A stretch of 64,000 nt of DNA from positions 16,301 to 80,300 of the forward strand of contig JAGORM010000001.1 of the NCBI GenBank assembly GCA_018062815.1. The letters are read 5' to 3'. Under the pieces are notes generated by a model that was given only the letters and a program-made list of their open reading frames with translations, did not search any database and was not told the origin of the DNA. A program made the position numbers and the translations under genes. This document shows, piece by piece, positions 1 to 64,000 of the stretch (positions within the stretch are counted from its first letter, which is position 1; each line of letters begins with the position of its first letter). Source of the DNA: Candidatus Levyibacteriota bacterium. GTDB lineage: Bacteria > Patescibacteriota > Microgenomatia > Levybacterales > GWA1-39-11.

Positions 1-1641
1 AGTTTCCACCTCTGAGGAATTTTGTTTCAGTAGGATTTGCATGGAAGAATTAGATAAAATTGCTTTACCGTAGTCTGAGGATAAAAAGTCTTCTATGTCC
101 TGGGTAAGAGTGGTAACACCCAAATAGTATTTTCTTGCGCGCTTAGCAATTCCCTGTAAAAATGCCGCGGAGTCAGGGTTTTTCATAAGGTACCATGCCT
201 CATCAACTATTAAAATACGTTTTTTAAGTTTAGTCCTAACCCTATTCCAGATAAAATCCAAAATCACCTGCATTGCTACAGGTCGAAGAGACTCCTCCAG
301 TTGTTTTATGGAAAAAACAGTAAGCTGATTTTTGACATCATAGTTAGTTTGTGAATTTAATAATCCGGCAAACCCTCCTTTAATGTATTTTTCCAGTCTA
401 AAAGCTAAATCCTTTGCGTCTGCTTCTTCCATGTTCAGAAGAGTTTTGTATAGATCCTCAAGAATGGGAGGCTCATTTCCAAAAGTTGAAGGGTCAGGAA
501 TTATACCTTTTTGCTTATAGCATAAAACCAGTGCTCGGTCTAAAATTGCCTCCTGGGTTGGGGAAAATTCGCCAAGCATAATCTTAAGAAGTGAGTGAAG
601 GGCTAAAAATTTTATTCCAAGCTGCGCTTCGGTTCTGTCGTCTGAAAGAAGGGCGAACGGATTAATTTTTACTTCAGAGTCCTTTGAGAAGGAGATATAT
701 TCTCCGTCAAGGCCGTGACAGAGGGCTTTATACTCATCCTCAGGGTCTATGATAAGAATTTCTGTGTCAAACATCATTTGGCGCAATACTTCAAGCTTTA
801 CTAAAAACGATTTTCCAGAGCCTGATTTTCCAAAAACAACCGAATTTGCATTTTCAAAGGAGAAGCGGTCCACAATGATAAGTGAGTTATTAAGCGTGTT
901 TACACCATAAAAAATGCCGTTTGGCTGAGAGATTTCGTAGGATGTGAACGGAAACGTTGAGGCAACGGATGTGGTGTCCATATTCCGTGTGATGAACAAT
1001 TTGTCCTCACCTAAAGGAAGTGTTGTTTTAAAACCATCTTCCATTTGAAGCGTTGCTGGTTTTATAACAAGTAAATTTGACGCAAGTAGGGAGGTCAGTT
1101 CATTAGTTTTTTTATCAAGCTCATCAACAGTTTTTGCGGAAAGCGTTACATAAAGCCCGAATTGAAAAAACCGCTCAAGTCCGCGCGCCAACTCCTCACG
1201 TAGAGCAATCGCGTCTTCAAGAGATGCTCTGACCTTGGGGTCAGGTTCTATGCCGTTTTTCATGTCTGATTCAATTGTTGCCTCCATTTCTCCGATTTTG
1301 CGTTTCAAATTGGAGAGAATATCCTTACTTTCGACAGGATATATAAACATAGATACATTCATGGTTTCCTTATAGTCTATGAGTATGGAGAGCCAGTTTG
1401 GGGAAACTTCACGCGGATAATCAATTACAATAAACGTTCTATAGAATGCGTCTCCTACCCTGATGTACTTAAAATCTACTTCAACTGATGAAGGAGCAAG
1501 AAGGTCTATCAGAGACACAGATCCGCTCTTTAATCTTTCAACTCCTCGTGCGACTTGTGGTTGTGTGCTTTCTGGTGTTCCATTAGCCGTTTGTGCAGTT
1601 GTATTTTTTTCTGTTTGTTTTTTCTTTCCAATTCCTAACAT
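1..1641 (-). CDS. virB4: VirB4/TrbE/CagE-family type IV secretion ATPase; C-terminus runs off the window start
   Basis: Manual minus-strand translation from ATG at 1641: MLGIGKKKQTEK... Walker A (FGKSGSGKSF) and Walker B (LIVDEAWYLM). The N-terminal region has the VirB4/TraC N-domain pattern. No stop codon before coordinate 1. Confidence 0.8.
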   Translation of the reverse strand, partial: MLGIGKKKQTEKNTTAQTANGTPESTQPQVARGVERLKSGSVSLIDLLAPSSVEVDFKYIRVGDAFYRTFIVIDYPREVSPNWLSILIDYKETMNVSMFIYPVESKDILSNLKRKIGEMEATIESDMKNGIEPDPKVRASLEDAIALREELARGLERFFQFGLYVTLSAKTVDELDKKTNELTSLLASNLLVIKPATLQMEDGFKTTLPLGEDKLFITRNMDTTSVASTFPFTSYEISQPNGIFYGVNTLNNSLIIVDRFSFENANSVVFGKSGSGKSFLVKLEVLRQMMFDTEILIIDPEDEYKALCHGLDGEYISFSKDSEVKINPFALLSDDRTEAQLGIKFLALHSLLKIMLGEFSPTQEAILDRALVLCYKQKGIIPDPSTFGNEPPILEDLYKTLLNMEEADAKDLAFRLEKYIKGGFAGLLNSQTNYDVKNQLTVFSIKQLEESLRPVAMQVILDFIWNRVRTKLKKRILIVDEAWYLMKNPDSAAFLQGIAKRARKYYLGVTTLTQDIEDFLSSDYGKAILSNSSMQILLKQNSSEVET

Positions 1642-1678
1642 ACTATAAAATAACCCCTTTCATTATGTGTAATAAGCG

Positions 1679-2293
1679 CTACACTATAATATTTTTAACG
1701 TCATTTGTTGAGAAGTCTACGTTCATAGTCGTTTGGTTGAAAAGTTCAAAAAATACCCGTCCTAATTCCTCTGCCTTAATGACTCTGCTTGAAAGACCGA
1801 TTCGTTCAATCTGCGTCATAACATTTGTTCTTTTAGTTGCAATCGCCTCTGTAATCCGCATTTCATGTGTCTTTTTGTTGCCTCCTGATGTTGGCCCTAG
1901 CTCTAATGCGTTAAATGGGATTACCACATATGTTTTTTTATCCAATAGTCCGTCTTCTTTTATAAGCTCTTGAATGAAGTCTTTGTATAGTCTTAAGTGT
2001 TCAGCTACTCGTGCGTTTTGAGTAATTGTAATTTTGTGATCAAGGGAGGCAACATATGATGAAAGGTCAATCCTTTTGGAGACAATTACAATTTGGATCG
2101 CAAAAGAAAGAGAATTTAAAAGAGACATGTATCCATATATGCGCGCGTTTTGTTCGTCTTGCGAGAGTAGAAAAAAATTGACGGATGATACTTCCAGAAT
2201 AGAGCATGCATTTTTTCCTTTCAGCAATACGGTATCATCCCGAATGTCTTCGATCTCAATAAATGATTGCGTTGTAGACTTAATTTTAGCCAT
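1679..2293 (-). CDS. Hypothetical T4SS-associated protein; the 204-aa sequence resembles a VirB4 N-terminal domain
   Basis: ORF track; lies between the VirB3-like gene and virB4. The segment IRDDTVLLKGKNACSILEVSSVNFFLLSQDEQ matches the VirB4/TrbE N-domain pattern. No ATPase motifs. Confidence 0.4.
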   Translation of the reverse strand: MAKIKSTTQSFIEIEDIRDDTVLLKGKNACSILEVSSVNFFLLSQDEQNARIYGYMSLLNSLSFAIQIVIVSKRIDLSSYVASLDHKITITQNARVAEHLRLYKDFIQELIKEDGLLDKKTYVVIPFNALELGPTSGGNKKTHEMRITEAIATKRTNVMTQIERIGLSSRVIKAEELGRVFFELFNQTTMNVDFSTNDVKNIIV

Positions 2294-2302
2294 GGACAGG
2301 TT

Positions 2303-3418
2303 TTATAGAGTATTATGTGCTACTCCAAATAATTCACGTCTTAATTTTTCGCGTTGATCAACGGATATTACCTGAATAGGTTGAGCCACTGATCCGTCAA
2401 GCGTTATTCTTTTGTCTTGAAAGTCCTGTTTTTTTAACGTGTCTTCCATGTGTAGCGTATACATTCCGTTTGGAAGCGGAGTTGCTGCTCTAAAAAAACC
2501 ATTTGCATCAGTTCGGAACGTTCTAAGTGGCACATTTTGAGTATCAAGCACTTCCACAATGATATGAGGTAGCGGTTTTCCTCTTGGGTCAAGTATTTTG
2601 CCTTGTAAAATGTTTGCTATGTCTATGCCCCCCACAGACACTTGGGGAGGTGCTACTTGAGTTGTAGGTGGCGCTTCATCTGCTGCAGTAGTAGGGGTAG
2701 TAGTTTGAGCAGTTTTAACAGCGGGTGCTGTTTGGTTTGTAGTTTCCTGTACTGGAGGAATCGGAGTTTCCGCATGAGGGGTAGATAGTTTCTGTGTTTC
2801 AACTTCTGACACATGCGTAGCGTATGCAGGAGAAGTAGTTATCGCAGAAGCTTTTTTTTCATCTGCAATAACTTTGGTTGTAGCGCCGCCTTGTTGCATA
2901 GAACCATCTTTAAAAAGGTTATTTACGTTTTCTACCTGAGATTTTTCATCAGCATCAGGCTTAAAGTAAGAGCTTGCAAGTTGATTAAAAAGCTTTGCTT
3001 TTTGTACAGCTGCGCTGTCCTCAGAGGTTGAGCTGGTAATGTTAGTGTGAGAAGGAGGAATAAATGTAAAGTATGGCATTTGCGTTCCGTGTTTTTTATA
3101 AATATACTGATTTTCCGCGGGAATTGCCTTAAAAAAGTTGAAAAGCATTTTGTCCATAGGCCTTCCGTCAATAGGTACAAATGCCAGGCAAAGACCAACA
3201 CCCCCTGAGAGAAACATAAATGGAAGCTTTAATAAAAATGGAATTGGAAAGAAATAGAACAAAAGTGCAAAAACCCCGCCACCTAAAAGATATAGAAACT
3301 GCTTTACCGTAACAGATCCTATAAGCCTAAATTTAAATCCTGTAACATCCTGCGGGATTGGGTGATTTTCCATATAGTACAGGGTATAACGTGAAACATA
3401 TGCTTTCAAGATTATCAA
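2303..3418 (-). CDS. VirB3/PrgI-like two-TM membrane protein with a Pro/Thr-rich linker and a C-terminal carboxypeptidase-regulatory-like beta-sandwich domain
   Basis: N-terminal FRLIGSVTVKQFLYLLGGGVFALLFYFFPIP hairpin, typical of PrgI/VirB3 proteins encoded just upstream of virB4. The C-terminus GKILDPRGKPL..TDANGFFRA..LPNGMYTL is CarboxypepD_reg-like. Confidence 0.45.
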   Translation of the reverse strand: MIILKAYVSRYTLYYMENHPIPQDVTGFKFRLIGSVTVKQFLYLLGGGVFALLFYFFPIPFLLKLPFMFLSGGVGLCLAFVPIDGRPMDKMLFNFFKAIPAENQYIYKKHGTQMPYFTFIPPSHTNITSSTSEDSAAVQKAKLFNQLASSYFKPDADEKSQVENVNNLFKDGSMQQGGATTKVIADEKKASAITTSPAYATHVSEVETQKLSTPHAETPIPPVQETTNQTAPAVKTAQTTTPTTAADEAPPTTQVAPPQVSVGGIDIANILQGKILDPRGKPLPHIIVEVLDTQNVPLRTFRTDANGFFRAATPLPNGMYTLHMEDTLKKQDFQDKRITLDGSVAQPIQVISVDQREKLRRELFGVAHNTL

Positions 3419-3621
3419 AATAGGTCAAAAAAAAGATAATCTGTGCGTAGCGTGAAAAGCGTTGTGTTTTCTTGACATGCGCTTATGTTTTGCCGTACCA
3501 TGAATAGTAGAATGTTTGTAGCGTTTCTGTTATTTTGATGTCAAGAAGAGTAGCATAAAGAATCCTATAATATCAGAATATAAATAGGTAAAAGACTCTT
3601 ATGTAGGAATATTTTATAAAC

Positions 3622-3966
3622 ATGGAATTTACACAGGAAAAGAAAAAAAAGGTTGAGAAAATGATTGTTGATTCAATGATAGATGCGGTAGGCGCAGGAT
3701 TTGTCCAGGAAGACGCTCTCCCCAATATTTCTGAGTTTGTATTAAGCAGGATGGATACTATAAAAAATGAAGAAGAATTAGTCGCATTCCTTATTGAGCT
3801 TTCTCAGAAATGGTCATTTTTCTTGCCGATTGAACGCTTCATTGAAGGGGAAGCAAAGGAAGTAGAAGATAGAAAATCAGTAGATAAGGCAGAAAATCTT
3901 ATAAAAGGTGGACAATTAGATCAAGCGCTGCAGGTTTTAAAAGCTGCAGAGAAAGGAGGACTTTAA
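3622..3966 (+). CDS. Hypothetical acidic protein (114 aa)
   Basis: ORF track; contiguous with the downstream gene (5-nt gap). No recognisable motif. Confidence 0.4.
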   Translation: MEFTQEKKKKVEKMIVDSMIDAVGAGFVQEDALPNISEFVLSRMDTIKNEEELVAFLIELSQKWSFFLPIERFIEGEAKEVEDRKSVDKAENLIKGGQLDQALQVLKAAEKGGL

Positions 3967-3970
3967 GTTT

Positions 3971-5917
3971 ATGTCAGCACCAACATCACCAGACATGGGG
4001 AAAATAAAACAAGAGGCTATTGTACGAGCAATAACCGGTAAAATTGAATTGACTGATGCTGAGAAGGGGGAAAAACAGCATGAAATGGCGGCAAAGATTG
4101 CCGAGAAAAGCTTGAGAAAAAAACGCGGAGATGAGGGTAATGATCACGCTTTTATGGAAGGGTTAAGAAATCAAAAAAAAGGAGTACAAGAAATCCCCAC
4201 AGGAGATGAGGTAAAAAAGGTAATTGAAGGTGCACATATTAGTGCTGAGGATAAAAACATTGCAGATCAAACAGAGGAAGTACTGCGGGCAGTTTTCTCA
4301 GGGGATAAGGCATACTTAGAGACTCAGGCAGCAAGAACAAGCGATTTTTTAATTGCTCCAATTCGGGAAATGATGGGAAGGGACCCTGTCTTTAAAGAGA
4401 TAGCAGATGGTATTGACAAGAGCCCTGCTTCTCTAAACCAATGGGTTGATTTTGTCACGGAGCAGTTAGATTCAGGTCGCAGACCAGGAGATAACTTGTT
4501 TATGGATGATCTTCAGGCAAAATACAAAACGTTTATGGAGAAGGACAGAGAAGATTCCGTAAGTACTACGGTGATTCAAAGAAAACTTGAAAGGCAGTCA
4601 GCAAAGGAAAAGGCATTAAACGATCAGTTTGAATCAAAATTAAAAGAGGCTGGTGCGAATAGGGATAGGAAAAATGAATTTGCAAGTACAGAAAAGGGTG
4701 CAGGAAAAGATTTAATAGATTTAACACAGAAAGCTGATGATGAGAAGAATGATAGAGAGCGGATAGAGCGTGAGCTTGGCGCACTAAACTCAGATAGGGC
4801 AAGAGCACAAGAAGACGCTCTTAGCCAGAATAACCTCATAAGAAAAGACGCTGAGGTAAAGTTGCGTGAATTAAGAGATAGTATCTCTAAAAAGGAGATA
4901 GAGCTGACTCCATTTAAACAAACAATTGATAAAAAAAATGCCTTGATTTCTGAAAGAGACGGATTGGATTCTGCATATACAAAAATTTTAGACGATCAAG
5001 ATAGTCTTGAAACTCAAATTGAAGTTGCGGGTAAAGAAAAAACAAAGATAGAGGCGCAGCTTGCAAATGCCGGAGGCGCAAAAGATAAAGAAAACTTTAT
5101 AAAGGAGTTTAAGGCTATTATGGGAGACGCGTTTAGAGACACAATGCTTGCCAGATTTGACGCGGAGCAGGCAGGCGTCAGTGAATCCCTGAAGGAGTTT
5201 ATAGAAGCAGCGCGCGATCCGCACGTTAAGGCAGCATTAGAACAACTTTGGGACAGTCATAATCGTTGGAAGGATTGGGATTCGGCTTGGAAGACCCGGC
5301 TAAAGATTCCTTATGGTCGTAAAGAGGAGCCTAAGATGCAAAAAGATCTTATGAGGGAAGATGTAGATATTTTACTCAAAGAGGGTCCTGAAGGTTTTAT
5401 GAGAAGATTTCTTCATCAAAAGATGGATCCTGATACAAAAAACGCAAGTCATCCTTACGGAATGGTGTACTCAAAAGAAAAGATAGATGAACTGATTTCA
5501 GATAAAGACTTTATGGATGCCGTACAGCCAAAGGCTGCAGGATTATTGGTTCGTCAGGCTGTTAAGGCAGGTGTGCTGTCTGAGCGTCAAATGGCAGAGT
5601 TGAGAGATACAGAATGGGGAATGAGCGCAATTGAAAGCGCACTCATGATGGACAAAACAGCTGTAGAGAGCGGTAGGGCACACCAGGCAATAGACTACAT
5701 AAAGAAACACCCAAAGTTTGCATGGTGGATGCTTTTCACTATCTTGTGGCCGCCGGCAGGGTTATTTGTTGCGGGAGCATATGCAGGTAAGGAAGTTGTC
5801 TCAGGGATGTTTTCAGGCAAAAATAAAGATCACGGAGGTCATGATAAAGCGCCTGTAAATGTTGAGCCGCCATCTTCACCTCAGGCAGTACAATTGCACC
5901 CCGCGCCTGCTCATTAG
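3971..5917 (+). CDS. Large coiled-coil, tail-anchored protein (C-terminal TM WWMLFTILWPPAGLFVAGAYAG)
   Basis: 648-aa ORF rich in K/E/D/R heptad-like segments with a single C-terminal hydrophobic helix. Only short ORFs, inferred spurious, lie on the opposite strand. Confidence 0.55.
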   Translation: MSAPTSPDMGKIKQEAIVRAITGKIELTDAEKGEKQHEMAAKIAEKSLRKKRGDEGNDHAFMEGLRNQKKGVQEIPTGDEVKKVIEGAHISAEDKNIADQTEEVLRAVFSGDKAYLETQAARTSDFLIAPIREMMGRDPVFKEIADGIDKSPASLNQWVDFVTEQLDSGRRPGDNLFMDDLQAKYKTFMEKDREDSVSTTVIQRKLERQSAKEKALNDQFESKLKEAGANRDRKNEFASTEKGAGKDLIDLTQKADDEKNDRERIERELGALNSDRARAQEDALSQNNLIRKDAEVKLRELRDSISKKEIELTPFKQTIDKKNALISERDGLDSAYTKILDDQDSLETQIEVAGKEKTKIEAQLANAGGAKDKENFIKEFKAIMGDAFRDTMLARFDAEQAGVSESLKEFIEAARDPHVKAALEQLWDSHNRWKDWDSAWKTRLKIPYGRKEEPKMQKDLMREDVDILLKEGPEGFMRRFLHQKMDPDTKNASHPYGMVYSKEKIDELISDKDFMDAVQPKAAGLLVRQAVKAGVLSERQMAELRDTEWGMSAIESALMMDKTAVESGRAHQAIDYIKKHPKFAWWMLFTILWPPAGLFVAGAYAGKEVVSGMFSGKNKDHGGHDKAPVNVEPPSSPQAVQLHPAPAH

Positions 5918-5960
5918 AAAAAAAGACACTTTCAGGGGAAACGTTTATGTTGTTTGTATT

Positions 5961-6308
5961 TTATTGTGTTTTAGGAGGACTCAACAATTGATTTAACCCT
6001 ACTCCCGTGAACTGAGACAAGAGATTTATCATGACAAATGACAGCATGATTATCACTAGCCCAATAATTGCGTAAGTGAGTCTTTTTCTTGCGTTGTCCA
6101 CTTTTTCTTTATCTCCTGAAGATGTTACATATTGGTAGCCTGAGTAAATGATAAGAAATACGGCAACCACGCCGGATAAGATGAGCGCTGCATTAATTAC
6201 ATTTTGTAGTACAACCCACACGCAAGATAAGGTAGCCACCCCTGTTCCGTTTGGGTCGCCTTCAATTTTTTTGACACATGATCCCCAATCTTTTGTAAAT
6301 AAATCCAT
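5961..6308 (-). CDS. VirB2/TrbC-like T4SS pilin (hairpin two-TM pilin)
   Basis: Motif YSGYQYVTSSGDKEKVDNARKRLTYAIIGLVIIMLSFVMIN: pilin-loop signature S-x-GD-x-x-K-x-x-x-A(R/K) between two hydrophobic helices. Confidence 0.65.
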   Translation of the reverse strand: MDLFTKDWGSCVKKIEGDPNGTGVATLSCVWVVLQNVINAALILSGVVAVFLIIYSGYQYVTSSGDKEKVDNARKRLTYAIIGLVIIMLSFVMINLLSQFTGVGLNQLLSPPKTQ

Positions 6309-6369
6309 ATGCTTTTAGCATAAAACAAATATGAGAGATAATTCAAGGGGAAAGGCAAGTAGTGCAGTA

Positions 6370-6834
6370 CTATTGATTTACCGAGGGACTAGGGCCATTT
6401 CGAAGTGAAGGTATTTCAAATCCAGTAGTAAGGTAATTACCTGTAAAGATGTAAAGGACAGCGTTTATAATAACGTAGGCTAGTATAACTATAATAAGTC
6501 CCACAATAGCCGCAACTATAGTAGAGCGTGCAGTATCAATTTTCCCTTTATCTCCTCCTGAAAGAATCCACCTGACGCCGCCATACAAAAGGAAAATAAG
6601 GGACAGGACAATTCCAATAACTATAATAGCGTTTATAATAAAAGCAATCAGTTCATTTGGTGTCACATCAATATTTCCGATTGATTTAGGTGACTTAATT
6701 ATTATAGGTTCAATAGTATCAGCAAAGACTGGAGTTGCTGTAACTGACATAAGAAGCGTACCAAAAGAAACTGACGCGGTATTTATAACTTTTTGCAGAC
6801 TCATATAATTATTAGAACATGTTTTTTTTTGCAT
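6370..6834 (-). CDS. VirB2/TrbC-like T4SS pilin paralog with signal peptide and short N-terminal extension
   Basis: LLYGGVRWILSGGDKGKIDTARSTIVAAIVGLIIVILAYVIIN, the same hairpin-pilin signature. Signal-peptide-like N-terminus. Confidence 0.6.
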   Translation of the reverse strand: MQKKTCSNNYMSLQKVINTASVSFGTLLMSVTATPVFADTIEPIIIKSPKSIGNIDVTPNELIAFIINAIIVIGIVLSLIFLLYGGVRWILSGGDKGKIDTARSTIVAAIVGLIIVILAYVIINAVLYIFTGNYLTTGFEIPSLRNGPSPSVNQ

Positions 6835-6848
6835 GTCAAGAAGCGTTA

Positions 6849-7175
6849 TTATTTTCCTAACTCTTGCAGTACCTGCGCACCCAGAATAAAGCCTATAATT
6901 CTTACAATAGTAAATGACAGAAGGATTATGATAAGCCCTACAATTGAATACGTGATAGTACGCCTAGCGCGGTCAATTTTAGTTTTGTCTCCTTGAGACG
7001 TAATCCACAAAACACCTGCATACAGCATAAAGATGAGAGAGGCAATAATTCCTATTACAACTATCATTCCTAATCCAAAACTAATAATATCAGACGGAGC
7101 ACTTGCTCCTGACGGGATGTTTTCAGGAGTTTGTACCTCTCCATACCCTGGTAGTGTTAAAGATAAGTATTTCAT
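6849..7175 (-). CDS. VirB2/TrbC-like T4SS pilin paralog
   Basis: MLYAGVLWITSQGDKTKIDRARRTITYSIVGLIIILLSFTIV signature. Confidence 0.65.
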   Translation of the reverse strand: MKYLSLTLPGYGEVQTPENIPSGASAPSDIISFGLGMIVVIGIIASLIFMLYAGVLWITSQGDKTKIDRARRTITYSIVGLIIILLSFTIVRIIGFILGAQVLQELGK

Positions 7176-7176
7176 A

Positions 7177-8802
7177 TTATTGAAGGCCAGGTATTCGTAA
7201 AATGTTTACACCAATAAACTCAAGTATTGCAATTGAGAGAATAATAAATATTAATCCTGTGATTGCAGCGGTTATTTGCTCACGTGCTTGTCCCACTTTT
7301 TCTTTATTTCCCGCGGATGTCATAATGGTGTATCCTGCGCGGATAAAGAAGAGAACAGCAGCTACTCCTCCGATAGACAGCACTATGGTAAATATGTCGC
7401 GTACAAAAAATTGAGGCTCAGTGCTGATTTTTATCCCAAGAGCAGTTGGAATTTTTTTACAATACCCAGTTGCTTTATCAATATCAACAGGATCGCAAAG
7501 TGGTCGGGGAGGGAACCATGGAATTGTGGCTCCCAACTCCTTGCCATATGGGTCTTTTATGATTGTACCTATTGAGCCTTCTCCTCCTCCACGGGCTATA
7601 GTAAATGTTATAAAATACAGAGTGAAATCGTTAGGCTCACAGGTGATACCATTTTTGTTTTTCTTTAAATCTCTCCCGTCTTTAATTTTTAATATATATT
7701 TCCCCTCAGTAAGTGTTGCAATAACATTTCCGTCAGAGTCTTTTGATTCAGGGCTTAAAAAAATGGTGGCTTTTCCTGTGCTTGCTTTTGGGTCTGCGCC
7801 TTTTTCAACAAGAAGGCATTTAGGCTCACTTCTATAGTCATTATCCATTCCCTCAATCTGCATCCAGTAGTCATTATATATGTCCTCATTTTTCCCCGAT
7901 TTAATGTTTCTTCCTTTCAGCTCTACTAAAAAATCCCAACCTTTTTTCATGTTGTCGGTATTAAGAAGTTTATTTTTCTCATCTCCCTTAGGGAGTACAA
8001 CTTCAGGGTAAAAATGACTGACATAAAAGTCTGCGTGCGCTTTTACGTCATTCGGATTGACGCTCTTACTATCTTTCCCCTGTGACAGATAAACATGATA
8101 AGTTTTTCCTGCATGGAACCAATCTCCATCTACCAGGTTAGTGCTTTCTGTGCAGTCTTCTTTTAGAGTTTTTTCTCCGTCCCCGCACAGCTTTGGTAGT
8201 ATGATAGTCCCGTTTGAAACTGTTGCTTCATTCCAATCGTCATCGCTGCAGTCCTCCGGCTTACTTTTAAGGCAATAAAAATATTTGGAATTTTTTGTAG
8301 GATTAGAAATATTTTTAAAATACACTGAAACAAAAGGAACGCTTTCGTCTATATATGGCTGGTTATTTTTCTTATCTTTTTCAAGTCCACGTGTAGCACC
8401 TAACCCTTTGCAAATGTAATAAGATTCAGAAGTTATACAGTCTTCAAGTGTGGGGTTATTGATTTCATCCAAAAATCTGTCTTCGTTAGTGTTCCCTTGT
8501 TCATCAGTGCAGGAGGTATTTGTAAAAAGATTTGCATCATCAATAGTTGCCGGAAATTTGCCGCCTAAAGTTCCCAGGTATGTGCAAATCGTGTTGCACG
8601 CTGTAGGGTTATCACCGGTAGCATATACGGTTGAGAGATCTTTCATTGAAACCAGAGTTCCCTTTACGGTTTTTTGTACGTTTTTTTGACCGGTGCAGAC
8701 ATCACTATAGTCACGTCCGGTAAATACAACACCTGCCGCGAATGTAGGGGGAACGTAGTACAGACAGATAAGAAGGAAGAAAAAAAGGATAAGTTTCTTC
8801 AT
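7177..8802 (-). CDS. Secreted Cys-rich ~450-aa extracellular domain fused to a C-terminal VirB2/TrbC-like pilin module; candidate tip adhesin or minor pilin
   Basis: Signal peptide MKKLILFFFLLICLYYVPPTFAAG and many Cys residues. C-terminus IRAGYTIMTSAGNKEKVGQAREQITAAITGLIFIILSIAIL carries the pilin signature. Confidence 0.6.
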   Translation of the reverse strand: MKKLILFFFLLICLYYVPPTFAAGVVFTGRDYSDVCTGQKNVQKTVKGTLVSMKDLSTVYATGDNPTACNTICTYLGTLGGKFPATIDDANLFTNTSCTDEQGNTNEDRFLDEINNPTLEDCITSESYYICKGLGATRGLEKDKKNNQPYIDESVPFVSVYFKNISNPTKNSKYFYCLKSKPEDCSDDDWNEATVSNGTIILPKLCGDGEKTLKEDCTESTNLVDGDWFHAGKTYHVYLSQGKDSKSVNPNDVKAHADFYVSHFYPEVVLPKGDEKNKLLNTDNMKKGWDFLVELKGRNIKSGKNEDIYNDYWMQIEGMDNDYRSEPKCLLVEKGADPKASTGKATIFLSPESKDSDGNVIATLTEGKYILKIKDGRDLKKNKNGITCEPNDFTLYFITFTIARGGGEGSIGTIIKDPYGKELGATIPWFPPRPLCDPVDIDKATGYCKKIPTALGIKISTEPQFFVRDIFTIVLSIGGVAAVLFFIRAGYTIMTSAGNKEKVGQAREQITAAITGLIFIILSIAILEFIGVNILRIPGLQ

Positions 8803-8843
8803 ACCTTAATCATAGGGGTTTGCCCTTTCTAAAGTCAAGAAAT

Positions 8844-10175
8844 TTATGGAACAAAGCGGTATCCTCGGCCCTTTATAGTTATAAGGTGTGTCGGGTTATT
8901 CGGGTCTTCTTCAATCTTTCGTCTGACTCTGTATATAATTTGGTCTAGTGCTTGGTCAGTTACACCTTCCCGTGTTTTTTCATCTGACCATACGGATCCA
9001 ATTATTTCCTCTTTTGTGCATACCTTATCAGTGTTTTGAATTAAAAATCTCAGCAGCTTAAATTCTGATGGAGAGAGAACATCAGTTAGTGATTCGTTTC
9101 CGTCTTTTATCTCTTGAGTGTTTGCGTCAAGCGTTATTTTTTCAGTTGCAGGATTTGGGAAGTGAGACAAATTTTTTAAAAACAAAGGTATTTGAATCTC
9201 CCCATTTTGGATTAGATAAGAGCGTTGTAGAAAGGAATCCGCGGAAGCTCCAGCAGGGGATTTAAGAAGTATTTTTTGCTCTATCGGTATTAGTGAGTTC
9301 CAGATTTCAATCAATGCTCCTTGAATTGCTGCTTTTGACAGCAAAAAAGCTGATAAGTCTTCATATTTTTCTTCCTCCCCAAGTACTGTTTCAAGTGCAA
9401 TTCTGGACAATTTTCCGTGTCCTGCGGTGAGTTTTAGGATTTCTTTTTTTGTATTTTCTGACGCTTTTCTTCCGCTGGTTTTTTCAAGATAGGAAAATCT
9501 AAAGTCATTAGTTTCAGGATCTGAAATAGGTAGAAATACCTGGTTTCCTACAACAAATTCATAAAAGTCAGAAAAAATAGAGGGTTCCAGTAGATCTTCC
9601 AGGGGGCGGGTAGTTGAAAAAACCGCTGAAAATCTGTATTTTGCCCTGTTTCTTAATACCCGTAAATTAGTAAAGAAATGTTCATTTATGCAAGGAAAGT
9701 ATGTGTCAAATCTGTCAAAAAGTAAGACTATAGTTAGCTCCCGTTCTATGGATAAGTAGTCAATTGCGCGTTTTAATGCCTGGAAAAGGATTAATTCATC
9801 CTGAAAAGAAACCGCTTCCTTGAGAATTGTGTTTATAGCATCTTGATCTTTGTCCATTTTCCGCTCTGACAGGGAATAGGAAAGGGAGATTAGGATAAAT
9901 TTCACCAATTCATAAAAACTTCTGCCCTTTATTTCTGACAAGTCCATGTACACAAAGTGGTACCACTTATAGTTTTCCCCTAAGTGTAAGGTTCTGAGAG
10001 CGTTGTTATACGCTAAAAGCCTTAGAGTGTTTGACCGTCCTACGCCGGGTAGGCCTAATACCTGTGCTGAGTTCCCTTTTTTAATATATGAAAGAATTTT
10101 ATCTATCTCCGGTTTCCTTGCGGACGGAGGGTATAAAGACTCAAAATGCACAGGTTCAGAGGTTGGAGTAGCCAT
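8844..10175 (-). CDS. Transcriptional regulator: N-terminal AAA/STAND-type NTPase fused to a C-terminal OmpR/PhoB-type winged helix
   Basis: Walker A GLPGVGRSNT and Walker B-like IVLLFDRFD. C-terminus SPSEFKLLRFLIQNTDKVCTKEEIIGSVWSD...ITIKGRGYRFVP is the trans_reg_C signature. Confidence 0.6.
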   Translation of the reverse strand: MATPTSEPVHFESLYPPSARKPEIDKILSYIKKGNSAQVLGLPGVGRSNTLRLLAYNNALRTLHLGENYKWYHFVYMDLSEIKGRSFYELVKFILISLSYSLSERKMDKDQDAINTILKEAVSFQDELILFQALKRAIDYLSIERELTIVLLFDRFDTYFPCINEHFFTNLRVLRNRAKYRFSAVFSTTRPLEDLLEPSIFSDFYEFVVGNQVFLPISDPETNDFRFSYLEKTSGRKASENTKKEILKLTAGHGKLSRIALETVLGEEEKYEDLSAFLLSKAAIQGALIEIWNSLIPIEQKILLKSPAGASADSFLQRSYLIQNGEIQIPLFLKNLSHFPNPATEKITLDANTQEIKDGNESLTDVLSPSEFKLLRFLIQNTDKVCTKEEIIGSVWSDEKTREGVTDQALDQIIYRVRRKIEEDPNNPTHLITIKGRGYRFVP

Positions 10176-10248
10176 ATGTTAGTTTATTGTAAGCTACCTA
10201 TAAGGATAATATCAAGTTTGCAGGCGTATTTTCTCATATACTTGCCTC

Positions 10249-13200
10249 ATGAATGAAAGATTGTTGCCACAAGAATTGACAGCGGGAAGGGTATCTTCTA
10301 CACTTAATGTAAGGAGTACTATGCCAGAACCACAGAAAGAAGAATTCAATATTCCCAAAAAAATTGATAGACAGCCACTTGTTGCGGGAAGTACTTCTCC
10401 TCGTCCAGAAACTATGCAGGAGCTTATGCGTGGGCAGGCAGAACGTGAGGCAGCCCGTGCCATAGTGGAGGAGGCCAGGAAACAAGGAAAATCATTGTCT
10501 GAGGATCAAAAAAAGATTGTTTTTGAATCTGGTTTTAAACCAACTATTTATGGAGGTGCTGATGTTCCTGAGAATGATGACTATAATCCAGACAATGGAG
10601 AAGGTGAGGAAAATCAGAGGCCAGAGGTTGCAAGAAGGGGTTTTGAATTGAGACCTCCACGAGGTGTAGCTGCCGACAAACAACTTCTTGATGAAATAGA
10701 AAAATTTAATAATGTCAGTGAATTAGGTGTTGATTTTGATGATCTTAAACGCGAGGCTGAAAAAATTATGGATCTTCAGTCCTCAGACCCAAACAACCCA
10801 ATTACGTCAGAGCAAAAACAGGACCTGATAAGACAGCTTTCAAAAAAAGGACAAGAAATAGCGGCGGCAAGAATGAATAACCCGGATAGATTTGGGTTTT
10901 ATCTTGAAACGCAGGATTTGCGTGAATTAGATAGTGACCCTATGTCATGGTTAGATTCTCAATTCGGTCAAATATACGACTTGTCTAAGGCGGGAAGTGA
11001 GTTGGATTCTCCTATTTTGCAACGTGTACAGACAGAGGTGGGAGAGGCATCCGCTTATCTTCAGAAAAAATTTGGAAAATTCAGAAAAGAAGGAATAGAA
11101 AATGCAGCAGACATTGAGCGCGCAAATAGAGAGAGTAAGTTGCTACTAGAGTTTAATGAAACGTTTGCTATCAGGTTAAACCTTATTTTTGCAAGAACGG
11201 CAATTGACCAAAGGGGTATGGAGCAAATACAGGGAGCGGTAGGAAGGCTAAGGACATTAGGATTTGCAGGAGCGCAAGCTTTTGATAACGGGGCAGTTGG
11301 CGCTATGTATAACCGTATGGAAGCGATGCTTGGAAACTTGCGACTAGCTGAGGGAGGGCGTGAGCATCATCTTAACCCTGCATCCTTAAACAAGCTGCAG
11401 GATAAAACTATAGATGAGCAGATAGAGCTTGCAAAAAAGGGAGTAGGCATATTTGCAGGTAAATATAAAGAGATCTTATCAGATCCAAAAAAGCAGAATA
11501 ATGCTGATGATGTTTTAAAGCGGGAGATTACCAGATCAGTTAGAACGGCTTATGACATTTTAGTTGTATCTCAGAGAGTTGCAATTGTTGCTGCGAGGGG
11601 TAATTTTAGAGGAGACAGACAGCAGTACTTTTCTGATAACGGAGGAGCATTTGCAGTATTCAATTTAGAGCAAATGACAATTAACAAGTGGGATTTATTA
11701 AATCATGAAGAGCAGGAGTTCTTTGATTTTCTCAAGCTTGACATGGCAATTAATAATAAAAAGGGGATAGATGTCTCAAAGCTAACACGTGAACAATTGT
11801 TGGATTTAGGGGGGAGATTGTTTAGGGATTTATATGTGGTTCCTGATTTTTATTCATCCTCATGGAGAATGAATGGAATGAGAGACCAATTGGGGCGTGT
11901 AATTCAATATAAAGCGGAGAACGATAAAATGATTGAAAAGTTTATCGAAAGTTCTAATTTTACTCCGGCTGATGAAAATCTCAGAAGTTTGCAGGAGCAA
12001 ATGAGGACACAGATCCAGAATTACATGCAGGTATGGGATGAACTGAACCCTGTGCAGGGAAGGGTACAGGGAGACAGGGAAATAGCACAAAGACAAATTT
12101 CCCGTCAGATGTTTGAGAAGACCTTAACGCGTGAGCAAAGAGAGTTATGCCTTAATACACTTACACAGGATGAGAAGGCGAATGTTTTAAACACTACAAT
12201 AAAAAAGGCTGGTACACAATTAGGGAAAGAGATTGGAGATTTTGCCTTATTTGTACAGCTAAAACAGAGCTTGGGGCATTTAGGGCACAATGCTGGTTCA
12301 GCGCAGGAAATAAAGGATTATAGAGCTGGGGTTTGGGGAAAGATTCAAAAATTTAAAACAGAAGATATTATGCAGTTGATAAGAGGCCGGGCACGACCGG
12401 ATATATATACGGAAGACTACAATAATCTACGTGAGTTGTATACTCTTTTTGAGAGAAACGATTCAGAATTGGGGATATTAACAAATGAGCAAAAAGAATT
12501 GCAAAAAACGGGGGGGATAGAGGCATTTCATACATATGATAAATTTATTGAGAAATATGGGTCTGTAATACAGGCAATACGTCAAGATGCGATGCGAAAC
12601 GGTTTAACCGGTCCAGAGCAGGTAGATATGGCTAACTTAAGCCCTCGACATGTGGAGATGGTGAACAGAATGTTAGGAGGGAATGGGGCAGCGGTTACTC
12701 TCCAAAATATTTATAAGGACATGAATGGGTTTATAAATCGTCATAATATTATTAATGATTTTGTTACAAGTCAAAAGTATATAGATCTTTACAATAGAGT
12801 AATAAACGTAGAGGATGTAATGCTCGACACTCTTGAATCAATACCTGAAAATGCAGGATTCCAGAAGTTGTCAGAGTATTTTACTGCAGAATCAGGGGCA
12901 GATGCTTTGAAACGCAATTTTAATGATATAGGAAATGCAGTTAATGCAGGAAACGCATTCATTAAATTTGTTACAACTGAAGATAAGGAGGGCAGATTTA
13001 AAGAATCCAAAGCTATGAAAAGCGCTGTGGAGGCATATAATGGTCGTACAAATGGAGCTGAAGTTATGCGATTTACTTACGGGACAGAATTGTTATACGC
13101 AACTCAATATTATTGGATTAACACCTTGCGTTTAGGCGCACTGCCATTCAGAAAGCCAAGCTCCATGAAGCAGGAGCATTATGGTATTGGTGCAAAGTCT

Positions 13201-13434
13201 TTGACACGACAAGATGTACGAGGGGATTTGGATCATCATAAAACAGAATTTGTAGGGCGCGGATCCGATGCTGATAAGTGGTTTCTTCAACTGGAGGAGT
13301 TGACGGGAACAGATATGAAGTCCACAATGAAAAGAAACGCGCTAACGCTTTTGATATACGCGTTTTTAGGGATTGTTATAGGAGCTCCGGTAGGTGCAGC
13401 CTCCGCAGCATTAGCAGGAGCACAGAAAGGATAA
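10249..13434 (+). CDS. Giant (1061 aa) mostly helical hypothetical protein with a C-terminal TM anchor
   Basis: ORF track; divergent from the regulator gene. Disordered acidic N-terminus, no enzymatic motif. C-terminal LTLLIYAFLGIVIGAPVGAASAALAGA helix. Confidence 0.5.
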   Translation: MNERLLPQELTAGRVSSTLNVRSTMPEPQKEEFNIPKKIDRQPLVAGSTSPRPETMQELMRGQAEREAARAIVEEARKQGKSLSEDQKKIVFESGFKPTIYGGADVPENDDYNPDNGEGEENQRPEVARRGFELRPPRGVAADKQLLDEIEKFNNVSELGVDFDDLKREAEKIMDLQSSDPNNPITSEQKQDLIRQLSKKGQEIAAARMNNPDRFGFYLETQDLRELDSDPMSWLDSQFGQIYDLSKAGSELDSPILQRVQTEVGEASAYLQKKFGKFRKEGIENAADIERANRESKLLLEFNETFAIRLNLIFARTAIDQRGMEQIQGAVGRLRTLGFAGAQAFDNGAVGAMYNRMEAMLGNLRLAEGGREHHLNPASLNKLQDKTIDEQIELAKKGVGIFAGKYKEILSDPKKQNNADDVLKREITRSVRTAYDILVVSQRVAIVAARGNFRGDRQQYFSDNGGAFAVFNLEQMTINKWDLLNHEEQEFFDFLKLDMAINNKKGIDVSKLTREQLLDLGGRLFRDLYVVPDFYSSSWRMNGMRDQLGRVIQYKAENDKMIEKFIESSNFTPADENLRSLQEQMRTQIQNYMQVWDELNPVQGRVQGDREIAQRQISRQMFEKTLTREQRELCLNTLTQDEKANVLNTTIKKAGTQLGKEIGDFALFVQLKQSLGHLGHNAGSAQEIKDYRAGVWGKIQKFKTEDIMQLIRGRARPDIYTEDYNNLRELYTLFERNDSELGILTNEQKELQKTGGIEAFHTYDKFIEKYGSVIQAIRQDAMRNGLTGPEQVDMANLSPRHVEMVNRMLGGNGAAVTLQNIYKDMNGFINRHNIINDFVTSQKYIDLYNRVINVEDVMLDTLESIPENAGFQKLSEYFTAESGADALKRNFNDIGNAVNAGNAFIKFVTTEDKEGRFKESKAMKSAVEAYNGRTNGAEVMRFTYGTELLYATQYYWINTLRLGALPFRKPSSMKQEHYGIGAKSLTRQDVRGDLDHHKTEFVGRGSDADKWFLQLEELTGTDMKSTMKRNALTLLIYAFLGIVIGAPVGAASAALAGAQKG

Positions 13435-13446
13435 AAAGTAAAAATA

Positions 13447-15162
13447 TTATCTTCCAAACATTCCCCTAAGGAATTTTTTGCCTGCTTCTGCTGCGTGGAG
13501 TTGACCATCTTTGCCATACTCTGCTTTTGCTCCAAATGCCATTTCCTTAACCCCACTAATTCCTTTTCCTCCTACTGCCTGAGAAGCACCAAATGATGTT
13601 CTAATATCTTTCAACCCAAAGTCCATAGCGCCAACTGCTTTTCTGGTACGGTCTAATATGCTTGGCATGGATATAATAAAGCCAAAACCTATAAATGCAG
13701 CCAGGGCAGGGCTTCCACCGACAGCGTCTCCTATAAGTGGAGGAGAAAATAGTCCGCCCTGATTCCCCACATTACTCATAATAGTTTTTCCAAGTAGTAT
13801 TACCCCAAATGCCATAGGAAAGACTGATAAATGGCCCATAAGATGCCTTATCCAAGTAGAAAATCCTAATTTACTTCCCGGAAATATTCCGGCAGTTATC
13901 CAAAGCGGGGCAACTATTACGTCAATTAACACATAAATAAAGGACTTAATAAGCGTAAACCATACCCTAAATAATGAGAAGATAATAGCAATAAGGATAA
14001 TTAAAAATGTAACAATTGTAAAAAGACTGATAATTGCCGCCCTGAAGAACGATTCCACAAAATTACATCCACCCCCCGCAAACATTCCCCCTATTGGAGT
14101 ATCTCTTAACCATCCTCCCAATCCTGGTACCCATCCCAATGCCCCTAACCCTACTGTTGCTCCTACCTTACCCAGGTCTACCACCCCGCACCCAATAGAG
14201 CTAACGGCGTTAAAGGGGGTGAAGAAGACCTGGAAAAAAGATGAAATGGTTGACTCTAAAAAGTCTATGGACATATTTCCTAAAACCTTACTAACCCCAA
14301 ATGAAGTTTGTCCTGCAATCCCGATTATCCCTGGGATATGAGTAATACCAATTACGTTTGGAGTATCTATGCTAAAAGATTTGTTTACAACGCCAAATAC
14401 GGTGGATGAGGTATTAACATTTGTAGGTATAAGACTATTAAAAGTTAAGATAACAAGATAAAGGGATACATACATAAGGTCTATAAGAAGTCCTGCAATT
14501 GCGTATGAAAAAGTGACTAAAATAAGAGCTACTATTAGTTTTGGAATTTGGTTTTGAATACTCATAACAGTACGCGCATCAATTTTTACTCTAAACATGA
14601 TTGCAAGTCCAACAATGGTAAATGCCAAGACAAACGCGAGATAAGAAATATCTCTAAATCGTGCCCAAATTCCAAGAAGAGGGCGCAATCTATCAAATCC
14701 TACCCCGGTTTCCTCTGGATTATTTTGTGCATAAGCGCTGCGTGCTACCCCAAAGTTTCCAGCCATGTATGTTGCATAATCTACCCCTGAAACAGGCAGC
14801 ATAAATGTTTCTCCTATAAGTCTTCCCATAATTTGCGTTGCTCCACCTCCTTGGGTTTCATATCCTATTTGCCCACTATTTACATCTACTCCCAAACATG
14901 TTTTTTTTGGGTCTAGGGGGTTATATCCTGAAAGTATGCAGACAGTGCTTGATAAGGTGTTGATAATGGCTGATTGAGTAAGAGTATTAAGATTTTGAGG
15001 AGCTTGAGAGTTAACGTTTCCGTATAATATTTGACTGTTCGTAGTTGGGGCAGTGGTAGTTGTGGGCGTAGTAATTGTCGGTGCTTGAGCAAGAATGGGT
15101 TTTATGCTGCTTATTACAAGAAAGAAGACAAGAACGTATAGAATATGTTTTAGTTTATTCAT
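13447..15162 (-). CDS. VirB6/TrbL-like polytopic membrane protein (start moved to MNKLKHILYV)
   Basis: Signal peptide followed by a Thr/Pro-rich segment and at least 8 predicted TM helices. Lies in the T4SS-like locus, convergent with the 1061-aa gene. Call rests on architecture only. Confidence 0.45.
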   Translation of the reverse strand: MNKLKHILYVLVFFLVISSIKPILAQAPTITTPTTTTAPTTNSQILYGNVNSQAPQNLNTLTQSAIINTLSSTVCILSGYNPLDPKKTCLGVDVNSGQIGYETQGGGATQIMGRLIGETFMLPVSGVDYATYMAGNFGVARSAYAQNNPEETGVGFDRLRPLLGIWARFRDISYLAFVLAFTIVGLAIMFRVKIDARTVMSIQNQIPKLIVALILVTFSYAIAGLLIDLMYVSLYLVILTFNSLIPTNVNTSSTVFGVVNKSFSIDTPNVIGITHIPGIIGIAGQTSFGVSKVLGNMSIDFLESTISSFFQVFFTPFNAVSSIGCGVVDLGKVGATVGLGALGWVPGLGGWLRDTPIGGMFAGGGCNFVESFFRAAIISLFTIVTFLIILIAIIFSLFRVWFTLIKSFIYVLIDVIVAPLWITAGIFPGSKLGFSTWIRHLMGHLSVFPMAFGVILLGKTIMSNVGNQGGLFSPPLIGDAVGGSPALAAFIGFGFIISMPSILDRTRKAVGAMDFGLKDIRTSFGASQAVGGKGISGVKEMAFGAKAEYGKDGQLHAAEAGKKFLRGMFGR

Positions 15163-15259
15163 AGGGCAGGTAGTTTTAGTATGGCTCAGAATGCAATAAA
15201 AAGTCAAGGAACATATAAGTAGGGGTTTTAATTGACAACTATATATAAAACAGGGTATC

Positions 15260-15820
15260 ATGCGACTAGGTATGAAATTAAAAATTGCCATCCTGTTTCT
15301 TATAAGCTTTGTTTTTATATTTGTGAAAACAGCCGCAGCGCAGGTAATAGAACTTTCCCCAACCATTCCTGTATCCACCCCTACCGCAGTTGTTCAAACT
15401 GTAGACTACCAGCTTCCATATCCAGGTCTTCTCCCAGATAACCCTTTATATATATTTAAGGCGGCACGTGATAAGGTCGTAGAATTTCTTATTTCAGACC
15501 CGGTTAAAAAAGCAGAATTTTATTTACTCTCATCAGATAAAAGAGTTAACACAGGTTATTATCTTATTATAAAAGGGAAACATGACATGGGGATGTTGTA
15601 TATTTCAAAAAGTAATAGTTATTTAAGTCTTGCAAATTCTGCGACTGCACAAAGCGGAGAAAATGGAAAGAGTATCCGTGACAGATTAGACTTATCTGTT
15701 AAAAAACACATAGAGTTACTAAACTCTTTAACTAAAAGAATTGATAAAAAAAATAGCACAAAACTTGCAAATGAGATTAAGAGACTAGAAAAATTTCAAA
15801 CACTTATTAATAAGAAGTAG
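15260..15820 (+). CDS. Secreted hypothetical protein (signal peptide, K-rich C-terminus)
   Basis: ORF track; MKLKIAILFLISFVFIFVKTAAAQ signal-like N-terminus. Confidence 0.4.
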   Translation: MRLGMKLKIAILFLISFVFIFVKTAAAQVIELSPTIPVSTPTAVVQTVDYQLPYPGLLPDNPLYIFKAARDKVVEFLISDPVKKAEFYLLSSDKRVNTGYYLIIKGKHDMGMLYISKSNSYLSLANSATAQSGENGKSIRDRLDLSVKKHIELLNSLTKRIDKKNSTKLANEIKRLEKFQTLINKK

Positions 15821-16026
15821 TACTGTCTTCAGCCTTTCAAATCTCACATCTGGAATTATTTGAAATTATGTCTTGTCCCTCTGGGAATTGTCTCATTTTT
15901 GTGTCTAACGGTTTATAACTAGAACACATTAAATACTCAGCGGAAAAATGAAAAATCTCTCAAATTTCTTACATAAAAAAAGTGAGGCTAAAAAAAGACC
16001 TGCATGTTTTTGATACAGTAGTTACC

Positions 16027-16080
16027 TGTTGACAGGATAAATATAGTGTCTTACCATAGTTTTTGGCACTAAATATGGTT
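16027..16080 (+). promoter_or_regulatory. Putative promoter (TTGACA -35) overlapped by two NrdR-box-like palindromic half-sites spaced 32 bp apart
   Basis: Box 1 at 16033-16048 (aggATAAATATAGTGT) and box 2 at 16065-16080 (gCACTAAATATgGTtT), compared with the NrdR box consensus acaCwAtATaTwGtgt. TTGACA at 16027-16032. Confidence 0.4.
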
Positions 16081-16139
16081 TAAGCCTATGATAGCCAAAA
16101 AATCAATTAGGCAAATCGCAAATTGAAAACTAATACAGA

Positions 16140-16589
16140 ATGCATTGTCCATATTGTACAAGTCAGGAAACAGAAGTAGTTGAAACAAGAGTAGGTGAGG
16201 ACGGCACAAATATCAGACGCAGAAGAACATGTGCCAGTTGTCAAAAACGCTTCACAACATACGAAAGAATAGAGAACATACCATTAATTGTTAAGAAAAA
16301 AGACGGGAAACGGGAACAGTTTGACCGGGATAAATTGCAGAAGGGAATGATCACGGCAACACAAAAAACAACAGTTACAGTTGTAAACATAACACAAATC
16401 GTAGATGAAATAGAACGGGAACTAAGGGGAGGAGAAAGCGTTGAAATTGAAAGTAAAAAGATAGGGCAATTAGTTGCAGCTAAACTTAAAAAAATAGATA
16501 AAATAGCTTATATTAGGTTTTCAAGCGTTTTTAGACAGTTTGTAGATTTAGAAGATTTTCAAAAAGAATTACAAAAGCTAATAAAATGA
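16140..16589 (+). CDS. nrdR: Transcriptional repressor NrdR (zinc ribbon + ATP-cone)
   Basis: MHCPYCTSQETEVVETRVGEDGTNIRRRRTCASCQKRFTTYERIE... is the canonical NrdR N-terminus. The gene overlaps the nrdJ start. Confidence 0.9.
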   Translation: MHCPYCTSQETEVVETRVGEDGTNIRRRRTCASCQKRFTTYERIENIPLIVKKKDGKREQFDRDKLQKGMITATQKTTVTVVNITQIVDEIERELRGGESVEIESKKIGQLVAAKLKKIDKIAYIRFSSVFRQFVDLEDFQKELQKLIK

Positions 16590-19033
16590 CACAACTTACA
16601 GGACTTTCACAAAAAGTATTCATGGATCGGTATTCCTTAAAAGATAAGGAAGGTAATCCGGTTGAGAAAACCCCAGAAGAAATGTGGAGACGAGTTGCCC
16701 GTGGGATCGCGGAAGTAGAGCCTCAGGATAAAAGAGCCGAATGGAGAAAGAAATTCTATAATGTAATGAAAGACTTTAAGTTTCTGCCAGGAGGTCGTAT
16801 TTTTGCGGGGGCAGGAACCGGGTATGACGTTACTTATTATAATTGTTTTGTTATCCCAAGTCCTAAAGATTCAAGAGACGGAATATTAGATAATCTTAAG
16901 TCTATGATAGAGATTATGGCGCGTGGCGGAGGCGTAGGTCTTAATCTTTCATCTTTACGCCCTCGTGGGGCACGAGTTAAAAAGGTAAACGGTTTTTCAT
17001 CAGGCCCTATCAACTGGGCAGAACTATATTCCCTTGCAACAAAAGACATAGTCCAACAGGGTGGTTCCAGGCGCGGTGCTCTTATGCTCATGCTTCATGA
17101 TTGGCACCCTGACATAGAAGAATTTATTACTGTAAAACAGGATTTAACTCGTATAAATGGGGCAAATCTTTCCGTTTGTGTTTCTGATGCGTTTATGGAG
17201 GCAGTCAAAAAAGATGCAGACTGGGATTTGTTATACCCAGATCTAGATGATCCTCTCTATGATTCTCATTGGGATGGGAACCTGGATGAATGGAAGAAGC
17301 TTGGAGGAAAGGTAAAAGTGCAGAAAACCATTAAGGCAGCAGAGCTATGGAACCTCATTTGTGAGGCGGCTTGGCGATCAGCAGAGCCAGGCCTCCACTT
17401 TTTAGAGAGATCCAATAAAAGATCAAATACATACTATTTTGAGAAGCTTATCGCAACTAATCCTTGCGGAGAGCAGCCGTTATCTGCATGGGCGGTCTGT
17501 AATTTAGGCGCTATGAATCTGGTGGCTTATGTAAAAAATGAGAAATTTGATTATGAAACTTTCGGTGAAGATGTAAAGGTTGCAATGCGATTTCTGGATG
17601 ATGTTATTGATTCAACGTATTACTTCCTCCCTGAAAATGAAAAATGCGCAAAAGATATACGTAGAACTGGTCTTGGGATAATGGGATTAGGAGATGCATT
17701 AATCATGATGAAGTTAAGATACGGCGCAGAAGAATCTCTTCCGGTAATTGAAAAAATCTTTAAAACTCTTCGGGATAACGCATATGTTGCTTCATCGGAC
17801 ATAGCAAAAGAAAAAGGATCATTCCCTATGTTTAACCGTGAAAAATACCTAGAAGGTTATCACATTAAAGCACTTCCAAAACAAATCCGTGATAGAATTT
17901 CCAAAAATGGAATTAGAAATGCTGTGCTATTAACAATTGCTCCAACGGGTACAACAAGTCTTTTAGCGGGAACTACATCAGGGATAGAACCGGTGTATGA
18001 ATTTGAATTTGTTAGACGCTCTAAATTGGGAATAGATAGGTTGTATCATCCGCTCTATGACCAGTGGAGAAAAGATCATCCGGAAGAAAAGCGTCCATCA
18101 TACTTTGTATCCGCAAATGATCTTGCCCCTATGGATCATGCAAAGGTTCAGGCGATTGCACAGCAATACATAGACTCTTCAATCTCAAAGACCGTAAATG
18201 CTCCCAACGCTCATACTATTGATGATGTAAAAACGCTTTATATGGCAGCATATGATTTGGGTATGAAGGGAATTACCTATATGAGAGATGGATCACGTCA
18301 GGGAGTTTTATCCCGGGAAGAAAAGAAAGAGGAGCTGCCTGCAGGTGAGGCAGGGAAAAAGGAGGACTCAGTAGTTGTTCCTCCTGCAAAGTCTCCTATT
18401 CTCCGCCGCCCTATGGTAATGCGCGGGTTAACTTATAAAACACAAACCCCATTGGGAGATGCATTTGTAACCATAAACAGCGATGACAATAATAATCCAT
18501 TTGAGATGTTTGTAACTATTGGGAAATCTGGATCGGATGTAGCTGCTATGGCTGATGCGTTAGGAAGAATTATTTCATTAGTATTACGTCTTCAAAGCCC
18601 AGTTGATTCCCGTGAGCGTGTCAGGCAGATTATTGCGCAGCTTTCAGGGATTGGCGGAGTGCGTTCTGTTGGGTTTGGTCCTAATAGGGTTAGGTCAGTT
18701 CCAGATGCTATGGCAAAAGTGCTTGCTGAAGAGTTTGAATTTAAGGTGAATGGAAGAGTGGTAGATTCACCTAAAACCGCGACCCCTGCTGATGCAGCGC
18801 CAACTACAGCTAATGGTGGAGCAAGCTTGAGCGCTACTGGAACACCAGTCATTAATGCTGATGCAGTAAGTAAACCGTCACAAGAGGCAAAAATTGCAAC
18901 AGTTGAGCAGTTGCCTTTGGAGGCAGCAGAAACGCATTCTCATGCAGACGTATGTCCGCAATGTGGGGTAGCTTCATTTGTTCATGAAGAAGGATGTTCC
19001 AAATGCTACTCTTGTGGTCATGCCGAATGTTAA
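16586..19033 (+). CDS. nrdJ: Class II (adenosylcobalamin-dependent) ribonucleotide reductase
   Basis: ATNPCGEQPLSAWAVCNLGAMNL active-site region and a C-terminal Cys-rich tail (CPQCG...CSKCYSCGH), typical of NrdJ. Confidence 0.85.
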   Translation: MTQLTGLSQKVFMDRYSLKDKEGNPVEKTPEEMWRRVARGIAEVEPQDKRAEWRKKFYNVMKDFKFLPGGRIFAGAGTGYDVTYYNCFVIPSPKDSRDGILDNLKSMIEIMARGGGVGLNLSSLRPRGARVKKVNGFSSGPINWAELYSLATKDIVQQGGSRRGALMLMLHDWHPDIEEFITVKQDLTRINGANLSVCVSDAFMEAVKKDADWDLLYPDLDDPLYDSHWDGNLDEWKKLGGKVKVQKTIKAAELWNLICEAAWRSAEPGLHFLERSNKRSNTYYFEKLIATNPCGEQPLSAWAVCNLGAMNLVAYVKNEKFDYETFGEDVKVAMRFLDDVIDSTYYFLPENEKCAKDIRRTGLGIMGLGDALIMMKLRYGAEESLPVIEKIFKTLRDNAYVASSDIAKEKGSFPMFNREKYLEGYHIKALPKQIRDRISKNGIRNAVLLTIAPTGTTSLLAGTTSGIEPVYEFEFVRRSKLGIDRLYHPLYDQWRKDHPEEKRPSYFVSANDLAPMDHAKVQAIAQQYIDSSISKTVNAPNAHTIDDVKTLYMAAYDLGMKGITYMRDGSRQGVLSREEKKEELPAGEAGKKEDSVVVPPAKSPILRRPMVMRGLTYKTQTPLGDAFVTINSDDNNNPFEMFVTIGKSGSDVAAMADALGRIISLVLRLQSPVDSRERVRQIIAQLSGIGGVRSVGFGPNRVRSVPDAMAKVLAEEFEFKVNGRVVDSPKTATPADAAPTTANGGASLSATGTPVINADAVSKPSQEAKIATVEQLPLEAAETHSHADVCPQCGVASFVHEEGCSKCYSCGHAEC

Positions 19034-19255
19034 TGAGGCAGATCAATGAGCTTAGCACAATAAGGTTAAAACAATATATATAGGTAATCCAAGTGAGATT
19101 CTTGGGGTGTGCCGCAACTGTCAATCCCGATTAAATCGGGATAAACCCAGAAAACTATATATTTTGCCCTTCCCGAGCAGGAAATTTTTTTTGGCAAAAT
19201 AGACTTCTTACAACCTCGGGATAAAATTTTGTTTTAAATTGTAGTATTTATTACC

Positions 19256-19804
19256 ATGCCAATATATACAAAAACCGGAGATCGCGGTAAAACGTCACTC
19301 TTTTCAGGAAAGAGAGTTTATAAAGATGACCTTAGAGTAGAGACATATGGGACACTAGATGAACTAAATTCTGCTATTGGACTTAGCATTTCTTATATAT
19401 CTAATACAAATAAAAAGAGTAAATATATAGCTCACATACTTACAAGCGTGCAAACAACCCTTTTTTACATTGGGTCCTACTTTGCTGACCTTTCAGATAT
19501 AGTAAATGACATTGATTTTGAGAAAGAACTTAAAACCTTTGAGGATTCGATAGATCACATGATTTCTGAAATGCCTGCTTTTAATAACTTTGTGTTGCCT
19601 GGTGGGGGACAGGCAGGGGCCAGTTTGCATGTAGCAAGAACCGTTGCAAGACGCCTAGAGCGCCTTACGGTACGACTTAATAAACGCGATAAAGTTGATC
19701 CGCAGGTTATTAAGTATATAAACAGACTCTCAGATCTTTTGTTTGCTATGGCCCGTTATGCAAACTTTATAGAACGCAAAAAAGAAACAATTTGGGAGAG
19801 ATAA
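19256..19804 (+). CDS. pduO: PduO-type ATP:cob(I)alamin adenosyltransferase
   Basis: MPIYTKTGDRGKTSLFSGKRVYKDD...ETYGTLDELNS is the PduO/MMAB family N-terminal signature. Confidence 0.8.
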   Translation: MPIYTKTGDRGKTSLFSGKRVYKDDLRVETYGTLDELNSAIGLSISYISNTNKKSKYIAHILTSVQTTLFYIGSYFADLSDIVNDIDFEKELKTFEDSIDHMISEMPAFNNFVLPGGGQAGASLHVARTVARRLERLTVRLNKRDKVDPQVIKYINRLSDLLFAMARYANFIERKKETIWER

Positions 19805-19822
19805 AAATAATAATCAAAAATT

Positions 19823-21199
19823 ATGAACTATGAATTGGGAAAAACTATTGAACCTTATGCGCAATACAGGCAAAGGTATAACGTTGCGTCTCCTGTTAGG
19901 TTTCAGGAAAAAGAACTAAAAAGACAAGGAAATTTAACTAAAAGCGAAGCTGAACCTCAAATTCCGTTTCTTGCGCATGCTATTGATGAAATAAAAAATC
20001 AGGGTACGAAAGCGTTTTATATGCTCCCAGATACAGGCTTTCAGGTTCAAACTCAGGTGGATCTATTAATAGAAAACTATAAATCAGGAGTGCCTCTTTC
20101 CGAGTCACTAGCTCAAGTTCATCAAGATATTCATCATTTTAAAATAGAGTATTTGGTTGAACAGCCTGTCTTTGCTATTCCGCTAGAATTCGCAGAGTAT
20201 GAGGGGGAAAAGAGGTTGGTGGGCAATTTCTATAACGGCAAGCCATTAGTGGACGCGACCAGTAAAGAAGAGAGGCATGGTGTGGTAAAGGAAATGGTAA
20301 AGAAAGTAGAAGACCATTTGAAAGATGCTAAGCCGGGAGCGGGAGCAATGTTTATAAGCGGAAACGGGTGGAGTGGGTACGAGGGTATTGAGTATCCCGA
20401 TGCGCAGACATACTGCTATCAAGTACAGAAAGACGGAAGTATCAGAAGCTTTACCTTAAAGACAGATCTTAATATCTCTCAAAACGAAGAAGTTATGCGG
20501 CGGTTAGGGGTTTCTTCAGACGCTTTTTCTGCTGAAGTAGACGATAAAAATAGAGTTAAGCGGCTTTTAAGAAATGGACTATTTTTTGATTCAAAAGATG
20601 ATATAACCACTGAAAATATAGCTAAAACATTAATGCAAGTTAAAGGAATAAATGTGGCCTATAAAGATTCTATGGGGAAAGCACGGACTTTTACAGAGAT
20701 GTTTGATCTTTTGAAAAACCCAGACCCATTATTAAGCATAGAGGATAAGCAAAAAAAATTAACTGATGTTTTAGATAACTATATAGAGCATAGGCTGGGT
20801 AATTTTGACACCCAAACAGAAGAAGATATAAAAATTGCATTGGGATATACAATTCTTTCTCTAATGCATGAGGTTCGACCTAGCCAAAAAGATAAAAAAA
20901 TGCATGAAGGCATAGGGTATAGTGCCTCAAGAAGTGCCCTTGTCTCTTTGTCACCGCAGAATATGCTCTTTGAACTTCAGCAAATTGGTGGGTGTGCGGG
21001 TGGCGGAAAGAAGAATAAGTCAATCGTTGACTCTTTAACGCCTAGAATAGGAAATAATATGCTCGATTTAAATCAGGAATGGTTTACTTGTCCTAAATGC
21101 TCATATAAAGCAGATGGTCCTATTGGTAATACTTGTCCTGGGTGTAATCTTACAAAAGAAGATTATGCCTCAGAGGAAGGAGTAATTGTTTGTGACTAA
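19823..21199 (+). CDS. Hypothetical protein with a C-terminal zinc ribbon (CPKCSYK...CPGCN)
   Basis: ORF track; no recognisable catalytic motif. Confidence 0.45.
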   Translation: MNYELGKTIEPYAQYRQRYNVASPVRFQEKELKRQGNLTKSEAEPQIPFLAHAIDEIKNQGTKAFYMLPDTGFQVQTQVDLLIENYKSGVPLSESLAQVHQDIHHFKIEYLVEQPVFAIPLEFAEYEGEKRLVGNFYNGKPLVDATSKEERHGVVKEMVKKVEDHLKDAKPGAGAMFISGNGWSGYEGIEYPDAQTYCYQVQKDGSIRSFTLKTDLNISQNEEVMRRLGVSSDAFSAEVDDKNRVKRLLRNGLFFDSKDDITTENIAKTLMQVKGINVAYKDSMGKARTFTEMFDLLKNPDPLLSIEDKQKKLTDVLDNYIEHRLGNFDTQTEEDIKIALGYTILSLMHEVRPSQKDKKMHEGIGYSASRSALVSLSPQNMLFELQQIGGCAGGGKKNKSIVDSLTPRIGNNMLDLNQEWFTCPKCSYKADGPIGNTCPGCNLTKEDYASEEGVIVCD

Positions 21200-21344
21200 T
21201 ACAGCAGATATAGTAAGTTGCAATGAGTGTTTTAAGATAAAATGCCGGGGATGTGGCTGGGAGCCGGATAGCTCCCAAGTTCTTCTTATCCAAAAAGAAA
21301 TTCTAACCGCGTGTCCTGATTGTGGTTGGAAACCGAAAGACTAA
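21192..21344 (+). CDS. Possible small zinc-ribbon protein (about 50 aa, GTG/TTG start) overlapping the end of the upstream gene
   Basis: Manual +1-frame translation: ...CNECFKIKCRGCGWEPDS...CPDCGWKPKD* with the internal repeat C-x-x-CGW-x-P. No in-frame ATG. Confidence 0.25.
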   Translation: MTNTADIVSCNECFKIKCRGCGWEPDSSQVLLIQKEILTACPDCGWKPKD

Positions 21345-21390
21345 GATATTAACTTTAAAAAAAGGTTATTTGACATGATACAATTCACTC

Positions 21391-21822
21391 ATGTCCCAGA
21401 AATTACCCCTTGATGAATTTCTTAAAACATTTGAGAAGGTACCCCGCGTTGCAATTAGTCTACTTATTATTGACCAAGACAGGAGAGTTCTTTTAACCAA
21501 GCGCTCAATTAATCCCGGGAAAAACACATGGCATCTTCCTGGAAGCTTTATATTAAAAGGGGAGAGGGTAAAGGATTGTATAGCGCGTATCTTAAAAGTT
21601 GAGCTTGGATTTGAGGGTAGTTTTAGATTTAGGGTAGAAAATGTATTTGAAGATTTAGAAAAAGATCCACGGGGGCACATAATAGATATGATTTATAGAG
21701 TAGAGGGGGATATAATTCCTCATGTCACAGATGAGACAGAGGAGGTAGTCTATTTTAGTATCATGCCGGACAACATAGGATTTAACCACAGAGAAGTTCT
21801 TCAGGTTTTAGGGTATAAATAA
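21391..21822 (+). CDS. NUDIX-family hydrolase (degenerate Nudix box)
   Basis: LPGSFILKGERVKDCIARILKVELGF aligns to the Nudix box GX5EX7REUXEEXGU with RE->RI and EE->VE substitutions. Confidence 0.55.
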   Translation: MSQKLPLDEFLKTFEKVPRVAISLLIIDQDRRVLLTKRSINPGKNTWHLPGSFILKGERVKDCIARILKVELGFEGSFRFRVENVFEDLEKDPRGHIIDMIYRVEGDIIPHVTDETEEVVYFSIMPDNIGFNHREVLQVLGYK

Positions 21823-21982
21823 GTATAGTTTAGCCTCAAAGTATGCACTACAGCCCGTAGTAAATGACACAAAATGTGGATAACAAGTTTATAAAATAAA
21901 AGAGTAGTCCTGTAGTATGAATAGTAAAAATATAAATATTTGTTGAGCGTCTTTATTTGCAAATAAACTATATACTATATAT

Positions 21983-22687
21983 ATGTTTAGCTTCGTTTTA
22001 GACTTTATATTTCCAAAGAAATGTGTAGGCTGTAAAAAGTATGGATCTTATTTGTGTGACGTATGCTTTTCTTATATAGAGATTTTTGAGCAATATGTTT
22101 GTCCTATGTGCCTAAAGTATTCTATTACCGGAGAAACGCATCCTGGTTGCATTACGCCTCTTTCTTTAGACGGGTTAATATGTGGGGTGGTATACAAAGG
22201 GGTTGTTAAAAAAATGATTTTCAGACTTAAATATAGTCCTTATGTTTTGGATATAGGTACTACTATGGGTAGAATTGCAGTTGATGCTGTAAGCCAAAAT
22301 GAGTTATTTCATAGGGTACTCTCCTCCCATCCTATAGTTGTAGAAGTTCCTCTCTCTGCTAACAAGTTAAAAAAAAGAGGTTATAATCAGGCAGAAATTT
22401 TAGGTCAATTTTTGGCAGATGAATTGGATATTTATTTTTTGAAAGAAATACTGGAAAGAATTAAACCAACAAATCCTCAATTTAAGTTGGATAAAAAAGA
22501 ACGACAAAGAAATGTATTGGGCGCATTTGAAGTAAATAAAAAACACAGGAATATGATAAAAAATAAAGACATACTATTAGTGGATGATGTTTCCACCTCC
22601 TGTGCCACTTTAAAAGAATGCGCAAAAATTCTCAAAAGAAACGGCGCGAAAAAGGTATATGGAGTAACCTTTGCCCGTGAGATTTAA
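21983..22687 (+). CDS. comFC: ComF/GntX-family protein (double zinc ribbon + phosphoribosyltransferase fold)
   Basis: N-terminus CVGCKKYGSYLCDVCFSY...CPMC and the PRTase motif ILLVDDVSTSCATL. Confidence 0.75.
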   Translation: MFSFVLDFIFPKKCVGCKKYGSYLCDVCFSYIEIFEQYVCPMCLKYSITGETHPGCITPLSLDGLICGVVYKGVVKKMIFRLKYSPYVLDIGTTMGRIAVDAVSQNELFHRVLSSHPIVVEVPLSANKLKKRGYNQAEILGQFLADELDIYFLKEILERIKPTNPQFKLDKKERQRNVLGAFEVNKKHRNMIKNKDILLVDDVSTSCATLKECAKILKRNGAKKVYGVTFAREI

Positions 22688-22919
22688 TCTGCATGTTGTT
22701 CTTCTTTATCGCTTGGAACTGATACCATGAATAAAAGCAAGTTGTCAGGGGGAGACCTCATCCAAACAACGATTTGCAGCTAGGCGGTAGCTCTGAATAC
22801 CCCTGACTAACGAGCGTATTCTGAAATGGATGAGGTTACAAGTGATAAGAGCTTTTGCTCCACTTTTTTCGGTAGAAAAGCGGGAATTAATCGAATTTTG
22901 AATACGGTATAATACATAT

Positions 22920-23366
22920 ATGAGAATATTTAACAAACAAGCGCCAGTACAATTTAGTATTGAGGAAAAATATGAGGCAGGGATTGTTCTTCAGGGACAA
23001 GAAGTAAAGGCTATAAAATTAGGGCATGCTGATCTTACCGGATCATATGTTAAGCTGTTAGGGTCTGAAGCATATCTTATAAATTCCCGTATATTCCCCT
23101 ATGAGTATGCACGTGCGCAAAACTATCAAGAAACAAGAACTAGAAAATTGTTACTTCATAGAAAAGAGTTATTAAAGCTAAAGAGTAAACTTGCAGAAGG
23201 CAAGTACACACTGATAGGAATTTCGCTTTATGATACTAAAACAGGACTTATAAAGATAGAAATTGGACTCGCACGGGGTAAAAAGAAGTATGGTAGGGAA
23301 AAAGAAGTACGTAGGCGTGAGTTGGATTTACAATCCGAACGCGAATTTAAAGAACAAAATTATTAA
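22920..23366 (+). CDS. smpB: SsrA-binding protein SmpB
   Basis: GIVLQGQEVKAIKLGHADLTGSYVK...LLLHRKELLKL is the conserved SmpB core. Confidence 0.9.
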   Translation: MRIFNKQAPVQFSIEEKYEAGIVLQGQEVKAIKLGHADLTGSYVKLLGSEAYLINSRIFPYEYARAQNYQETRTRKLLLHRKELLKLKSKLAEGKYTLIGISLYDTKTGLIKIEIGLARGKKKYGREKEVRRRELDLQSEREFKEQNY

Positions 23367-23467
23367 AATGACCTCAAAAATGCCAGTTTTGAGGCTGAGC
23401 CACATTTGACTTGAGAAAACGTGGTGCTGAGTATCCGAAGTAAAAACCTGGCGCTGATAAGGGTGAA

Positions 23468-23496
23468 GTAGACAAATAGCCTCAGGTTTGGTATAA
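23468..23496 (+). promoter_or_regulatory. Sigma70-type promoter for ssrA (TAGACA-17-TATAAT)
   Basis: -35 TAGACA at 23468-23473, 17-nt spacer, -10 TATAAT at 23491-23496, about 45 nt upstream of the tmRNA 5' end. Confidence 0.5.
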
Positions 23497-23539
23497 TACT
23501 CTTAATCTTTTCGAGGCCAGGAACGCTTCGAAAAGACTC

Positions 23540-23940
23540 TGGGGATGCAATGCATCGACAGAAATTGCTCTTTTACAACTGCAAGCCGGCGATGGTTCAC
23601 AGCCGTAAAATAGGACCAAAAATACACGGTAAGTTTAATCTTACCCAGGGTCTCAAACGCGTTTTCGCGGATAGAGACATGTTTAAAGTAGGGCAACCTG
23701 CTTTTAACTTCGCTTAATAGCGCCTTGCTTACGCCCTTTCTTTTCTTAACGGATAAGCGTAGGTAAAAACCTTGTTAAGATAGGGTTCAAGAGTTGATCG
23801 ACCTTGAATTAGAAAAATTAGATCTTGGAATTGTTTTCCCTGTTAATTGGGTCAGAACAAAACGACAATTTAAAGATTAACTACGCTTGTAGATGTTGTA
23901 ATAAGTCATTTTTGGACGGGAGATCAAACTCCCCATCTCC
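23540..23940 (+). ncRNA. ssrA: tmRNA (ssrA), about 400 nt, predicted tag peptide ADRDMFKVGQPAFNFA followed by a double stop
   Basis: 5' GGGGATGCAATGCATCGACAG compares with E. coli GGGGCUGAUUCUGGAUUCGACGG. The 3' end has a T-arm GGGAG-ATCAAA-CTCCC and an acceptor strand CATCTCC complementary to the 5' GGGGATG (with G-U pairs), then a discriminator A. A resume-like GCG codon at 23666 opens a frame GCG GAT AGA ... TTC GCT TAA TAG. Lies immediately downstream of smpB. Confidence 0.65.
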
Positions 23941-23989
23941 ACACCATTTAACTTAGTTGTTACATCTTTATAAATGTGACACGCTTTTA

Positions 23990-24013
23990 AGCCTCCTAAA
24001 TAGGAGGCCTTTT
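23990..24013 (+). terminator. Rho-independent terminator after ssrA
   Basis: GCCTCCT-AAAT-AGGAGGC hairpin followed by CTTTTT. Confidence 0.6.
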
Positions 24014-24109
24014 TGTATCTAGCACACTACTTTGTCACACTTAAATAGTTGAGGACCATTTTTTAGGGGGAATTACAGAAGTGTATCTATAAATTGTATT
24101 TGTTGCAGT

Positions 24110-25912
24110 TTACATCTCCACAGAATAAACGGTGTTATCTGAGACTATATAGATTTTTTTATCCTTTTCGTCTGCCGCAATTGATTTTGGATTTTTCAGA
24201 CCTGAAAGAGGAATTTCTAACACGGGATTTCCACTTTTATCTATTATGTATACAATTTTCTTTTCGGGGTCGAGTATGTATAAATTTGTGTAATCTATGT
24301 CTGTGTAAATGGTAGACGTTGTAGATAGGGGTTTACCTTTATAATTAAAACTGTCTTCCTTCCCTCTGGTATATTTTTTTATAGATCCATTTGCTAGTAC
24401 ATAAATTGATGAGTCAATTGCAAAACTTGAAGGATTTTGAATTGTTGTATCATTTGTAAAATATGCTGCTTTGCTAAAGCTATCAGGAAGATATTTGTAA
24501 ATTGTCTTGTCTGTCTTTGAGAGCAGGTAGATATTTCCTCCAAAAGTATCAATTGAAATAGGGCCTGCCTGCTTTTGAATTATAGTATCTGATTCGCCAT
24601 TCTCTTTTGTGATCTGATTAACCGTTTCTCCATCCAGAATATAGACATTTTCCTCATCTGCTGTAACCCCGTGAGCAGAGTCTGCGCCGTTAAATGTCGT
24701 ATCAACTGATCCGTCAGGTTTTAATAATCCTCCCTTTGTAGGTCCAATTACTGCAATCCCTCCCCCCTTTGCTGTTATGTATTTAACGCTGGGAATTTCT
24801 GTATTTTTTCTGGCATCAAAAAAGATATTTATTCTTGATTTTCCTCCTGATACTTCACCTCCCAAAGCTTTATTCACGTTCTGCAAAAAAGAATCAAGAG
24901 TTTTCCTGGCATTACTTTCTTGCGGGAATTGGGGTAGCTTGCTTTCAACATTTGATTTTATTTCTGTCAATTCTTCTATTGCTAGACTTTTATTTAAGCT
25001 CATAAGTGCAACAGCATCTTCATACTTTTGTTTGTTTTCAGAAAGAACTAATTGTGCCTGTTCTTCCATGTGTGCGTTCTCTTTTCCTGTTTTTTCAAGA
25101 AATATACTTATTCCCAGAACTACAAATAAAAATAAAACGCAAACAATAATAAGTTGTTTTTTTGAAAGCCTTTTAAGGGATGGAAATTTTACCCTCTTAA
25201 CTATTCCTTCCAAATTGAATTTAGGCATTAGTATTTTTTTTTCTTTGTCTTCTGTATCATTTGTAAGGTCAAGGGTGTCGTTATCAGGCACAGACTCATT
25301 TTCTTCAATTACTTTTCTTTCTCCTATCATGTTCCAAATTAAAGCAGCCTCTTTTCCCGTTGGCTCATCGTGAATAAAAGGTGCAATTGACTCACTTATG
25401 TTGTGAGGGGTACCTGCGCCTAATGACTTTTCAATTTCATCTGATGAGACTGTTGAAAGTAAGCCTTCAGTTGCAACTAAAATAATATCTTCAGGTTCAA
25501 CATTCCCTGAAAAGCCGGTTGTCTTGTTGCTTTCTCCAGTTGCAATGATTGTTGTTTTTCCGTCACGTCGCAATAAAACACTGCCTGAATGAGCAATTAT
25601 TATATAAAGTGTTGTATTGACTATGGTTGTCAAGACAAGTGATAAGGATACATTTTCTGCTAGCTCGCCTACAACTGTTTCCACTGCTTTTTTGAGTGTT
25701 TCTAGATTTTTTTCATCCAATGCAAAAAACTCTCGCTGTAAACGCTCCAGGGTATCTTTTCCCAATGAAGCAATTGTTTCCTTACCTTCTTCATGAAGAC
25801 TTATGACAAGATGTAGCTTGCCCGCGCTATAAGCCTGTGCCCAAGAAGATGAGGTGGCTGTTGCGACTACTTTAGCAACTGGGGAAGAATGTTCCATTAC
25901 TCCATTATACAA
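24110..25912 (-). CDS. Membrane-anchored protein: N-terminal PP2C-like (possibly degenerate) domain, TM, coiled coil, C-terminal beta-propeller-like repeats
   Basis: IIIAHSGSVLLRRDGKTTIIATGE and DIILVATEGLLSTVSSDEI resemble the PP2C motifs GDSR.../SDGL... but lack the canonical Asp residues. TM LIIVCVLFLFVVLGISIFL. Repeats of Y/F-x-DG/N-S in the C-terminal half. Confidence 0.35.
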   Translation of the reverse strand: MYNGVMEHSSPVAKVVATATSSSWAQAYSAGKLHLVISLHEEGKETIASLGKDTLERLQREFFALDEKNLETLKKAVETVVGELAENVSLSLVLTTIVNTTLYIIIAHSGSVLLRRDGKTTIIATGESNKTTGFSGNVEPEDIILVATEGLLSTVSSDEIEKSLGAGTPHNISESIAPFIHDEPTGKEAALIWNMIGERKVIEENESVPDNDTLDLTNDTEDKEKKILMPKFNLEGIVKRVKFPSLKRLSKKQLIIVCVLFLFVVLGISIFLEKTGKENAHMEEQAQLVLSENKQKYEDAVALMSLNKSLAIEELTEIKSNVESKLPQFPQESNARKTLDSFLQNVNKALGGEVSGGKSRINIFFDARKNTEIPSVKYITAKGGGIAVIGPTKGGLLKPDGSVDTTFNGADSAHGVTADEENVYILDGETVNQITKENGESDTIIQKQAGPISIDTFGGNIYLLSKTDKTIYKYLPDSFSKAAYFTNDTTIQNPSSFAIDSSIYVLANGSIKKYTRGKEDSFNYKGKPLSTTSTIYTDIDYTNLYILDPEKKIVYIIDKSGNPVLEIPLSGLKNPKSIAADEKDKKIYIVSDNTVYSVEM

Positions 25913-26147
25913 AAATTGTCACAAGAAGCAGTAGTAATGTTGAGAAAATAACGGTGTAAGCAGTAAATTTAAGAACAGGAGAAAAAGAAACCTGGTTAAT
26001 AAGCTTTGTAAGAGATGAAATTTGACGTGCCAAAATTATTGTAAATAAAAGAAATAATAGCTCTAATAACACAAGAGCAATTTTTACAAATATATCAGGT
26101 GAGTTCAGAAAATTTGTTATGTTTGTAATTATAGTTTCTAGGTTCAT
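25905..26147 (-). CDS. Small two-TM membrane protein (80 aa)
   Basis: ORF track; hydrophobic; overlaps the downstream gene start by 8 nt, suggesting operon coupling. Confidence 0.35.
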   Translation of the reverse strand: MNLETIITNITNFLNSPDIFVKIALVLLELLFLLFTIILARQISSLTKLINQVSFSPVLKFTAYTVIFSTLLLLLVTIFV

Positions 26148-26152
26148 ATTTG

Positions 26153-26830
26153 TTATACGGGTTCATCTACTACTAATTCGCCGATTATCTTTCTTACCAT
26201 ATTTGGGTTCGGGGCACGGTCATACTCTATATTTTGGTGGATTCCCTCAGTCTGTATGAATATATCTCCATAGTCAAAAATACTCCTAATTCCGCCTGCT
26301 TGAGTAAATGATACGTCTACAATACTTGGAAGACGAGCCTCAGAAATCATTTTTACAAGTATATTTGGGACATCCAAGTCCATAGCTCGTTTATTTGTGA
26401 CTATTCCCACGTTAAAATACCATATTGAAAAATTTAATAATGTAAAGCCAAAAACTATTAAATAGTAAAATAGCGTAGAAAGTAGTAATAGTATTGGGGA
26501 TATAACTATTCCAGAAAAAAAGATTTGGGAAAGGAAAAAAATCACAGGAGGTACAAAAAGAAGGAGTATAGATGAGAGAATCCAGGGTACATTTGTGATA
26601 AAGTCACGTCTTACTAAAAGTACTACATCCTCATCTGCCTCCTGATTTTGAAATGTTACACCGTCTGGGTAAACGGACATAGATGAATAAAATTTAGGCT
26701 TTTTGTGTTCATGGTTATGGACAAGAAGCTCTGGGCTTGGATCTTTCTCTTGTGCATTTTTCTGGTGTTTATCAGGCTCTGTTTTTTGTTGACTCAAGAC
26801 AAACTCTCCTTTTAATTTTTCATTATCCAT
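26153..26830 (-). CDS. Membrane protein with a bacterial PH (bPH_2/YdbT-like) domain
   Basis: Two TM helices, then IVTNKRAMDLD...GDIFIQTEG...NPNMVRKIIGELV, typical of the bPH_2 family. Confidence 0.45.
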   Translation of the reverse strand: MDNEKLKGEFVLSQQKTEPDKHQKNAQEKDPSPELLVHNHEHKKPKFYSSMSVYPDGVTFQNQEADEDVVLLVRRDFITNVPWILSSILLLFVPPVIFFLSQIFFSGIVISPILLLLSTLFYYLIVFGFTLLNFSIWYFNVGIVTNKRAMDLDVPNILVKMISEARLPSIVDVSFTQAGGIRSIFDYGDIFIQTEGIHQNIEYDRAPNPNMVRKIIGELVVDEPV

Positions 26831-26883
26831 ATAGTATTAGAATTATTACGCTTTCCACAAAGCAAAGTAATTATATCAGAGTA

Positions 26884-28590
26884 TTACTGTTTTTCGACAT
26901 TATAGAGCGGTCCTACAATTTGCAGGTTTGCGGGTGCTCGAAGATTGAACCAGTTCTTGAATTCGTCTCCAGAGAAACTTTGTTGCGTGTTTCCTGAAAC
27001 GCTTATTGAAGACGTTTTCCCTCCACCAAAATCTGGGGAAACTGAAATATCTGAAACGCTTGTAAAAGGAGTGATCCCTTTATTCTGAAGCTCTTGTCTT
27101 ACTCGATCTTCATTCCAGGTGTCTGTCCCTTCAGGATTTGGTTTATCCGGTTGATATAAGTGTTTTCCAGCGGATGAGTCTGCTCGTCCAAGCAGAATGA
27201 CATTCACTATATCCGCAACCTCACTTGGCTTAAGCCATGCCGTTTTATTGTATTCAGGACGTGCTCCCCAGTCACAGTAAAACCATGGTGACTCCTTATC
27301 ATATGCGCGATCATTCCACTCAGCAAAGCTTGTAGGTGTGCCTACCTTCCCGTCAAACTTGCCAAGGTTTTGGATATATCCACCATGAGTGGATGCGTAT
27401 TGCGTAAAGCCAGGGTTTCCTCCATCCATTAAAACCCATCCTGCAGTTGCGTTTACTGCCTGTTCCCAATTACCGCCTTTTGGATCAGGTTTAAATACTT
27501 GACAGGCTTCAGTCGTACATATGTGACCGTTTCGTTGCGCAGAGTTTAATGCATATGTTCTAGCAGCAACAGCTTGTGCTTTCAAAACAGCAAGATTATT
27601 ATCTGTCCAAGAATCAGGTACTTCATAAATTCTTTTTACATAATCTTCAATAGAAAATGTTCCATATCCATCTACATTTATCTGAACTCCTTGGTCATAA
27701 TCTTTTTTTAATGTCATATTAGGATAATACGCTGCAAGTATTGCTTCTTCGTTTTGCCCATCTTTTGCTCGTCCCCATGCTCCGTATTGATTCATCCCAT
27801 TTCTGTGAGGCGCACCATACGTAAAAAATGCAATTCTCGGGCTAAATCCGGGATCAACGCTTCGATCATCGCTGCACCCTCTGGCTGATGTTCCTGCGGA
27901 GCGAGGAATTTTCAAGCCTGCTAATCTTTGAGACAAAATAGCCTGTTGTTTTGCTGAAAGCTCAGCAATCTGTGAAGTAAGAGTAGCCTGGTAAGCACGT
28001 GCGCCGTCTACTAATTTTTGAACATCTGCTTTTTGTGTATCAACCTGTTTCTTTATAGAGGCGAGTCTTACTTGTTCCTCTTCAAGGGCTTTTTTGCGTT
28101 CTTCAAGATCAATTATTTTTAAAGCAATTGTTGTAATTATTTCTTTGTCTTCATCCTGACCTTTTTTTTGGTATGCAATTATTTTAGTTGCGTCTTGTGC
28201 ATCTTTTGATGACAAAAATATAAGCAAAGGAGAAAACACATAATTTTTTATATAGTAGTTGCGCACTGCCTTGTTAAAAACTGCCCGTTGTTCCCCTAAG
28301 TCTATGTACCCTTTGGCAATATTTTTTTTCTTTTCGGCAATATCTGATTCAATTCCCGAAACTTGTAATGTAATCGCGTCAAGTTGTTTTTTCATGCTTA
28401 CCAGTTGGGATTCAAATGGTGCCGTTGCCCTCTGGGATGATGAAAGTGAGCTTTGGAGATCTGCGATCTTACGGCTTATATCATCAAGTTCATCAGAATA
28501 TGCCTGGGATTTTATAAAAAAAATTGAAGAAATCAAGAAAAGAATAACCACAACTAAGCTAAAAAGTTTTCTCATGGGAGTAATAATCAT
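26884..28590 (-). CDS. Secreted coiled-coil protein with a C-terminal SpoIID/LytB-like domain
   Basis: Signal peptide and a long coiled coil. NLAVLKAQAVAARTYALNSAQRNGHICTTEACQVF is the SpoIID/LytB signature. Confidence 0.6.
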   Translation of the reverse strand: MIITPMRKLFSLVVVILFLISSIFFIKSQAYSDELDDISRKIADLQSSLSSSQRATAPFESQLVSMKKQLDAITLQVSGIESDIAEKKKNIAKGYIDLGEQRAVFNKAVRNYYIKNYVFSPLLIFLSSKDAQDATKIIAYQKKGQDEDKEIITTIALKIIDLEERKKALEEEQVRLASIKKQVDTQKADVQKLVDGARAYQATLTSQIAELSAKQQAILSQRLAGLKIPRSAGTSARGCSDDRSVDPGFSPRIAFFTYGAPHRNGMNQYGAWGRAKDGQNEEAILAAYYPNMTLKKDYDQGVQINVDGYGTFSIEDYVKRIYEVPDSWTDNNLAVLKAQAVAARTYALNSAQRNGHICTTEACQVFKPDPKGGNWEQAVNATAGWVLMDGGNPGFTQYASTHGGYIQNLGKFDGKVGTPTSFAEWNDRAYDKESPWFYCDWGARPEYNKTAWLKPSEVADIVNVILLGRADSSAGKHLYQPDKPNPEGTDTWNEDRVRQELQNKGITPFTSVSDISVSPDFGGGKTSSISVSGNTQQSFSGDEFKNWFNLRAPANLQIVGPLYNVEKQ

Positions 28591-28635
28591 AACAATTTTT
28601 ATCTATTCTTACAACCAGGGGGAAGAAATTGTGGG

Positions 28636-28707
28636 TGGGCGCGGCAGGATTTGAACCTGCGACCAATTGTGTATAAGACAACCGCTCTACCACTGAGCTA
28701 CACGCCC
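28636..28707 (-). tRNA. tRNA with anticodon UAU (tRNA-Ile reading AUA)
   Basis: Reverse complement GGGCGTG-TA-GCTC-AGTGGT-AGAGC-G-GTTGT-CTTATAC-ACAAT-TGGTC-GCAGG-TTCAAAT-CCTGC-CGCGCCC-A forms a cloverleaf. The 7-nt anticodon loop is CU-UAU-AC. No encoded CCA. Confidence 0.75.
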
Positions 28708-28762
28708 AAAAAGGAAACTGTGGTAAATTATAGCACGAGAAAGGAAAATATTCGATTCGTAA

Positions 28763-31195
28763 TTATATAAGGCCGCCGTTGCCGCCACCTAGCTTATCTC
28801 CTCCGGGGTTACCAAATGGATCTTCACCTCCTGGACCTAAATCACCAAATACTTCAAATAATTTAGAACGTTTTGCTATTTCAGCCTCAACTAATTCTTT
28901 TGGCTTTCCGTATTTTAGCCTGGATAGCTCCTTAACTAATTCAGCGACCCTAGGGTTTGCCATTTTTCGTTCAGCTTCAATATCTCGAGTAAGATCCATT
29001 GAGAATGGTGGAGCGGGCTCATTTTTGATAACAGTTTTAACATATGCGTGACGTGCCTCAATATTTATCAGATCAGCTTCGGTAAAGGTTGGCTGAAATT
29101 CATGTTGCAGATAATTTGCATCAGATACGCCTACTCGGAATGATACAATAGTTCCGACGTTTCCAAAAATAGCATTTTTAATTTCCTCCTCAATTTGCCC
29201 TATGAATTGGTTTGCAACTATTAGGTTTAATCTATATTTTCTTGCCTCAGAGAGTATTTGCGCAAAATCAGGCGTTGCAAAATTTTGAAACTCATCTACA
29301 TAAAGGAAAAAATCGCGCCTTTGTTCCTGCGGAATATCTTGTCTACTCATAGCAGCAACGAGTATTTTGGGAACCAGTATAAGTCCAAGAAAGTTTGAGT
29401 TTTCTTCACCGATTTTCCCTTTGGCAAGCGAGATAAGAAGAATTTTACCCTCATCCATTGAGCGTCTAAAATTAAAAGATGAGTCAGATTGACCGATCAT
29501 ATTTCTCATCATGGTGTTTGTAACAAATCTTCCAAATTTTGAAGTAATATAATCTAATACTTCAGATTTATGAAAGTCAGAAGTTTGTGCTATCTGATCA
29601 GTCCAGTAGCGTCTGATAATAGGATCTTTTACTTTAGGGAGAAGTTCCTGGACAAAATTTTGATCAGTTAAGACGCGCATAACCTCCACAAATGTATTCC
29701 CCGGCTCGGACATAACGGTAAGCATAGCATTTCTTACAGCGTGCTCAAATCTAGGGCCTATGATACCTGTTTGATGTGGATCAAAGAGCTTATACATGAG
29801 CCCTATAATGGATGTTACCACCAAATGTTTTTGTTCTTCTGTTTGAGCCTCAAGCATATTTAGTCCCATTGGCCGTTCTGTGTCTGATGGATCAAAAAGT
29901 ATTACGTCTTCTGCGCGTTCAGGCGGAATTAGTGGCAAGATTAAATCAATTGTGTCATGAGGGTCAATAAAGCAGACTCCGTGCCCTGCCTTAATATCTT
30001 GCAGTATCATATCTTTTAGAAATTCAGATTTTCCTACACCTGTTTTCCCGACTATATACATATGTCTTCGTCTGTCGTCTTCCCCTATATATATGGGTTT
30101 TGAATTTCCCCTGTATTCACTTTTTCCAATATACAGTCCGGTTGTAGGAATACTTGCAGGTGCAGGGGCACTGCGGGCAGCTAGCCAGTGAATATGTGGG
30201 CTTTCAACAGACTTATTCGGAAAGTGGAAGATAGTCGCAAGTTCATCAACGGAAAGGACTGAACCTTTTTTGAGAAGAGGAAGTGTTCTGTAAATAAAAT
30301 CCACCATAAACATTCCCTTGAAATACTTCATTTTTTCCTTGGAGAAAGAATTGTATGAGGAGAATTGAGTAAATGAGGTAACCATATTTTCCAAATGCGC
30401 ATTTGCTGCTTCTTTTGAAGATGATGAGACAACAAGTCTTATATAAGTGTTGAAAGCAGGTTTTGACAGTTTTCCCTCTATTGCCTCCAATTCCTTTTGG
30501 TCAACTGAATATTTTGCTGTTTCAGGATTTGCCTCTCTTTTTTTAATGCCTGTTATATGTGCACGCCCCTGTTTTTTCCATTTCCCGTCAGTAGGAGTAA
30601 TAAGTATTTGGATAGCAGCAGATTCGCCTTCCTGCATTTTCCCAAGAGTTGAAACCATTGTTGACATTGGGTCAACAGGAAGTTGCTGAAAAGATTTTAT
30701 TGGAATATAAGGGGAAGATTTTAAAACAAGTCCTGCAAATGCTACCTTACTTTCATCTGAGAAAATATCATATTCTTCAGCAGGTGAAATACTCGCGTCG
30801 GGATATGCACCGTGGATTTGTTTTTCAACCATATCTTCCAACTTCTTAGGTATTGATACGTAAAACCTGATATCTCCTGTTTTAGCAACTATTTCAAATG
30901 CTATATAATCAGGTACTTTTGAAAATCCCAGTAATCCCTTTGCTCCTTTTATTCCAGAAAACGCCGAAAACATTTGTTCTGCAGCATCTATCTTTATTTC
31001 ATTCTCTCGGGGTAGTTGTACTTCAAGCAAGACCATATCAAGAGCCTTTTTCTGTCTTTCGCGGTTTTTCTTCCAAAAAAGATATGCGACATATATTCCT
31101 AAGACTGCAAATACAATCAAGCTTGTGAGGAGGATTCCTATAGCAAGAACAAAAAGAAGCGTTATGATGTTGTTTACAATGTCTACCCCTGTCAT
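28763..31195 (-). CDS. Membrane-anchored FtsK/HerA/TrwB-superfamily ATPase; type IV coupling protein (VirD4/TraG)-like
   Basis: N-terminal TM. Walker A IVGKTGVGKSEF, Walker B FFLYVDEFQNF, then SEARKYRLNLIVANQFIGQI (the arginine-finger/Q-rich motif of T4CP/HerA-type ATPases). Gly-rich C-terminal tail. Confidence 0.5.
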   Translation of the reverse strand: MTGVDIVNNIITLLFVLAIGILLTSLIVFAVLGIYVAYLFWKKNRERQKKALDMVLLEVQLPRENEIKIDAAEQMFSAFSGIKGAKGLLGFSKVPDYIAFEIVAKTGDIRFYVSIPKKLEDMVEKQIHGAYPDASISPAEEYDIFSDESKVAFAGLVLKSSPYIPIKSFQQLPVDPMSTMVSTLGKMQEGESAAIQILITPTDGKWKKQGRAHITGIKKREANPETAKYSVDQKELEAIEGKLSKPAFNTYIRLVVSSSSKEAANAHLENMVTSFTQFSSYNSFSKEKMKYFKGMFMVDFIYRTLPLLKKGSVLSVDELATIFHFPNKSVESPHIHWLAARSAPAPASIPTTGLYIGKSEYRGNSKPIYIGEDDRRRHMYIVGKTGVGKSEFLKDMILQDIKAGHGVCFIDPHDTIDLILPLIPPERAEDVILFDPSDTERPMGLNMLEAQTEEQKHLVVTSIIGLMYKLFDPHQTGIIGPRFEHAVRNAMLTVMSEPGNTFVEVMRVLTDQNFVQELLPKVKDPIIRRYWTDQIAQTSDFHKSEVLDYITSKFGRFVTNTMMRNMIGQSDSSFNFRRSMDEGKILLISLAKGKIGEENSNFLGLILVPKILVAAMSRQDIPQEQRRDFFLYVDEFQNFATPDFAQILSEARKYRLNLIVANQFIGQIEEEIKNAIFGNVGTIVSFRVGVSDANYLQHEFQPTFTEADLINIEARHAYVKTVIKNEPAPPFSMDLTRDIEAERKMANPRVAELVKELSRLKYGKPKELVEAEIAKRSKLFEVFGDLGPGGEDPFGNPGGDKLGGGNGGLI

Positions 31196-31207
31196 ATTTT
31201 TAATTTT

Positions 31208-31729
31208 CTAAGCTGCCTTTTTACCACCAAGTATCTTGGGCAATTTCCCCCATTTTAAAATTTTCCATCTGTTGTGAGTGGCTTTGTTTAGAACTTTTCC
31301 ATCTCCTTTTCCGAATGGTCCGGAATTAAGCGCATCAAAATCAGAAATAGTTGTGGTTTTTTGGGTGAGTGATACGTTATCGCCGGATACGCCCTCTACA
31401 GGATGAGTAGGTCCTGTTACCTCGGCTTGTGTCCCGTCAAGCGCTTGAACAGTTTCCTGTGCCGTAAGATGTTCGCTTGTTGGTTGGACAAACTTTTCCA
31501 ACTCCTGAGAAACTTTTGGATCTACAGATTCTTTGGCAGCTTCAATATCAGGTGAGGTTTCAAGCGTTTCCTCAACTGCCGCATCAGATACTGCGCCACT
31601 TGTTACTTCCTTCTCAATTTCTACTGCTTCCTTTGTGGCAATTTCATTTGATAGTTCCGTGCCCTTGCTCTGTGCTGACAGATCTAGGTTGGCGGGGGTA
31701 TTTTTAACTTCACCTTGTGCTTGACTCAT
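31208..31729 (-). CDS. Hypothetical acidic low-complexity protein (173 aa), probably co-transcribed with the downstream ATPase
   Basis: ORF track; 13-nt gap to the ATPase gene; E/T/S-rich. Confidence 0.35.
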   Translation of the reverse strand: MSQAQGEVKNTPANLDLSAQSKGTELSNEIATKEAVEIEKEVTSGAVSDAAVEETLETSPDIEAAKESVDPKVSQELEKFVQPTSEHLTAQETVQALDGTQAEVTGPTHPVEGVSGDNVSLTQKTTTISDFDALNSGPFGKGDGKVLNKATHNRWKILKWGKLPKILGGKKAA

Positions 31730-31821
31730 GTTTTCATGATATCACCAATAGCTTCTTTTGGCAATTTCACAAACCCAACAAAAGAGTAACAGGATGAAAG
31801 GGGAAAAAAGGCTAGTATGTG

Positions 31822-31913
31822 CGGAGGAGACAGGATTTGAACCTGCGCGAGCCTGTTTAAGGGGCTCAGGGGGTTAGCAACCCCCCGCAATGGACCAACT
31901 ATGCGACTCCTCC
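31822..31913 (-). tRNA. tRNA-Ser (anticodon GCU), class II with long variable arm and G73
   Basis: Reverse complement GGAGGAG-TC-GCA-...-TGC-G-GGGGG-TTGCTAA-CCCCC-(variable arm GAGCC...GGCTC)-GCAGG-TTCAAAT-CCTGT-CTCCTCC-G. Confidence 0.75.
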
Positions 31914-31979
31914 GAGTCTTGCAATTATACCATGGGAAAGTAGAAATATGGGTTGTTCCGTGATATAGTTTGAATACAA

Positions 31980-32064
31980 GGAGAGGTCGCATAGTGGCCT
32001 AGTGCAGCGGTTTACTAAACCGCCGTATCGCAAGATACCGAGAGTTCGAATCTCTCCCTCTCCG
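31980..32064 (+). tRNA. Class II Ser-type tRNA (G73, long variable arm) with the unusual anticodon ACU
   Basis: GGAGAGG-TC-GCA-TAGTGGCCTAG-TGC-A-GCGGT-TTACTAA-ACCGC-C-GTATC-GCAA-GATAC-C-GAGAG-TTCGAAT-CTCTC-CCTCTCC-G. The anticodon stem has 5 Watson-Crick pairs; loop positions 34-36 are A-C-U. Followed by a T-run. Confidence 0.6.
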
Positions 32065-32106
32065 CATTTTTTTTAATTTCCTCGTTTTTTGGTATAATCC
32101 CCTTTC

Positions 32107-32526
32107 ATGAGCATTATTGAACTCGCAACGCCTTTGTACGAAAACAAAAACCAAAGAGCAGTCTCTGTGGAAATGAATAGAAGATATAAAAAGGGAGAAG
32201 AGTTAATACTGGATACAGCAAGAGACGCACGGTGGATTGTTTCAGAAAGTGGGTTTTCAGACATTCTTATGGTACAAGATTCGCTTCGTGCATTTGTGGA
32301 TGTAGGAATAGGAAAAAGAGATATGCAGATTGCGGAGTATACAAGATCAGCATTTTTAAACATTCCTAATCCGACAATGCAAAAAGCTATTCTTAGAGGT
32401 GCATGCCGCGAGGCAATTTTGTTTTGGGATGAAAAAATGAGCGAATCTGATGCATTGTATGAGGTGGCACAGTATGGTCCTGAAAGAATTGAATTTTTTA
32501 ATTTCCAGCTTGGTAATCTAAAATAA
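32107..32526 (+). CDS. Hypothetical protein (139 aa)
   Basis: ORF track; no motif. Confidence 0.35.
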   Translation: MSIIELATPLYENKNQRAVSVEMNRRYKKGEELILDTARDARWIVSESGFSDILMVQDSLRAFVDVGIGKRDMQIAEYTRSAFLNIPNPTMQKAILRGACREAILFWDEKMSESDALYEVAQYGPERIEFFNFQLGNLK

Positions 32527-32623
32527 AATCTTTAGCAGGAGTCAGTTCTTTGTCTTACAGTATTCTCACAATTTTCATATAGACTTTTTGTAGAGCATCG
32601 CAGTATACTAATTATAATAAGGT

Positions 32624-32935
32624 ATGTTACCTCTACTTTTAATAATACTTATAGCCTTGTGGTTTTTAGGGTATATTCACATTTCAGGTTATATCCCCAA
32701 TTTCCCTTTGTTTTCAGTTAATAATCACAGTGTATCTTTGTGGGATATCCTAATTCTCTTGGCAATAGCATGGGCAATAGGAATTCTTCCAAGTCCACTC
32801 CGTCAAATAGCTGCAGCACTTCTTGTTATTTGGTTGCTTGCAACATTCGGAATAATCGCTATAAGTGGTCTTGCACAGGTAATAGTTCTTGCCATTATTG
32901 CGGGGGTAATCCTTGCACTTCTAGATATTGTATAG
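32624..32935 (+). CDS. Small polytopic membrane protein (103 aa)
   Basis: ORF track; three hydrophobic helices. Confidence 0.35.
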   Translation: MLPLLLIILIALWFLGYIHISGYIPNFPLFSVNNHSVSLWDILILLAIAWAIGILPSPLRQIAAALLVIWLLATFGIIAISGLAQVIVLAIIAGVILALLDIV

Positions 32936-33022
32936 CTTCATATTAAGTTTAAAATACGTTATAATACATAAACTTGGAGAGCATGAGTTGAAATTTATAG
33001 GGTTTGTTTGACTCTCCATACT

Positions 33023-33109
33023 GGAGAGGTCGCATAGTGGTTTAGTGCGAAGGTCTTGAAAACCTTTATGGGGGAAACCTCATCGGGGGTTCGAATCCCC
33101 CCCTCTCCG
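33023..33109 (+). tRNA. tRNA-Ser (anticodon UGA), class II, G73
   Basis: GGAGAGG-TC-GCA-TAGTGGTTTAG-TGC-G-AAGGT-CTTGAAA-ACCTT-(variable arm ATGGGG-GAAA-CCTCAT)-GGGGG-TTCGAAT-CCCCC-CCTCTCC-G. Confidence 0.8.
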
Positions 33110-33163
33110 CCCTTTTATTAGCCTCCTCTATATAGAATTTATTAGTATCGCCATCTCAGAAAT

Positions 33164-34210
33164 ATGAAAAAAAAATTATTCATTCCCATACTTTTAATTG
33201 TCGCAATAGTTATTGCAGGATTCTTTTTTGTTCAGAAAAGTGAAAAAATACTCAGCCCGCTAGAAAAGCTAAAGCCAACTCCTACTCCAAAACCATTACT
33301 TGTCTATACATTTAAAAATCTTAGGAAAACGTCTTTCCCAAAAAAGCAAATTACCATGGGGAGAATAGTTGATGAAACAGATGACTATATTTCTCAAACT
33401 TTTTATTATGAAGTGCCAACACGTCCCGATTCTCAAGATGTAAAAAAAGTAAGTGGACTTGCAAACGTTCCCAAGAAGCCAGGCGTATACCCGGTGATTA
33501 TTATGTTAAGGGGATTTGTGCCGAGCGAAATATTCTCCTCAGGTATAGGGACTCAGCCTTCCGCGGAGCAATTAGTAAAAAATGGATACATAACACTTTC
33601 TCCTGATTTTTTAGGATTTGGGGAGTCAGACCCATTCGCACCGGATTCATTTGAGAATAGGTTTCAAACATATACAACTACACTTTCACTTTTTGCGTCT
33701 ATTAAAACATTAAATGAGGGCTTAGCAGCGAGCTATTCAGGAACAATTTTGGCAGATAGTGAAAAAATAGGTTTATGGGGGCACAGTAATGGGGGACATA
33801 TAGCGCTCTCAGCACTTGCTATAAGTGGAGCAACATATCCTACGGTTTTATGGGCGCCTGTATCAAAATCATTTCCTTACTCAATTTTATACTATACGGA
33901 TGAGTCAGATGATCAGGGTAAAACATTGAGATGGGTTTTGGCTCAGTTTGAAAAAGCTTATGACACTTATGATTTTTCTCCAGAACGATACTATAAATGG
34001 ATTAAGGCACCAATTCTTATTAACCAAGGAAGTGCAGACCAGGAAGTTCCTTATTGGTGGAGTGATGAGCTCGTAGAGAATTTGAAGTTAAATCAGGTAG
34101 ATGTGGCAGAGATAAAATATCCAGGTGCAGACCACAATATGCGTCCTCTTGAATCTTGGAATCAGGCAGTGGAGGCAACTATAGAGTTTTATAACACTCA
34201 TTTAAAATAA
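33164..34210 (+). CDS. Secreted or anchored alpha/beta-hydrolase (S9/dienelactone-hydrolase-like serine hydrolase)
   Basis: N-terminal TM or signal sequence. Nucleophile elbow GLWGHSNGGHIALSA, with later SADQEVP and ADHNM consistent with a Ser-Asp-His triad. Confidence 0.55.
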   Translation: MKKKLFIPILLIVAIVIAGFFFVQKSEKILSPLEKLKPTPTPKPLLVYTFKNLRKTSFPKKQITMGRIVDETDDYISQTFYYEVPTRPDSQDVKKVSGLANVPKKPGVYPVIIMLRGFVPSEIFSSGIGTQPSAEQLVKNGYITLSPDFLGFGESDPFAPDSFENRFQTYTTTLSLFASIKTLNEGLAASYSGTILADSEKIGLWGHSNGGHIALSALAISGATYPTVLWAPVSKSFPYSILYYTDESDDQGKTLRWVLAQFEKAYDTYDFSPERYYKWIKAPILINQGSADQEVPYWWSDELVENLKLNQVDVAEIKYPGADHNMRPLESWNQAVEATIEFYNTHLK

Positions 34211-34252
34211 GAAAATTTGAATTTTATTGTCTAGGTAACTATAATCCATTCC

Positions 34253-34807
34253 GTGGGAAGAAAAGAAGAAATATTTGGCGAAATCATGACTACTCATGTG
34301 AGGAAAATGAGGGAAAATTTTGCATTAAGATCTGAAATAAAAAGAAAAGAGCGGGATGAAAAGTGGGTGGAAAAATTAAATAAGACATGGGGAAGTCTGA
34401 TAGAGGATAAAAAACAAGAAGCAGGGGATCTGCCTTTTCGTTTTGCATATACATACACTATGGCAGAGGATAGATCTTATTACACTTTAGTAGAGGATGG
34501 TGATGCAAGGTTGGTATTTATGGATATTAATAGAGATAGAAATACGGGAGTAAGACAGTGCGTTGTTTTGTTGGATGAACAAATTGCACTTTTAGCTACG
34601 GTTAAGCCTTTGGGTTGGGAGGCAAGAGATAAGCATAGGTGGGAAGTTGTTGATGATAATAAACTACGGAAAATACATCTTGAAAATATTTATGGGAGTC
34701 TTAAAAATGCGCCCGTTTTTGATCCTCAAGGACAATTATATTGGAAAGGATTATATCCGGATACAGCAGAAGTTTTAAAGACTTTACACCCTGATGTTAA
34801 GGAGTAA
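34253..34807 (+). CDS. Hypothetical protein (184 aa)
   Basis: ORF track only. Confidence 0.35.
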   Translation: MGRKEEIFGEIMTTHVRKMRENFALRSEIKRKERDEKWVEKLNKTWGSLIEDKKQEAGDLPFRFAYTYTMAEDRSYYTLVEDGDARLVFMDINRDRNTGVRQCVVLLDEQIALLATVKPLGWEARDKHRWEVVDDNKLRKIHLENIYGSLKNAPVFDPQGQLYWKGLYPDTAEVLKTLHPDVKE

Positions 34808-34997
34808 ATGTAGATTACAAATGTGTGAATCTAAAAGTAGTTTTGAAGACTACTTTTTTTTATCTTTCTTTTGCTTTTTTTTCTCCTTTTTTGCGTGAGA
34901 ATGTCGTTCAGCCATATATTAATAGTAGATGAGTCTCTTATAAAATTCAAGAGACATTTTTTACACCAGAGAAAGAAATAGAACAATATACAAAAGA

Positions 34998-35750
34998 TTA
35001 TTTAACCTTCTGCGCGATGATAATAATTTGTGACTCCCCAAATATATAAGTAAGAATGTTATCTATCGCAGTAATGATATCTACTAAAAAGAATTTAATA
35101 AATCTTATTAATTTCCCCGCATGGGGGTTTAAGAAAAGAAAGTTTCTCATCACACTTTCTTTTTTATAAATATTTTTTATTGTAAATCCACATCTTACAA
35201 GTTTCTCTGTTAATTCTTCAACATCATAACGTCGCAAATGTCCGACATCCCTATCAAATTTACTTGCAACTCCCAATCTATAAAGAGGAGCATTTTTAGA
35301 AGGAGTAGATAAGAAAAGAGTTCCATTTGTGTTTAGCAATTTATTTATTTTTTTTAGTGCAAGATTATCATTTGGAAGGTGCTCCAAAACCTCGCTAAAA
35401 AAGATTAAGTCATATTTACCATTTGGTATTTTTTTAGGAAATTCTACAATTTCAAATTTTACATTTTTTAACAGCATATTATTTGCAGATTCATTGCACG
35501 TGTTTATCGCAGTACGTGAAATATCTATCCCTTTTACTAAATAACCTTTCGAGGCAAGGTAGAGAGAGATTGTTCCGCTGCCACAACCAATATCTAGAAT
35601 GCTTTTAACCTTTTTACTCAAACAAGAATTAAGAATTGGAAGGATATTTATATATGTGAAATTTTTTTTACTTATGATTCGGTATTGCTTACCAGAGTTG
35701 GAATGATATTTTTCGTAAAGTTTTTTATTTACCATATTTGCTGTTGACAT
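34998..35750 (-). CDS. Class I SAM-dependent methyltransferase
   Basis: ILDIGCGSGTISLYLASKGYLVKGIDIS (motif I) and DLIFFSEVLEHL (motif II/post I). Confidence 0.7.
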   Translation of the reverse strand: MSTANMVNKKLYEKYHSNSGKQYRIISKKNFTYINILPILNSCLSKKVKSILDIGCGSGTISLYLASKGYLVKGIDISRTAINTCNESANNMLLKNVKFEIVEFPKKIPNGKYDLIFFSEVLEHLPNDNLALKKINKLLNTNGTLFLSTPSKNAPLYRLGVASKFDRDVGHLRRYDVEELTEKLVRCGFTIKNIYKKESVMRNFLFLNPHAGKLIRFIKFFLVDIITAIDNILTYIFGESQIIIIAQKVK

Positions 35751-35786
35751 TTTAATCTGTTGTTGATCTAATGTAAATATAGTTCT

Positions 35787-37982
35787 ATGTTTATGAACTT
35801 TATCTCAAGATTATTTGTATTAACACTTAGCTTTTTTTTAGGACTAACAATTGTTTCACCAGTTTTTGGCGAAGAAGTTATTAGTAATTGGTCTTCTACC
35901 TCCTCGATCCCTAATTTATTGGCAAGTCACACTTCCTTTGTGATAAAAAACAAAATATATGTTTTAGGAGGATCGGCAGCTACAGGGCAAAGTCATTCTG
36001 GTGTTATCTTTAACATTCCTAGTTCCAATGGGACACTGGGTAGCTGGTTAAGTTCTACAACCTTTCCGATTGCCCCAATCTATCAGGCAACAACAGTAAA
36101 AGAAAATAATGTTTATGTGTTAGGAGGGCTTGAAGAGAATCCGGGTTCAGCCCAGGGCTTTGTCCCAAAGGTTTTCCTAAATAAAGCTTTACCTGATGGA
36201 GCGCTTTCTAGTTGGGAACCGCTTAACCCCTTACCTGTTCCCCTCGGACAAGGAGGGACAACAATAATAGGGAAGTGGATATATTATTTAGGTGGGAAAA
36301 ACAGCAACAGCGTTAGTGATAAAGTCTACTACTCGTTTATTAATGATGATGGAAGCATTGATGATTGGAGCACCAGTCTTGTGAGCCTTCCTCATCCTAT
36401 GACTGGATTAGGTGTAGTATCCTACAAGAATAATATTATTGTGGTAGGGGGAGTTGTTGGTGGTGTTGTGACGAATAAAGTCTATAAAGCAGCAGTAGAT
36501 CCCGCGAATGGTACTATTTCTGAATGGCAGGAGCTTACAAATTTACCCTCTGTTTTCAATGGAACAAATCAAGTAATAGTTGTAGAAAATAAATTAATAA
36601 CGGTAGGAGGTGGGGATAGTAATGGCCCAACAAAAAAAGTGCTATATACAACTATTAATTCTGATGGGACGATTCAAGATTGGGTGGAGAGCGGAAATGT
36701 TTTGCCTCAGCCAGTGGGCGGAGGGGCAATAGGGTATGTAAATGGGTATTTGTATAGCATAGGTGGGTATAACAATGGATATTTAAATAATGTTTATTAC
36801 AGTAAACTTAATATAGATAAAATTTTAGGCGTTCCTTTATTAAAACAGACTGATCCTTTTTGGGGAGATTTAGTTTATGATTCGGCAAATCTTTGGTCAC
36901 CACAAGACCCATCAATTGCTAGGTGGGGATGCGCTTTAACATCTGCTGCCATGACTTTTAATTATCATGGAATTGTAACATTACCAAATGATTTGCCTCT
37001 TACTCCAAAGAGGTTAAATGAATGGTTAAAAAGTGAAGTAGATGGGTATGTTGGGAGTGGGCTAGTCAACTGGCTCGCACTATCTAGACTATCTAAGGAA
37101 GCCAAGCCTAAGAACCCTGATTTTTTATATGATGCTTTGGAATATAGCAGGACAGGATTTAACTCAGTAACACTTAAAGATGATTTGAAAAACAATATTC
37201 CTTTAATTCTTGAGGTGCCAGGGCATTTTATTGTAGCGCAAGGAAGCACTAATGACACGTTTTACATAAATGATCCTTACTACTCAAAAACATTACTTTC
37301 AGACTATGGTAATACTGCTCTATCTATGGGTAAGTTTACCCCTTCAAATACTGACCTCTCTTATGTAATGTTAATTACTGATGAAGGAATAAATCTTTCT
37401 GCCTTTCAAAAATTCGGGCCTATGAGTGTACCTGCAGGATCAGGATTTCTTCAGCAGCCTTTAGTAAAAGAGGAGGGAGCTGAAAAAAGCGGGCCTCCTA
37501 TGTATTTTCATTACATTCCAAAACCCACAGATGGTGGAGATTTTTTAGTGAACATTTCTTCAAATACAATAAAGCCATATACGCTCAAAGCGTATTTTTA
37601 TGACGTTGAAGGAAGGGTGAGAATAGAAACCATAAAGGGAATTGTAGGGGATAATATTCCAGATAGTTACACAATATTATTTAATAAGCAAAACTCTCAG
37701 GCTTCTAAAATTTCAAAGAAATATTCATTCGATTCGTTAATTGCAGACTTAGATAGATTTTACAAAAATAAATTAATTACTAATTCAAAAATATATAAAG
37801 CCTTAAGACTAGATGTTGTTGAGGCAAAGAAGTTTTCAGTCAAACAAAAAAAATTATCTAGAACCCTTCTGGGGGCATTTATTATTGTGCTTGATTCAAG
37901 TCATAAAATATTTATAAAGACAGATGCATACCAGGTATTAAGACCACAAGCGGTTTTTCTATACAACTCATTAAAGCCATAA
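35787..37982 (+). CDS. Secreted protein: N-terminal Kelch-type beta-propeller repeats fused to a C39-like (papain-fold) cysteine peptidase domain
   Basis: Signal peptide. Repeated Y-x-x-GG motifs (KIYVLGG, NVYVLGG, WIYYLGG, IIVVGG, GYLYSIGG). Later ARWGCALTSAAMTFNYHG (candidate Cys) and PGHFIVAQGSTNDTFYINDP (candidate His). Confidence 0.45.
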   Translation: MFMNFISRLFVLTLSFFLGLTIVSPVFGEEVISNWSSTSSIPNLLASHTSFVIKNKIYVLGGSAATGQSHSGVIFNIPSSNGTLGSWLSSTTFPIAPIYQATTVKENNVYVLGGLEENPGSAQGFVPKVFLNKALPDGALSSWEPLNPLPVPLGQGGTTIIGKWIYYLGGKNSNSVSDKVYYSFINDDGSIDDWSTSLVSLPHPMTGLGVVSYKNNIIVVGGVVGGVVTNKVYKAAVDPANGTISEWQELTNLPSVFNGTNQVIVVENKLITVGGGDSNGPTKKVLYTTINSDGTIQDWVESGNVLPQPVGGGAIGYVNGYLYSIGGYNNGYLNNVYYSKLNIDKILGVPLLKQTDPFWGDLVYDSANLWSPQDPSIARWGCALTSAAMTFNYHGIVTLPNDLPLTPKRLNEWLKSEVDGYVGSGLVNWLALSRLSKEAKPKNPDFLYDALEYSRTGFNSVTLKDDLKNNIPLILEVPGHFIVAQGSTNDTFYINDPYYSKTLLSDYGNTALSMGKFTPSNTDLSYVMLITDEGINLSAFQKFGPMSVPAGSGFLQQPLVKEEGAEKSGPPMYFHYIPKPTDGGDFLVNISSNTIKPYTLKAYFYDVEGRVRIETIKGIVGDNIPDSYTILFNKQNSQASKISKKYSFDSLIADLDRFYKNKLITNSKIYKALRLDVVEAKKFSVKQKKLSRTLLGAFIIVLDSSHKIFIKTDAYQVLRPQAVFLYNSLKP

Positions 37983-38048
37983 GCTAAACCCCTGATTTTA
38001 GAAGTGCGGGTTGAAGATTGTCGTAATTTTCCTGCATAATAATATAAT

Positions 38049-38870
38049 ATGATGACTTTAAAGGTTGTAAAAAGAAACGGAGAGTTGGAGCCATATAGTG
38101 AAGAAAAAGTAATCCACACTATGAACCGCGTAGGTGTTCCTCCTAATATTCAGCCAGATGTTTTAAGTCATGTACGCGATCAATTCAAGGGTGATTACAT
38201 TACAACAGACGAGATATTTAAGCATGTATTTGAATACTTAAAAAAAATAGATAAAAAGGCAAGTCTCAGGCTTAATTTACGTAGGGCAATCACTGATTTG
38301 GGGCCAACAGGATTTCCTTTTGAAAAATATCTTGCCCGTATTTTTCAAGATCAGGGGTATAAAACTACAGTAGATGCGCATTTAAAGGGCGAGTGTGTTA
38401 ATCATGAAGTAGATATCATCTTAGAGAAGGACGGAAAGCGAGATATAGTGGAAGTAAAATTCCATAACGATCTTCAAGGTAAAACAGATCTTCATGTCGC
38501 CCTCTACACTTATGCTCGTTATTTAGATCTTAAAACAAAACATCAGATTGATAATGTTTGGATAATTACAAATACAAAACTAAGCCAAGATGCAGTAATC
38601 TATGCACAATGTAAAAATATGAAAATTTTGGCATGGAATTACCCATCGGAGAATCACCTGCAACATTTTGTGGAATCTCCCAAGATGTATCCAATAACTA
38701 TTCTTACGGACCTTACAAGAGAAGAAAAACTAAGACTTATTGATGACAATTTAGTATTATGTAGAGACCTTTTTGCCTTATCAGAGCAAGAAGTTGAAAG
38801 TTTTCCTTATGTGAAGCGCTCACATTTAGCACGAGCACGGGAGAATGCAAGATTACTATTAAATAGTTAG
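38049..38870 (+). CDS. ATP-cone domain fused to an Mrr-type (PD-(D/E)xK) restriction-endonuclease-like domain
   Basis: N-terminus LKVVKRNGELEPYSEEKVIHTMNRVG matches the ATP-cone. Middle region FEKYLARIFQDQGYK...NHEVDIILEKDGKRDIVEVKFH matches the Mrr_cat D...E-x-K core. Confidence 0.6.
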   Translation: MMTLKVVKRNGELEPYSEEKVIHTMNRVGVPPNIQPDVLSHVRDQFKGDYITTDEIFKHVFEYLKKIDKKASLRLNLRRAITDLGPTGFPFEKYLARIFQDQGYKTTVDAHLKGECVNHEVDIILEKDGKRDIVEVKFHNDLQGKTDLHVALYTYARYLDLKTKHQIDNVWIITNTKLSQDAVIYAQCKNMKILAWNYPSENHLQHFVESPKMYPITILTDLTREEKLRLIDDNLVLCRDLFALSEQEVESFPYVKRSHLARARENARLLLNS

Positions 38871-38980
38871 AAAGTTATTCTTATATGTTAGAGTCACTCA
38901 TTCTTTAGCTTTTGCCTCAGGCTTTATTTAAGTATTTATCGTTGACATAATGAAGGATTCATATTAGGATTAAATCAAAG

Positions 38981-39442
38981 ATGTTAAATTTTTTTACAAA
39001 AGTATTCCTTCACGGTATAGCATATGCACATTGTGATATCCCTTGCGGAATATATGATCCAAATGGTGCGCAGTTAGCAGCGCATACTGTGCTTAGAATG
39101 ACACAGTTATTAGCAGAGAAAACTGATACTCATGACATAGCAAGAATTACTCATACTAAAGAAAAGCACGGTGAGGCAGTAGAGGAAGAATTGGGTACTC
39201 TTGAGAATGATTATTTTAAGACGGAGCATTTTGAACAATTCCCGGAATTAAATAGTCTATTGTCTGATGCGGTAAAGTTATCCATTGAAACACGTCAGCA
39301 TGTAGATAAACAGAAAGCAGAGGATTTACTTGAGAAGGTTTTACAAATTTCAGAAATCTTTTATAAAACAAAGAACGTAACTCCATTAAGGGTTCCTTCT
39401 GTGTATCCGACAAAAGGAGAGATCGTAATTTATACCGCATGA
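38981..39442 (+). CDS. sodN: Nickel superoxide dismutase precursor
   Basis: 16-aa propeptide followed by HCDIPCGIYDP, the Ni-hook motif (His-Cys-x-x-Pro-Cys-Gly-x-Tyr). Confidence 0.85.
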   Translation: MLNFFTKVFLHGIAYAHCDIPCGIYDPNGAQLAAHTVLRMTQLLAEKTDTHDIARITHTKEKHGEAVEEELGTLENDYFKTEHFEQFPELNSLLSDAVKLSIETRQHVDKQKAEDLLEKVLQISEIFYKTKNVTPLRVPSVYPTKGEIVIYTA

Positions 39443-39723
39443 TTCTAGGTTTATTCCAAATAACAGGTCACAGCATGGAGCCTGGCCTTAAAAAAGGTGA
39501 TAGCGTGCTTGCTTTGGGCATATTTTCTGTTAAAAAAGGTGATGTGATTATTTTTCAAAAAGATTCAAAGTATTTTGTAAAAAGGGTAGCGGAAATAATG
39601 GGGAATAAAGTAAAAGTTCTAGGGGATAACCCTGAAGACAGTTTTGATAGTCGCAATTTTGGGGAAATTGAAAAAGATGTTATTATAGGAAAAGTAATAA
39701 AAAAAATAAAATGGTTTTTTTAA
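39439..39723 (+). CDS. sodX: NiSOD maturation protease (S26 signal-peptidase-like)
   Basis: QITGHSMEPGLKKGD Ser-nucleophile motif and ...KRVAE (Lys). Overlaps the sodN stop codon. Confidence 0.75.
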   Translation: MILGLFQITGHSMEPGLKKGDSVLALGIFSVKKGDVIIFQKDSKYFVKRVAEIMGNKVKVLGDNPEDSFDSRNFGEIEKDVIIGKVIKKIKWFF

Positions 39724-40223
39724 TAGCATTTATATTAATTGTTGTTTTACTTCTATTACTTTCAGCAGTTTGGCCTCCCGATTCTCCTTGGAGCCCATGG
39801 TGGAAAACATACAAAAAAGCAGGGGTTGCAGCTATAAGGCTTGCTAAAATAACTTCAAAAGATAAAGTATATGAGTTAGGCTCAGGAGACGCAGAATTTT
39901 TACTTCTTGTAGCAAAAGAAACTGGTGCTTCTTGTGTGGGTGTTGAAATTGACCCTTTTCGTCACATTATTGCCTCTTTAAGAGTGAGGATAAATGGTCT
40001 TGGTTCCTACATTACACTCAAGAAAAAATCATTCTATCATGAAGATATTTCTAGCGCGACAGTTGTATATATGTATTTAATACCCAGAGTTCTTAAAAAG
40101 ATTACTCCCAAATTGCAGAAAGAATTAAAAAAAGAAACACGCATTATTTCTTATAAATATAAGATGGATCTGCCTCTTATAAAAGAAGATAATATTCGTA
40201 AACTTTATATGTATCACGTATGA
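39711..40223 (+). CDS. Small membrane-anchored putative SAM-dependent methyltransferase
   Basis: N-terminal TM. VYELGSGDAEFLLLVA (GxGxG motif I) and VVYMYL. Confidence 0.4.
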   Translation: MVFLIAFILIVVLLLLLSAVWPPDSPWSPWWKTYKKAGVAAIRLAKITSKDKVYELGSGDAEFLLLVAKETGASCVGVEIDPFRHIIASLRVRINGLGSYITLKKKSFYHEDISSATVVYMYLIPRVLKKITPKLQKELKKETRIISYKYKMDLPLIKEDNIRKLYMYHV

Positions 40224-40256
40224 TTTGCATAAAGATGATATACTAGTAAAGTTAAT

Positions 40257-40523
40257 ATGGAATCGCCCCGATGTCAGAGTTGTGGGCAACCACTCTCTGT
40301 TTCTAACTTCGGTACAAATGCAAGCGGTACTTATAATGAAGAGTACTGCAGTATGTGTTTTCAGAAAGGGCAATTTACTGATTCAGACATAACACTTTCT
40401 CAAATGATGCAGATTTCCGCAAGCCATATGGTAAACGTGCTTCATATGAATGAGAATGAAGCAAAGAGTTTTGCAATAGATGTCATTCCAACACTTAAAA
40501 GATGGAAGAATATGAGAGCTTAA
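40257..40523 (+). CDS. Zinc-ribbon domain protein (88 aa)
   Basis: CQSCGQPL...YCSMCFQKG; resembles the Zn_ribbon_2 family. Confidence 0.45.
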   Translation: MESPRCQSCGQPLSVSNFGTNASGTYNEEYCSMCFQKGQFTDSDITLSQMMQISASHMVNVLHMNENEAKSFAIDVIPTLKRWKNMRA

Positions 40524-41563
40524 AGTTTTCTTTTTAGATTTAAAAGACTCCACCTTAATTTATCCGCAATTTTAATAAATTCATACATAGTAGGATTTAT
40601 AACCAAGTCATAGCTTCCCACAAATTCCGTAAGAGTCGCTCCATATCCTTGTTTAAATTTGTGAAAGCCATACCATGGATCTTTTGTATTGGGATCAGGG
40701 TTTAGTGCTCCCCACAAGTCAAACTGTTTCAGTTTTTCTTTTTTCCCAAAACGGATTGCTTCCCACATTATTAAATTGTTTGCCATCATTTCTCTATGTT
40801 CTCTGGATGATGCGCCGTAAGGATAGTAGAGAGTATCTTGGAATGAGAAAAGAACCCAAGATGTTAGTACATTTTCAGCTCCTTCTGTATCCGTGAATGC
40901 ATGGAATAGATGATATGAAAGTGCGGATTCTTTTTTTGATAATTCTTCCCAAAGTTTTTTGTGATAAGAAGAGGTGTGGGCATAAAATTTTTGTCGTGTA
41001 GTTGTTTCTTCATATAGTTTTAAAAATGTTAAAAACCCTTTTTCAGAATTATCTTCTTTAATTTTTACATTATGTTTGAGAGCAATTTTTATGTTGTAGC
41101 GTGTTTTAGGATGCATATGTGATAAGAGTGTGTCTTCCCCAGGAGTTAAGTCTAGAATAAACGAATATTTTGTGAAAAGTGGACGGAAGGATAATTTAAG
41201 CGGGATGTTTTTATTTAGTATTAATTGCTCAATCTCAAATTTTCCTTCGGGTGCAGTTATATTTGGTTCAAGCTGTATGTATATGCATTTATTTTTTTTT
41301 GCCTGATCAGCAACATCCTCAAGTAGTTTTGTGTTAGGAAGACATCCTTTTGGAAGATAGCCAATATAATATGGCAGTTGAGGAATTTTGTGAATAGTCA
41401 TTGTGTAGCAATTGGTAATATTTTTCTTTGTTCCTATTTCTCCGCGCCTTATAATTCTGATTCCTGTATTTCTTCTAAATTCTCCCCACTCATATGATTG
41501 AAGCGGATGTGTGACGGCCTTGTTATATTCCTTTTTATACTCCTCAGTGATATCTGTAAACAT
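40520..41563 (-). CDS. FemAB-family peptidoglycan interpeptide aminoacyltransferase
   Basis: N-terminus HPLQSYEWGEFRRNTG (Fem/MurM family motif); size about 350 aa. Confidence 0.55.
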   Translation of the reverse strand: MFTDITEEYKKEYNKAVTHPLQSYEWGEFRRNTGIRIIRRGEIGTKKNITNCYTMTIHKIPQLPYYIGYLPKGCLPNTKLLEDVADQAKKNKCIYIQLEPNITAPEGKFEIEQLILNKNIPLKLSFRPLFTKYSFILDLTPGEDTLLSHMHPKTRYNIKIALKHNVKIKEDNSEKGFLTFLKLYEETTTRQKFYAHTSSYHKKLWEELSKKESALSYHLFHAFTDTEGAENVLTSWVLFSFQDTLYYPYGASSREHREMMANNLIMWEAIRFGKKEKLKQFDLWGALNPDPNTKDPWYGFHKFKQGYGATLTEFVGSYDLVINPTMYEFIKIADKLRWSLLNLKRKL

Positions 41564-41602
41564 AGTTATAAGTATATAATTTTAATAAATTTGTCTATAT
41601 TT

Positions 41603-43456
41603 TTATAAAAATGGTGGTGCCCCATTTTCTATTATTTCTGTATTATTATCTAACACTTCTTGTGGTAATTCAAAGATGAATCTTGAAACGGAATTTGTTA
41701 CTCTCTGACCAAAGAAAAGGCGCCTTTTAGCAAATGTTAAATAAAGTTTTTCTTTAGCACGCGTAATTCCTACATATGCAAGTCGTCTTTCTTCCTCAAT
41801 GCTTTCAGACTCTAAAATTGACTGGGCGTGTGGAAAAAGTCCCTCTTCCATTCCTATTAAGAAAACCATTTTAAATTCTAGCCCTTTTGCAGAATGGATG
41901 GTCATTAAGGTGATTGCATTTTTTTCCGCATTTTTATCTTTCGTCTCCGGAACGTATTCTTGTTCAACCAGTGCAATATTCTCTAAAAAGTCAACAATGT
42001 TTGGAAATTCTATAGCAACTGATCTTAATTCTTTTATGTTCTCGAGTCTACTTCTGTCTTCCGGGTCAGTATCATCATACATTTTTAAGTAATTTGTATA
42101 GGATAAAACCTCATCTAATATATCAATGGTTGGTGCATCATCAATCTTTTTAAGAGCTAAAAAATTTTCAAGATATGTTGTAAATAGGCCCAGTCTTTTT
42201 TTGCCAAGTTTTTCAATTCTTTTATGTGCTACTTTATCCTTTTGATTTACAAGAAATGATAGAAATGAAATTGCATCCTTCACTTCTTTTCTTGAATAAA
42301 ATCTTGTTCCGCCCACAAGAACGTATGGAATGCTGTGATGAAGAAATGTTTCTTCAAGGGCGCGGGATTGTGCATTCGTTCGGTATAGAACCGCCACATC
42401 TTTTAGATTAAACTGGGTATCAGATGCTCTTTTCTGAAGTACTTTTTGAATGATAAATTCCGCTTCATTATGTTCACTGTCAGCTAAAAATAATTCTATG
42501 CTTTCCCCGACTTTTTTATTTGTCCAGAGCGACAGCACCGGATGACTGGTGTTGTGTGATATAACTGAAAAAGCTGCGTCAAGAATCGGTTGTGTTGATC
42601 TATAATTTTGTGATAAAGATAATTCTTTCGCTTCTGGAAAGTCTATCTTAAATCTTTCTAGATTTTTATAGTCTGCTCCTCTGAATGAATAAATGCTTTG
42701 GGAGAAATCTCCTACGATGCATATATTTCTGTATTTGCCTGATAGGAACTTAGTTAAAAGATATTGTGCAGGATTTGTATCCTGGTATTCATCTACTAAT
42801 ATATATAAAAACTGGTTTTGGTATATGGATAAAATGTCTAAATTGTTTTTAAATAGTTCTATCGTCTTGAGCATTAAATCATCAAAGTCTACAGCGTCTT
42901 GTTCTTGAAGTAATTTTTGATACACAGCGTATATTGCAGCGACTCCTTTTTGAAAATTTCCACGCGCTATTGAGGCATAGGTTTCAGGATCAATCATTTG
43001 GTTTTTAGCATCAGAGATGGTATGAAGCGCACTTTTTGGCTTAATATCTTTTGGCGAATAATCCAAGATTTCAAAAGCCTGTTTGATAACATCTAACTGG
43101 TCTTCAGTATCATATATACGAAAGGCGTGCGACAATGAAACATTCTTGCCGTATTTTCTTAATATCCTTGCGCACAGTGAATGAAAAGTTCCGACAATAG
43201 GTAAATTACTATTGTGCAAATGACTAGCCATGGCTGATTTGATTCTTTCTTTCATTTCAGATGCAGCCTTATTTGTGAAGGTAACCATAAGAATATTTTC
43301 ACCTTTAATGTTTTTTTCCTGCATAAGATATAGTACCTTGTGGATAAGAACCCGTGTCTTTCCGGATCCAGCACCTGCGAGTACTATAAGTGGTCCGTCA
43401 GTTGTTGTGACTGCGTTTCTTTGTTCGGAGTTTAATGTATTGAGAATGTCTTGCAT
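41603..43456 (-). CDS. pcrA: ATP-dependent DNA helicase, UvrD/PcrA/Rep family
   Basis: LNSEQRNAVTTTDGPLIVLAGAGSGKTRVL and later helicase motifs (VDEYQDTN, TIHSAKGLEF, YVGITRAK). Confidence 0.85.
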   Translation of the reverse strand: MQDILNTLNSEQRNAVTTTDGPLIVLAGAGSGKTRVLIHKVLYLMQEKNIKGENILMVTFTNKAASEMKERIKSAMASHLHNSNLPIVGTFHSLCARILRKYGKNVSLSHAFRIYDTEDQLDVIKQAFEILDYSPKDIKPKSALHTISDAKNQMIDPETYASIARGNFQKGVAAIYAVYQKLLQEQDAVDFDDLMLKTIELFKNNLDILSIYQNQFLYILVDEYQDTNPAQYLLTKFLSGKYRNICIVGDFSQSIYSFRGADYKNLERFKIDFPEAKELSLSQNYRSTQPILDAAFSVISHNTSHPVLSLWTNKKVGESIELFLADSEHNEAEFIIQKVLQKRASDTQFNLKDVAVLYRTNAQSRALEETFLHHSIPYVLVGGTRFYSRKEVKDAISFLSFLVNQKDKVAHKRIEKLGKKRLGLFTTYLENFLALKKIDDAPTIDILDEVLSYTNYLKMYDDTDPEDRSRLENIKELRSVAIEFPNIVDFLENIALVEQEYVPETKDKNAEKNAITLMTIHSAKGLEFKMVFLIGMEEGLFPHAQSILESESIEEERRLAYVGITRAKEKLYLTFAKRRLFFGQRVTNSVSRFIFELPQEVLDNNTEIIENGAPPFL

Positions 43457-43509
43457 ATTGCTATAATGGAGTATTCCCTATCATATGGGAATACTATTCT
43501 AACTGCAAT

Positions 43510-44187
43510 ATGGAGAAAAAACGAATAATTGCGAATTGGAAATCATATAAGACGGCAGAGGAAACTGTTCTTTTTCTTGATTCACTTAAGGCTGCATGGG
43601 ACGAGCTACCAATGCAGAATAAGGAAATAATAATTCTCCCTTCATATATGTCTTTGTCAACTGCGTATGTATACAAAGAGACAGAGGGTTTACCTATTTT
43701 TATTGGTGCGCAAGATATTTCAACATATGATGAAGGACCATACACAGGTGAAGTAAGCGGAAGACAAATTTCGGAGTTCTGTCAGTTTGTTCTTATAAAT
43801 CACTCAGAAAGAAGAAGATATAACCATGAGGGTGATCAGGAGGCAAGAGCAAAAGTTATTCAAGCACAGAAATACAATTTAACGCCTTTGTATTGTGTTC
43901 AGGATGAACAGGCTGCAGTACCGGATAATATTTCTGAAATTGTATATGAGCCTCCATCTGCAATTTCCACCTTCCAACAAGGCGCGAAAGTACAAGATTC
44001 AGCAGAAATTGAAAGGGTTTTCAGTGTTTTGGGAAAGCGTTATCCGCAGGCAAATCTATATTATGGCGGGAGTGTTGATTCGGAAAGTATTAAAAGTCTG
44101 GTTCTCTTACCTCACATCACAGGGTTCTTGGTAGGAAGCGCAAGCTTGAACCCTGAAAGTTTTGCAAAAATATTAATGGCATGGTAG
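43510..44187 (+). CDS. tpiA: Triosephosphate isomerase
   Basis: IANWKSY, INHSERR, YEPPSAIST and YGGSV motifs, compared with NWKMN/GHSERR/EPVWAIGTG/YGGSV. Confidence 0.8.
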   Translation: MEKKRIIANWKSYKTAEETVLFLDSLKAAWDELPMQNKEIIILPSYMSLSTAYVYKETEGLPIFIGAQDISTYDEGPYTGEVSGRQISEFCQFVLINHSERRRYNHEGDQEARAKVIQAQKYNLTPLYCVQDEQAAVPDNISEIVYEPPSAISTFQQGAKVQDSAEIERVFSVLGKRYPQANLYYGGSVDSESIKSLVLLPHITGFLVGSASLNPESFAKILMAW

Positions 44188-45323
44188 TAAATAAAAAAAT
44201 AGCAATTGGCGTAGGTCTTTTTATCTTAATCATTTTTCTATTGGTTCTATTCAAGGCAATGCCCATATTTTGGGGAGTTTTTATTGATAAAAAAATAAGC
44301 GTTAAGAAAAGTGATAATGGAAACATAAATATATTATTGTTAGGTATTGGAGGAGCAAAGCATGATGGGCCAGATTTAACTGATACAATTATTTTGGCGA
44401 GTATAAATCCTCAAAAAAATATTGTTCACCTTGTTTCTATACCTCGGGATTTATATGTAGATAGTCTACAAACCAAGATAAATGCAGCGTATGCAAATGG
44501 TCAAGAAAAAGGGGGGAAAGGCATATTGCTTGCACGTTCAACTGTTGCTTCAATAACAGGCATAAGGCCGGACTATGTATTTGTACTAGATTTTTCTGGA
44601 TTCATAAAATTAGTGGATTTGATAGGCGGTATTGATGTGCAGGTTGAAAACACTTTAGATGATTATGCCTATCCTGAAGAGGGAAAAGAAAATGAATTAT
44701 GTGGGACAACGGATGATGGGCTCGCGTCTTTTTCTGCGCAAATTGCAACAGGAAGTGCGACAGAGTTTGATTTATTCCCTTGTAGGTTTTTTCACTTGCA
44801 TGTGCCTTTAGGGCTTCAGCATATGGATGGTGAATTAGCGTTAAAATTTGTGCGCTCAAGACATGCCTTAGGAAAAGAAGGGTCGGACTTTGCAAGAAGC
44901 AAGCGGCAACAGTTAGTTATAAACGCGGTGAGAGACAAAATATTATCTCTTGGAACACTAGCAAATCCGGTTAAGTTGATCGGGATAATTGGAATACTTG
45001 GGGATAATATACATACTGATATCCCGGAAGGGCAATTTGATGATTTTATAAAGCTTGCACAGAAAATGAAGGGAGCAAAAATTGAAAGTACAGTAATAGA
45101 TGAAGGAGATTTAGCGCAAGAAAGGTATGGTCTACTAATGAATCCTCCGACTAAAGACTATAGAGGGCAGTGGGTCTTAATTCCAAGAATAGGCAGCGGT
45201 AATTATTCAGAAATAAAAACCTATCTTGCATGCGTTATGAAAGGTGGGAATTGCCAAATCACAAAAGATACTGTTGAGGTTGGGAGAGTATTTCCAAGTG
45301 TGTCTCCAAGTGCTAGTCAATAA
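44181..45323 (+). CDS. LytR-CpsA-Psr (LCP) family cell-wall polymer transferase
   Basis: N-terminal TM. LLLGIGGAKHDGPDLTDTIILASINPQKNIVHLVSIPRDLYV is the LCP core. Confidence 0.75.
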   Translation: MVVNKKIAIGVGLFILIIFLLVLFKAMPIFWGVFIDKKISVKKSDNGNINILLLGIGGAKHDGPDLTDTIILASINPQKNIVHLVSIPRDLYVDSLQTKINAAYANGQEKGGKGILLARSTVASITGIRPDYVFVLDFSGFIKLVDLIGGIDVQVENTLDDYAYPEEGKENELCGTTDDGLASFSAQIATGSATEFDLFPCRFFHLHVPLGLQHMDGELALKFVRSRHALGKEGSDFARSKRQQLVINAVRDKILSLGTLANPVKLIGIIGILGDNIHTDIPEGQFDDFIKLAQKMKGAKIESTVIDEGDLAQERYGLLMNPPTKDYRGQWVLIPRIGSGNYSEIKTYLACVMKGGNCQITKDTVEVGRVFPSVSPSASQ

Positions 45324-47514
45324 TCTTATAGATAATGGTTTTCCCGTCTTTGCTTTGGAAAACACTTTGACCTAGAAAGTTAAAGTTATTGGTATTTAGT
45401 TTTGGGTATTTCCTTCTTTCAAGTTCTCCGACAACTACATATGATATTTTATATTTACTAATGATTTGTCTTGCGTCTTCCATGTTTCCTTCATAGGCTT
45501 TCCGAATTTCCTCAATTCTAGGTTGAGGAATATCGTATGTTCCGCGCCATAACCATTCATGTACCGTCCATCCTAAAATAGTTGGAAGACCGGTGTTTGC
45601 TGATATTCTTGCAAAGTCAGTGTAAGAATCTCCTTGAGCTTCTAAAACAACCGGTTGTCCCTTAACATTTTTTTGCAAAAAGTCTATTGCTTCAAGATCT
45701 CCTGGATATAAACTCCTCAAATATTTAGTTCCATCCAAGCCTGAGTAGGTTTTAAGATCGCCATAGTATGATTTTATAGCAAAGTAAGGATAGATCAGAA
45801 CAAGAGTGAGCAATAAAAGACTGCAAAGTGTAAAAAATATTTTTAATATTTTTTTCCGAGTAGATATTAGAATAAAAATAATTATGTAGCTACTCGTAAT
45901 TCCTAGCATGATAAATGATTGATATACAAGTTTAAACATGGTGTTTGCGCGATAATGTTGAGGGTAAATATCTTTAGCATAAAGTATCTCAGGAAGAATG
46001 ATTAATAGAGTGGACAGGAGAATTAGTATTAGAATAAAAAGATTACTGCGTCCCGCATCTTCAGAAAATGACAAATAAGAAAAATACTTCCACCTATTTT
46101 TAAGTTGCTTATGAGTTTTTTTTGCAAAAAACAAAAAAACAAAAAAAACAAATGCGAAGAAATAGAAAAATCCATAGAGAATTAACAGCTGATATGCAGG
46201 GGATTGTTGACAATGGTCTGCTTCAAATAGAAGTGGACCGATTTTCTGCAAATTAGGAAATATTTTAGAGACACATAAAACTCCGATTCCTGAGACAAAG
46301 GGTTTAAAAAAAAGACTAAACGGAATGGTAAACACTATGTATAGCAATATGGTTATTCCCACTTCTATTATTAGATTTTCAAACGCCAACTTAGCTCCCA
46401 GAACCTTTTTAATAGGAAAAAAATGTTTTGTTTTTTTAAACTCTATTTTAATATGCGTAAGACAAAGAGTCAGAAATACAAAAAACGTAAGCAACAGATA
46501 GATAATTCCATCCCATACATTTGTCATATACATAATAGCGAGTAAAAAAGATAAAAATACAACTTGTGATTTAAATAATTTTTTTGAGCTAATGATGCTA
46601 TATAGTAAGGCAATTATAGTAAGCACAAAAGGGATATCTGCCACATGTCCGTGAAGGTCTGATACGACAAAAGAATAAAGCGGGAATTCATGGATAGTAA
46701 AAGGAATAAATCTGGTAGCATTTGGATACCAGTAGCTATTTGGAAATAAATTTGGGGTAAATGATAAAAGCCATGGAGGAACAGGATTCTCTCCTTTGTA
46801 GGCCACAAAAAATGCATAAAGTGTATGTAGATTTCCGGAGAGTGATATTAGTGTTCCTCCTAATATCCCTCCAAGAATTGAGATCCTCTTACCATATTTA
46901 GAAAACATGCTATATAAAATTGAGAAACCTCCAGTGAAGGTAAATGCGAAAAGTGTTGCGATCATAAGGTTATAGCTTACGCTTGAAGGAATTCCTGATA
47001 GTCGTGTTAATACCGCGGTTGCTAGATGCCCGAAAAAGTAATAGTTGATAGGTAGGGGAGTGAGCCAGATGTCTTTTGGCGGAAAGTAGTTTGTACGCAA
47101 TATAGAATTGACAAAGCCATAATCCATAAACTTCTCAAGCCCGTGGATGCTGGGTTCATGCGCGCGAATATATGCCCAAGCTATAATACACAAAAAGAAA
47201 ATTAATTCCTGAAAGACGATAATGCCTGAATTTTTTAATAAAAAAAAATGAGAAGATTTTTTAAATATTATAAAATTTATTATTCCTGAGACACCCATGA
47301 GAATGAGAAGTGAATATAAGTGGAACGGTAATATGTGAAGCGTTCCCAGGAGAAGTGAAGCGTAAGACAAGATACCAATTCCTATTATTTTAGAAAAAAT
47401 ATAATATCTATTTTTAGTATCCTGAAATAAGTATTTGGTGAGGGGGAAAAAAGTTATTCCTATAATAAAAAGAGTTACCCACCACCACAAGACAAAAAAT
47501 AAATCCTGAATCAT
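45313..47514 (-). CDS. Large polytopic membrane protein with a C-terminal extracytoplasmic domain (DUF2298/YYY-type putative glycosyltransferase)
   Basis: At least 14 predicted TM helices followed by about 150 aa of soluble C-terminus; co-oriented and overlapping with downstream GT-like genes. Confidence 0.35.
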   Translation of the reverse strand: MIQDLFFVLWWWVTLFIIGITFFPLTKYLFQDTKNRYYIFSKIIGIGILSYASLLLGTLHILPFHLYSLLILMGVSGIINFIIFKKSSHFFLLKNSGIIVFQELIFFLCIIAWAYIRAHEPSIHGLEKFMDYGFVNSILRTNYFPPKDIWLTPLPINYYFFGHLATAVLTRLSGIPSSVSYNLMIATLFAFTFTGGFSILYSMFSKYGKRISILGGILGGTLISLSGNLHTLYAFFVAYKGENPVPPWLLSFTPNLFPNSYWYPNATRFIPFTIHEFPLYSFVVSDLHGHVADIPFVLTIIALLYSIISSKKLFKSQVVFLSFLLAIMYMTNVWDGIIYLLLTFFVFLTLCLTHIKIEFKKTKHFFPIKKVLGAKLAFENLIIEVGITILLYIVFTIPFSLFFKPFVSGIGVLCVSKIFPNLQKIGPLLFEADHCQQSPAYQLLILYGFFYFFAFVFFVFLFFAKKTHKQLKNRWKYFSYLSFSEDAGRSNLFILILILLSTLLIILPEILYAKDIYPQHYRANTMFKLVYQSFIMLGITSSYIIIFILISTRKKILKIFFTLCSLLLLTLVLIYPYFAIKSYYGDLKTYSGLDGTKYLRSLYPGDLEAIDFLQKNVKGQPVVLEAQGDSYTDFARISANTGLPTILGWTVHEWLWRGTYDIPQPRIEEIRKAYEGNMEDARQIISKYKISYVVVGELERRKYPKLNTNNFNFLGQSVFQSKDGKTIIYKIID

Positions 47515-47564
47515 AATCTATGAAAGTATTCTACAGTGTCAACTGTTTTAAATGCAAGCTTACA

Positions 47565-48956
47565 TCACCAGTTAACGTTAGGAGATGTAAGGCAATGTGC
47601 CGCGCTACCCAGACCTGAAACTCTCATAGTGATAAGGTCGTTTTTAGGATCTGGGAATAGATCTTTACAGAGTCTCCAGGGGGCTGCATCATGATTGGTC
47701 GCATAACCTTTTATTATTTTTGTTCGCAGCTTGCCCCCTTTTATAAATTGAAGATTGTATACCACCCCATCATTTCCGGAGATTGTATTTGCCATTGAGT
47801 AGATGTTTTGCCCCAGAAGATCTGTTTTTCCCCAAAGGGAGGACGCAAATGGATCTGGGGAGATAAACAAACTTATAAGGCTGACTGAGAAAACTATAGT
47901 AACAAGTATTCTTTCAATAATAATAGTTTTAAGCTTTTGGATGCTTACAGAAAACCACAAGATAAGAAAAGGAATTATAGGTAGAGCGTAGCGCGGTATT
48001 GTGAATGTTTGTAGTGACAAAACTGAAATAAAATACAAAAAGCAAAAAAGAGCAATCGTTATTATAGCTTTAGATTTTTGATTAGGAGCAATTAATTGGT
48101 TAATAAATTTTGTTCTATCTACTTTATTAGAGAAAAATACAAAGGTGAGTATTATGCTGCTACCGATCATTATCCAGTTTGAGTTTAGGAACAGTAATTG
48201 AAGTAGCTGCTGATGGGCATACCCGTTTATAATTTGTAGAGTTATTATATTGTGAAAGACAGTGTAGAAAGTTCCTCTATCAGCAGTACTAGTAAACAGA
48301 TAGTCCTTCCACGAGCTCTTGCCTAGTGAGTGTAGAAAATATTGCCATAATCCATATGCTGCAAAAGCGGCAATATAGGGCATAAGGGTACGAATTCTTT
48401 TTTGAGAATAAATAATATCTACGGCAAGCAGAATAATAACGAATAAGATGCCTGTCTCTTTGGTTAATACGATTGCGATTAGAGACAAGGTGTATAGAAA
48501 TAATTTATTGTTCAAAAATAATGCAAGACTTATTAATATAAGATTGGTAAGAATATAGTCAGTTAAGCTGAAAATTCCACTTGAAATAAACAAAGGGTTT
48601 ATAGAGAGAAAAGTTACAAACAGGCTCGCAGTTTTTGTGTTGCTTAATTTTTTTGAAGTAATAAATCCTCCAATAATTCCTCCAAATCCTAAAATATAAC
48701 CCAGAAGAGCTGGAAACTCCGGATGTACTCCAAAGATTTGATATAGCATAGAAAGTGTAAAGACCTTTAATGGCGGATGTGCCGAGTTAAAATGTAGAAA
48801 AAATTTATCATACCCTCCTTGAAAGAAATAATAAGATTGTACAAAGTCTATATTGCCGTCTCGTAGGGGTAGAGTTGTGATAAATGGTAGGAAAAGAGTA
48901 CTAAATAAAATTAGCGAGACGAATAACCACACATTTTTTCTAATAAAATCATTCAT
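47565..48956 (-). CDS. Polytopic membrane protein, GT39/ArnT-like glycosyltransferase candidate
   Basis: At least 10 TM helices; position in an operon of GT39-like genes. Confidence 0.35.
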   Translation of the reverse strand: MNDFIRKNVWLFVSLILFSTLFLPFITTLPLRDGNIDFVQSYYFFQGGYDKFFLHFNSAHPPLKVFTLSMLYQIFGVHPEFPALLGYILGFGGIIGGFITSKKLSNTKTASLFVTFLSINPLFISSGIFSLTDYILTNLILISLALFLNNKLFLYTLSLIAIVLTKETGILFVIILLAVDIIYSQKRIRTLMPYIAAFAAYGLWQYFLHSLGKSSWKDYLFTSTADRGTFYTVFHNIITLQIINGYAHQQLLQLLFLNSNWIMIGSSIILTFVFFSNKVDRTKFINQLIAPNQKSKAIITIALFCFLYFISVLSLQTFTIPRYALPIIPFLILWFSVSIQKLKTIIIERILVTIVFSVSLISLFISPDPFASSLWGKTDLLGQNIYSMANTISGNDGVVYNLQFIKGGKLRTKIIKGYATNHDAAPWRLCKDLFPDPKNDLITMRVSGLGSAAHCLTSPNVNW

Positions 48957-48960
48957 CTAG

Positions 48961-50610
48961 TTAGTTATTAGCAGAGATTATTCTATTTAACTCTTCATAC
49001 GATAAATGTTTAGTATTTTTAAAAATAATTATTTTAGGGTGGTCGTAGACTTGAAACGACTCTTCTGATGCATCATCGTTTATTTCTATCCCAAGAAAAG
49101 AAGGGTATGAGGAGAACTCCGCAACTTTTGTATATCCTAATTTTTCCGCAAAAAGATATCTATAATACCTACTTGTTACAGGATAATTCTCTGTTAGATA
49201 AATAAGTGATCCATGAAGTCGTCTTGTTGTAAGGCTTATATAATCGGCAGATGCGAGCATATTGGCCAGATACTCTGCCTTATTATTAAACTCATTGTCA
49301 TAGATCGTAAGTTGTTCAGTTTTAAAAAACATATTTTTTCCTGGAATATATATAGGAAGTCCGTCATCCCAATGCTCTGTTAATACTAATTCGCCAGATT
49401 TAATATTTTCAAGCATCCAAAGAGACGCAGTATAGCGTGTTTGAGGTTTTGAGTAGACTGACATATACGAAAGAGCCCAAATAGCACTAGTTGTCAGAAA
49501 TATGAAAAGTATTATTCTCCCGAGAATTTTATATCTTTTTATAAAAATAGAAAGAGCAAACGCAGCATAAAGAGAGAAAAATGGTAAGAGAGGAGTCATG
49601 TATCGTATGAATTTTGCGTGCCATGAGGCAGCATACAGAAAATAAATAATGGGAAATATAAGAATAAAAAGATATGATGCCTTCCTTTTTTTAAAAGTAA
49701 AATATAAAACAAAGCCAAGCCCTAAGAGTGATAGAGCAAAAACTGGTCCCATTTGCCAAAACAAGTTATATAGTTCATACAAATAAGATATTGTTTTATC
49801 AAATTGATGGGTATATGGAACGATTACCCTTCCGGTTGCGACCCCTGTTTCATAATTCATTGATTGTAAAAATTTATGATAGGACAAAAAAGTGTATGGT
49901 GAGAACAGAAAGAAAATAGTAATAGTAAGTGCGAAAAAAAACACTGGTTTAAAAATAAAAGAAATAATATTTTTCCCCTTGGTTTTAAAGTCTATAAGTA
50001 AAAGACTTAAAAAGGGAATCATTAAAAAAGACAAAGCAGTTGTTTTTGCGGCAATTCCTAATCCAGAAGTGACAGCAAGAGCTGCAAGTAAAAAGGATCG
50101 AGGTTTTTCATAATAACACAAGGAGAGATAAGTAAGAAGAGTTACTATCAGAATGATAAAACTTTCGGTTGTTGCAAAATGTGCAATTTGTATGGACGAA
50201 ACGGTAAACGTGAAAATAAAACTTGCAATAATTCCTGTTATTTTATTAAACACCTTTTTCCCAAGTAAAAATATAACTAAAATAGTAAGAGTGGAAAAAA
50301 AAGCAGAAAAGGTTCTTCCAATCTGGTTTATATGCCCCCAGTCAGAAGTCCAAACACTTGTTTGATATACGGTATTCATCATTTCTCCACTCACTTTATA
50401 TAGGTATATTGGTAGACCTCCGTAGGCGAAAAAATCAGGGTCAAGTTGTGATACAAAATTAATTTTTGTAACAGCATTATCAATATTTCGCTCATCTGGG
50501 TGAAAGACTTGATAATTATCCCAATTTGCATTGTAGAAACGCAGGTAACCACCTAAGAGAATAATGAATACTACAAAAAATAACTGATAGTGTTTCTTTA
50601 GAAATTTCAT
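48961..50610 (-). CDS. GT39/PMT_2-family (ArnT / protein O-mannosyltransferase-like) membrane glycosyltransferase
   Basis: TM1 followed by the loop YNANWDNYQVFHPDERN (the DE-type catalytic loop of GT-C PMT/ArnT enzymes); many TM helices. Confidence 0.5.
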   Translation of the reverse strand: MKFLKKHYQLFFVVFIILLGGYLRFYNANWDNYQVFHPDERNIDNAVTKINFVSQLDPDFFAYGGLPIYLYKVSGEMMNTVYQTSVWTSDWGHINQIGRTFSAFFSTLTILVIFLLGKKVFNKITGIIASFIFTFTVSSIQIAHFATTESFIILIVTLLTYLSLCYYEKPRSFLLAALAVTSGLGIAAKTTALSFLMIPFLSLLLIDFKTKGKNIISFIFKPVFFFALTITIFFLFSPYTFLSYHKFLQSMNYETGVATGRVIVPYTHQFDKTISYLYELYNLFWQMGPVFALSLLGLGFVLYFTFKKRKASYLFILIFPIIYFLYAASWHAKFIRYMTPLLPFFSLYAAFALSIFIKRYKILGRIILFIFLTTSAIWALSYMSVYSKPQTRYTASLWMLENIKSGELVLTEHWDDGLPIYIPGKNMFFKTEQLTIYDNEFNNKAEYLANMLASADYISLTTRRLHGSLIYLTENYPVTSRYYRYLFAEKLGYTKVAEFSSYPSFLGIEINDDASEESFQVYDHPKIIIFKNTKHLSYEELNRIISANN

Positions 50611-51887
50611 GAAGAAGACAGGAGATTGGCAATTTTTTGCCCTAACTCTACGGCATAGTTCGTGCCCCTATCCCATGGGTATACCTGTTCAATATTTGCA
50701 AGATACACGTTTTTTAAAGGTGTATGAAATGAAGGTATTAGCTTGGAATAGTTTGGTGGAACAATAGGTTGTGCAAATGGGGCGCGAAAAACTTTAAAAG
50801 AAATAACATCGTTGCCATAATTTGGATTAATTTTTGAAAGCCAAGGATCGTACAGTTTTAATAAATCATTCTCATTTAATGAAAATCTTGGATCTGATGT
50901 TTCCATATAGTTTCCGACATAGACTAAATGCTCATTGTTATAGTGTTTCTTGTCCATGAAATTAGTATGTTCAACTATCGCCAAAATGGGCGATTTTATG
51001 TCACACATAGATAGCCAATATGTTCCCTCTGAAAAGAACGGGTTTTTTAACCGTAAGACTAAATTCATTGCTGCTATTCCCTTGAGCTTTCCAAGCGAAT
51101 CTTTATAGTTTTCGGGAAGTTGATTGGCAATTTTTTTAAATAAAAATGAGGGTGTAGTAACAATTATAGAATCAAATTTTTTTATATATTCTTTTCCGTT
51201 TGTTATATATTTTATGGTAGTATCATCATCTGATGAGATATTAGTTACCTCTGTTTTAAAATGAAATGTGCCTCCTTTTTTTTCTATTACATTTTGCAGG
51301 TGGGTTGCAAATTCCAAAAATCCTCCTTCAGGGTATGCTAAATTTGGTGTGCGTTTATATACACGTGCCCAAAACCAGGCAAGAGAAACAGATTTTGCAT
51401 ATTTTCCAAGCTTATTATCCATGAGCGGTTTCCATAGCATTTCATATGCTGTATTTCCCATCGTTTTCTTTAGATATGGTTCTGCCCTATAACGTTCAAG
51501 CGGTTTCCATAATGGGTTATATCTTAAAAGCGCCAAAGAGATTCCCATACGGAATCTATTAATGATATTAAGTTTTGGAAATTTTAAAACTGAAAGAGGA
51601 GAATCAAGTTGATATATATCGTTCTCTACAAAAGAACATGTAATTGGGCGTTTAACAATAACCTTGTGGTTAATCTCCTTCGCCAAAGCTAAAACACTTT
51701 TATCATTTGTGAACCAGTGATGATAGTGGTACTCAAGTGACCAGTTCCAAGCCCTTTCTTTATAGCCGATTGCTAGCCCGCCAGGCTTAGTGTCCAATTC
51801 AAAGACAGTAACGGAGTGTCCCTTTTTTGATAAATAATATGCGGCAGATAACCCGGTGAATCCAGAACCTACAATTGCAATATTCAT
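50607..51887 (-). CDS. FAD/NAD(P)-binding oxidoreductase (amine-oxidase/desaturase-like)
   Basis: MNIAIVGSGFTGLSAAYYLSKKGHSVTVFELDTKPGG is a Rossmann GxGxxG dinucleotide-binding N-terminus. Confidence 0.6.
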   Translation of the reverse strand: MNIAIVGSGFTGLSAAYYLSKKGHSVTVFELDTKPGGLAIGYKERAWNWSLEYHYHHWFTNDKSVLALAKEINHKVIVKRPITCSFVENDIYQLDSPLSVLKFPKLNIINRFRMGISLALLRYNPLWKPLERYRAEPYLKKTMGNTAYEMLWKPLMDNKLGKYAKSVSLAWFWARVYKRTPNLAYPEGGFLEFATHLQNVIEKKGGTFHFKTEVTNISSDDDTTIKYITNGKEYIKKFDSIIVTTPSFLFKKIANQLPENYKDSLGKLKGIAAMNLVLRLKNPFFSEGTYWLSMCDIKSPILAIVEHTNFMDKKHYNNEHLVYVGNYMETSDPRFSLNENDLLKLYDPWLSKINPNYGNDVISFKVFRAPFAQPIVPPNYSKLIPSFHTPLKNVYLANIEQVYPWDRGTNYAVELGQKIANLLSSS

Positions 51888-51909
51888 AAATAAAATTGAG
51901 AGAGACTGT

Positions 51910-53286
51910 TTATAGCATAAACAATAATATGGATCCTGACACTATAAAAAGAATTGAAATAGATGTCAAGAAAATACTTTGGCTTACACTTCCTGTTGGT
52001 GGTAGAGTTTGGGTTGGGGTAGTAGTTATTATTGTGGCTATAGTTGGCGTTGGTGTAGGGATTTGTGTGGGTGTTAAAATTGGAGTAACGGAAGCTGTAG
52101 GCGTAGGAATTGTTGTAGCAGTTACAATCGTAGGGAGAGCAGTAGGTGTAGGCGCAATGGTTTGAGTAGGTGTAGGTTTTGCGGATGGCGTTGCGTTTTC
52201 TGCTATCTGTGACCCAGATGCAAGAATCGTGAACGTATTTGTTACAGTTTTTGTTGCACCGTTTACATCAATAGCTTGAAGTTTTATCGCATATTCTCCT
52301 TGTGGTAGTGAAACAGCTGGTCTATATGCCCAGTTTCCATTCGGATCAGTTCTAACCTGCACATCTATTAAATCAGGTTCTGTAAATAAAGTTACTAATG
52401 AGTTTGGGAGTGCAGTGCCTCTGAATTGAGGTTTATCATCAGTGTATGTCTGCCCATTTTTAGGTGAAATAATTAAAGTTTGCATCGTTTTTTTACCGGT
52501 TGGGATTGCAAGAAGGCTTGATTTAGAGCTTGGGTTTTCTGTTTCATTGCTGGCTATAAAGGAGTAATTACTAGACAATGTGATCGTAGGTATCTCTGAT
52601 GATGGGGAGTATGTATATACTATCTTTGATGTGAGCTCCCCTTTTTTTGCTGAAAGATTAATATTTGTATTTGGTACGATCGTTAGTATTTGGTTGTGTG
52701 AAGTATTTCTTATAAGGTATGTGGGTATCGAATATTTTCCTTCAGAGTTTGTAACGGCAGATATTGGGGCAGCATTTGGTATTTTTATATCCAATAAAAC
52801 ATCATCTGCATCTTCTCCGTTTGGCATAATAACTTTTCCTGAAAGTGCATACATGTTTCCTGAAGAAGGTGCATCTCCATTAGCAGTTGTTGCAGTATAA
52901 AAATTTCCATTGTCAGTATATTCATCTCCATTTGATAGAAGTACAAATTCATACTTTGTATTTGGTTTCAGGTTTGTAATTGTTATGAAATGATTTATGT
53001 ACGCATGATTCCCTTGGTTATCTCTAGCATCAAACGCAATAGAAGGAGAATCAGGGTTATTGATTTTTACTGCGGATAATGTAGGGTCGAGTGTGGTAAA
53101 AGTAACGGTAAATGAACTGTTTGTGATATTTGATACGGATACATTTTGTGGTTCTTCATTCGGAGTTGCCTGGCTTGAAGTGAATACTCCAATTTGTACC
53201 AAGAAAGCGGTTACAAAAAGTCCTGAAATTAGTATTATGATTGCAAAAACTGTAGGAATTCTTTTTTGGAATAAACTTCTTTTCAT
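51910..53286 (-). CDS. Surface protein with Ig/FN3-like beta domains, a Thr/Pro-rich linker and a C-terminal LPPTG sorting-signal-like motif + TM
   Basis: Signal peptide. ...TPTPTIATIITTTPTQTLPPTGSVSQSIFLTSISILFIVSGSILLFML at the C-terminus. Confidence 0.55.
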   Translation of the reverse strand: MKRSLFQKRIPTVFAIIILISGLFVTAFLVQIGVFTSSQATPNEEPQNVSVSNITNSSFTVTFTTLDPTLSAVKINNPDSPSIAFDARDNQGNHAYINHFITITNLKPNTKYEFVLLSNGDEYTDNGNFYTATTANGDAPSSGNMYALSGKVIMPNGEDADDVLLDIKIPNAAPISAVTNSEGKYSIPTYLIRNTSHNQILTIVPNTNINLSAKKGELTSKIVYTYSPSSEIPTITLSSNYSFIASNETENPSSKSSLLAIPTGKKTMQTLIISPKNGQTYTDDKPQFRGTALPNSLVTLFTEPDLIDVQVRTDPNGNWAYRPAVSLPQGEYAIKLQAIDVNGATKTVTNTFTILASGSQIAENATPSAKPTPTQTIAPTPTALPTIVTATTIPTPTASVTPILTPTQIPTPTPTIATIITTTPTQTLPPTGSVSQSIFLTSISILFIVSGSILLFML

Positions 53287-53291
53287 AAAAT

Positions 53292-53630
53292 TTATATTTC
53301 TGGTATAGATATTTCATTCGTATTATCTATGGCCCTTGTAGGCGTTGGTAATATTATTGATTGTGACTGGGTAGGCGTAGGTAAAAGAGGGGTAGGTGTC
53401 GGTTGTGCGCTTTGTGTGGCAATATCTTGACCTAAGTCCACCTGTATTTGAAGTCGTGATTTAAGACTATCAATAGTTTGATTATTAAAGTTAGGAGAGA
53501 TAGGAATAATCTGTTCGGTTACATTACTATTAATTGATGATCCGTTAAAGATACTGTAAATAGTCAATGATATCCAAACGAGTACTACAAATGTTGTAAA
53601 AGCCGCAAGATAGGCTAAATTTTTTAACAT
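53292..53630 (-). CDS. Small single-TM protein with a Pro/Thr-rich tail (112 aa)
   Basis: ORF track; TM AYLAAFTTFVVLVWISLTIYSIF. Confidence 0.35.
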   Translation of the reverse strand: MLKNLAYLAAFTTFVVLVWISLTIYSIFNGSSINSNVTEQIIPISPNFNNQTIDSLKSRLQIQVDLGQDIATQSAQPTPTPLLPTPTQSQSIILPTPTRAIDNTNEISIPEI

Positions 53631-53636
53631 ATATGT

Positions 53637-54242
53637 TTATTCTTTTGCAAAATACGCTTTACCCGAAAACGACAACTCTAATTGTCCTTTATCTGTTTTC
53701 CCGGTCGTAATTTTTTGAATACTGATAATTCTTTGGAAATTTGTTACATTTTCGATAAATGTATTAACATTTTGTTCACCGCCTGTTACTTCAACCGTTA
53801 TTGTATATCCATATAATTTCCCACCCGCGTCTTGTGGGTAATATTGAAGAGGAGATACGGTTAACGCTCTCAACTCCACCTGATTTTTAGAAGCGAGCGT
53901 TTCTACTTGTCGAGTGAGTGTTGGGATATCGGGAGTTATTGGGATTGCATTATAGACCATTGGTAGGTCTGGTTTGATTTGTGAATATTCAGAATCAAGG
54001 TTGTGAAGCGCTGCAAGCTTTTTTTGTAGCGCATTATAGACGCTTTTATTATCCTCGAGCTTTTTTTGTAGATTGGTAATGGTAGAAATTGCTGGTCTAA
54101 GAATAAAAAATCCAAAGAAGGACACAGAAAAAAGAGTAAACACTATGTATAAATAGGCACCTGTTTCCTTTTTAGTTTTTACACGTAAGAATTCCTGACG
54201 TAACCAATACACTGGTTGTTTCTTTTTTGATTCTGTGTTCAT
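53637..54242 (-). CDS. PilO-like pilus assembly protein
   Basis: Short cytoplasmic N-terminus, a single TM, a coiled coil, then an alpha/beta domain. Overlaps the upstream PilN-like gene. Confidence 0.4.
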   Translation of the reverse strand: MNTESKKKQPVYWLRQEFLRVKTKKETGAYLYIVFTLFSVSFFGFFILRPAISTITNLQKKLEDNKSVYNALQKKLAALHNLDSEYSQIKPDLPMVYNAIPITPDIPTLTRQVETLASKNQVELRALTVSPLQYYPQDAGGKLYGYTITVEVTGGEQNVNTFIENVTNFQRIISIQKITTGKTDKGQLELSFSGKAYFAKE

Positions 54243-54793
54243 AGTGAAATGTCTGTTTGTTGTAATGTTGTAATTAATTTAAATCTAATTCCCTGATCAA
54301 GGCTCGTTAACTCCTCAATTGATATAGAAATAACGGATGGATTTTTCTTTAACTTGTCAATTAATGTATTAAGTGTAAATATGGAGTAGGTCTGACCATC
54401 AATTGCGATTGTTGTATCAGAAACATTTAAATTGCTTGTTAAAAATTCAGAAGTATTAAGATAGCTTACTAATTCACTTAAAAAGACTACCTTTTTTTGT
54501 GTATCTGTTTCAATAGTTTTGATAGTAGATAATCTGTTTTGAAGATTTCTATATTTTTTTTCATTTACTGCCTGAGCTTCTACAAAAATTTGTGATTTTC
54601 GTATCTGGTCGTTAAGATCAACTATCTGTCGATCAATAATAAATCTATAACCTAATGCAGCAAGTGTTAAAAGTTCAACTCCAACTATGATAACGCGCCC
54701 AGTGTTGATGGTCCATCTGATGAATATACTAGAAGTTGAATCGGTATCTTTTCTGCCAAGATTAATAGATAGGCGCTGTGCGTCATTTTGCAT
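54239..54793 (-). CDS. PilN-like pilus assembly protein
   Basis: N-terminal INLGRK (compared with the INLLP PilM-binding motif), a single TM, then coiled-coil periplasmic region. Confidence 0.45.
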   Translation of the reverse strand: MQNDAQRLSINLGRKDTDSTSSIFIRWTINTGRVIIVGVELLTLAALGYRFIIDRQIVDLNDQIRKSQIFVEAQAVNEKKYRNLQNRLSTIKTIETDTQKKVVFLSELVSYLNTSEFLTSNLNVSDTTIAIDGQTYSIFTLNTLIDKLKKNPSVISISIEELTSLDQGIRFKLITTLQQTDISL

Positions 54794-54855
54794 AGTTTAA
54801 GTGTAATGCGTTTTTGCTTGTTTGTCAAAGAAGTGAAGATTGGTTTTGAGAAGAA

Positions 54856-55170
54856 CTATTTACTCTTTTTTGAGGCCACTTTCTTAACTGTAGGCTTTGC
54901 TTTTTGAGCTAATGATGCTTTTTTTGTTTTTTCTATGACTACGCCATTTTTTGTAACTAAAGCTGACTTAATTCTTGAACCCTTATTTTTATGAATCAAA
55001 TGTTTTTTTACAGCTTTGTCGATTACCGAAAAAGCACTGGAAATGTCTTTATCGCTTTTAGATTTTTTTGCAACCCTAATGGCTGTTTCAAGCTTATTAC
55101 GAAAAAGTCCGTTTTCAATAGCAACTTTTTTGTCTCTTCTTAGTTTTTTTATCGCTGATTTTATAACTGG
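54856..55170 (-). CDS. rpsT: 30S ribosomal protein S20 (start moved to MPVIKSAIKK)
   Basis: MPVIKSAIKKLRRDKKVAIENGLFRNKLETAIR...KHLIHKNKGSRIKSAL matches S20. Confidence 0.8.
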   Translation of the reverse strand, partial: PVIKSAIKKLRRDKKVAIENGLFRNKLETAIRVAKKSKSDKDISSAFSVIDKAVKKHLIHKNKGSRIKSALVTKNGVVIEKTKKASLAQKAKPTVKKVASKKSK

Positions 55171-55334
55171 CATAATTAAATAATAGTTCCTTGGAAACCT
55201 TGTTTTCCTAAAGACAGACAATATTGTACCATGCTATACTTGAAAAATAAAGCCCAGGTGGGATTTTTTTAGTTTTGCCGCAAGCGGTGATTTACAGTAG
55301 CAAACGTTAGGTTTAAGTTTATTAAGATAGAAAA

Positions 55335-56978
55335 ATGAAAGAAATCTTTCAAAAAAGCATAAATGCGCTAATTTCAAAACAGACAAATATTTTTTCCGCT
55401 GCTCTTTTTATTATTCTAACTACGATAATATCTCAATTATTAGGACTTTTTAAATATAGAATACTCGTTTCTTTATTTGGTGCGTCAACAGAGCTTGGTG
55501 TTTTCTTTGCAGCCTTCAGGGTTCCGGACTTTATCTTTCAAGTTGTTATAGCGGGTGCGTTGTCAACATCATTTATACCTGTATTTACAGAATATGTGAC
55601 TCACGGAAAGAGGCGGGAAGCAGACTCTTTCACTTCATCACTTCTTACAATCGGTGTGATTTTCTATGTTTTGGTAAGTATCATAGTTATTTTATTCTCT
55701 TATCAGCTTGCGGAATTGGTTGCTCCGGGTTTTTCTCCTCACGAGCTTAGGTTGATGGCACAGTTCATGATTATTATTCAACTAGCTCAAATGTTTTTTA
55801 TTTTGGGTACAGTTGCAACAGCCGTTCTTCAATCTTTGCAGCATTTTTTGATTCCAGGCATAGCAACAGCAGCATACAATCTAGGAATTATTCTAGGGCT
55901 TGTAGTTTTCGTTCCTTTTATAGGTTTTTATTCAGCTACTGTTGGTGTAGTCATAGGTTCTGTTTTGTTCTTTGTAGTACAGCTTCCCCTTTTAATTCAC
56001 TCAGGATTTGTTTATAAGCCAACAATAGATTTAAAGAACGGCACATTAAAAGTCATTCATCTGATGGTACCTAGATCTGCGACTTTGATTGTAACCCAGC
56101 TTGCGATAACTGGTAATGTTTTTTTTGCATCATTTTTAGGTGCAAGAAGTTTAGTTGTTTTTGATTTAGCCCAAACTCTTGTTATGGCACCTGTATTATT
56201 ATTTGGTCAGTCAATAGCGCAAGCATCATTCCCTGCTTTATCTCAGAAAAAAAATGATAAAAAAACATTTGATTCAATTTTTGTATCCTCATTTAATCAA
56301 ATATTGTATTTAACGCTTCCACTGTCTGTTTTATTTATAGTTTTAAGAATTCCACTAATTAGACTTTTTTTTGGTGCTTCTCGCTTTGATTGGACTGCAA
56401 CGGTAGATACAGGAAGAACACTTGCGTATTTCTCAGTGTCTATTGCGGCACAGTCCTTAATATACTTATTGGCAAGAGGATTTTATGCTCATAAAGACAC
56501 AAAAACACCCTTATTTGTAACGATTTTTGCTGTTGTTATAAACATAAGCATTTCATATGTTTTTGTACTCATCTATCATCTTCCCATATTTTTCCTTGCT
56601 TTTGCATTCTCGATTTCAAACATACTTGCGTGTATTATTCTTTTCTTATTGTTAGACAAAAAAATACATTTGCCCAAAAGAAGCATTATTATAACAAGCA
56701 CAAAAATTTTATTTGCTACTTTGATTATGGGAGTTGCTTTGTATATTCCAATAAAGCTTCTTGATCAATTGGTTTTTGATACTACAAAAACAATTAATCT
56801 GATTCTCTTAACAGGTATCGCGTCTTCTGCCGGGTTAATCACCTACATATTTTTTACATGGTTATTTAATATTCAGGAAGCAAGATATGTCATAGAGGTA
56901 GTAAAGAAATTTAAAAATGGGAAAAAATTATTGCAAGACATGGGAGAATTAATAAATGGGCCTAAGCCTACCTTGTAG
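55335..56978 (+). CDS. murJ: Lipid II flippase MurJ/MviN
   Basis: FFAAFRVPDFIFQVVIAGALSTSFIPVFTEY and about 14 TM helices. Confidence 0.85.
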   Translation: MKEIFQKSINALISKQTNIFSAALFIILTTIISQLLGLFKYRILVSLFGASTELGVFFAAFRVPDFIFQVVIAGALSTSFIPVFTEYVTHGKRREADSFTSSLLTIGVIFYVLVSIIVILFSYQLAELVAPGFSPHELRLMAQFMIIIQLAQMFFILGTVATAVLQSLQHFLIPGIATAAYNLGIILGLVVFVPFIGFYSATVGVVIGSVLFFVVQLPLLIHSGFVYKPTIDLKNGTLKVIHLMVPRSATLIVTQLAITGNVFFASFLGARSLVVFDLAQTLVMAPVLLFGQSIAQASFPALSQKKNDKKTFDSIFVSSFNQILYLTLPLSVLFIVLRIPLIRLFFGASRFDWTATVDTGRTLAYFSVSIAAQSLIYLLARGFYAHKDTKTPLFVTIFAVVINISISYVFVLIYHLPIFFLAFAFSISNILACIILFLLLDKKIHLPKRSIIITSTKILFATLIMGVALYIPIKLLDQLVFDTTKTINLILLTGIASSAGLITYIFFTWLFNIQEARYVIEVVKKFKNGKKLLQDMGELINGPKPTL

Positions 56979-57056
56979 GTGTATGTATTTTTTAAATAAT
57001 GTTTTTACTTTTTATAGCACACAAGAATAATCCTCTTTTTCTTTTTATAAACAACA

Positions 57057-58484
57057 ATGGAAGATAGATTACGTCATAAATGTGGTGTATTTGGTGTGTT
57101 TGGTGAAGGACTTAACGTGTCTAAAATAACGTATTTTGGTTTGTATGCGTTGCAGCACAGAGGTCAGGAGAGTTCCGGGATTGCAGTTTCTAATGGTAAA
57201 AAAATTTCGTTTCATAAGGGGGCAGGTTTAGTAGCCCAAACATATACTGAGCAGGTATTAAAAAAATTAAAAGGGAATATTGCAATTGGCCATAACAGGT
57301 ATTCCACATCAGGAGGGATTTATGGTGCACATATGCAGCCGGTTTGTATAAAGGGAGACTTGTTGGCAGTAGCACATAATGGAAATCTTCCGGTTTTGGA
57401 AAAATTAGAAAAGTTTTTGATTTCAAAGGGGTTAAAAACGCATGGACATAATGATTCAGAGCTTATGCATATGGCAATTTCTTATTACCTTAAAGAGGGG
57501 GAAAGTATTGAGAATGCCGTACGATTTTCATTCCCTTTGTTTACAGGATCTTTTTGTCTTCTTATTATGACAAAGGACAAATTAGTTGCAGTAAGAGATA
57601 CGTATGGGATTCGTCCCTTATCTTTAGGTAAAATTAAAGGAGGCTATGTTGTATCTTCTGAAACATGTGCAATTGATACGGTATCCGCAGAATATCTACG
57701 AGAAGTTAATCCAGGAGAAATGGTTGTTATTTCTCAAGCAGGCTTACGCTCATACACCCTTGAAAAGGCAACACAGAAGCTTGATATTTTTGAGCTTGTG
57801 TATTTCGCAAGGCCAGATAGCATGATACTAGGTAAGAGTGTGCACAACATAAGAAGAAGATTGGGACAAGAATTGGCTCGAGAAGTAAAGATTGATGCAG
57901 ATGTTGTTATTCCGGTTCCGGATTCTGCGATACCTGCTGCCATAGGATATGCTGAAGCATTAGGTATTCCGTTTGATTTTGGTCTAGTTAAAAATAGATA
58001 CATTGGAAGAACATTTATATTGCCTGAGCAAATACTTAGGGAGAACAGTGTTCAGATGAAGCTGAATCCGATTCGCGAGATTATTTATGGGAAAAAGGTA
58101 GTTGTTGTGGACGACTCAATTGTAAGAGGTACTACTTTAAGAAAACTAGTTCATCTATTGAAGGCAACAGGGGCAAAGGAAGTGCATGTGTTAAGTAGCT
58201 CTCCTCCGGTAATGTTTCCTGATTTTTACGGTATTGATACTCCTGATCAGAAAGAGTTAATAGCATTTCATAAGACAATAAAACAAATAGAGAAATATAT
58301 CGGAGCAGACTCATTACATTATTTATCATATGATGGTCTTATTAGGGCAACTGATCTTCCTGAAAGCATGTTTTGTGTATCCTGCTTTACTGGTGAATAT
58401 CCAATTGATATCGGGGATAATCTAAAATCCATAGGCGTACCAAAAGCAACCGCTAAAAGGAAGGAAGTAAAAGCAAAACATTAA
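57057..58484 (+). CDS. purF: Amidophosphoribosyltransferase
   Basis: N-terminal nucleophile Cys in HKCGVFGVFGEG, plus the PRTase motif VVVVDDSIVRGTT. Confidence 0.9.
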   Translation: MEDRLRHKCGVFGVFGEGLNVSKITYFGLYALQHRGQESSGIAVSNGKKISFHKGAGLVAQTYTEQVLKKLKGNIAIGHNRYSTSGGIYGAHMQPVCIKGDLLAVAHNGNLPVLEKLEKFLISKGLKTHGHNDSELMHMAISYYLKEGESIENAVRFSFPLFTGSFCLLIMTKDKLVAVRDTYGIRPLSLGKIKGGYVVSSETCAIDTVSAEYLREVNPGEMVVISQAGLRSYTLEKATQKLDIFELVYFARPDSMILGKSVHNIRRRLGQELAREVKIDADVVIPVPDSAIPAAIGYAEALGIPFDFGLVKNRYIGRTFILPEQILRENSVQMKLNPIREIIYGKKVVVVDDSIVRGTTLRKLVHLLKATGAKEVHVLSSSPPVMFPDFYGIDTPDQKELIAFHKTIKQIEKYIGADSLHYLSYDGLIRATDLPESMFCVSCFTGEYPIDIGDNLKSIGVPKATAKRKEVKAKH

Positions 58485-58490
58485 TTTATC

Positions 58491-59090
58491 ATGAAAAAAC
58501 TTGTAATTCTAATCTCTAATACAGGTAAAGGAAGTAATTTGCGGTCGTTAATTGATGCATGTGCTAGCGGTTTACTGCAGGCTGAAATAATACAAGTAAT
58601 TTCTGATACGGAAAACGCGAACGGGCTTAGATATGCAAAAGAAAATAAAATTCCGTATAGTATTATTTTAAATAAAAATGAGTTATTGAATAAACTACAA
58701 GCGCTCTCACCTGATTTTATTTGTCTATCAGGTTGGAAGCAATTTATTTCAGAAGAAGTAATAAATGCATTTCAGGATAAAATTATTAATTTACATCCAG
58801 GAGTGATACCTGAAACCATAAACGGTGAGTATAAAAACCCTGATGGGACGAAAGCATTATGGAATAGGGGGAAATTAGCAAATATTGCAATCCAGAACGT
58901 ATTGACTGTTGGTGCAACATATGCTGGTTCGTCAATACATCGCTTAACCTACGAATTTGATTTTGGACCAGTTCTTGGAAGATGCTTTGAGAAGGTTCTA
59001 CCCGGGGATACAGTAGACTCATTGTACGCAAGGTTGAAGATGAAAGAAAACAAACTATATCAGGAGGTAATGATTCAATTATGTCAATAA
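58491..59090 (+). CDS. purN: Phosphoribosylglycinamide formyltransferase
   Basis: KLVILISNTGKGSNLRSLIDA ... INLHPGVIPE formyl-transferase motifs. Confidence 0.8.
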   Translation: MKKLVILISNTGKGSNLRSLIDACASGLLQAEIIQVISDTENANGLRYAKENKIPYSIILNKNELLNKLQALSPDFICLSGWKQFISEEVINAFQDKIINLHPGVIPETINGEYKNPDGTKALWNRGKLANIAIQNVLTVGATYAGSSIHRLTYEFDFGPVLGRCFEKVLPGDTVDSLYARLKMKENKLYQEVMIQLCQ

Positions 59091-60394
59091 AAAAAATTCT
59101 TATATTAGGCTCCGGTGGTCGTGAGCATGCGCTTGCAGACGCATATTCTAGAAATAAACACATAAGAAAGGTATATGTAGCGCCAGGAAATCCATTTATG
59201 AGTGTAAAAAACAAAAAAATCATTCCGCTTACAAACGTCGCAGCAAATAACTTTAAAGAGGTGCTTGGTGCGTGTAAAAATTACAAGATTGATCTTGTAG
59301 ATGTAGCTCAAGATGAGCCGATAGCGCTTGGTTTTATTGATCTTCTGAAGAAAGAAGGGGTGCTTTGTTTTGGACCATCACAGGCTGCTTCGGAAATTGA
59401 ATGGAATAAGGAATGGTCACGTTCTTTTATGAAAAAATATAATCTTCCGATTCCTCAATTTTCAACTTTTACAAATGAAGATGAGGCGATAGCATATATA
59501 ACCCAACAGAAGAATCAGCCGTTTTACATAAAAGCATCTGGTTTGGCCCAGGGAAAAGGAGCAATATTTGCAGACAATAAAAAAGAAGCAATCCAGGCTG
59601 TTTTGAAAATGAAGGAATTTGGTCAAGCAGGAGTGACGTTTCTAGTTGAGGAGTGTATGATTGGAGAGGAGTTTTCACTATTTGTAATTTGCGATGGGGA
59701 GGATTACCGAATAATTGGTGCGGCTCAGGATCACAAAACTGTCTTTAATAAAAACTTAGGGAATAACACGGGGGGTATGGGGTGTGTATTTCCCTCTACT
59801 TTGGTTGATAAAAAAATAATTCTTGAAACTGAAAAAAAGATTATAACCCCTTTTTTAAAAGGAATGGTTAAAGAAAAAAGAAAATATTCAGGAGTATTGT
59901 ATGTTGGTGGTATGATTACAAAAAAAGGAGTTAAGGTTGTAGAGTTTAATTCACGATGGGGAGATCCAGAGGCAGAAGTTATTCTACCTGCAATAAAAAC
60001 TGACTATCTAAAAATTGTTGAGAGTGTGCTTGATGGAAATTTGAAGAATCTCTCAGTCAAATTTGATAAAAATACGAGGGTAAGTGTTGCGGGATGTGCA
60101 TACGGGTATCCTGATAATTATAGTAGGGCAAGAGGTAAAAAGATATTAGGACTTGAAAAAAATATATCTGGAGTAAAAATATATGGGTCAGGAATAAACA
60201 AGAGAAAAAACAATTTTGTTGTATCAGGAGGTAGAATTTTTCACATAGTGGGTGTCGGGGAAAATATTACAGACGCAAGAAGAAAGGCATATGGAGCAAT
60301 AGCTGGTATTTATATCGAAGACAATAATTTACATTACAGGACTGATATTGGCTACAGAGAACTGGAAAGAGAAAATAAAAAAGAAAAAACATAA
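59081..60394 (+). CDS. purD: Phosphoribosylamine--glycine ligase
   Basis: KILILGSGGREHALADAY N-terminus and an ATP-grasp core. Confidence 0.9.
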   Translation: MSIKKILILGSGGREHALADAYSRNKHIRKVYVAPGNPFMSVKNKKIIPLTNVAANNFKEVLGACKNYKIDLVDVAQDEPIALGFIDLLKKEGVLCFGPSQAASEIEWNKEWSRSFMKKYNLPIPQFSTFTNEDEAIAYITQQKNQPFYIKASGLAQGKGAIFADNKKEAIQAVLKMKEFGQAGVTFLVEECMIGEEFSLFVICDGEDYRIIGAAQDHKTVFNKNLGNNTGGMGCVFPSTLVDKKIILETEKKIITPFLKGMVKEKRKYSGVLYVGGMITKKGVKVVEFNSRWGDPEAEVILPAIKTDYLKIVESVLDGNLKNLSVKFDKNTRVSVAGCAYGYPDNYSRARGKKILGLEKNISGVKIYGSGINKRKNNFVVSGGRIFHIVGVGENITDARRKAYGAIAGIYIEDNNLHYRTDIGYRELERENKKEKT

Positions 60395-60447
60395 GAATTT
60401 AAGCCTTATTTTCTCGTTGATTAAGTACTTCATGGTATAATCTTTGG

Positions 60448-62211
60448 ATGAATCAGGGAAACATTAGAAATTTTGCAATAATTGCTCATGTAGATCATGG
60501 AAAATCTACACTAGCTGATAGACTTCTTGTTTTGACAGACACAATTAGAAAAGAAGAAATTGGTGAGCAGTTTTTAGACTCTAGTCCGATTTCAAGAGAA
60601 AGAGGAATAACAATTAAGCTGGCTCCAGTTCGCATGAACTATAATTTGGATGGTAAAGATTATATTTTGGATTTGATAGATACTCCTGGACATGTTGATT
60701 TTTCATATGAAGTTGTTCGAACATTGTATGCCTGTGAAGGTGCAGTGTTATTAGTAGATGCTACAAAAGGGATTCAAGCACAGACAGTAGCAAACTTTAA
60801 CTATGCAAAAAAAATAGGACTTAAAGTAATACCAGTTATTAATAAGATTGACCTTCCCATGGCAAGAGTTGATGAAGTAGAGGATCACATGATTGAATCT
60901 TTAGGTTTTGAAAAATCTGAAATCCTTTATATATCTGCTAAAACTGGTGAAGGGGTAGAAGACTTACTAAAGGTAATTATAGAAAGAGTCCCTTCTCCTA
61001 CAGGGTCATCTGATGAGCCAACTCAAGCATATATTTTTGATTCAATATATGATGAGCACCGAGGTATTGTTATCTTTGTCCGAATTGAAAATGGGATCAT
61101 AAAAAAAGGTGATGAGATCGTTTTTTTATCAGATGATTCACGCGCTCAAGTTATGGATGTGGGGTTTATGAAGCCCACTTTTAATTCAAGTTCGGAGATT
61201 AGAAATGGTGAGGTGGGTTACGTTATAACCAATGTAAAAGATATAACCCAGGCAAAAGTTGGTGATACTATGACTACGGTTAAAAATCCAGGGAGTGCTC
61301 TGCCTGGGTTTTTACCTTTAAAGCCATTTGTTTACTTATCCATTTATCCATCTAGTAATAGTGAGTTCCAGGCTTTAAGGAAGGCAATTTACAAATTAAA
61401 ATTAAACGATGCAGCACTTACTATTTCTCCTGAGCACTCAACAATTTTTGGACCAGGTTTTAGGTGTGGTTTTTTAGGATTACTGCATTCACAAATAGTT
61501 ATAGAACGTCTTGAAAGAGAGGAAGGGATTGATGTTTTTACAGCTCCCCCAACAATAGAATATATGATTGATGGTAAATCCGTAACAAGCCCTAAAGATT
61601 TTGACAACGGAGCACAGACCATGTTGGAACCGTTTATTGATGGTGAAATTTACGCTCCCGCTCAATATTTAGGGAATTTGCTGGAAATAATAAACGGAAG
61701 ACGAGGACAGCAAAGTAATATTGAATATTTTGAGAAGTTGGTAAAGCTAACATTTGAGATGCCATTGGCAGCAGTTGTATATGACTTTTACGATAAGATA
61801 AAAAGTGCAAGTAGTGGTTTTGCTTCATTTGACTATGAGATAAAAGATTTCCGCACCTCAAAATTGGTAAGAGTAGATATATACGTAAATGAGCAGGTAA
61901 TCTCCGAACTATCATTCATAGTTCATAATTCCGAAGTTGAAATATTCAGCAGGAGAATTGTTGAAATTTTACGGGAAGCAATCCCAAAACACCAGTTTGT
62001 AATTGCAGTACGTGCGCAGGTGGGGGGGAAGGTTATTGCATCTGAAAAAATTTCAGCACTGTACAAAAATGTTCTTGCAAAAATGTCTGGTGGAGATAGA
62101 ACAAGAAAAGACAAGCTTTTAGAAGCGCAAAAAAAGGGAAAATCTAAAATGAAAACAATAGGGAGGGTAAGTATTCCGAAAGAAGCATTTCTTAGCGTAT
62201 TAAAGATTTAG
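60448..62211 (+). CDS. lepA: Elongation factor 4 (LepA)
   Basis: IRNFAIIAHVDHGKSTLADRLL G-domain and a LepA-specific C-terminal domain. Confidence 0.9.
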   Translation: MNQGNIRNFAIIAHVDHGKSTLADRLLVLTDTIRKEEIGEQFLDSSPISRERGITIKLAPVRMNYNLDGKDYILDLIDTPGHVDFSYEVVRTLYACEGAVLLVDATKGIQAQTVANFNYAKKIGLKVIPVINKIDLPMARVDEVEDHMIESLGFEKSEILYISAKTGEGVEDLLKVIIERVPSPTGSSDEPTQAYIFDSIYDEHRGIVIFVRIENGIIKKGDEIVFLSDDSRAQVMDVGFMKPTFNSSSEIRNGEVGYVITNVKDITQAKVGDTMTTVKNPGSALPGFLPLKPFVYLSIYPSSNSEFQALRKAIYKLKLNDAALTISPEHSTIFGPGFRCGFLGLLHSQIVIERLEREEGIDVFTAPPTIEYMIDGKSVTSPKDFDNGAQTMLEPFIDGEIYAPAQYLGNLLEIINGRRGQQSNIEYFEKLVKLTFEMPLAAVVYDFYDKIKSASSGFASFDYEIKDFRTSKLVRVDIYVNEQVISELSFIVHNSEVEIFSRRIVEILREAIPKHQFVIAVRAQVGGKVIASEKISALYKNVLAKMSGGDRTRKDKLLEAQKKGKSKMKTIGRVSIPKEAFLSVLKI

Positions 62212-62260
62212 ACTTTCTTTCAAGGCAACAGATTTTAGTTCTACAATTCTAAAGCTTTAA

Positions 62261-63349
62261 CTAGAGGATAAAGAGGAAGATGCCTATTCCAAAGGCGACA
62301 ATTAGTCCACTGACTATAGCCAGTGTTGTTTCAACACTTCCGGTAACAGGAAGCGTTGGTGAGGGGCCGGTTGTGATAGTGTCTGCTTGTGCTTGAGAGT
62401 TTGATACCGTAACTGTTTTGGTACATATTACGGTGTCACTCGTATTACCATTCGTATCAGTTAATGTTGAAATGGCGGAATATACTCCTGGGTTGGAATA
62501 AGTGTGTGGGATTTGGATACTTACAGTATTTGTTCCAATTCCGCCTGATGAGGTTGCTTCCTGGTTCGTACCGTCTCCAAAATTTAAACTTACCTTGCTT
62601 ATTTTCGCATTAGGACTTTGCCCGCTTACTCCGAAGGTGAGTGAATATGGTGCAACTCCTGACTGTCCTCCGCTTAAAACCAAGCTTTCGCATATGGGTT
62701 TTGCAGATTGAGTAGATGTTGGAGAAGGACTTACGCTTACGACTATGCTAGGAGTAGGAGTTATGGTTGATGTACTCCCACCATTCCCTATGGTTACCGC
62801 AGCTGTTCCGGTGTCGCTCAGGACGTTTTCAGTTGCCCCGTCGCTTGTCGCAAGTGATAAAGCCTGAGATAGTGGTTTATCAAATTTTACAATCGTTGCG
62901 CCTGTGGTAGTTGCAGCTTTTGCTTTCATGGTTAGTGTTCCTATTTTCGTAATTTCTTGTACTGCCTCTTGAACATTGTTTGTTGTTGAAAGGGAAATAC
63001 TTATAGTTCCGTCTGGATTTGGTTGAGATTTTTTAAGCTCTACGGGAAAGACGTTAGTATTTGGATTTAGTGATACTATCTCTATTTTTTCAGGATCTAC
63101 AGACACAGTCATTTCAACAATTGAAACAATGTTTTGCCCGGGGTCTATCTGAATATCTAGGGTAAATGTTTCACCTACTGTTGTATTTACTGTAGTAGGC
63201 GTAAAGGAAAAAATAGTAGTAGGTGCAGCTTTAGATTGCAGGTTTGTTTGACGGCTTATTACAAAAAGCGTAATCGGAATGACTGCCAAGAGCAATAAAA
63301 TATTTCCAAGGATAAAATATTTATTCTTTAGTATATTCATAATAAGCAA
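62261..63349 (-). CDS. Surface protein with Ig-like/PKD-like beta domains and a C-terminal LPVTG sorting-signal-like motif + TM
   Basis: N-terminal TM or signal sequence. ...TTGPSPTLPVTGSVETTLAIVSGLIVAFGIGIFLFIL C-terminus. Confidence 0.5.
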   Translation of the reverse strand: MLIMNILKNKYFILGNILLLLAVIPITLFVISRQTNLQSKAAPTTIFSFTPTTVNTTVGETFTLDIQIDPGQNIVSIVEMTVSVDPEKIEIVSLNPNTNVFPVELKKSQPNPDGTISISLSTTNNVQEAVQEITKIGTLTMKAKAATTTGATIVKFDKPLSQALSLATSDGATENVLSDTGTAAVTIGNGGSTSTITPTPSIVVSVSPSPTSTQSAKPICESLVLSGGQSGVAPYSLTFGVSGQSPNAKISKVSLNFGDGTNQEATSSGGIGTNTVSIQIPHTYSNPGVYSAISTLTDTNGNTSDTVICTKTVTVSNSQAQADTITTGPSPTLPVTGSVETTLAIVSGLIVAFGIGIFLFIL

Positions 63350-63478
63350 AGCACTAAATACAACCGATGCTTTTCACCTGTATACAAGCGTATCCAATTT
63401 GTAAAGTATTGTCAATCATATGACCTATCTAAAATGATCATAAAAAAAATAATGCTTTAAGGTAATTCACAAAAGGTC

Positions 63479-63507
63479 TTGACAAGACGTTAATTTTTTC
63501 TTAGAAT
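63479..63507 (+). promoter_or_regulatory. Sigma70-type promoter for groES-groEL (TTGACA-17-TAGAAT)
   Basis: -35 TTGACA at 63479-63484, 17-nt spacer, -10 TAGAAT at 63502-63507, about 30 nt upstream of the groES ATG. Confidence 0.45.
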
Positions 63508-63538
63508 TAGCAATCATTACGTCTTATTGACAAAACAT

Positions 63539-63850
63539 ATGGCAAAAGTTGCTTCTATACCAACAAATATAAAACCCCTTTTCGGAAACGTATTAGTTAA
63601 GCCTTTAGGGGCTGAAACTAAAACCGCAAGTGGTATTATTCTTCCGGACCCAGTAAAAGAAAAACCAACAATTGGTGAAATAATGGCGATCGGTGAAGGA
63701 AACATTACTCCAAAAGGAGACAGAGAGCCAATGGTAGTAAAAGTTGGGCAAAAGGTAATGTATAAAAAATGGGGAGGAAATGAGATAAAGGTGGAGAATG
63801 AGGAATGGACAATCGTTGACCAAAAAGATATATTAGCAGTTGTCGAATAG
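63539..63850 (+). CDS. groES: Co-chaperonin GroES
   Basis: MAKVASIPTNIKPLFGNVLVKPLGAETKTASGIILPD... matches GroES. Confidence 0.9.
   Translation: MAKVASIPTNIKPLFGNVLVKPLGAETKTASGIILPDPVKEKPTIGEIMAIGEGNITPKGDREPMVVKVGQKVMYKKWGGNEIKVENEEWTIVDQKDILAVVE

Positions 63851-64000
<150 letters not shown>

Follow-up and report, generated by a model that had tools for sequence, protein, structure and literature searches.

Gene content of the locus

The first 15,820 positions of the 64-kb window (the whole stretch of DNA analysed) encode a truncated VirB4 ATPase, a TrsD/TraC-like protein, a PrgI/VirB3-like protein, and four VirB2-like pilins of the family PF18895, together with a regulator with a P-loop and an OmpR-type winged helix (wHTH) and a polytopic membrane protein; two further proteins are large, hydrophilic orphans. 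Pfam and NCBIfam matches confirm the VirB4, the PrgI/VirB3-like protein, the four tandem hairpin pilins, and the AAA/wHTH regulator of the first-pass annotation, each where it had been placed. The genes next to the window start are as follows:

1..1641, minus strand: VirB4-like ATPase, first 547 of 697 aa, the remainder lying past the window start
1679..2293, minus strand: TrsD/TraC-like protein, 204 aa
2303..3418, minus strand: PrgI/VirB3-like membrane protein

The in-window part of VirB4 matches the Pfam domains P-loop_TraG (4e-35) and AAA_10 (3e-16). Contigs L001 and L002, which are 99.2-99.99% identical to the window, were used to read past the window start. On L002 the gene is complete, and its product reaches 422.6 bits with the NCBIfam model for CD1110-family VirB4 (cutoff 325). 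Judged by this cutoff and by its nearest loci, the sequence groups with the MPF_FATA type among Patescibacteria VirB4 proteins. The 204-aa protein matches NCBIfam TrsD over its full length (2.2e-6), has a precomputed TraC-like match on record (Pfam ID PF26593), and is present in 74 of 80 related loci. It aligns to positions 100-232 of the Mycoplasma VirB4 model and the 697-aa VirB4 to positions 292-892, so that the smaller protein resembles a VirB4 N-terminal domain that has become detached.

The PrgI/VirB3-like protein, which likely starts at M16 (position 3373), matches PF12666 at residues 20-98 (1.5e-7; 32.3 bits against a cutoff of 27) and PF13620 (1.4e-7). Its two transmembrane (TM) helices are followed by a linker rich in Thr and Pro and, at the C terminus, by a CarboxypepD_reg beta-sandwich. 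Of the 80 loci, 71 conserve both halves, and the same two-domain architecture is seen in the locus L089. Downstream of virB4 lies a gene for an 814-aa protein with a weak SLT_3 match (E 0.003), no PrgK similarity, and no informative PDB match. No VirB8-like protein and no clear VirB1-like protein were identified.

The first-pass annotation had reported no other T4SS ATPase in the window, which is incomplete, as it missed one gene 13 kb outside the block:

28763..31195, minus strand: VirD4/T4CP-like ATPase, 810 aa

The protein has the traits of a coupling protein, with N-terminal TM helices, a Walker A motif, and the domains TraG-D_C (1e-5) and TrwB_AAD_bind (2e-5), and it matches the NCBIfam models SXT_TraD (9.5e-13) and CD1115 VirD4-like (2.4e-6) below their equivalog cutoffs. 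It is a possible partner of the T4SS.

Pilin array

Four pilin genes follow one another on the minus strand:

5961..6308, minus strand: VirB2-like pilin, 115 aa (PF18895, 4e-13)
6370..6834, minus strand: VirB2-like pilin, 154 aa, with a signal peptide (PF18895, 2.9e-7)
6849..7175, minus strand: VirB2-like pilin, 108 aa (PF18895, 6.7e-6; 26.5 bits against a Pfam cutoff of 26.6)
7177..8802, minus strand: pilin fusion, 541 aa (PF18895 at residues 467-529, 1.6e-8)

Aligned with one another, the four pilins share a hairpin of TM helix, GDKxKxxxAR, and TM helix, at a mutual identity of 29-34%. The 541-aa protein, encoded by the first gene of the array, begins with a signal peptide, continues with an ectodomain of about 440 aa that is rich in Cys (15 residues) and has no PDB relative, and ends in a pilin hairpin, which matches the NCBIfam Mbov_0395 pilin-like model (9e-6). 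Matches to this protein occur in 34 of the 80 loci, covering the ectodomain in the closer loci and only the C-terminal hairpin in the more distant ones, and such a match heads the array in all 18 loci with a detectable pilin array, among the 21 loci listed.

Candidate VirB6 protein and its neighbor

At the far end of the block, two genes are transcribed divergently:

13447..15162, minus strand: polytopic membrane protein with a signal peptide, VirB6-like candidate, 571 aa
15260..15820, plus strand: secreted DUF5667 protein, 186 aa (PF18915, 1e-5, just below the cutoff)

For the 571-aa open reading frame, the Met at 15162 is the most likely start, rather than 15378, and the exact protein is annotated in a Levybacteria MAG. 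The first-pass annotation had called it VirB6/TrbL-like, which holds for the fold and not for the sequence. The predicted structure is of moderate quality (pLDDT 68); its nearest matches are TrwI/VirB6 and DotA, whose polytopic helical bundle it shares, making the protein a VirB6-like candidate at the level of the predicted fold. The Pfam search gave no TrbL/VirB6 match at E<0.1, and a profile of 36 homologues searched against the PDB sequences returned a chance match to an ECF transporter and no VirB6. A comparison with pCF10 PrgH detected no homology (hhalign probability, 0.3%), and a comparison of the 571-aa and 814-aa proteins ruled out that they are paralogues. The DUF5667 gene adjoins the VirB6-like gene in L085 as well; a link of its product to the T4SS is uncertain.

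A dedicated regulator with a conserved promoter motif

Of the 33 informative Levybacteria loci, 27 have a regulator gene as the direct upstream neighbor of the pilin array. The gene is preceded by a conserved motif:

8844..10175, minus strand: one-component regulator (Trans_reg_C, 8e-20)
10187..10218, minus strand: conserved promoter motif, CTTGATAT-N3-CCTnACAA-N4-CTnACAA, with -35 TTGATA and -10 TACAAT

The regulator, for which we found 967 homologues and whose identity exceeds 50% across Levybacteria, combines an N-terminal P-loop NTPase of the AAA_16/STAND type with a C-terminal OmpR/PhoB winged helix. The AAA_16 match is below threshold in the window protein and is found in 17 of 30 homologues (best 3.5e-4). 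The NTPase takes the place of a receiver domain, so the protein is not an OmpR/PhoB two-component response regulator, and the Pfam-scanned open reading frames include no histidine kinase.

The motif sits upstream of the regulator gene, within a 73-bp divergent region that it shares with the gene for the 1061-aa protein, and recurs in 19 of 22 regulator upstream regions. With a position weight matrix built without the window copy, the window motif scores 35.4 bits, whereas the best score in 20 shuffles is 17.8. The second-best match, upstream of prgI (positions 3516-3547), reaches 16.2 bits, which is within the shuffle range, and we therefore do not claim a shared operator.

Chromosomal context and descent

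Read from the near-identical contigs, dnaN begins about 4 kb past the VirB4 stop, that is, about 4.5 kb beyond the window start, and dnaA about 5.3 kb past the stop, or about 5.7 kb beyond the window start. The window is flanked by the housekeeping genes nrdR, RNR, tmRNA, tRNAs, uvrD, and murJ. Among the closest 80 VirB4 loci, about half of which have uninformative placeholder titles (for example, “uncultured Gammaproteobacteria”), every title that names a lineage refers to Patescibacteria, chiefly Levybacteria, Gottesmanbacteria, and other Microgenomatia MAGs, with one titled Paceibacterota. Across the Levybacteria loci, the gene order is kept while the VirB4 identity drops gradually from 89% to about 55%, which fits vertical descent. 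The synteny comparison proposed in the first-pass annotation gave the same picture for other Microgenomatia, where both the block order and the housekeeping flanks are conserved; L089 carries the VirB6-like gene, giant protein, regulator, pilins, PrgI, TrsD, and VirB4 in the same order in a single compact block.

VirB4, TrsD, and PrgI families are best known from Gram-positive conjugative plasmids and integrative conjugative elements (ICEs), and a VirD4-like gene is present in the window, so the block could be taken for a conjugative element that has integrated, or for the decaying remains of one. The other observations argue against this. As already stated for the window in the first-pass annotation, there is no relaxase, integrase, or transposase among the Pfam-scanned open reading frames of the 64 kb, and the same holds for the 8 kb beyond the window start; neither flanking nor long terminal or oriT-like repeats were found. 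In GC content, the block resembles the first 32 kb of the window (about 0.36-0.41) and only slightly exceeds the remainder (0.32-0.38). The proximity of dnaA and dnaN, the housekeeping flanks shared with other Microgenomatia, and the conserved gene order with gradual VirB4 divergence across the Levybacteria loci speak for a core cellular system, and we consider a conjugative origin of this block in the recent sense of an inserted element or remnant to be extremely improbable.

Gene content, chromosomal context, synteny, and the lack of mobility genes are direct observations. The reading that we favor, with a probability of about 0.88, is that the block is a vertically inherited, origin-proximal T4SS of Candidatus Levybacteria (Microgenomatia, Patescibacteria) that belongs to the published Patescibacteria T4SS clade. 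The best explanation includes that this clade descends from monoderm (MPF_FATA) conjugation machinery that lost its DNA-processing part. All membership traits of the clade are present: TrsD and PrgI beside virB4, a PF18895 array, and a chromosomal, relaxase-less location near dnaA.

Comparison with known systems

Patescibacteria type IV secretion systems (T4SSs), chromosomal clusters with pilin genes that are typical of ultra-small episymbiotic bacteria, were described between 2023 and 2025 (Wang 2023; Quinonero-Coronel 2025; PMC10633639, PMC12102498, PMC12857230), including their core genes, pilin arrays, distant T4CP, lack of a relaxase, and dnaA proximity (PMC12102498, PMC10633639, PMC12857230). 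The published references are the S. epibionticum genes SEML1_0006-0019 and a survey of 3,035 CPR genomes by Quinonero-Coronel et al. 2025 (PMC12102498, PMC10633639). The Levybacteria locus shares with these systems the MPF_FATA-type VirB4, TrsD, PrgI/VirB3, the array of divergent VirB2-like pilins, the missing relaxase, the T4CP encoded elsewhere, and the chromosomal position near dnaA. This match supports the first-pass interpretation, in which small-genome, episymbiont-like bacteria have a minimal chromosomal pilus or contact apparatus that derives from a T4SS and has no relaxase, and at the same time means that it was already known. The ATPase matches a VirB4 model, the pilins belong to PF18895, and neither a relaxase nor an integrase turned up just outside the window, which leaves that interpretation standing against the counter-evidence that its authors had named. 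The core system is published and the locus is no new kind of system; calling it under-described no longer applies to the core and remains apt for the regulator and the large proteins.

Quinonero-Coronel 2025 reports VirB6 to be scarce in Microgenomatia and VirB3 to be seldom linked to virB4, whereas in the Levybacteria locus PrgI adjoins virB4 and a fold-level VirB6 candidate is encoded at a distance of 11 genes. That study does not discuss the regulator, either of the two fusions (pilin-ectodomain and PrgI-CarboxypepD_reg), or the giant variable proteins. Beyond what is published, the locus thus offers the linkage of the regulator and its motif, the 440-aa Cys-rich ectodomain of the first pilin, and large proteins that are positionally conserved and fast evolving.

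The prgH-I-J-K-L region of pCF10 (MPF_FATA, CD1110) likewise has PrgI followed by a CD1110-family VirB4 and a large protein downstream. However, pCF10 encodes a relaxase, a T4CP, the PrgK hydrolase, and PrgB, an LPXTG adhesin, and lacks pilins, whereas the Levybacteria locus encodes pilins but neither a relaxase nor detectable homologues of PrgH, PrgK, or PrgL, and its VirB4 is split into TrsD and VirB4. The VirB-type T4SS of R388 and Agrobacterium, with its VirB2 pilus and VirB6 platform, and Legionella DotA resemble the locus in the hairpin pilins and the 571-aa model; here, VirB5, 7, 8, 9, 10, and 11 are missing, the cell is presumed to be monoderm, and there is no VirB6/TrbL sequence similarity. 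In the mycoplasma ICE T4SS (Mbov_0397 VirB4 and Mbov_0395), the likeness consists of the TrsD-like protein and VirB4 being collinear on the long VirB4 model and of the match of the 541-aa pilin hairpin to Mbov_0395, all scores being below the curated cutoffs; these ICEs differ in being mobile and having their own DNA-processing genes.

Proposed mechanism and direction of transport

By analogy with R388, pCF10, and Saccharibacteria, VirB4 would pair with the detached N-terminal TrsD-like domain and be tethered to the membrane through the PrgI/VirB3-like protein. The ATPase might then extract the VirB2-like pilin hairpins from the membrane and assemble them on the 571-aa VirB6-like platform, and the product would be a pilus or a short conduit reaching the host cell. 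In the same analogy, the large Cys-rich ectodomain of the first pilin may act as an adhesin or specificity determinant, and the P-loop/wHTH regulator may drive its own operon (regulator and pilins), and probably the divergent 1061-aa gene too, from the compact promoter. To our knowledge, a pilus has never been seen experimentally for any Patescibacteria T4SS, and we know of no cultivated Levybacteria.

The machine could instead mainly import DNA or other macromolecules from the host, comparable to the archaeal Ced and Helicobacter ComB systems, and not export effectors. Such a role would agree with the absence of a relaxase, with a comFC-like gene at positions 21983-22687, and with the occurrence of comF, recG, and radA near T4SS genes in the class ABY1, for which uptake by the pilus has been speculated (PMC12102498, PMC12857230). 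The VirB4 is also weakly similar to the CedB and CedD models, but the CedB score is 42.8 bits against a cutoff of 700, and the only DNA-binding protein predicted in the locus is the regulator. The T4SS of Southlakia epibionticum is essential (PMC12102498, PMC10633639, PMC12857230), whereas comEC is dispensable for growth (PMC12857230). Finally, purF, purN, and purD are present in the genome, indicating that nucleotide scavenging may matter less here. Import as the main function appears quite unlikely to us.

The T4SS is required for epibiotic growth in the single species tested. The locus yields four leads that could be followed in cultivable relatives or by metatranscriptomics. For Microgenomatia, it provides a family of VirB6 candidates at the fold level; it has a dedicated regulator that is conserved and whose promoter motif can be recognised; one of its pilins is joined to a large ectodomain that might determine host specificity; and it encodes hypervariable giant proteins, conserved in position, that may be transported as cargo.

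Large orphan proteins

Three genes on the plus strand encode proteins of the last kind and a small partner:

3622..3966, plus strand: small acidic protein of 114 aa (net charge -7), partner of the 648-aa protein and encoded upstream of it
3971..5917, plus strand: orphan all-alpha coiled-coil protein, 648 aa, 35% charged residues
10249..13434, plus strand: orphan hydrophilic protein, 1061 aa, with a C-terminal TM helix at residues 1030-1048

The 114-aa protein has no Pfam family match, and the 648-aa and 1061-aa proteins are without Pfam, NCBIfam, or PDB sequence relatives; a comparison of the two large proteins rejected a relation between them. The AF2 model of the 648-aa protein (pLDDT 74) shows long helices, and its fold and profile matches (SMC, Rad50, gp26, and IpaB) are generic coiled coils, which we treated as compositional. 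Just 26 relatives were found among 1.84 billion representatives, and the identity is 25-34% in genomes where VirB4 is at 85-89%, making this the fastest-evolving gene of the locus. The C-terminal TM anchors assigned to both large proteins in the first-pass annotation hold for the 1061-aa protein; the conserved C-terminal segment of the 648-aa protein is a weak anchor, only moderately hydrophobic and below the hydropathy threshold here, exceeding it in most positional counterparts.

The 1061-aa gene is divergent from the regulator gene and convergent with the VirB6-like gene. Its product has 11 relatives in 5.8 billion proteins, and there is no Pfam match in any of the 11 family members. In L085, L086, L089, and L090, the same slot is filled by a protein of 936-1748 aa without a Pfam match; the 1061-aa family profile fails to detect these counterparts, and homology among the slot proteins is detectable within sub-lineages only. 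The positions of the large proteins are conserved, but their sequences diverge too quickly to be recognised from one lineage to another.

The 114-aa, 648-aa, and 1061-aa proteins may be unrelated lineage-specific genes inside the locus, perhaps cytoplasmic tail-anchored scaffolds. Neither large protein has a signal peptide or a domain tied to T4SSs, and the 114/648 cassette is missing from many loci, sometimes inverted, and wholly absent in L089. However, in four distant Microgenomatia loci, a giant hydrophilic protein is always encoded between the VirB6-like gene and the regulator, and the 1061-aa gene and the regulator have the conserved 73-bp divergent promoter region in common. The cassette also recurs despite sequence turnover, a charged open reading frame of 100-137 aa adjoining a large charged one in the same slot, in either orientation, in 23 of 44 Levybacteria loci. 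On balance, we regard unrelated genes as a real possibility that falls short of even odds.

Within the T4SS reading, the two fast-evolving large proteins, one with its small acidic partner, would be the best in-locus candidates for translocated or host-facing factors, and we name them as candidate host-interaction factors. The fuller proposal, that the 648-aa protein with its acidic partner and the 1061-aa protein are T4SS substrates or host-contact factors switched on together with the pilins by the regulator, is tentative and rather doubtful. If true, they would be the first candidate cargo of a Patescibacteria T4SS and the regulator its first candidate control switch.

A search for defence systems among the large proteins gave no PADLOC matches. 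The presence of bAvd-like genes in L086 suggested a diversity-generating retroelement, but no template/variable-repeat pair was found at positions 1-16000 and no reverse transcriptase among the Pfam-scanned open reading frames of the window.

Gene content and the VirB4 core

ORFs were listed, all six frames were translated, and scans against Pfam and NCBIfam then confirmed the gene list of the first-pass annotation. The assigned features are as follows.

1-1641, frame -3: VirB4, first 547 residues in the window (P-loop_TraG 4e-35, AAA_10 3e-16)
1679-2293, minus strand: 204-aa protein (NCBIfam TrsD 2.2e-6 over its entire length; precomputed match to PF26593, TraC-like)
2303-3418, minus strand: PrgI/VirB3-like protein (N-terminal PrgI domain 1.5e-7, exceeding the Pfam cutoff)
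5961-8802, minus strand: four pilin genes in succession (PF18895, T4SS_pilin)
8844-10175, minus strand: regulator (C-terminal OmpR/PhoB winged helix 8e-20; sub-threshold N-terminal P-loop domain)
13447-15378, minus strand: polytopic ORF, with the Met codon at 15162 as its most likely start (571 aa, signal peptide)

On contigs extending beyond the window start, VirB4 has a full length of 697 aa, and it scores above the curated CD1110-family cutoff; NCBI also places pCF10 PrgJ in this family. The 204-aa protein matches nothing in the local Pfam copy. Aligned to the Mycoplasma VirB4 model, it spans positions 100 to 232, and VirB4 spans 292 to 892. VirB4 is thus predicted from these alignments to be split here, the 204-aa protein being its detached part. 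In the PrgI/VirB3-like protein, a linker rich in Thr and Pro joins the PrgI domain to a CarboxypepD_reg beta-sandwich.

Pilin array

Three of the four pilins score above the PF18895 gathering score, and the 108-aa pilin (6849-7175) falls 0.1 bit under it. All four share a hairpin of two TM segments flanking GDKxKxxxAR, and this common core also appears as a four-copy DNA repeat (family D1). The first pilin of the array (541 aa) has a signal peptide and a 440-residue ectodomain with 15 cysteines, the hairpin being confined to its C-terminus. This hairpin (7177-7440) matches NF045849 (9e-6), the NCBIfam model for the "Mbov_0395 family pilin-like conjugal transfer protein" from Mycoplasma ICEs; VirB2-like hairpins may therefore occur in monoderm MPF_FATA relatives, a point relevant to the origin of CPR pilins.

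In related loci of the Gottesmanbacteria type, bAvd/23S_rRNA_IVP four-helix-bundle genes are interspersed among the T4SS pilin genes or adjoin the VirB6-like gene (L086, 7398-9317; L087, 7440-9359; L090, 8974-9336). Their products resemble accessory proteins of diversity-generating retroelements, and such neighbours hint that pilin-fusion proteins may be retroelement targets in some lineages. No diversity-generating retroelement repeats were found at 1-16000 of the window.

VirB6 candidate

The start at 15162 is preferred because the longer version of the polytopic ORF overlaps the divergent DUF5667 gene. The 571-aa family comprises at least 349 clusters, none containing a Pfam domain and all those with a source name being from Patescibacteria; the annotation of one Candidatus Levybacteria MAG includes the identical protein. 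Sequence profiles do not detect VirB6 in this protein, but the four best Foldseek PDB matches of its AF2 model (36 homologues, pLDDT 68) are TrwI/VirB6 of R388. The first-pass VirB6/TrbL-like call therefore stands at the fold level, with moderate support for a divergent VirB6, and not at the level of sequence profiles.

Regulator and promoter region

The regulator has 967 homologues more than 50% identical across the full length and is thus far better conserved than the neighbouring genes. It lies directly upstream of the pilin array in 27 of the 33 loci with an array and sufficient flank. A motif, CTTGATAT-N3-CCTnACAA-N4-CTnACAA, is common to 19 of 22 regulator upstream regions; it comprises paired -35 and -10 elements and contains a direct repeat. 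Scored with a matrix excluding it, the window copy reaches 35.4 bits; shuffled sequences do not exceed 17.8. The motif sits in a 73-bp divergent region shared by the regulator and 1061-aa genes. Hexamers resembling -10 elements are found about 6 to 10 nt from the ATG of both genes (10230-10248, 10176-10190), as TACAAT-N10-ATG and TATACT-N6-ATG, and are kept in related loci, which suggests leaderless or near-leaderless transcripts.

Large variable proteins

The 648-aa (3971-5917, plus strand) and 1061-aa (10249-13434, plus strand) proteins have no family match in the Pfam and NCBIfam scans. The former is predicted to be an all-alpha coiled coil (pLDDT 74) with only 26 relatives among 1.84 billion representatives, its identity dropping to 25-34% where VirB4 remains at 85-89%. 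In 23 of 44 loci, the slot separating the pilins from prgI is occupied by two adjoining charged ORFs, in either orientation: a small one of about 100-137 aa and a large one. The latter measures about 570-740 aa in 18 loci and about 980-1240 aa in the other 5, and most of these large ORFs have a hydrophobic segment at the C-terminus. A set of 5.8 billion proteins contains 11 relatives of the 1061-aa protein; among its positional counterparts (936-1748 aa), homology is confined to sub-lineages. A role of the giant proteins as cargo or host-contact factors is conceivable but doubtful.

Chromosomal context and relatives

The exact 204-aa protein was located on four metagenomic contigs, 99.2-99.99% identical to the window and extending beyond its start. 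In that extension, VirB4 is followed by an 814-aa protein, whose C-terminus weakly resembles the lysozyme-like SLT_3 domain (E 0.003), then by three small proteins, either secreted or membrane-bound, and finally by dnaN and dnaA. The remainder of the window carries housekeeping genes (nrdR, class II RNR, tmRNA, tRNAs, uvrD, femAB, lytR, murJ, lepA, purF/N/D, and pilN/O). No relaxase, integrase, or transposase domain occurs in any scanned ORF. The refuting condition named in the first-pass annotation, an ICE whose relaxase and integrase lie immediately beyond the window, therefore fails on the left, the checkable side. The cumulative GC skew of the window increases on the plus strand and dnaA lies to its left; the minus-strand VirB4, TrsD, PrgI, pilin, and regulator genes (1-10175) would therefore be head-on to replication.

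Full-length VirB4 identified 80 loci in GTDB species genomes, at identities from 89% down to about 52%. About half carry placeholder titles, such as "uncultured Gammaproteobacteria"; every informative title denotes a member of Patescibacteria, in most cases Levybacteria, followed by Gottesmanbacteria, Chisholmbacteria, and other Microgenomatia, plus a single Paceibacterota title. When every protein of the window was compared with the 80 loci by tblastn, a stable order emerged: regulator, large pilin, three to four pilins, variable slot, PrgI-CarboxypepD_reg, TrsD, VirB4, and 814-aa protein. In four more distant Microgenomatia loci (L085, L086, L089, and L090), the VirB6-like gene, opposite-strand giant protein, and regulator immediately precede the pilins, and in L089 the entire set forms a single compact block with VirB4 last.

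Comparison with known systems and proposed function

In the saccharibacterium Southlakia epibionticum, Wang et al. (2023) described a T4SS cluster whose pilin genes are essential; the cluster lacks a relaxase and is closest to Gram-positive conjugative T4SSs (PMC10633639). Surveying 3,035 genomes, Quinonero-Coronel et al. (2025) defined a clade of Patescibacteria VirB4 proteins that is monophyletic and falls inside MPF_FATA, and found TrsD, PrgI/VirB3, and VirB2 arrays of 2-11 genes, especially common in Microgenomatia; T4CP genes are usually distant from virB4, relaxases almost absent, and dnaA/dnaN often near, while VirB6 is "scarce" in Microgenomatia, for which the authors suggested extreme divergence (PMC12102498). 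A 2025 review restates these features and speculates on a pilus conduit (PMC12857230). The window matches every feature described in this literature and its VirB4 passes the CD1110 cutoff, which supports the initial reading as a chromosomal T4SS-derived apparatus. As for its being under-described, the core is already published, whereas several modest accessory features are undescribed; the window adds another member of a known T4SS, whose accessory features deserve no more than a short note.

What the analysis shows is the set of parts and how it is conserved; the mechanism is modelled on R388, pCF10, and Saccharibacteria. By this analogy, the pilin hairpins would enter the membrane. VirB4, acting together with its TrsD-like domain and tethered by the PrgI-like protein, would pull them out and polymerise them on the VirB6-like platform. 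Both the pilin that bears the ectodomain and the C-terminal domain of PrgI, which would span the wall, would be oriented outward, and the regulator would autoactivate the regulator-pilin operon. We put the probability that the locus encodes a pilus-forming contact apparatus at roughly 0.6; a machine serving mainly for import seems improbable.

Other features of the window

An 810-aa VirD4/T4CP-like ATPase with N-terminal TM helices (28763-31195, minus strand), 13 kb from the locus, was overlooked in the first-pass annotation. Its gene adjoins a tRNA-Ile gene and a SpoIID/225-aa/600-aa gene cluster, which is also present in L089, there without a T4CP. ARAGORN predicts tRNA-Ile (anticodon TAT) and tRNA-Ser (anticodon ACT) at 28632-28708 and 31980-32065, and Rfam confirms tRNAs at both; these anticodons are unusual among bacteria. 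PilO and PilN-like type IV pilus assembly genes (53637-54793, minus strand) adjoin the gene of a 458-aa Big_13/fn3 surface protein (51910-53286) and are a second pilus system, unrelated to the T4SS. The window also carries purF-, purN-, and purD-like genes (57057-60394, plus strand); most Patescibacteria would not be expected to have genes for de novo purine synthesis. A 731-aa protein combines Kelch repeats with Peptidase_C39_2 (35787-37982, plus strand), and a 273-aa protein fuses an ATP-cone to an Mrr_cat nuclease (38049-38870, plus strand), an odd domain pairing.

Follow-up and report, generated by a model that had tools for sequence, protein, structure and literature searches.

The window (the whole 64,000-nucleotide stretch of Candidatus Levyibacteriota DNA analysed here) covers the start of a chromosomal T4SS operon in Levybacteria (CPR/Patescibacteria). 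It encodes an ordinary Patescibacteria T4SS core together with one lineage-specific VirB3 variant. A 204-aa protein encoded next to virB4 is the already published TrsD, the detached first subdomain of VirB4. We consider it likely (with a probability of about 0.8) that this organism produces its VirB4 ATPase as two separate chains. The preceding gene codes for a long-tailed PrgI-like protein, which is a real, conserved VirB3 variant of approximately three to four times the usual size. The features of the region are as follows.

3374..3418, minus strand: 15-codon in-frame extension from the TTG at 3418; mechanical ORF only, as homologues begin at the residue equivalent to the ATG
2303..3373, minus strand: PrgI/VirB3-like protein, 356 aa (Pfam, alignment of 50 homologues, AF2, Foldseek, hydropathy and charge counts)
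1679..2293, minus strand: TrsD/TraD-family protein, 204 aa, Pfam PF26593 ('TraC-like') (NCBIfam, blastp, fold matches)
1642..1678, minus strand: trsD-virB4 spacer, 37 nt, with the purine-rich GAAAGGGG upstream of the ATG (sequence reading)
1..1641, minus strand: VirB4-like ATPase, first 547 of 697 aa (NCBIfam conju_CD1110; Pfam P-loop_TraG, AAA_10 and DUF87)

As read from the ORFs, the PrgI-like gene, the 204-aa gene and virB4 follow each other in this order, with all three on the minus strand. The preliminary description of this DNA had the PrgI-like gene immediately upstream of virB4. It is upstream, on the same strand, but the 204-aa gene (trsD), and this gene alone, lies between the two. 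The mechanical ORF of the PrgI-like gene extends from 3418 to 2303 (371 aa from the TTG). The start codon was assigned to the ATG at 3373, because all 50 aligned homologues begin with MENHPIPQDV, and the 15-codon extension is probably not translated. Nine bases separate the stop codon from the 204-aa ORF (2293..1679), which includes IRDDTVLLKGKNACSILEVSSVNFFLLSQDEQ. The virB4 gene starts with the ATG at 1641 and crosses the start of the window. Its full length (697 aa) was taken from public contigs that code for an identical 204-aa protein (KBC00_00700, 100% identity). On those contigs, an 814-aa protein, three small proteins, dnaN and dnaA come after VirB4, in this order. A promoter and terminator scan of positions 1500-3700 revealed no terminator-like site on the minus strand between the genes, and promoter candidates did not exceed the shuffled expectation.

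The remainder of the window corresponds to ordinary chromosomal DNA, with ribonucleotide reductase, tmRNA, UvrD, MurJ, PurF, PurD and LepA. Four PF18895 genes at 5961-8802 represent a VirB2-like pilin array, and a T4CP-like gene is found at 28763-31195, distant from virB4. The locus thus resembles the described T4SS of Patescibacteria (PMC12102498, PMC10633639), with which it shares a VirB4 of the monoderm MPF-FATA type, TrsD, PrgI/VirB3, the VirB2-like pilin array, the proximity to the replication origin and the distant position of the T4CP-like gene.

The region had been considered non-standard, which does not hold for its gene order. The order of VirB3-like protein, TrsD/TraD and VirB4 also occurs on Firmicute plasmids: a Terribacillus plasmid codes for PrgI, a 300-aa 'TraC family' protein and a 697-aa ATPase; pCBH from C. 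botulinum for PrgI and proteins of 257 and 620 aa; and a Peribacillus plasmid for a 132-aa protein, TrsD and a 657-aa DUF87 protein. In contrast to these plasmid systems, the locus in the window is chromosomal and close to dnaA and dnaN.

Conservation of the gene order was analyzed in a synteny sample of 80 species-representative loci, 78 of which are not cut by a contig end. ORFs for the PrgI-like protein, TrsD and VirB4 were found in each of the 78 uncut loci. In 75 of them, the two genes of each neighbouring pair share a strand, follow the order PrgI-like, TrsD, VirB4 and are close together. The genes for TrsD and VirB4 either overlap slightly, in many cases by 1 or 4 nt, or are separated by up to approximately 130 nt. 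The neighbouring proteins of 814, 648 and 114 aa are poorly conserved across the loci (phmmer).

[quoted passage not shown] 2025, PMC12102498). It is essential in S. epibionticum (PMC12102498), and the T4SS locus of S. epibionticum ML1 is essential (PMC10633639). TrsD is absent from the main text of the source cited for the homology of TrsD and VirB4 (Guglielmini et al. 2014, PMC4027160). The suggestion that the 204-aa protein is a stand-alone N-domain of VirB4 was therefore right but not new.

The 204-aa protein matches the NCBIfam model for TrsD/TraD (NF041427) from position 12 to 200 of 201 (E 2.2e-6); with 27.6 bits, compared to a cut-off of 200, it is a distant member of the family. It also matches the model for the mycoplasma VirB4 (VirB4_plasma, 894 positions; E 1.2e-10). 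PF26593 ('TraC-like') is precomputed on the identical public protein and on the great majority of its listed relatives; it occurs only in the public tables, and the copy of Pfam that was searched assigned neither TrsD nor the TrsD-like proteins from Firmicutes to any family. The protein shares with TrsD/TraD of the pGO1/pSK41/pIP501 class its length of ca. 200 aa, its position between a VirB3-like gene and virB4, the homology to the N-terminus of VirB4 and the end-to-end match to NF041427. It is soluble, being devoid of a TM segment, whereas the versions from Terribacillus and C. botulinum have an N-terminal TM helix.

The preliminary description had expected the CagE_TrbE_VirB domain in this protein. 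PF03135 does not, however, match the 204-aa protein at E <= 1 in the Pfam search. A weak match to this family falls into the 697-aa VirB4 (residues 156-209, model positions 140-196). The TrsD segment lies N-terminal to the CagE_TrbE_VirB domain, which stays in the ATPase chain.

Homology to the N-terminal part of VirB4 was claimed at the outset and is borne out by sequence and by fold. The AF2 model of TrsD has a mean pLDDT of 72. Its 14 best Foldseek matches in the PDB are all TrwK/VirB4 from R388 (E 4e-4 to 7e-3, TMq 0.42-0.51), so that the model matches the fold of a solved VirB4. A search of PDB sequences with the TrsD profile returned nothing relevant (best match RasGRP2, E 1). The modelled structure corroborates the sequence argument; it does not carry that argument. 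The placement of TrsD at the extreme N-terminus of VirB4 is suggested by its collinearity with fused proteins from Firmicutes and Levybacteria and not by R388.

The collinearity was analyzed at the level of profiles and of individual proteins. On the VirB4_plasma model, TrsD covers positions 100-232 and VirB4 positions 292-838. VirB4 starts with a K/T/Q-rich N-terminal tail, followed by the domain equivalent to CagE_TrbE_VirB and by the P-loop ATPase; its residues 37-545 match the NCBIfam model conju_CD1110 from position 180 to 698 of 752 (E 8e-117). When plasmids were searched by tblastn with the 204-aa protein, the best match corresponded to the N-terminal 175 residues of the VirB4 (754 aa) from the Carboxydocella plasmid pCCELLA01. 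In pairwise BLAST, TrsD residues 1-184 align to residues 4-174 of this protein (E 4.6e-18), and residues 43-547 of the VirB4 from the window align to residues 183-693 (E 3e-68). For one fused protein from Levybacteria, TrsD maps to residues 1-196 and VirB4 to residues 196-701. The two chains thus map collinearly and without overlap onto single-chain VirB4 proteins, and the ca. 200-aa protein is encoded directly upstream of a VirB4 that is devoid of the matching N-terminal segment.

It had been left open if the VirB4 N-domain is split or duplicated. The collinear map supports the split. An internal duplication can be ruled out, as the neighbouring VirB4 lacks this region and as a comparison of the TrsD family with the N-domain retained in Levybacteria VirB4 gave a probability of only 0.3% (hhalign). 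The TrsD profile matches the N-terminus of the fused VirB4 from pCCELLA01 and the N-terminal pieces of split ones from Firmicutes but none of the short VirB4 proteins. Because of the collinear map, the failure of the TrsD profile to match short VirB4 proteins and the negative result from hhalign, we conclude that fission, and not duplication, has occurred.

As a side observation, the C-terminus of TrsD (...NDVKNIIV) resembles a segment of VirB4 (...SLIDLLAP), which might represent a duplicated junction strand. This seems doubtful, as the profile boundaries in fused proteins have no convincing overlap.

Three loci code for a single fused TrsD-VirB4 protein of 767-789 aa, one of them being located on a complete chromosome (CP066685.1). 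A neighbour-joining tree based on the ATPase portion groups the three fused forms into an exclusive clade nested among the split forms. We read the fused forms from Levybacteria as a probable secondary re-fusion, given the topology of this tree. The K-rich N-terminal tail of split VirB4 is absent from them. The re-fused clade is a natural control for the reading that VirB4 is split.

The 204-aa protein might alternatively be an independent paralogue, acting as a chaperone or adaptor and not as a structural piece of VirB4. This is improbable, considering that the map onto fused VirB4 proteins is collinear and free of overlap, that the partner VirB4 lacks exactly the TrsD segment, that the three fused proteins form a clade nested among split ones, and that the genes abut or are within ca. 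130 nt in 75 of the 78 loci, often with overlaps of 1 or 4 nt.

It is very improbable that the split, the long PrgI-like protein or both are artefacts of assembly or annotation, be it a frameshift in virB4 or ORFs that were wrongly joined. The sequence is from a MAG, and the PrgI-like gene is called inconsistently in public annotations, with a 304-aa version that starts from an internal Met and has lost the PrgI domain. However, the split form, with its own start codon, is found in 75 of 78 species-level genomes, and split VirB4 proteins have a K-rich N-terminal tail that is missing in the fused forms. Full-length homologues of the PrgI-like protein occur in 133 species-representative genomes, and the full-length architecture is also present on four independent contigs that code for an identical TrsD protein, in agreement with the initial view that no frameshift is involved.

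The exact complementarity of TrsD and the short VirB4 chain and the re-fused clade are new. Both go beyond PMC12102498, which contains neither TrsD and VirB4 as an exact collinear split nor re-fused forms. VirB3-VirB4 fusions, to the extent that they are covered in PMC12102498, illustrate a similar plasticity of gene boundaries around VirB3 and the VirB4 N-terminus but in the opposite direction (fusion there, fission here). No such fusions were found in Patescibacteria (PMC12102498).

The PrgI-like protein is the lineage-specific part of this system. At 356 aa, it is well outside the size expected for PrgI (about 90-130 aa); PrgI from Firmicutes has 93-132 aa. The VirB3/PrgI two-helix N-terminus, which had been recognized at the outset, could be substantiated. 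PrgI (PF12666) matches residues 20-98 (model positions 1-81 of 91, E 1.5e-7) with 32.3 bits, above the cut-off of 27. A conserved N-tail (residues 1-25) is followed by two hydrophobic segments (26-48 and 52-69), which are connected by a 3-residue loop and constitute a TM hairpin (hydropathy). In the AF2 model, the hairpin helices are at residues 23-41 and 46-64, and block-mean pLDDT values over residues 31-60 are 94, 95 and 93. The model also has amphipathic helices (residues 73-92) and conserved helices (residues 120-155).

The proposed linker was likewise found. T, A, P and S predominate in residues 101-255, with V and Q coming next, and AF2 confidence is low there; the disordered T/A/P/S-rich linker itself spans residues ca. 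156-255. Among homologues, the linker varies from 46 to more than 800 residues, while the ends are conserved on both sides throughout.

The C-terminal domain is a seven-stranded beta-sandwich, as judged from AF2 and Foldseek, with strands at residues 257-336 and block-mean pLDDT values of 91-97. The likeness to CarboxypepD_reg that had been noticed from the sequence is supported by the fold: the sandwich matches 3mn8, the transthyretin-like domain of carboxypeptidase D, with E 6e-5. Further Foldseek matches are the transthyretin-like domain 5aq0 (TMt 0.71), CnaB2 (TMt 0.69), Gram-positive pilins and an S-layer protein. The Pfam match to PF13620 (residues 271-325, E 1.4e-7, 32.2 bits) is 0.1 bit below the cut-off of 32.3, and a match to this family is precomputed on most homologues listed for the PrgI-like protein. 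A conserved terminal helix, DQREKLRRELFG, is found at residues 340-349.

The long architecture is retained in all 78 uncut loci, where the longest PrgI-like ORF has ca. 300-505 aa (median 396); these lengths are upper bounds, being counted from the first ATG, GTG or TTG. Outlier members of the family, found elsewhere, have 567-1141 aa, with both ends conserved. When sequences are clustered at 50% identity, more than 100 clusters have this architecture. The extended VirB3 is thus a lineage-wide variant, for which we found no description in the literature: a search for papers that combine VirB3 with a carboxypeptidase regulatory-like domain had no hits, and no mention of a C-terminal domain on VirB3 was found in PMC12102498.

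The beta-sandwich had been described as an extracellular domain, but the predicted topology contradicts this. The prediction comprises just two TM helices, joined by a loop of 3 residues, and a third hydrophobic segment is absent in all 50 homologues (hydropathy). Lysine and arginine counts in the family are 3 for the N-tail, 5.5 after TM2 and 1 for the loop. The termini of VirB3 are described as cytoplasmic (PMC12857230). VirB3-VirB4 fusions have been published (from Campylobacter plasmids and others, as cited in PMC12102498), and we consider the C-terminus of VirB3 to be cytoplasmic because such fusions require it. Based on the two TM helices, the lack of a third one, the K/R residues on both tails and the precedent from VirB3, we prefer a cytoplasmic, tethered C-terminal domain over a surface location and regard this as reasonably probable.

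The alternative is that the sandwich is extracellular, with the hairpin being oriented N-out/C-out or with the tail being exported. The P/T-rich linker would then cross the wall and place the sandwich at the surface, where it would act, e.g., in contact with the pilus, the wall or the host. This seems unlikely, even though surface proteins typically have P/T/Q-rich linkers of widely differing length, as well as sandwiches of the CarboxypepD_reg/CnaB type. The fold relatives also are mostly found outside the cell (carboxypeptidase D, CnaB2, Gram-positive pilins, S-layer protein), and giant multi-repeat proteins are closest to the domain in sequence when PrgI proteins are set aside. Long P/Q-rich linkers in the cytoplasm are, however, known elsewhere, e.g., from FtsK, and the invariant N-tail and the helices following TM2 speak in favour of contact with the ATPase in the cytoplasm. 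Should the predicted topology prove incorrect, VirB3 would instead span the wall and extend to the cell surface.

The following arrangement can be proposed. The PrgI-like protein, TrsD and VirB4 would form the cytoplasmic-membrane base of the Patescibacteria T4SS. TrsD corresponds to the first subdomain (ca. 175 residues) of fused VirB4 proteins, with the 697-aa VirB4 beginning exactly where TrsD ends. We infer that TrsD docks non-covalently on the N-domain of VirB4 and thus would restore a complete N-terminal domain. The rebuilt domain would be held at the membrane by the hairpin and the cytoplasmic helices of PrgI/VirB3, as TrwM wraps TrwK in R388. This proposal is based on the 1:1 anchoring of VirB3 and VirB4 in the R388 TrwM(VirB3)-TrwK(VirB4) structures (PDB 7o41-7o43, 8rtb, 8rtd), which are also the best structural match of the TrsD model. 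There are differences: TrwK is a single chain of 823 aa, identity is only 8-14%, and TrwM has no tethered domain. In Levybacteria, VirB3 is extended, with the hairpin being followed by the linker of variable length, the conserved beta-sandwich and the terminal helix. From its topology, this tail module would be cytoplasmic and tethered under the ATPase. It would most likely bind a partner, which could be the ATPase, a second module of the same kind, a substrate or an adaptor.

Confidence is low for any specific role of the tail. It is tempting to speculate that it is a long-reach tether and represents a new T4SS part at the base of a minimal, probably essential T4SS, but this is rather doubtful. 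Such a module could be a cytoplasmic gate or substrate receptor that replaces the missing VirB11 or a locally encoded coupling protein.

TrsD alone matters little, as both the family and how abundant it is in Patescibacteria have already been published. If TrsD and the short VirB4 are one full VirB4 that is split at a domain boundary, this gives TrsD a testable structural role. For Microgenomatia, a low linkage of VirB3 and virB4 has been reported, to which gene calls that use the internal Met as start, and that lack the PrgI domain, may contribute. As a lead, the extended VirB3 is more useful, VirB3 being the least understood core subunit of the T4SS. The T4SS of Patescibacteria is required for growth as an epibiont in the only organism tested, and a conserved extra domain on the VirB3 anchor could point to how the T4SS is gated or loaded.

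The surroundings of the T4SS core, the PrgI-like gene with trsD and virB4, contain the following features:

3622-5917, plus strand: two divergently transcribed genes (114 aa; 648 aa), flanked by the T4SS core and the pilin array
5961-8802, minus strand: array of four T4SS_pilin genes (PF18895, assigned by Pfam)
8844-10175, minus strand: OmpR-type winged-helix protein of 443 aa (Trans_reg_C)
28632-28708: tRNA-Ile(UAU)
28763-31195, minus strand: 810-aa protein with a Pfam match to TraG-D_C (PF12696)
31821-31913, minus strand: normal tRNA-Ser(GCU), back to back with the next tRNA
31980-32065, plus strand: class-II tRNA; long variable arm, anticodon loop TTACTAA

The PF18895 array is the VirB2-like pilin array known from descriptions of Patescibacteria. 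Its final gene codes for a 541-aa protein in which the pilin domain is fused to a large Cys-rich N-terminal region. The gene for the 443-aa protein immediately adjoins this array. The protein has a C-terminal OmpR-type winged-helix domain (E 8e-20) and, in its unassigned N-terminal region, a P-loop-like motif (GLPGVGRS); it could be a regulator of the locus. For the two genes between core and array, no Pfam family reached its curated cut-off. Of the 80 related loci, 32 also have the 114-aa protein and seven have the 648-aa one, which is high in charged residues.

The 810-aa protein is a candidate coupling protein (T4CP), with a TraG-D_C score barely over the gathering score (26 vs 22 bits). 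It is encoded about 25 kb from virB4, which agrees with the published remark that t4cp genes in Patescibacteria are frequently distant from virB4. In the same region, the 7-nt anticodon loop of the class-II tRNA specifies the anticodon ACU (Ser), in which A34 is unusual.

TrsD and VirB4 are a single protein of 767-789 aa in three related loci (L041, L045 and L053, the last from the complete chromosome CP066685.1). These represent a small Levybacteria clade, which is nested within genomes having the split form.

Four relatives of the PrgI-like protein (P0271, P0281, P0283 and P0260) are 567-1141 aa long. They retain the N-terminal PrgI part and the C-terminal sandwich, which are connected by linkers of several hundred residues. 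One includes an extended ER/K-rich segment, possibly a single alpha-helix. For the PrgI-like gene itself (2303-3373), as for those at three loci (L005-L007), the public gene calls use an internal Met start, resulting in a 304-aa protein. TM1 is thereby lost, and CarboxypepD_reg is the sole remaining annotation. The association of VirB3 with virB4 in Microgenomatia has been published as low (22.6%), and such internal-Met gene calls may contribute to this value.

Follow-up and report, generated by a model that had tools for sequence, protein, structure and literature searches.

Four adjacent genes on the minus strand of a Candidatus Levybacteria genome (Patescibacteria), encoding proteins of 541, 108, 154 and 115 amino acids, raise the question of why one type IV secretion system (T4SS) locus carries four pilin-like proteins, and what a large cysteine-rich region is doing ahead of the hairpin in one of them. 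The window referred to below is the whole stretch of DNA that was analysed, 64,000 nucleotides long, and coordinates are counted from its first letter. The four genes of the pilin cassette, called A to D in the order in which they are read, are as follows.

7177..8802, minus strand: A-type modular pilin gene, 541 aa, with signal peptide, variable tip, two predicted beta-sandwich domains, Cys-loop neck and pilin hairpin (from the ORF, a PF18895 match and an AF2 model)
6849..7175, minus strand: B-type pilin gene, 108 aa, beginning 2 nt past the A stop codon and lacking an N-terminal signal peptide
6370..6834, minus strand: C-type pilin gene; the longest ORF has 154 aa, and translation probably begins at the ATG at 6804 (144 aa), with which the signal peptide ends ...TPVFA/DT
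5961..6308, minus strand: D-type pilin gene, 115 aa, the best Pfam match of the four

Pilin identity of the four genes

The three small ORFs and the C terminus of the 541-aa ORF share a hairpin signature, as a first-pass annotation of the sequence had noted. In all four, two hydrophobic helices flank the loop S-x-G-[DN]-K-x-K-[VI]-x-x-A-R, of which the S, G, K, K, A and R residues are invariant (alignment and hydropathy). By profile search, all four are predicted T4SS pilin modules of the VirB2/TrbC superfamily, in agreement with the identity proposed in that annotation. The matches to PF18895 (T4SS_pilin; gathering cut-off 26.6 bits) have E values of 4e-13 for D (49.7 bits), 1.6e-8 for residues 467-529 of A (34.9 bits), 2.9e-7 for C (30.9 bits) and 6.7e-6 for B (26.5 bits, which is 0.1 bit short of the cut-off; its orthologues are flagged as weak PF18895 members). 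Pilin HMMs match no further ORF of the 64-kb window. PF18895 is found in all of 55 homologues and paralogues, and PF04956 (TrbC/VirB2, E <= 0.1) in 27 of them, with a best E value of 5.1e-7, and one homologue is named 'pilin' by NCBI. The resemblance is not due to chance, because the four-gene set recurs in nine other genome loci and in dozens of metagenome loci.

The two helices and charged loop typical of the VirB2/TrbC superfamily are apparent from hydropathy, alignment and AF2 hairpins, and only A, with its fused ectodomain, is too big to count as a small protein. The AF2 model of D is a two-helix hairpin (helices 29-62 and 67-101, mean pLDDT 79) preceded by a short N-terminal tail with two family-conserved cysteines, C11 and C29. 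For C, the gene caller took a shorter form, of 139 aa, in the orthologue of related genome locus L001.

Like VirB2, TrbC and TraA of diderm systems, the four proteins have two hydrophobic helices and a short charged loop, and their genes lie beside VirB3- and VirB4-like genes. They differ in falling under the PF04956 cut-off; within the window only the 115-aa protein matches that family (E 0.026, 15.2 bits, cut-off 27.9). In NCBIfam, the hairpins of D, B and A are closest to NF045849, the Mycoplasma ICE pilin-like family of Mbov_0395, which also belongs to a monoderm conjugative system. The scores of 37.1, 28.3 and 25.3 bits, respectively (E 1.9e-9 to 9e-6; no match for C), are below its cut-off of 40 bits, and the family consists of proteins of about 80 aa without an ectodomain, so the window proteins are relatives rather than members.

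A chromosomal, monoderm-type T4SS locus

The pilin cassette lies within a monoderm-type type IV secretion locus, and the neighbouring housekeeping genes show that the locus is chromosomal. VirB4, TrsD-like and PrgI/VirB3-like genes are all located within 6 kb of the pilins, and the following features define the neighbourhood.

1..1659, minus strand: VirB4-like ATPase, open frame of 553 aa cut by the window start; P-loop_TraG E 4e-35, also AAA_10 and CagE_TrbE_VirB matches
1679..2293, minus strand: TrsD/TraD-like (TraC-like) T4SS protein, 204 aa; NF041427 E 2.2e-6, under its cut-off; the L001 orthologue carries PF26593 (TraC-like)
2303..3418, minus strand: PrgI/VirB3-like T4SS protein with a CarboxypepD_reg-like domain; PF12666, 32.3 bits; syntenic in related loci
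8844..10175, minus strand: AAA-ATPase with OmpR-type winged-helix regulator, 443 aa, directly upstream of A; Trans_reg_C E 7.7e-20
28763-31195: T4CP-like gene

The regulator gene upstream of A is kept at that position in the related loci L001-L006, L008 and L009, although the L006 copy is present as two ORFs. Pfam scans of the window's ORFs revealed neither a relaxase nor the outer-membrane core genes VirB7, VirB9 and VirB10, which is a further difference from diderm systems. No VirB6 homologue was recognised by sequence; searches of Pfam and of PDB sequences gave nothing for a polytopic 643-aa protein. A scan for promoters and terminators gave fewer consensus sites than shuffled sequence did, which leaves the very short intergenic gaps as the sole basis for the operon structure.

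Might the hairpins nevertheless be generic two-helix membrane anchors of four unrelated small membrane proteins, with a pilin likeness that comes from hydrophobic composition? Membrane families unrelated to pilins, among them Cyt_bd_oxida_II and MatE, give weak cross-matches, and some homologues are annotated by JGI as 'cytochrome bd-type quinol oxidase subunit 2'. Solved pilins also gave no structural match: when the D hairpin model was compared with the PDB by Foldseek, the best E value was 1.3 and no T4SS pilin was listed, a bare helical hairpin being a query of low power. PDB sequence-profile searches gave no matches for query A1 and only chance membrane matches (E >= 0.56) for query A3. 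However, the PF18895 E values reach 4e-13, TrbC/VirB2 is matched by 27 of the 55 relatives, and the loop motif is polar and invariant, and therefore cannot be explained by hydrophobic composition. Moreover, wherever a locus extends far enough (L001-L005, L008 and L009), the pilin genes are found together with VirB4 and PrgI. These profile, motif and linkage results effectively refute the anchor explanation, to which we give almost no credence. The C terminus of A in particular is a real pilin module and no generic anchor, as the first-pass annotation had held: it is the most conserved part of the protein, with a mean identity of 76.5% compared with 39% for the ectodomain core.

Four ancient types in a fixed order

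Pilins at the same position in different genomes are 58-73% identical, whereas paralogues inside one genome are 31-46% identical. The full A-B-C-D order is present in seven genome loci (L001, L002, L004, L005 and L007-L009), and likewise in L003, where A is split. It also is found in 20 of 51 metagenome loci; most of the others are prefixes cut by contig ends, and in a few, such as ABCCCC and ABDBBB, one type is present in additional copies. B is 40-49% identical to the C type, and wherever a related locus is not truncated by the end of its contig, a B orthologue is present at that position. The cassette is made up of four ancient types, each with its own orthologues, whose order is fixed; its genes are neither recent duplicates nor duplicates that vary antigenically. 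The constancy of the A-B-C-D set suggests that the filament is heteromeric and that its pilins are not redundant copies.

The array as such is not new, because Patescibacteria arrays of 2-11 VirB2-like pilins have been published before. A survey found 441 such arrays, which are especially common in Microgenomatia, the group of this genome (PMC12102498). In Southlakia epibionticum, the one species tested, the T4SS and pilin array are essential (PMC10633639). The arrays of S. epibionticum ML1 and Nanosynbacter lyticus TM7x resemble the one described here in their PF18895 domains, their tandem divergent paralogues and their chromosomal monoderm-type T4SS with VirB4, PrgI and TrsD. In contrast, the published arrays are described as small variable pilins for which antigenic or host-range variation was suggested, whereas this one has four conserved, ordered types, one of them with a large lineage-specific ectodomain.

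Evolutionary rates bear on that suggestion. In pairwise Nei-Gojobori comparisons by gene and by region, in which dS was often saturated, dN/dS of the pilin genes was 0.03-0.18, indicating purifying selection on all four. No positive selection was detected, in that no gene or region average exceeded 0.31, although these are pairwise values with dS near saturation and averages that site-specific positive selection may escape. Within A, dN is approximately 0.02 in the hairpin and 0.17-0.40 in the ectodomain. Two proteins of the locus evolve faster than the rest: A, with 68-71% identity (81-99% for most others), and a protein designated p648.

In principle, the copies in the array could be interchangeable and diversifying, and could serve antigenic or host-range variation, a role proposed for the VirB2 paralogues of Bartonella and Anaplasma. 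This idea was raised for Patescibacteria arrays by the published survey (PMC12102498), and the low identity of paralogues inside a genome (31-46%) and the extra copies in a few metagenome loci are compatible with it. However, each position holds an orthologous type, conserved across genomes and kept in the same order, every pilin has a dN/dS of 0.04-0.18, and no repeats or recombination cassettes were seen. The recent lineage-specific duplication that characterises Bartonella- and Anaplasma-type arrays is not found here, where the types are conserved across genomes. For this locus, the antigenic-variation reading is already contradicted, and we regard it as very improbable. The tandem divergent paralogs had originally been taken to suggest antigenic or functional diversification; the antigenic idea is not supported by the comparison of related loci, in which the types are orthologous, all pilins are under purifying selection and no dN/dS is above 1 (dS near saturation).

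Architecture of the A-type pilin

The 541-aa A protein, which is 100% identical to a hypothetical protein in NCBI from a Ca. Levybacteria MAG, is divided into the following parts.

8737..8802, minus strand: predicted Sec signal peptide, aa 1-22, MKKLILFFFLLICLYYVPPTFA, with cleavage before AG, in a hydrophobic segment spanning 1-28 (site placed by eye with the -3/-1 rule)
8428..8736, minus strand: hypervariable Cys-rich distal region, aa 23-125; 19% mean pairwise identity in the family, AF2 pLDDT below 50, and the highest dN (0.36-0.40)
7543..8427, minus strand: conserved ectodomain core, aa 126-420; two predicted tandem Ig/FN3-like beta-sandwiches, with six of the eight conserved Cys
7417..7542, minus strand: neck, aa 421-462; Cys-loop C436...C448, then I-P-T-A-L-G-I-K-I-S-T-E-P; 47.7% mean identity in the family
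7180..7416, minus strand: hairpin, aa 463-541; helix 463-495, loop SAGNKEKVGQAR, helix 500-529, tail ILRIPGLQ; 76.5% mean identity, dN/dS 0.03-0.05

Conservation in the family falls from hairpin to neck to core to tip (76, 48, 39 and 19%), and the sequence N-terminal to the core, signal included, varies from 1 to 192 residues among family members. The protein has 15 Cys, 14 of which lie within the region of about 440 residues between the signal-like hydrophobic N terminus and the hairpin, and this bears out the earlier description of a signal peptide and a big Cys-rich region ahead of the hairpin. Eight Cys are conserved in the family, two of them (C436 and C448) in the neck. The N terminus, MKKLILFFFLLICLYYVPPTFAAG, resembles an ordinary Sec-type signal, and has no class III signal or prepilin-peptidase site of type IV pilins.

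The AF2 model of the ectodomain contains two confident beta-sandwiches resembling the tandem FN3 modules of receptors and adhesion proteins; confidence in the hairpin part is moderate (pLDDT 50-77). The ectodomain is thus modelled as a variable Cys-rich tip on two Ig/FN3-like beta-sandwiches, a generic fold class. Pfam revealed nothing besides PF18895 in the 541-aa protein at E <= 1, and no lectin or known adhesin domain. Canonical conjugative pilins are about 70-120 aa in length, and we know of none that is fused to a folded domain of about 440 aa.

A conserved neck and hairpin with ectodomains that differ between lineages

The ectodomain of this window is represented by only 39 cluster representatives among 1.84 billion proteins, and in this search it was found only fused to a pilin hairpin. 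The hairpin is at the C-terminal end in 46 of 47 members of the ectodomain family, and the exception is a 173-aa fragment.

Other A-type proteins carry other ectodomains. A metagenome scan revealed 24 complete A-type ORFs in which the extension preceding the hairpin is 38-553 residues long; one further 67-aa A-type ORF, not counted among these, is a hairpin-only fragment. Extensions of at least 100 residues fall into at least 13 groups unlinked by BLAST, one of which carries the SdrD_B adhesin-stalk domain. At the other extreme are short A-types of 128-150 aa, essentially a signal peptide, neck and hairpin. The neck motif C..C..[VI]xTA[ILF]GxIxTxPxxF is retained by most A-type proteins that were inspected, whichever ectodomain is present. 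These A-type ORFs come from the scan of metagenome DNA; a word-indexed protein search with the A hairpin alone gave one 72-aa fragment. The A type is a conserved Cys-loop neck and hairpin that bears a lineage-specific domain between the signal peptide and the neck.

In the literature on Patescibacteria T4SS and pilins that was searched, no description of a pilin fused to an ectodomain was found. The four ordered types, the modularity of the A type and the pilin-only ectodomain of this window all go beyond that literature.

A possible host-contact role for the A type

Every solved T4SS pilus has both ends of the pilin on the outside and a lumen lined by the charged loop. By analogy, each pilin of the cassette would sit in the membrane as a two-helix hairpin with its basic loop (S-x-G-D/N-K-x-K) in the cytoplasm and both ends outside, and a VirB4-driven machine would extract the pilins into a tube whose lumen is lined by the loop. 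A would display its lineage-specific domain on the outward-facing N terminus. An ectodomain of about 45 kDa cannot fit on every subunit of a tightly packed pilus, from which we infer that A would be incorporated rarely. Most likely A would be the first subunit incorporated, would prime assembly and would come to lie at the distal tip. In that position it would make contact with the host cell and be a functional counterpart of VirB5, the tip adhesin missing from these monoderm systems. We therefore favour, with modest confidence, a reading in which the cassette encodes four non-redundant VirB2-like pilins of a monoderm-type T4SS, and A is a modular pilin, either minor or at the tip, presenting a host-binding domain at the point of host contact.

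Several known systems offer parallels. The modular or minor type IV pilins (Streptococcus sanguinis PilB/PilC, ETEC CofB and Vibrio TcpB) combine a polymerisable pilin module with a functional domain, and are present at low stoichiometry or at the tip. This is the design principle proposed for A. Type IV modular pilins, however, have a C-terminal extra domain and a prepilin-peptidase site and belong to a superfamily unrelated to T4SS pilins, whereas the extra domain of A is N-terminal and its signal is Sec-type. The likeness to the tip adhesins VirB5 and TraC is one of proposed role only, as minor distal pilus components contacting a target cell. Neither the Pfam scan nor the predicted fold points to homology, because VirB5 is a helical bundle, whereas A is modelled as beta-sandwiches with a pilin hairpin. 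PrgF of plasmid pCF10 is, like the window proteins, a small two-helix protein of a monoderm T4SS; its charged loop is proposed to line the pilus lumen, and its assembly is proposed to occur on a VirB6 pentamer (bioRxiv 10.64898/2025.12.18.695078). That study considered proteins of 50-150 aa only, with one pilus-forming protein per system and no tip protein, whereas four types, one with an ectodomain, are found here. It also found no VirB5-like tip for monoderm T4SS, and the Patescibacteria survey detected no adhesin in T4SS loci (PMC12102498). A T4SS pilus has not been observed in Patescibacteria, and reviews mention only the 'potential' to make one (PMC12857230).

Alternately, A might be a membrane-resident part of the machine that is never extruded. 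Its hairpin would dock at the assembly platform, and its beta-sandwich stalk would span the cell wall as a collar, stator or gate, standing in for VirB8/VirB10-like or other wall-spanning parts. The very strong conservation of the hairpin and neck would suit a fixed protein-protein interface, envelope-spanning proteins often have tandem Ig-like domains as spacers, and VirB6 and VirB8 homologues are reported to be scarce in Microgenomatia (PMC12102498), with none recognised here. However, replacement of the entire ectodomain between lineages (at least 13 unrelated groups, 38-553 residues), or its absence from some genomes, would be unexpected in a structural collar. The distal tip is the most variable part, which suggests that the partner faces outward and is not the cell's own wall. 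On balance, we consider a membrane-resident A unlikely, but worth keeping in mind.

Another explanation, which appears improbable to us, is that the large region of A is a pro-domain or a released protein. The precursor would be cut at the neck, near T-A-L-G, to yield a secreted Cys-rich protein and an ordinary small A-type pilin. Canonical T4SS pilins are matured from longer precursors, as with the VirB2/TraA propilin leaders, and the term 'mature VirB2' in the PrgF study refers to such a processed pilin (bioRxiv 10.64898/2025.12.18.695078). The neck motif also is conserved beyond the needs of a passive linker, and the A-types of 128-150 aa have the form that cleavage would leave plus a signal peptide. 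Nonetheless, no protease or cleavage motif was identified, and the two Cys flanking the neck look like a structural disulfide loop, not a processing site. Because the ectodomain family never occurs without the hairpin in the 1.84 billion representatives, its function would appear to need the physical link.

A more far-reaching form of the tip-pilin reading, which we put forward only tentatively, is that A proteins are the first 'modular VirB2 pilins', forming a host-recognition tip. Exchange of the ectodomain on a constant neck and hairpin would set the host to which the cell can attach or on which it can feed, and a heteromeric T4SS pilus would be built with B, C and D as structurally separate layers, whether shaft, base or adaptor. 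We know of no heteromeric pilus of that kind in any conjugative system.

A large part of bacterial diversity belongs to the Patescibacteria, and those in cultivation live attached to host bacteria. The locus described here may hold the host-contact part of a machine that these bacteria need, and A is a concrete candidate for that missing part, a pilin with a fast-evolving, lineage-specific surface domain. The neck and hairpin signature offers a simple route to candidate host-recognition domains in metagenomes, and, if the proposal is true, ectodomain exchange would set the host range of an epibiont.

A four-gene pilin cassette

Four adjacent pilin open reading frames (ORFs) occupy 5961-8802 of the minus strand. 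They are transcribed in the order A-B-C-D and are separated by intergenic gaps of 1, 14 and 61 nt.

7177-8802, minus strand: A pilin gene (ORF), 541 aa
6849-7175, minus strand: B pilin gene (ORF), 108 aa
6370-6834, minus strand: C pilin gene (ORF), 154 aa
5961-6308, minus strand: D pilin gene (ORF), 115 aa

The last ~80 residues of A align with the three small proteins. In each protein, two long hydrophobic segments flank the loop S-x-G-[DN]-K-x-K-[VI]-x-x-A-R, whose S, G, K, K, A and R positions are invariant in all four. The Pfam family PF18895 ('T4SS_pilin'; T4SS, type IV secretion system) matches the 115-, 154- and 541-aa proteins with 49.7, 30.9 and 34.9 bits, respectively, and the 108-aa protein, at 26.5 bits, is 0.1 bit short of the 26.6-bit cut-off. 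No ORF beyond these four matched when the 64-kb window was scanned with the pilin HMM. At its N-terminus the 541-aa protein has a Sec-type signal (MKKLILFFFLLICLYYVPPTFA/AG), and 14 Cys lie in the ~440 residues from signal to hairpin. Alignment and PF18895 matches thus bear out the hairpin-pilin signature that the first-pass annotation had reported in the three small ORFs and at the 541-aa C-terminus. Its core reading also stands: these are VirB2-like pilins, and one of them carries a secreted Cys-rich domain as a fusion. The shared loop motif and the PF18895 matches contradict a reading of the hairpin as a generic membrane anchor.

A relation to VirB2/TrbC is suggested by Pfam cross-matches to TrbC/VirB2 in 27 of 55 relatives (best E 5e-7) and by NCBIfam matches to a Mycoplasma ICE 'pilin-like' family, all of which are sub-threshold. 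A fold search of the PDB with a small-pilin model (mean pLDDT 79) gave no significant match and no T4SS pilin among the matches, and pilin profile searches of PDB sequences found nothing. One homologue of the D protein (5961-6308) is named 'pilin' by NCBI. Two others, P0050 and P0057, carry the JGI name 'cytochrome bd-type quinol oxidase subunit 2'. Their hydrophobic composition, which gives weak Cyt_bd_oxida_II matches, has probably misled that annotation.

Promoter-like hexamers (TTGACT-18-TATGAT; 8809-8838, minus strand) end 7 nt ahead of the ATG of the A gene. Similarly, TTGACA-17-TCTAAT, found by eye at 6811-6839 (minus strand), ends 7 nt ahead of an internal ATG of the C gene at 6804. 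These sequences are only a hint of leaderless transcripts and a shorter C start, and consensus sites in the promoter scan were fewer than in shuffled sequence.

Genes surrounding the cassette

Judged by its gene content, the region around 5961-8802 is a T4SS locus. Genes for a VirB4-like ATPase (P-loop_TraG, E 4e-35; cut by the window start), a 204-aa TrsD/TraC-like protein and a PrgI/VirB3-like protein lie on the same strand as the pilins. The gene directly upstream of A encodes an AAA and winged-helix regulator, and a T4CP-like ATPase gene is located 20 kb from the cassette. Further neighbours are housekeeping genes (NrdR, ribonucleotide reductase (RNR), SmpB, UvrD, MurJ and LepA), so the T4SS is chromosomal. 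A hypothetical protein in a Candidatus Levybacteria MAG is 100% identical to the 541-aa protein, which places the genome in the Microgenomates within the Patescibacteria group. Other genes in the region are as follows.

3622-3966, plus strand: p114, 114 aa, conserved
3971-5917, plus strand: p648, 648 aa, conserved, 35% charged, with a short hydrophobic stretch near the C-terminus
10249-13434, plus strand: p1061 (ORF), 1061 aa, with one hydrophobic segment at the extreme C-terminus (tail-anchored)
13447-15378, minus strand: polytopic membrane protein (ORF), 643 aa, at least six hydrophobic segments
26884-28590, minus strand: SpoIID-domain protein, secreted or membrane-anchored, beside the T4CP-like ATPase gene (28763-31195, minus strand)
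35787-37982, plus strand: 731-aa protein with Kelch-type beta-propeller repeats and a Peptidase_C39-like domain

The p648 and p114 genes lie between the cassette and the PrgI gene, on the strand opposite to the pilins. No family match was found for p648, which is 68-71% identical to its close and 25-35% to its distant relatives and, with A, is the fastest-evolving protein of the locus; its role may be that of a T4SS substrate or of a host-facing factor. The 643-aa polytopic protein is syntenic in the related loci L001-L006, L008 and L009 (38-90% identity) and has no Pfam or PDB sequence match. VirB6-like platforms are reported to be scarce in Microgenomatia, and this protein is a candidate for the 'missing' one. 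The p1061 gene is divergent from the regulator gene, and its product has no family match; it is recognisable in seven of ten related loci (among them L001-L004, L006 and L009) and was not found in L005 or L008. The SpoIID-domain protein is a possible cell-wall-remodelling enzyme that might play a VirB1-like role. Proteins of 600, 225 and 173 aa encoded near it have no family match.

Four pilin types in a fixed order

The cassette was compared with ten loci, comprising nine from a scan of one genome per species and L001. In L001, a relative 68% identical, an order of ~20 kb is kept: RNR, NrdR, p186, the polytopic protein, p1061, the regulator, the long pilin, three small pilins, p648, p114, PrgI, TrsD-like and VirB4. 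In seven loci (L001, L002, L004, L005 and L007-L009), the long gene is complete and precedes genes for ~109, ~140-190 and ~115 aa, ordered as in the cassette. L003 keeps the order with a split A gene, L006 ends at a contig end after the C gene, and L010, which comes from a Parcubacteria MAG, contains the four types in a different arrangement. In L003, a Levyibacteriota MAG, the split A takes up 9902-11161 and the next ~400 nt. It consists of a 419-aa ORF for the ectodomain and a 72-aa hairpin annotated on its own (P0103), and is a frameshifted gene or pseudogene, or else a fault of the assembly. The records of L002 and L004-L009 are titled 'uncultured Gammaproteobacteria bacterium', and their locus shares its gene order with the Levybacteria locus, at up to 70% identity; the titles are almost certainly placeholders or errors.

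A metagenome scan with the A-type hairpin profile added 51 loci. A complete A-B-C-D cassette is present in 20 of these, and most others are prefixes (A, AB or ABC) ended by contig ends. Some metagenome loci (L028, L051, L052 and L054) have extra C or B copies, with arrangements such as ABCCCC, ABDBBB and an eight-gene array, and one contig in this group carries two cassettes on opposite strands. Thus, lineage-specific expansion does occur elsewhere.

Hairpins at the same position in different genomes are on average 72.8% (A), 58.5% (B), 72.6% (C) and 69.7% (D) identical, and paralogous hairpins within one genome are 31-46% identical. Because same-position identity exceeds paralogue identity, and because pairwise dN/dS is 0.04-0.18 for all four genes, the paralogues are old and specialised. 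The first-pass annotation had taken the tandem paralogues to suggest antigenic or functional diversification; at this locus, conserved types in a conserved order and the low dN/dS contradict the antigenic reading.

In 2018, Saccharibacteria were described as carrying arrays of four to six small VirB2-related proteins (bioRxiv 10.1101/258137), so four consecutive VirB2-like pilin genes are an example of a feature already known. Southlakia epibionticum needs the T4SS and the pilin array for epibiotic growth (PMC10633639). In a published survey, mean identity within arrays was 25%; its authors suggested antigenic or host-range variation and detected no adhesins in Patescibacteria T4SS loci (PMC12102498). 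According to a 2025 preprint, which searched proteins of 50-150 aa and did not find a VirB5-like tip, a VirB2-like pilus protein (PrgF) is also present in Gram-positive T4SSs (bioRxiv 10.64898/2025.12.18.695078). In the literature searched, neither the fixed four-type cassette nor an A-type pilin with an ectodomain that varies from lineage to lineage appears to have been described.

The A-type pilin is modular

The A ectodomain lies between the signal peptide and a neck (aa 421-462) that precedes the hairpin. When aa 25-460 alone were searched against 1.84 billion cluster representatives, 39 relatives were found. The hairpin ends 46 of 47 collected family members, the exception being a 173-aa fragment, so this ectodomain is known only as a pilin fusion. 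Mean pairwise identity in the family is 76.5% in the hairpin, 47.7% in the neck, 39% in the core (aa 126-420) and 19% in the distal region (aa 23-125), and the sequence N-terminal to the core totals 1-192 residues. Eight Cys (177, 185, 206, 217, 329, 388, 436 and 448) are conserved, which is consistent with four disulfides. The stalk of A has an Ig-like fold. A is 68-71% identical to its closest relatives and most other locus proteins are 81-99% identical, with the exception of p648, which changes at a rate like that of A. Regional dN rises from 0.02 in the hairpin to 0.17-0.40 in the ectodomain, and dN/dS is at most 0.31 everywhere, with dS saturated.

The ectodomain differs between lineages. 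In 24 complete metagenome A-type ORFs, the extension before the hairpin is 38-553 residues, lengths that are upper bounds because the first possible start codon was used; one further ORF, of 67 aa, is a hairpin-only fragment. Extensions of at least 100 residues form at least 13 groups unlinked by BLAST: one of 12 members that includes the 541-aa protein, one pair, and singletons, among them the A protein of L010. Three A-types of 128-150 aa have no ectodomain. PF18895 matches 10 of 10 proteins with mutually unrelated ectodomains, one of which, a 561-aa A-type encoded in the metagenome locus L043 (108-1793), also has an SdrD_B domain in its ectodomain (38.7 bits; cut-off 29.7). SdrD_B is the stalk repeat of staphylococcal MSCRAMM surface adhesins.

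The motif C..C..[VI]xTA[ILF]GxIxTxPxxF directly precedes the first helix in most A-types inspected, short ones included. Because this neck is kept across ectodomains, the A type is best defined as a Cys-loop neck plus hairpin, with a variable domain between signal peptide and neck. The high conservation of the neck and the existence of short A-types would also fit cleavage of the ectodomain at the neck. However, the domain occurs only in fused form among the family members collected, and A shows no recognised processing site.

Possible function of the A-type pilin

T4SS pilins sit in the membrane as hairpins whose charged loop faces the cytoplasm; once the pilus has assembled, this loop lines the lumen and the two ends of each subunit lie outside (bioRxiv 10.64898/2025.12.18.695078). 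This topology would therefore allow the N-terminal domain of A to be displayed on the surface of the filament. No T4SS pilus has been seen in Patescibacteria (PMC12857230). Alternatively, A may remain membrane-bound as a component of the machine that spans the envelope. Strong conservation of hairpin and neck fits this reading, but the variability and occasional absence of the ectodomain count against it.

If A enters the pilus, it would presumably be a minor subunit, because a five-start tube is tightly packed and would have no room for a ~45-kDa domain on each of its subunits. Moreover, T4SS pili are extended at the base, which would carry the subunit that primes assembly to the tip, and A might be such a subunit. 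B, C and D would then serve as shaft and adaptor subunits. Conservation falls from a constant hairpin to a hypervariable distal end, and whole ectodomains differ between lineages; this pattern fits a part that touches something outside the cell. It is thus plausible that A is a tip adhesin, perhaps the functional equivalent of the VirB5 tip adhesin that is absent here, and for an epibiont the surface that it contacts would most plausibly be that of the host.

Follow-up and report, generated by a model that had tools for sequence, protein, structure and literature searches.

The ATPase gene, its small upstream gene and the T4SS genes of the window

The window, the whole stretch of 64,000 nucleotides analysed, is part of a Candidatus Levybacteria chromosome, and its VirB4 is 100% identical to a protein of a Levybacteria MAG. 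ORF reading, hydropathy and structure modelling confirmed what a preliminary description of this DNA had reported, namely an 810-aa ATPase with one N-terminal TM segment, a Walker A motif and a Gly-rich tail, preceded by an acidic 173-aa protein (27 D+E versus 18 K+R). The positions of these and all other features are listed in the table.

Features of the ATPase locus and T4SS genes within the window
Feature	Position	Strand	Assignment and basis
virB4, cut by window edge	1..~1680	(-)	Pfam, NCBIfam, six-frame reading
TrsD-like gene	1679-2293	(-)	Pfam, NCBIfam, six-frame reading
PrgI/VirB3-like gene	2303-3418	(-)	Pfam, NCBIfam, six-frame reading
Two ORFs between T4SS genes	3622-3966, 3971-5917	opposite strand	No family match; left out of T4SS count
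Three T4SS pilin genes	5961-6308, 6370-6834, 7177-8802	(-)	Pfam, NCBIfam, six-frame reading
810-aa membrane-anchored ATPase	28763..31195	(-)	DUF8128 / T4CP-like family of Patescibacteria; ORF, homologues, AlphaFold2, NJ tree and synteny
Gly-rich C-terminal tail DLGPGGEDPFGNPGGDKLGGGNGGLI	28766..28843	(-)	Residues 785-810; pLDDT below 50, disordered
RecA-like nucleotide-binding domain	28991..30136	(-)	Residues 354-735
SEARKYRLNLIVANQ motif	29207-29251	(-)	Residues 649-663
Walker B (FLYVDE)	29291-29308	(-)	Residues 630-635
All-helical insertion, between Walker A and Walker B	29495..29839	(-)	Residues 453-567; secondary structure of AlphaFold2 model
Walker A (GKTGVGKS)	30026-30049	(-)	Residues 383-390
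N-terminal cytoplasmic domain, Pfam DUF8128	30161..31039	(-)	Residues 53-345; predicted VirB4 N-terminal-domain-like fold
Single N-terminal TM helix	31070..31168	(-)	Residues 10-42; hydropathy, AlphaFold2 helix 3-52
173-aa acidic low-complexity protein	31208..31729	(-)	ORF; 12 nt upstream of the ATPase gene
Basic Trp-containing end segment of 173-aa protein, NRWKILKWGKLPKILGGKKAA	within 31211-31288	(-)	
Sigma-70-like promoter match, TTGCCA-17-TGnTATCAT	31736..31764	(-)	Predicted, consensus scan only; just upstream of 173-aa ORF

Neither ORF is a chance ORF, since more than 5,600 homologues of the ATPase were scored and the position of the 173-aa ORF is conserved: a small same-strand ORF lies upstream of the ATPase gene in most of the 86 loci compared, across Patescibacteria classes. 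The 173-aa protein has no TM segment by hydropathy and no family match in profile scans. Judging from the sequence, the two genes are probably co-transcribed, and the small protein is a probable partner of the ATPase. At two loci of one lineage (L040 and L043) the upstream ORF is fused in frame to the ATPase, replacing its TM helix. This fusion suggests that the C-terminus of the partner could be a membrane-binding helix; the hydrophobic moment of the 173-aa C-terminus was not above that of shuffled sequences, 118 out of 500 shuffles reaching its value.

The ATPase gene had been placed 13 kb away from the T4SS locus, a distance that holds only when the locus is taken to include the unannotated ORFs at 10-15 kb; the pilin gene at 7177-8802, the last T4SS gene that can be recognised, is 20 kb away and virB4 27 kb. 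The window ORFs that were scanned include no relaxase, integrase or other gene of mobile elements, and the GC content is even over the window. Between the ATPase gene and a downstream block of SpoIID, bPH, DUF5657 and PP2C-like genes lies a tRNA-Ile gene, which has a promoter-like site of its own. We rejected the idea that this downstream block forms one operon with the ATPase gene, the order being found only in close Levybacteria (5 loci). The same block recurs beside T4SS pilin genes in Dojkabacteria, which is a weak hint only.

Sequence affinity and predicted architecture of the ATPase

Two Pfam models of coupling proteins matched the ATPase above their cut-offs, each over a short stretch: PF12696 (TraG-D_C; 26.0 bits, cut-off 22) and PF10412 (TrwB_AAD_bind; 24.1 bits, cut-off 20.5). 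A third, PF02534, was matched by its relatives. The profile of the ATPase family matched TrwB (2.5e-7) and DotL (1e-5), and this search retrieved neither an FtsK nor a VirB4 chain. The scores of the NCBIfam TraD/VirD4 equivalog models were far below the cut-offs (SXT_TraD, 47.5 bits versus 366; conj_TOL_TraD, 32 versus 648; CD1115-family VirD4, 26.7 versus 250), as was that of the VirB4 model TIGR00929 (13.9 bits versus 643), and PF03135 (VirB4) gave no match. DUF87 (HerA) remained just under its cut-off (22.7 bits versus 23.2). The Pfam FtsK_SpoIIIE model matched weakly at the Walker A (E 0.005), and a motor above the Pfam cut-off, a multi-TM N-terminus and a gamma domain, by which FtsK and SpoIIIE are recognised, were not found. 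By sequence, the motor is closest to type IV coupling proteins (T4CPs; TrwB, DotL). The FtsK/HerA-like translocase proposed earlier as an alternative is not borne out, the best matches being T4SS ATPases.

The AlphaFold2 model of the whole ATPase (pLDDT 91.1, pTM 0.83) begins with one long helix at residues 3-52, which contains the only hydrophobic segment detected by hydropathy (residues ~10-42) and is followed by the basic stretch KKNRERQKK. Since a single TM helix precedes both the N-terminal domain and the motor, with basic residues after the helix, both domains should be cytoplasmic; the implied topology is N-out and C-in, with everything except the TM helix in the cytoplasm. The N-terminal region of about 330 aa, formerly described as an extracytoplasmic or linker region, is instead modelled as a compact cytoplasmic domain (pLDDT 94), and its predicted fold resembles the N-terminal domain of VirB4 and not a HAS barrel. 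Sequence comparison did not bear out this likeness: hhalign runs of DUF8128 against the window VirB4, the window TrsD and an alignment of 120 VirB4 sequences yielded no significant match, E being 0.26 for this domain in the profile-profile comparison with Levybacteria VirB4.

The model further contains a RecA-like nucleotide-binding domain with an inserted all-alpha domain, a feature of T4CPs; the helical insertion lies where T4CPs have their all-alpha domain and the VirB4 C-terminal domain has its helical bundle. Alignment with TrwB covered 359 residues, the solved TrwB chain having 420. The two TM helices directly ahead of the nucleotide-binding domain in T4CPs (VirD4, TrwB, TraD, DotL, Cagbeta) are absent. 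The ATPase instead has one segment, then a folded domain of about 300 aa, predicted to be VirB4-like, and then the Walker A at residue 383. It also differs from T4CPs in having no relaxase or Dtr genes and in being chromosomal, vertically inherited, near-universal in the phylum and apparently essential. Unlike VirB4, TrwK, TraC and TrbE, the ATPase has its own TM helix, and its gene does not adjoin VirB3/PrgI; the window has a separate gene for a genuine VirB4 beside TrsD and PrgI (1-3418). FtsK/SpoIIIE and the TcpA-type coupling proteins belong to the same ATPase superfamily and are likewise membrane-anchored. The identity and architecture of the ATPase are near certain, and the architecture is predicted to be a hybrid, in which a VirB4-type N-domain precedes a T4CP-like motor with a helical insertion. 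The Gly-rich tail, though present in the window protein, is limited to the Levybacteria lineage, as indicated by comparison of tails across the family, and is not a general family feature.

Distribution, genomic context and the Southlakia epibionticum counterpart

The closest 120 homologues are of equal length and 68-90% identical. Membership in DUF8128 (PF26449) was taken from these homologues, which come from Levybacteria and carry precomputed PF26449, PF10412 and PF12696 matches; our local Pfam scan gave no PF26449 match for the window ATPase itself, and that Pfam copy may lack the model. The family comprises 22,641 clusters at 50% identity. In 117 of the 150 best cluster representatives both the N-domain and the motor were aligned, and most have a single N-terminal TM segment. 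The family is near-universal among the ultra-small Patescibacteria. The identity of the ATPase between genomes follows that of RNR and SmpB, the groups of the NJ tree largely follow the lineages named in the record titles, and the chromosomal position of the gene is conserved across genera. By these sequence comparisons, the gene behaves as a core gene with vertical inheritance and a housekeeping-like evolutionary rate. A phage or mobile-element origin was also considered: phrog_5156 matched the ATPase strongly, but the IMG/VR relatives were few (only 20) and nearly all motor-only.

No T4SS gene was found within 10 kb of the ATPase gene in 83 of the 86 loci, and one was present in 3. At one locus (L030) virB4 is 7 kb away, and two Dojkabacteria have T4SS pilin genes 6-8 kb upstream; an iterated T4SS-pilin HMM detected pilin genes nearby in only 2 loci. 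In three Levybacteria virB4 lies on the same strand, 27-32 kb from the ATPase gene. The conserved neighbours outside Levybacteria are housekeeping genes, including, in Microgenomates, a convergent Xer-type recombinase (20/86 loci) and a DivIC-like gene (18/86), some of these loci being from Dojkabacteria, and, in Parcubacteria-type genomes, an adjoining dnaX (16/86). A conserved non-T4SS context together with best matches to FtsK or HerA families had been named as evidence against a coupling protein; the best matches are T4SS ATPases, yet the conserved context is indeed not that of a T4SS.

Three loci (L069, L071 and L080) are syntenic with the SEML1_0138-0145 locus of S. epibionticum, and the window ATPase falls into the same NJ tree group as loci syntenic with SEML1_0142. 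From synteny and architecture, SEML1_0142 is the apparent counterpart of the window ATPase, and the small upstream gene SEML1_0141 is the positional match of the 173-aa protein gene. Both were scored essential in the S. epibionticum Tn-seq, with 9-11 insertions tolerated in SEML1_0142, while the same data list SEML1_0293 as non-essential (Wang et al. 2023, PMC10633639). The T4CP homologue of ML1 was treated as non-essential by Quinonero-Coronel et al. 2025 (PMC12102498). The paralogue SEML1_0293 is the most likely identity of the non-essential ML1 "t4cp"; the published dispensability appears to concern only this copy, and our comparison indicates that the other copy and its partner are essential.

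The same survey counted 5,713 VirD4-type homologues in 2,918 of 3,035 Patescibacteria genomes, virB4 in 2,417 and relaxases in only 103; only 148 of the 5,713 were near virB4, so that the usual distance of T4CP homologues from virB4 is already published (PMC12102498). These "T4CP homologues" are very probably the same protein family as the window ATPase. New here are the small upstream ORF across classes, its fusion in one lineage and the identification of SEML1_0141/0142; the literature searched gave no description of the VirB4-like N-domain, the conserved small partner or the fusion.

Possible roles of the ATPase and its partner

The likeliest role, at about even odds, is coupling or docking in association with the T4SS, the ATPase being encoded away from the T4SS genes. 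In S. epibionticum, the one species of the phylum that is genetically tractable and one that needs its T4SS to survive on the host, the essential T4SS cluster has no recognisable coupling protein or relaxase; this, together with the essentiality of SEML1_0141/0142 and the residual linkage to virB4 and pilin genes, is the basis of this reading. The Tn-seq essentiality would equally fit any vital function. Housekeeping neighbours, rare T4SS proximity, one TM helix, no relaxase and an N-domain fold that is only predicted all count against the link. If the link holds, the T4SS genes are distributed over separate loci, as the preliminary description had suspected, and such a split would be the normal state in the phylum.

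A clearly less probable reading, still to be taken seriously, is that an essential membrane machine made of the ATPase and its acidic partner works independently of the T4SS, having been exapted from a T4SS ATPase ancestor and possibly moving DNA or protein in division or chromosome handling. The rarity of nearby T4SS genes and the Xer-type, DivIC-like or dnaX neighbours speak for such a machine, and exaptation was raised by the authors of PMC12102498 themselves. However, the housekeeping neighbours may only mirror a stable chromosomal position, both domains of the ATPase are known only from T4SS-type ATPases, and the S. epibionticum T4SS cluster has no coupling ATPase. The wider occurrence of T4CP-like genes (96% of genomes) than of VirB4 (80%) also seems to favour independence, but given MAG incompleteness and two paralogues this argument was rejected as non-discriminating: a miss rate of about 20% per single-copy gene leaves virB4 absent from about 20% of genomes and both paralogues from about 4%, as reported.

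That the protein is a second VirB4-type assembly ATPase, powering pilus or channel biogenesis without being a substrate receptor, is improbable. Its N-domain fold is predicted to be of the VirB4 type, but by the sequence models the motor groups with T4CPs, and the window already encodes a bona fide VirB4 along with TrsD and PrgI. Very little likelihood is left for an FtsK/SpoIIIE-type chromosome translocase, for which the common superfamily, the weak match at the Walker A and the Xer and DivIC-like neighbours in Microgenomates may be cited; a substitute for FtsK was rejected, since a canonical and essential FtsK is present in S. epibionticum and the ATPase is structurally much less similar to FtsK. 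Equally poor are the prospects of a HerA-, DndH- or Mad8-like ATPase of DNA repair or anti-phage defence: a HAS-barrel N-domain is lacking, no conserved NurA, Sir2, dnd, methylase or nuclease partner genes were found in the neighbourhoods examined, the near-universal, vertical and housekeeping-like pattern is unlike that of defence genes, and the apparent counterpart SEML1_0142 is essential for growth. Least credible of all is the coupling protein of an integrated conjugative element, which the T4CP-type Pfam matches and NCBI names of relatives such as "conjugative DNA transfer family protein" might suggest, against the lack of mobile-element genes among the window ORFs scanned, the even GC, the conserved position and the scarcity of relaxases in the phylum.

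In the T4SS-associated role of coupling or docking, the protein would assemble into a ring at the membrane and work as an ATP-driven motor for translocation or docking. By analogy with the docking of the VirB4 N-domain onto VirB3 and VirB8, its VirB4-like N-domain may dock onto the inner-membrane platform (PrgI/VirB3, TrsD, VirB4) of the chromosomal relaxase-less T4SS, while the motor and helical domain would recruit and energise the substrate. The small acidic protein might serve as an adaptor, regulator or membrane tether.

We tentatively propose, as a bolder and rather doubtful extension, that the DUF8128 ATPases form a third T4SS ATPase lineage that had gone unrecognised, an evolutionary intermediate or chimera in which a VirB4-type docking domain precedes a coupling-protein motor, and that together with their fast-evolving acidic partner they are the coupling ATPase, essential and so far missing, of the relaxase-less T4SS on which epibiotic Patescibacteria depend. 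Patescibacteria represent a large share of bacterial diversity. If the ATPase and its partner were the missing cytoplasmic entry point of this T4SS, they would be an obvious bait for its substrate, and the presence of a VirB4-type N-domain and a T4CP-type motor in one protein would bear on the divergence of both T4SS ATPase families.

The ATPase and its motor

The preliminary description had given the 810-aa ATPase one transmembrane (TM) segment, a Walker A motif and a Gly-rich tail, and had placed an acidic 173-aa protein in front of it. The ORFs, the motifs and the composition were all found, and the description was therefore correct. The catalytic motifs of the ATPase are conserved, and a two-domain fold similar to those of VirB4 and TrwB was predicted with high confidence. 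In the motor comparison, the values were 29.9 for the VirB4 C-terminal domain (CTD), 28.6 for the DptH/DndH C-domain, 27.1 for TrwB (359 residues aligned), 24.8 for HerA, 24.0 for DotL, 21.6 for Cagbeta, 17.5 for TcpA and 16.8 for FtsK, indicating that the motor groups with VirB4, coupling proteins (T4CPs) and HerA, and not with FtsK. The alternative of an FtsK-like translocase (16.8 versus 29.9 for VirB4 CTD and 27.1 for TrwB) is thus unlikely. The ATPase would form a ring-shaped motor at the membrane.

Three database matches were observed in addition: phrog_5156 (PHROGs, unknown function, 824-position profile) matched ATPase residues 217-778 at 3e-105, PADLOC mad8 matched the motor at 2.9e-18, and IMG/VR contained only 20 relatives, nearly all of the motor alone.

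Coordinates of the features (positions in the window unless a locus or residues are named)
Feature	Position	Strand	Remark
virB4	1 to ~1680	minus	cut by window edge
Large ORFs, T4SS region	3622-5917 (+), 10249-13434 (+), 13447-15378 (-)
Long pilin-like protein, 541 aa	7177-8802	minus	pilin domain only at C-terminus, residues 467-529
Four-gene block	24110-28590	minus	L048 3881-9004; L049 2884-8556
tRNA-Ile, anticodon UAU	28632-28708	minus	between ATPase and SpoIID-like gene
ATPase ORF, 810 aa	28763-31195	minus
Single hydrophobic segment	ATPase residues 10-42		followed by KKNRERQKK
Walker A GKTGVGKS	ATPase residues 383-390
Walker B FLYVDE	ATPase residues 630-635
Motif SEARKYRLNLIVANQ	ATPase residues 649-663
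Gly-rich tail	final 26 residues of ATPase
Small ORF, 173 aa	31208-31729	minus	12 nt upstream of ATPase ORF
Sigma-70-like match TTGCCA-17-TGnTATCAT	just 5' of 173-aa ORF
tRNA-Ser(GCU)	31822-31913	minus	divergent from tRNA-Ser(ACU)
tRNA-Ser(ACU), class II	31980-32064	plus	anticodon loop UUACUAA
Kelch-repeat + Peptidase_C39_2 protein	35787-37982	plus	L001 525-2690; L003 3395-5164
PilO-domain gene	53637-54242	minus	within run of small genes, 51910-55221 (-)
Xer/DivIC-like loci	L004, L010, L014-L019, L022, L025, L028, L034-L038, L041, L044, L046, L048

The upstream partner and its probable Southlakia counterparts

The ATPase gene is paired with that of the small acidic protein (27 D+E, 18 K+R), for which neither a TM segment nor a family match was detected. 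In 80 of the 86 related loci, an ORF of 50 aa or more on the same strand ends beside the ATPase start, some of these being spurious; by our judgement, about 60 of these carry an acidic or low-complexity body followed by a lineage-specific C-terminal segment. These segments fall into several types, mostly basic and frequently with Trp, including RWLAEWxxRxxK-like (Microgenomates), TWxxxLLDRxLKK (Dojkabacteria), DWLKIIPGVNKFFLEQEAKIK (Parcubacteria-type, 18 loci forming a BLAST cluster) and DDPY...YIKKRY (Saccharibacteria); the window protein ends in NRWKILKWGKLPKILGGKKAA. The partner evolves very fast, even where the ATPases share 73-88% identity. In two loci, L040 (233-2773) and L043 (9545-12286), a low-complexity region with RWLxxFxxRxxKK is fused in frame to DUF8128 and the TM helix is missing. 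Since the two are sisters in the tree, a single fusion event is probable. The fusion provides a Rosetta-stone-type argument that partner and ATPase work together and also hints at action of the Trp-rich segment at the membrane; for the window partner, a hydrophobic-moment test gave no support for amphipathicity. The acidic partner may be an adaptor or regulator of the ATPase.

Tn-seq calls (T0/T1/T2) for S. epibionticum ML1 were those tabulated by Wang et al. 2023 (PMC10633639). Of the ML1 pair of paralogues, SEML1_0142 is essential together with its partner SEML1_0141 (139 aa, 12 nt upstream; GD/ES/ES; insertions 9 in input DNA, then 0, 0, 0), as is the canonical FtsK, SEML1_0096, by its calls (GD/ES/ES; 78, then 4, 1, 1). 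The second paralogue, SEML1_0293 (921 aa, strong PF10412 match), is NE/NE/NE (82 in input DNA, then 87, 120, 110). SEML1_0141/0142 were not discussed in that study, which described the T4SS cluster as lacking recognisable coupling and relaxase proteins (PMC10633639). The ML1 homologue called non-essential by Quinonero-Coronel et al. 2025 (PMC12102498) fits SEML1_0293, not SEML1_0142.

Three related loci (L069, L071 and L080) share the arrangement of ML1: YifB (-) comes first, then two small ORFs, a 991-1032-aa ATPase and a pair of minus-strand ORFs. GyrB and GyrA come next in L069 and L071, the L080 contig stopping before them. Their ATPases share 39-41% identity with the window protein over about 770 residues and lie in the main tree group, the second copies forming a separate clade. 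From synteny and architecture, we infer that the window pair is the counterpart of SEML1_0141/0142.

Gene neighbourhood and T4SS genes

The window is chromosomal DNA of Candidatus Levybacteria (Patescibacteria/CPR), with even GC content and genes for tmRNA, SmpB, NrdR, class II RNR, UvrD, MurJ, PurD, LepA and TIM. Among the ORFs scanned there was no gene of a mobile element, whether relaxase, integrase or other. The T4SS-like locus noticed at the window start is real: virB4, whose fragment matches a Levybacteria MAG protein of 697 aa at 100% identity, comes after one TrsD-like and one PrgI/VirB3-like gene and three pilin genes. Three large ORFs in or beside this region (648, 1061 and 643 aa) gave no Pfam or NCBIfam match and may be divergent VirB6-/VirB8-like or surface components. 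The 541-aa pilin-like protein is unusually long and adjoins two short pilins.

A T4SS gene lies within 10 kb of the ATPase in only 3 of the 86 loci: L030 (virB4, TrsD and PrgI at 7 kb), L048 and L049 (pilin genes 6-8 kb upstream). In three Levybacteria genomes virB4 and the ATPase are 27-32 kb apart on the same strand, a spacing that may be just general synteny near the origin, because in L109 dnaN lies beside the T4SS cluster. Downstream of the window ATPase are tRNA-Ile(UAU) and a block of four genes, whose products are a SpoIID-like protein with a coiled coil, a membrane protein with a bPH domain, DUF5657 and a PP2C-like TM protein that has beta-propeller-like repeats at its C-terminus. This order is confined to close relatives (Levybacteria); in Dojkabacteria, most of the block directly follows the T4SS pilin genes, before SmpB, a small ORF and the ATPase. 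The block is a candidate VirB1-like T4SS accessory module for cell-wall remodelling. Microgenomates and Dojkabacteria keep a convergent Xer-type tyrosine recombinase (20 loci) and a DivIC/FtsB-like gene (18 loci) right after the ATPase; in Parcubacteria-type genomes the neighbours are dnaX (16 loci) and an uncharacterised protein of 210 aa (18 loci). Outside the Levybacteria-type order and the Dojkabacteria block, the ATPase neighbours are housekeeping genes.

Other features of the window were also observed. A tRNA-Ser with A34 is unusual for bacteria; tRNA-Ser(ACU) might carry inosine or be a recent duplicate. AUA is read in most bacteria by a lysidine-modified CAU tRNA; the tRNA-Ile(UAU) has its own promoter-like TGcTATAAT. 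The PilO-containing run, which probably belongs to a type IV pilus cluster, adjoins a protein of 458 aa that has fn3 and Big_13 domains. In Levybacteria, the Kelch/Peptidase_C39_2 protein is found repeatedly beside a methyltransferase, no further than about 10 kb from the ATPase.

Family, inheritance and role

More than 5,600 ATPase homologues were scored; the best 120 (68-90% identity, 772-814 aa, for the most part Levybacteria) carry precomputed PF26449 (DUF8128), PF10412 and PF12696. At E<=1e-3 an exhaustive HMMER search gave 22,641 clusters of 50% identity, and at E<=1e-30 the number was 5,866. The N-terminal domain and motor are common to 117 of the 150 best representatives, most after a single N-terminal TM segment; other members have the same motor after an unrelated N-terminus of about 1000 aa or long C-terminal extensions. 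Proteins such as P0180, P0192 and P0195 (about 1300-1510 aa) share about 50% identity in the motor, their unrelated N-terminus being without a TM helix, and C-terminally extended members reach 2006 aa. A profile search, with lineage taken from names, added Parcubacteria, Paceibacteria, Doudnabacteria, Kerfeldbacteria and Moraniibacteria members at 40-47% identity; the related loci, from 80 species-representative genomes, bear titles of Microgenomates, Dojkabacteria, WWE3, Saccharibacteria, Magasanikbacteria, Berkelbacteria and others. Between genomes, ATPase identity is on a par with that of RNR or SmpB (e.g. 68% vs 68%, 45% vs 44%), and in the NJ tree sequences cluster largely along record-title lineage names, except for the clade of second copies. 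The ATPase is a vertically inherited core gene, not mobile-element cargo.

That this family exists and lies apart from virB4 has been published before; the window gene is one of its ordinary representatives. The published numbers (PMC12102498), 5,713 VirD4-type homologues of which 148 are near virB4, spread over 2,918 of the 3,035 genomes, fail to separate a coupling/docking role, a VirB4-like assembly role and an independent essential function, because a 20% miss rate per single-copy MAG gene reproduces the virB4 and two-paralogue figures. In the searchable literature we found neither a description of the VirB4-type N-domain of the family or of the conserved, sometimes fused partner, nor recognition that one ML1 paralogue and its partner are essential.

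A function independent of the T4SS, essential in its own right, is somewhat unlikely. A VirB4-like assembly role is improbable. The FtsK-like, HerA/defence-like and mobile-element readings have even jointly only a slight chance. A T4SS-associated coupling or docking role has, in our estimate, roughly an even chance of being correct; the ATPase would then dock on the T4SS platform through its VirB4-like domain.
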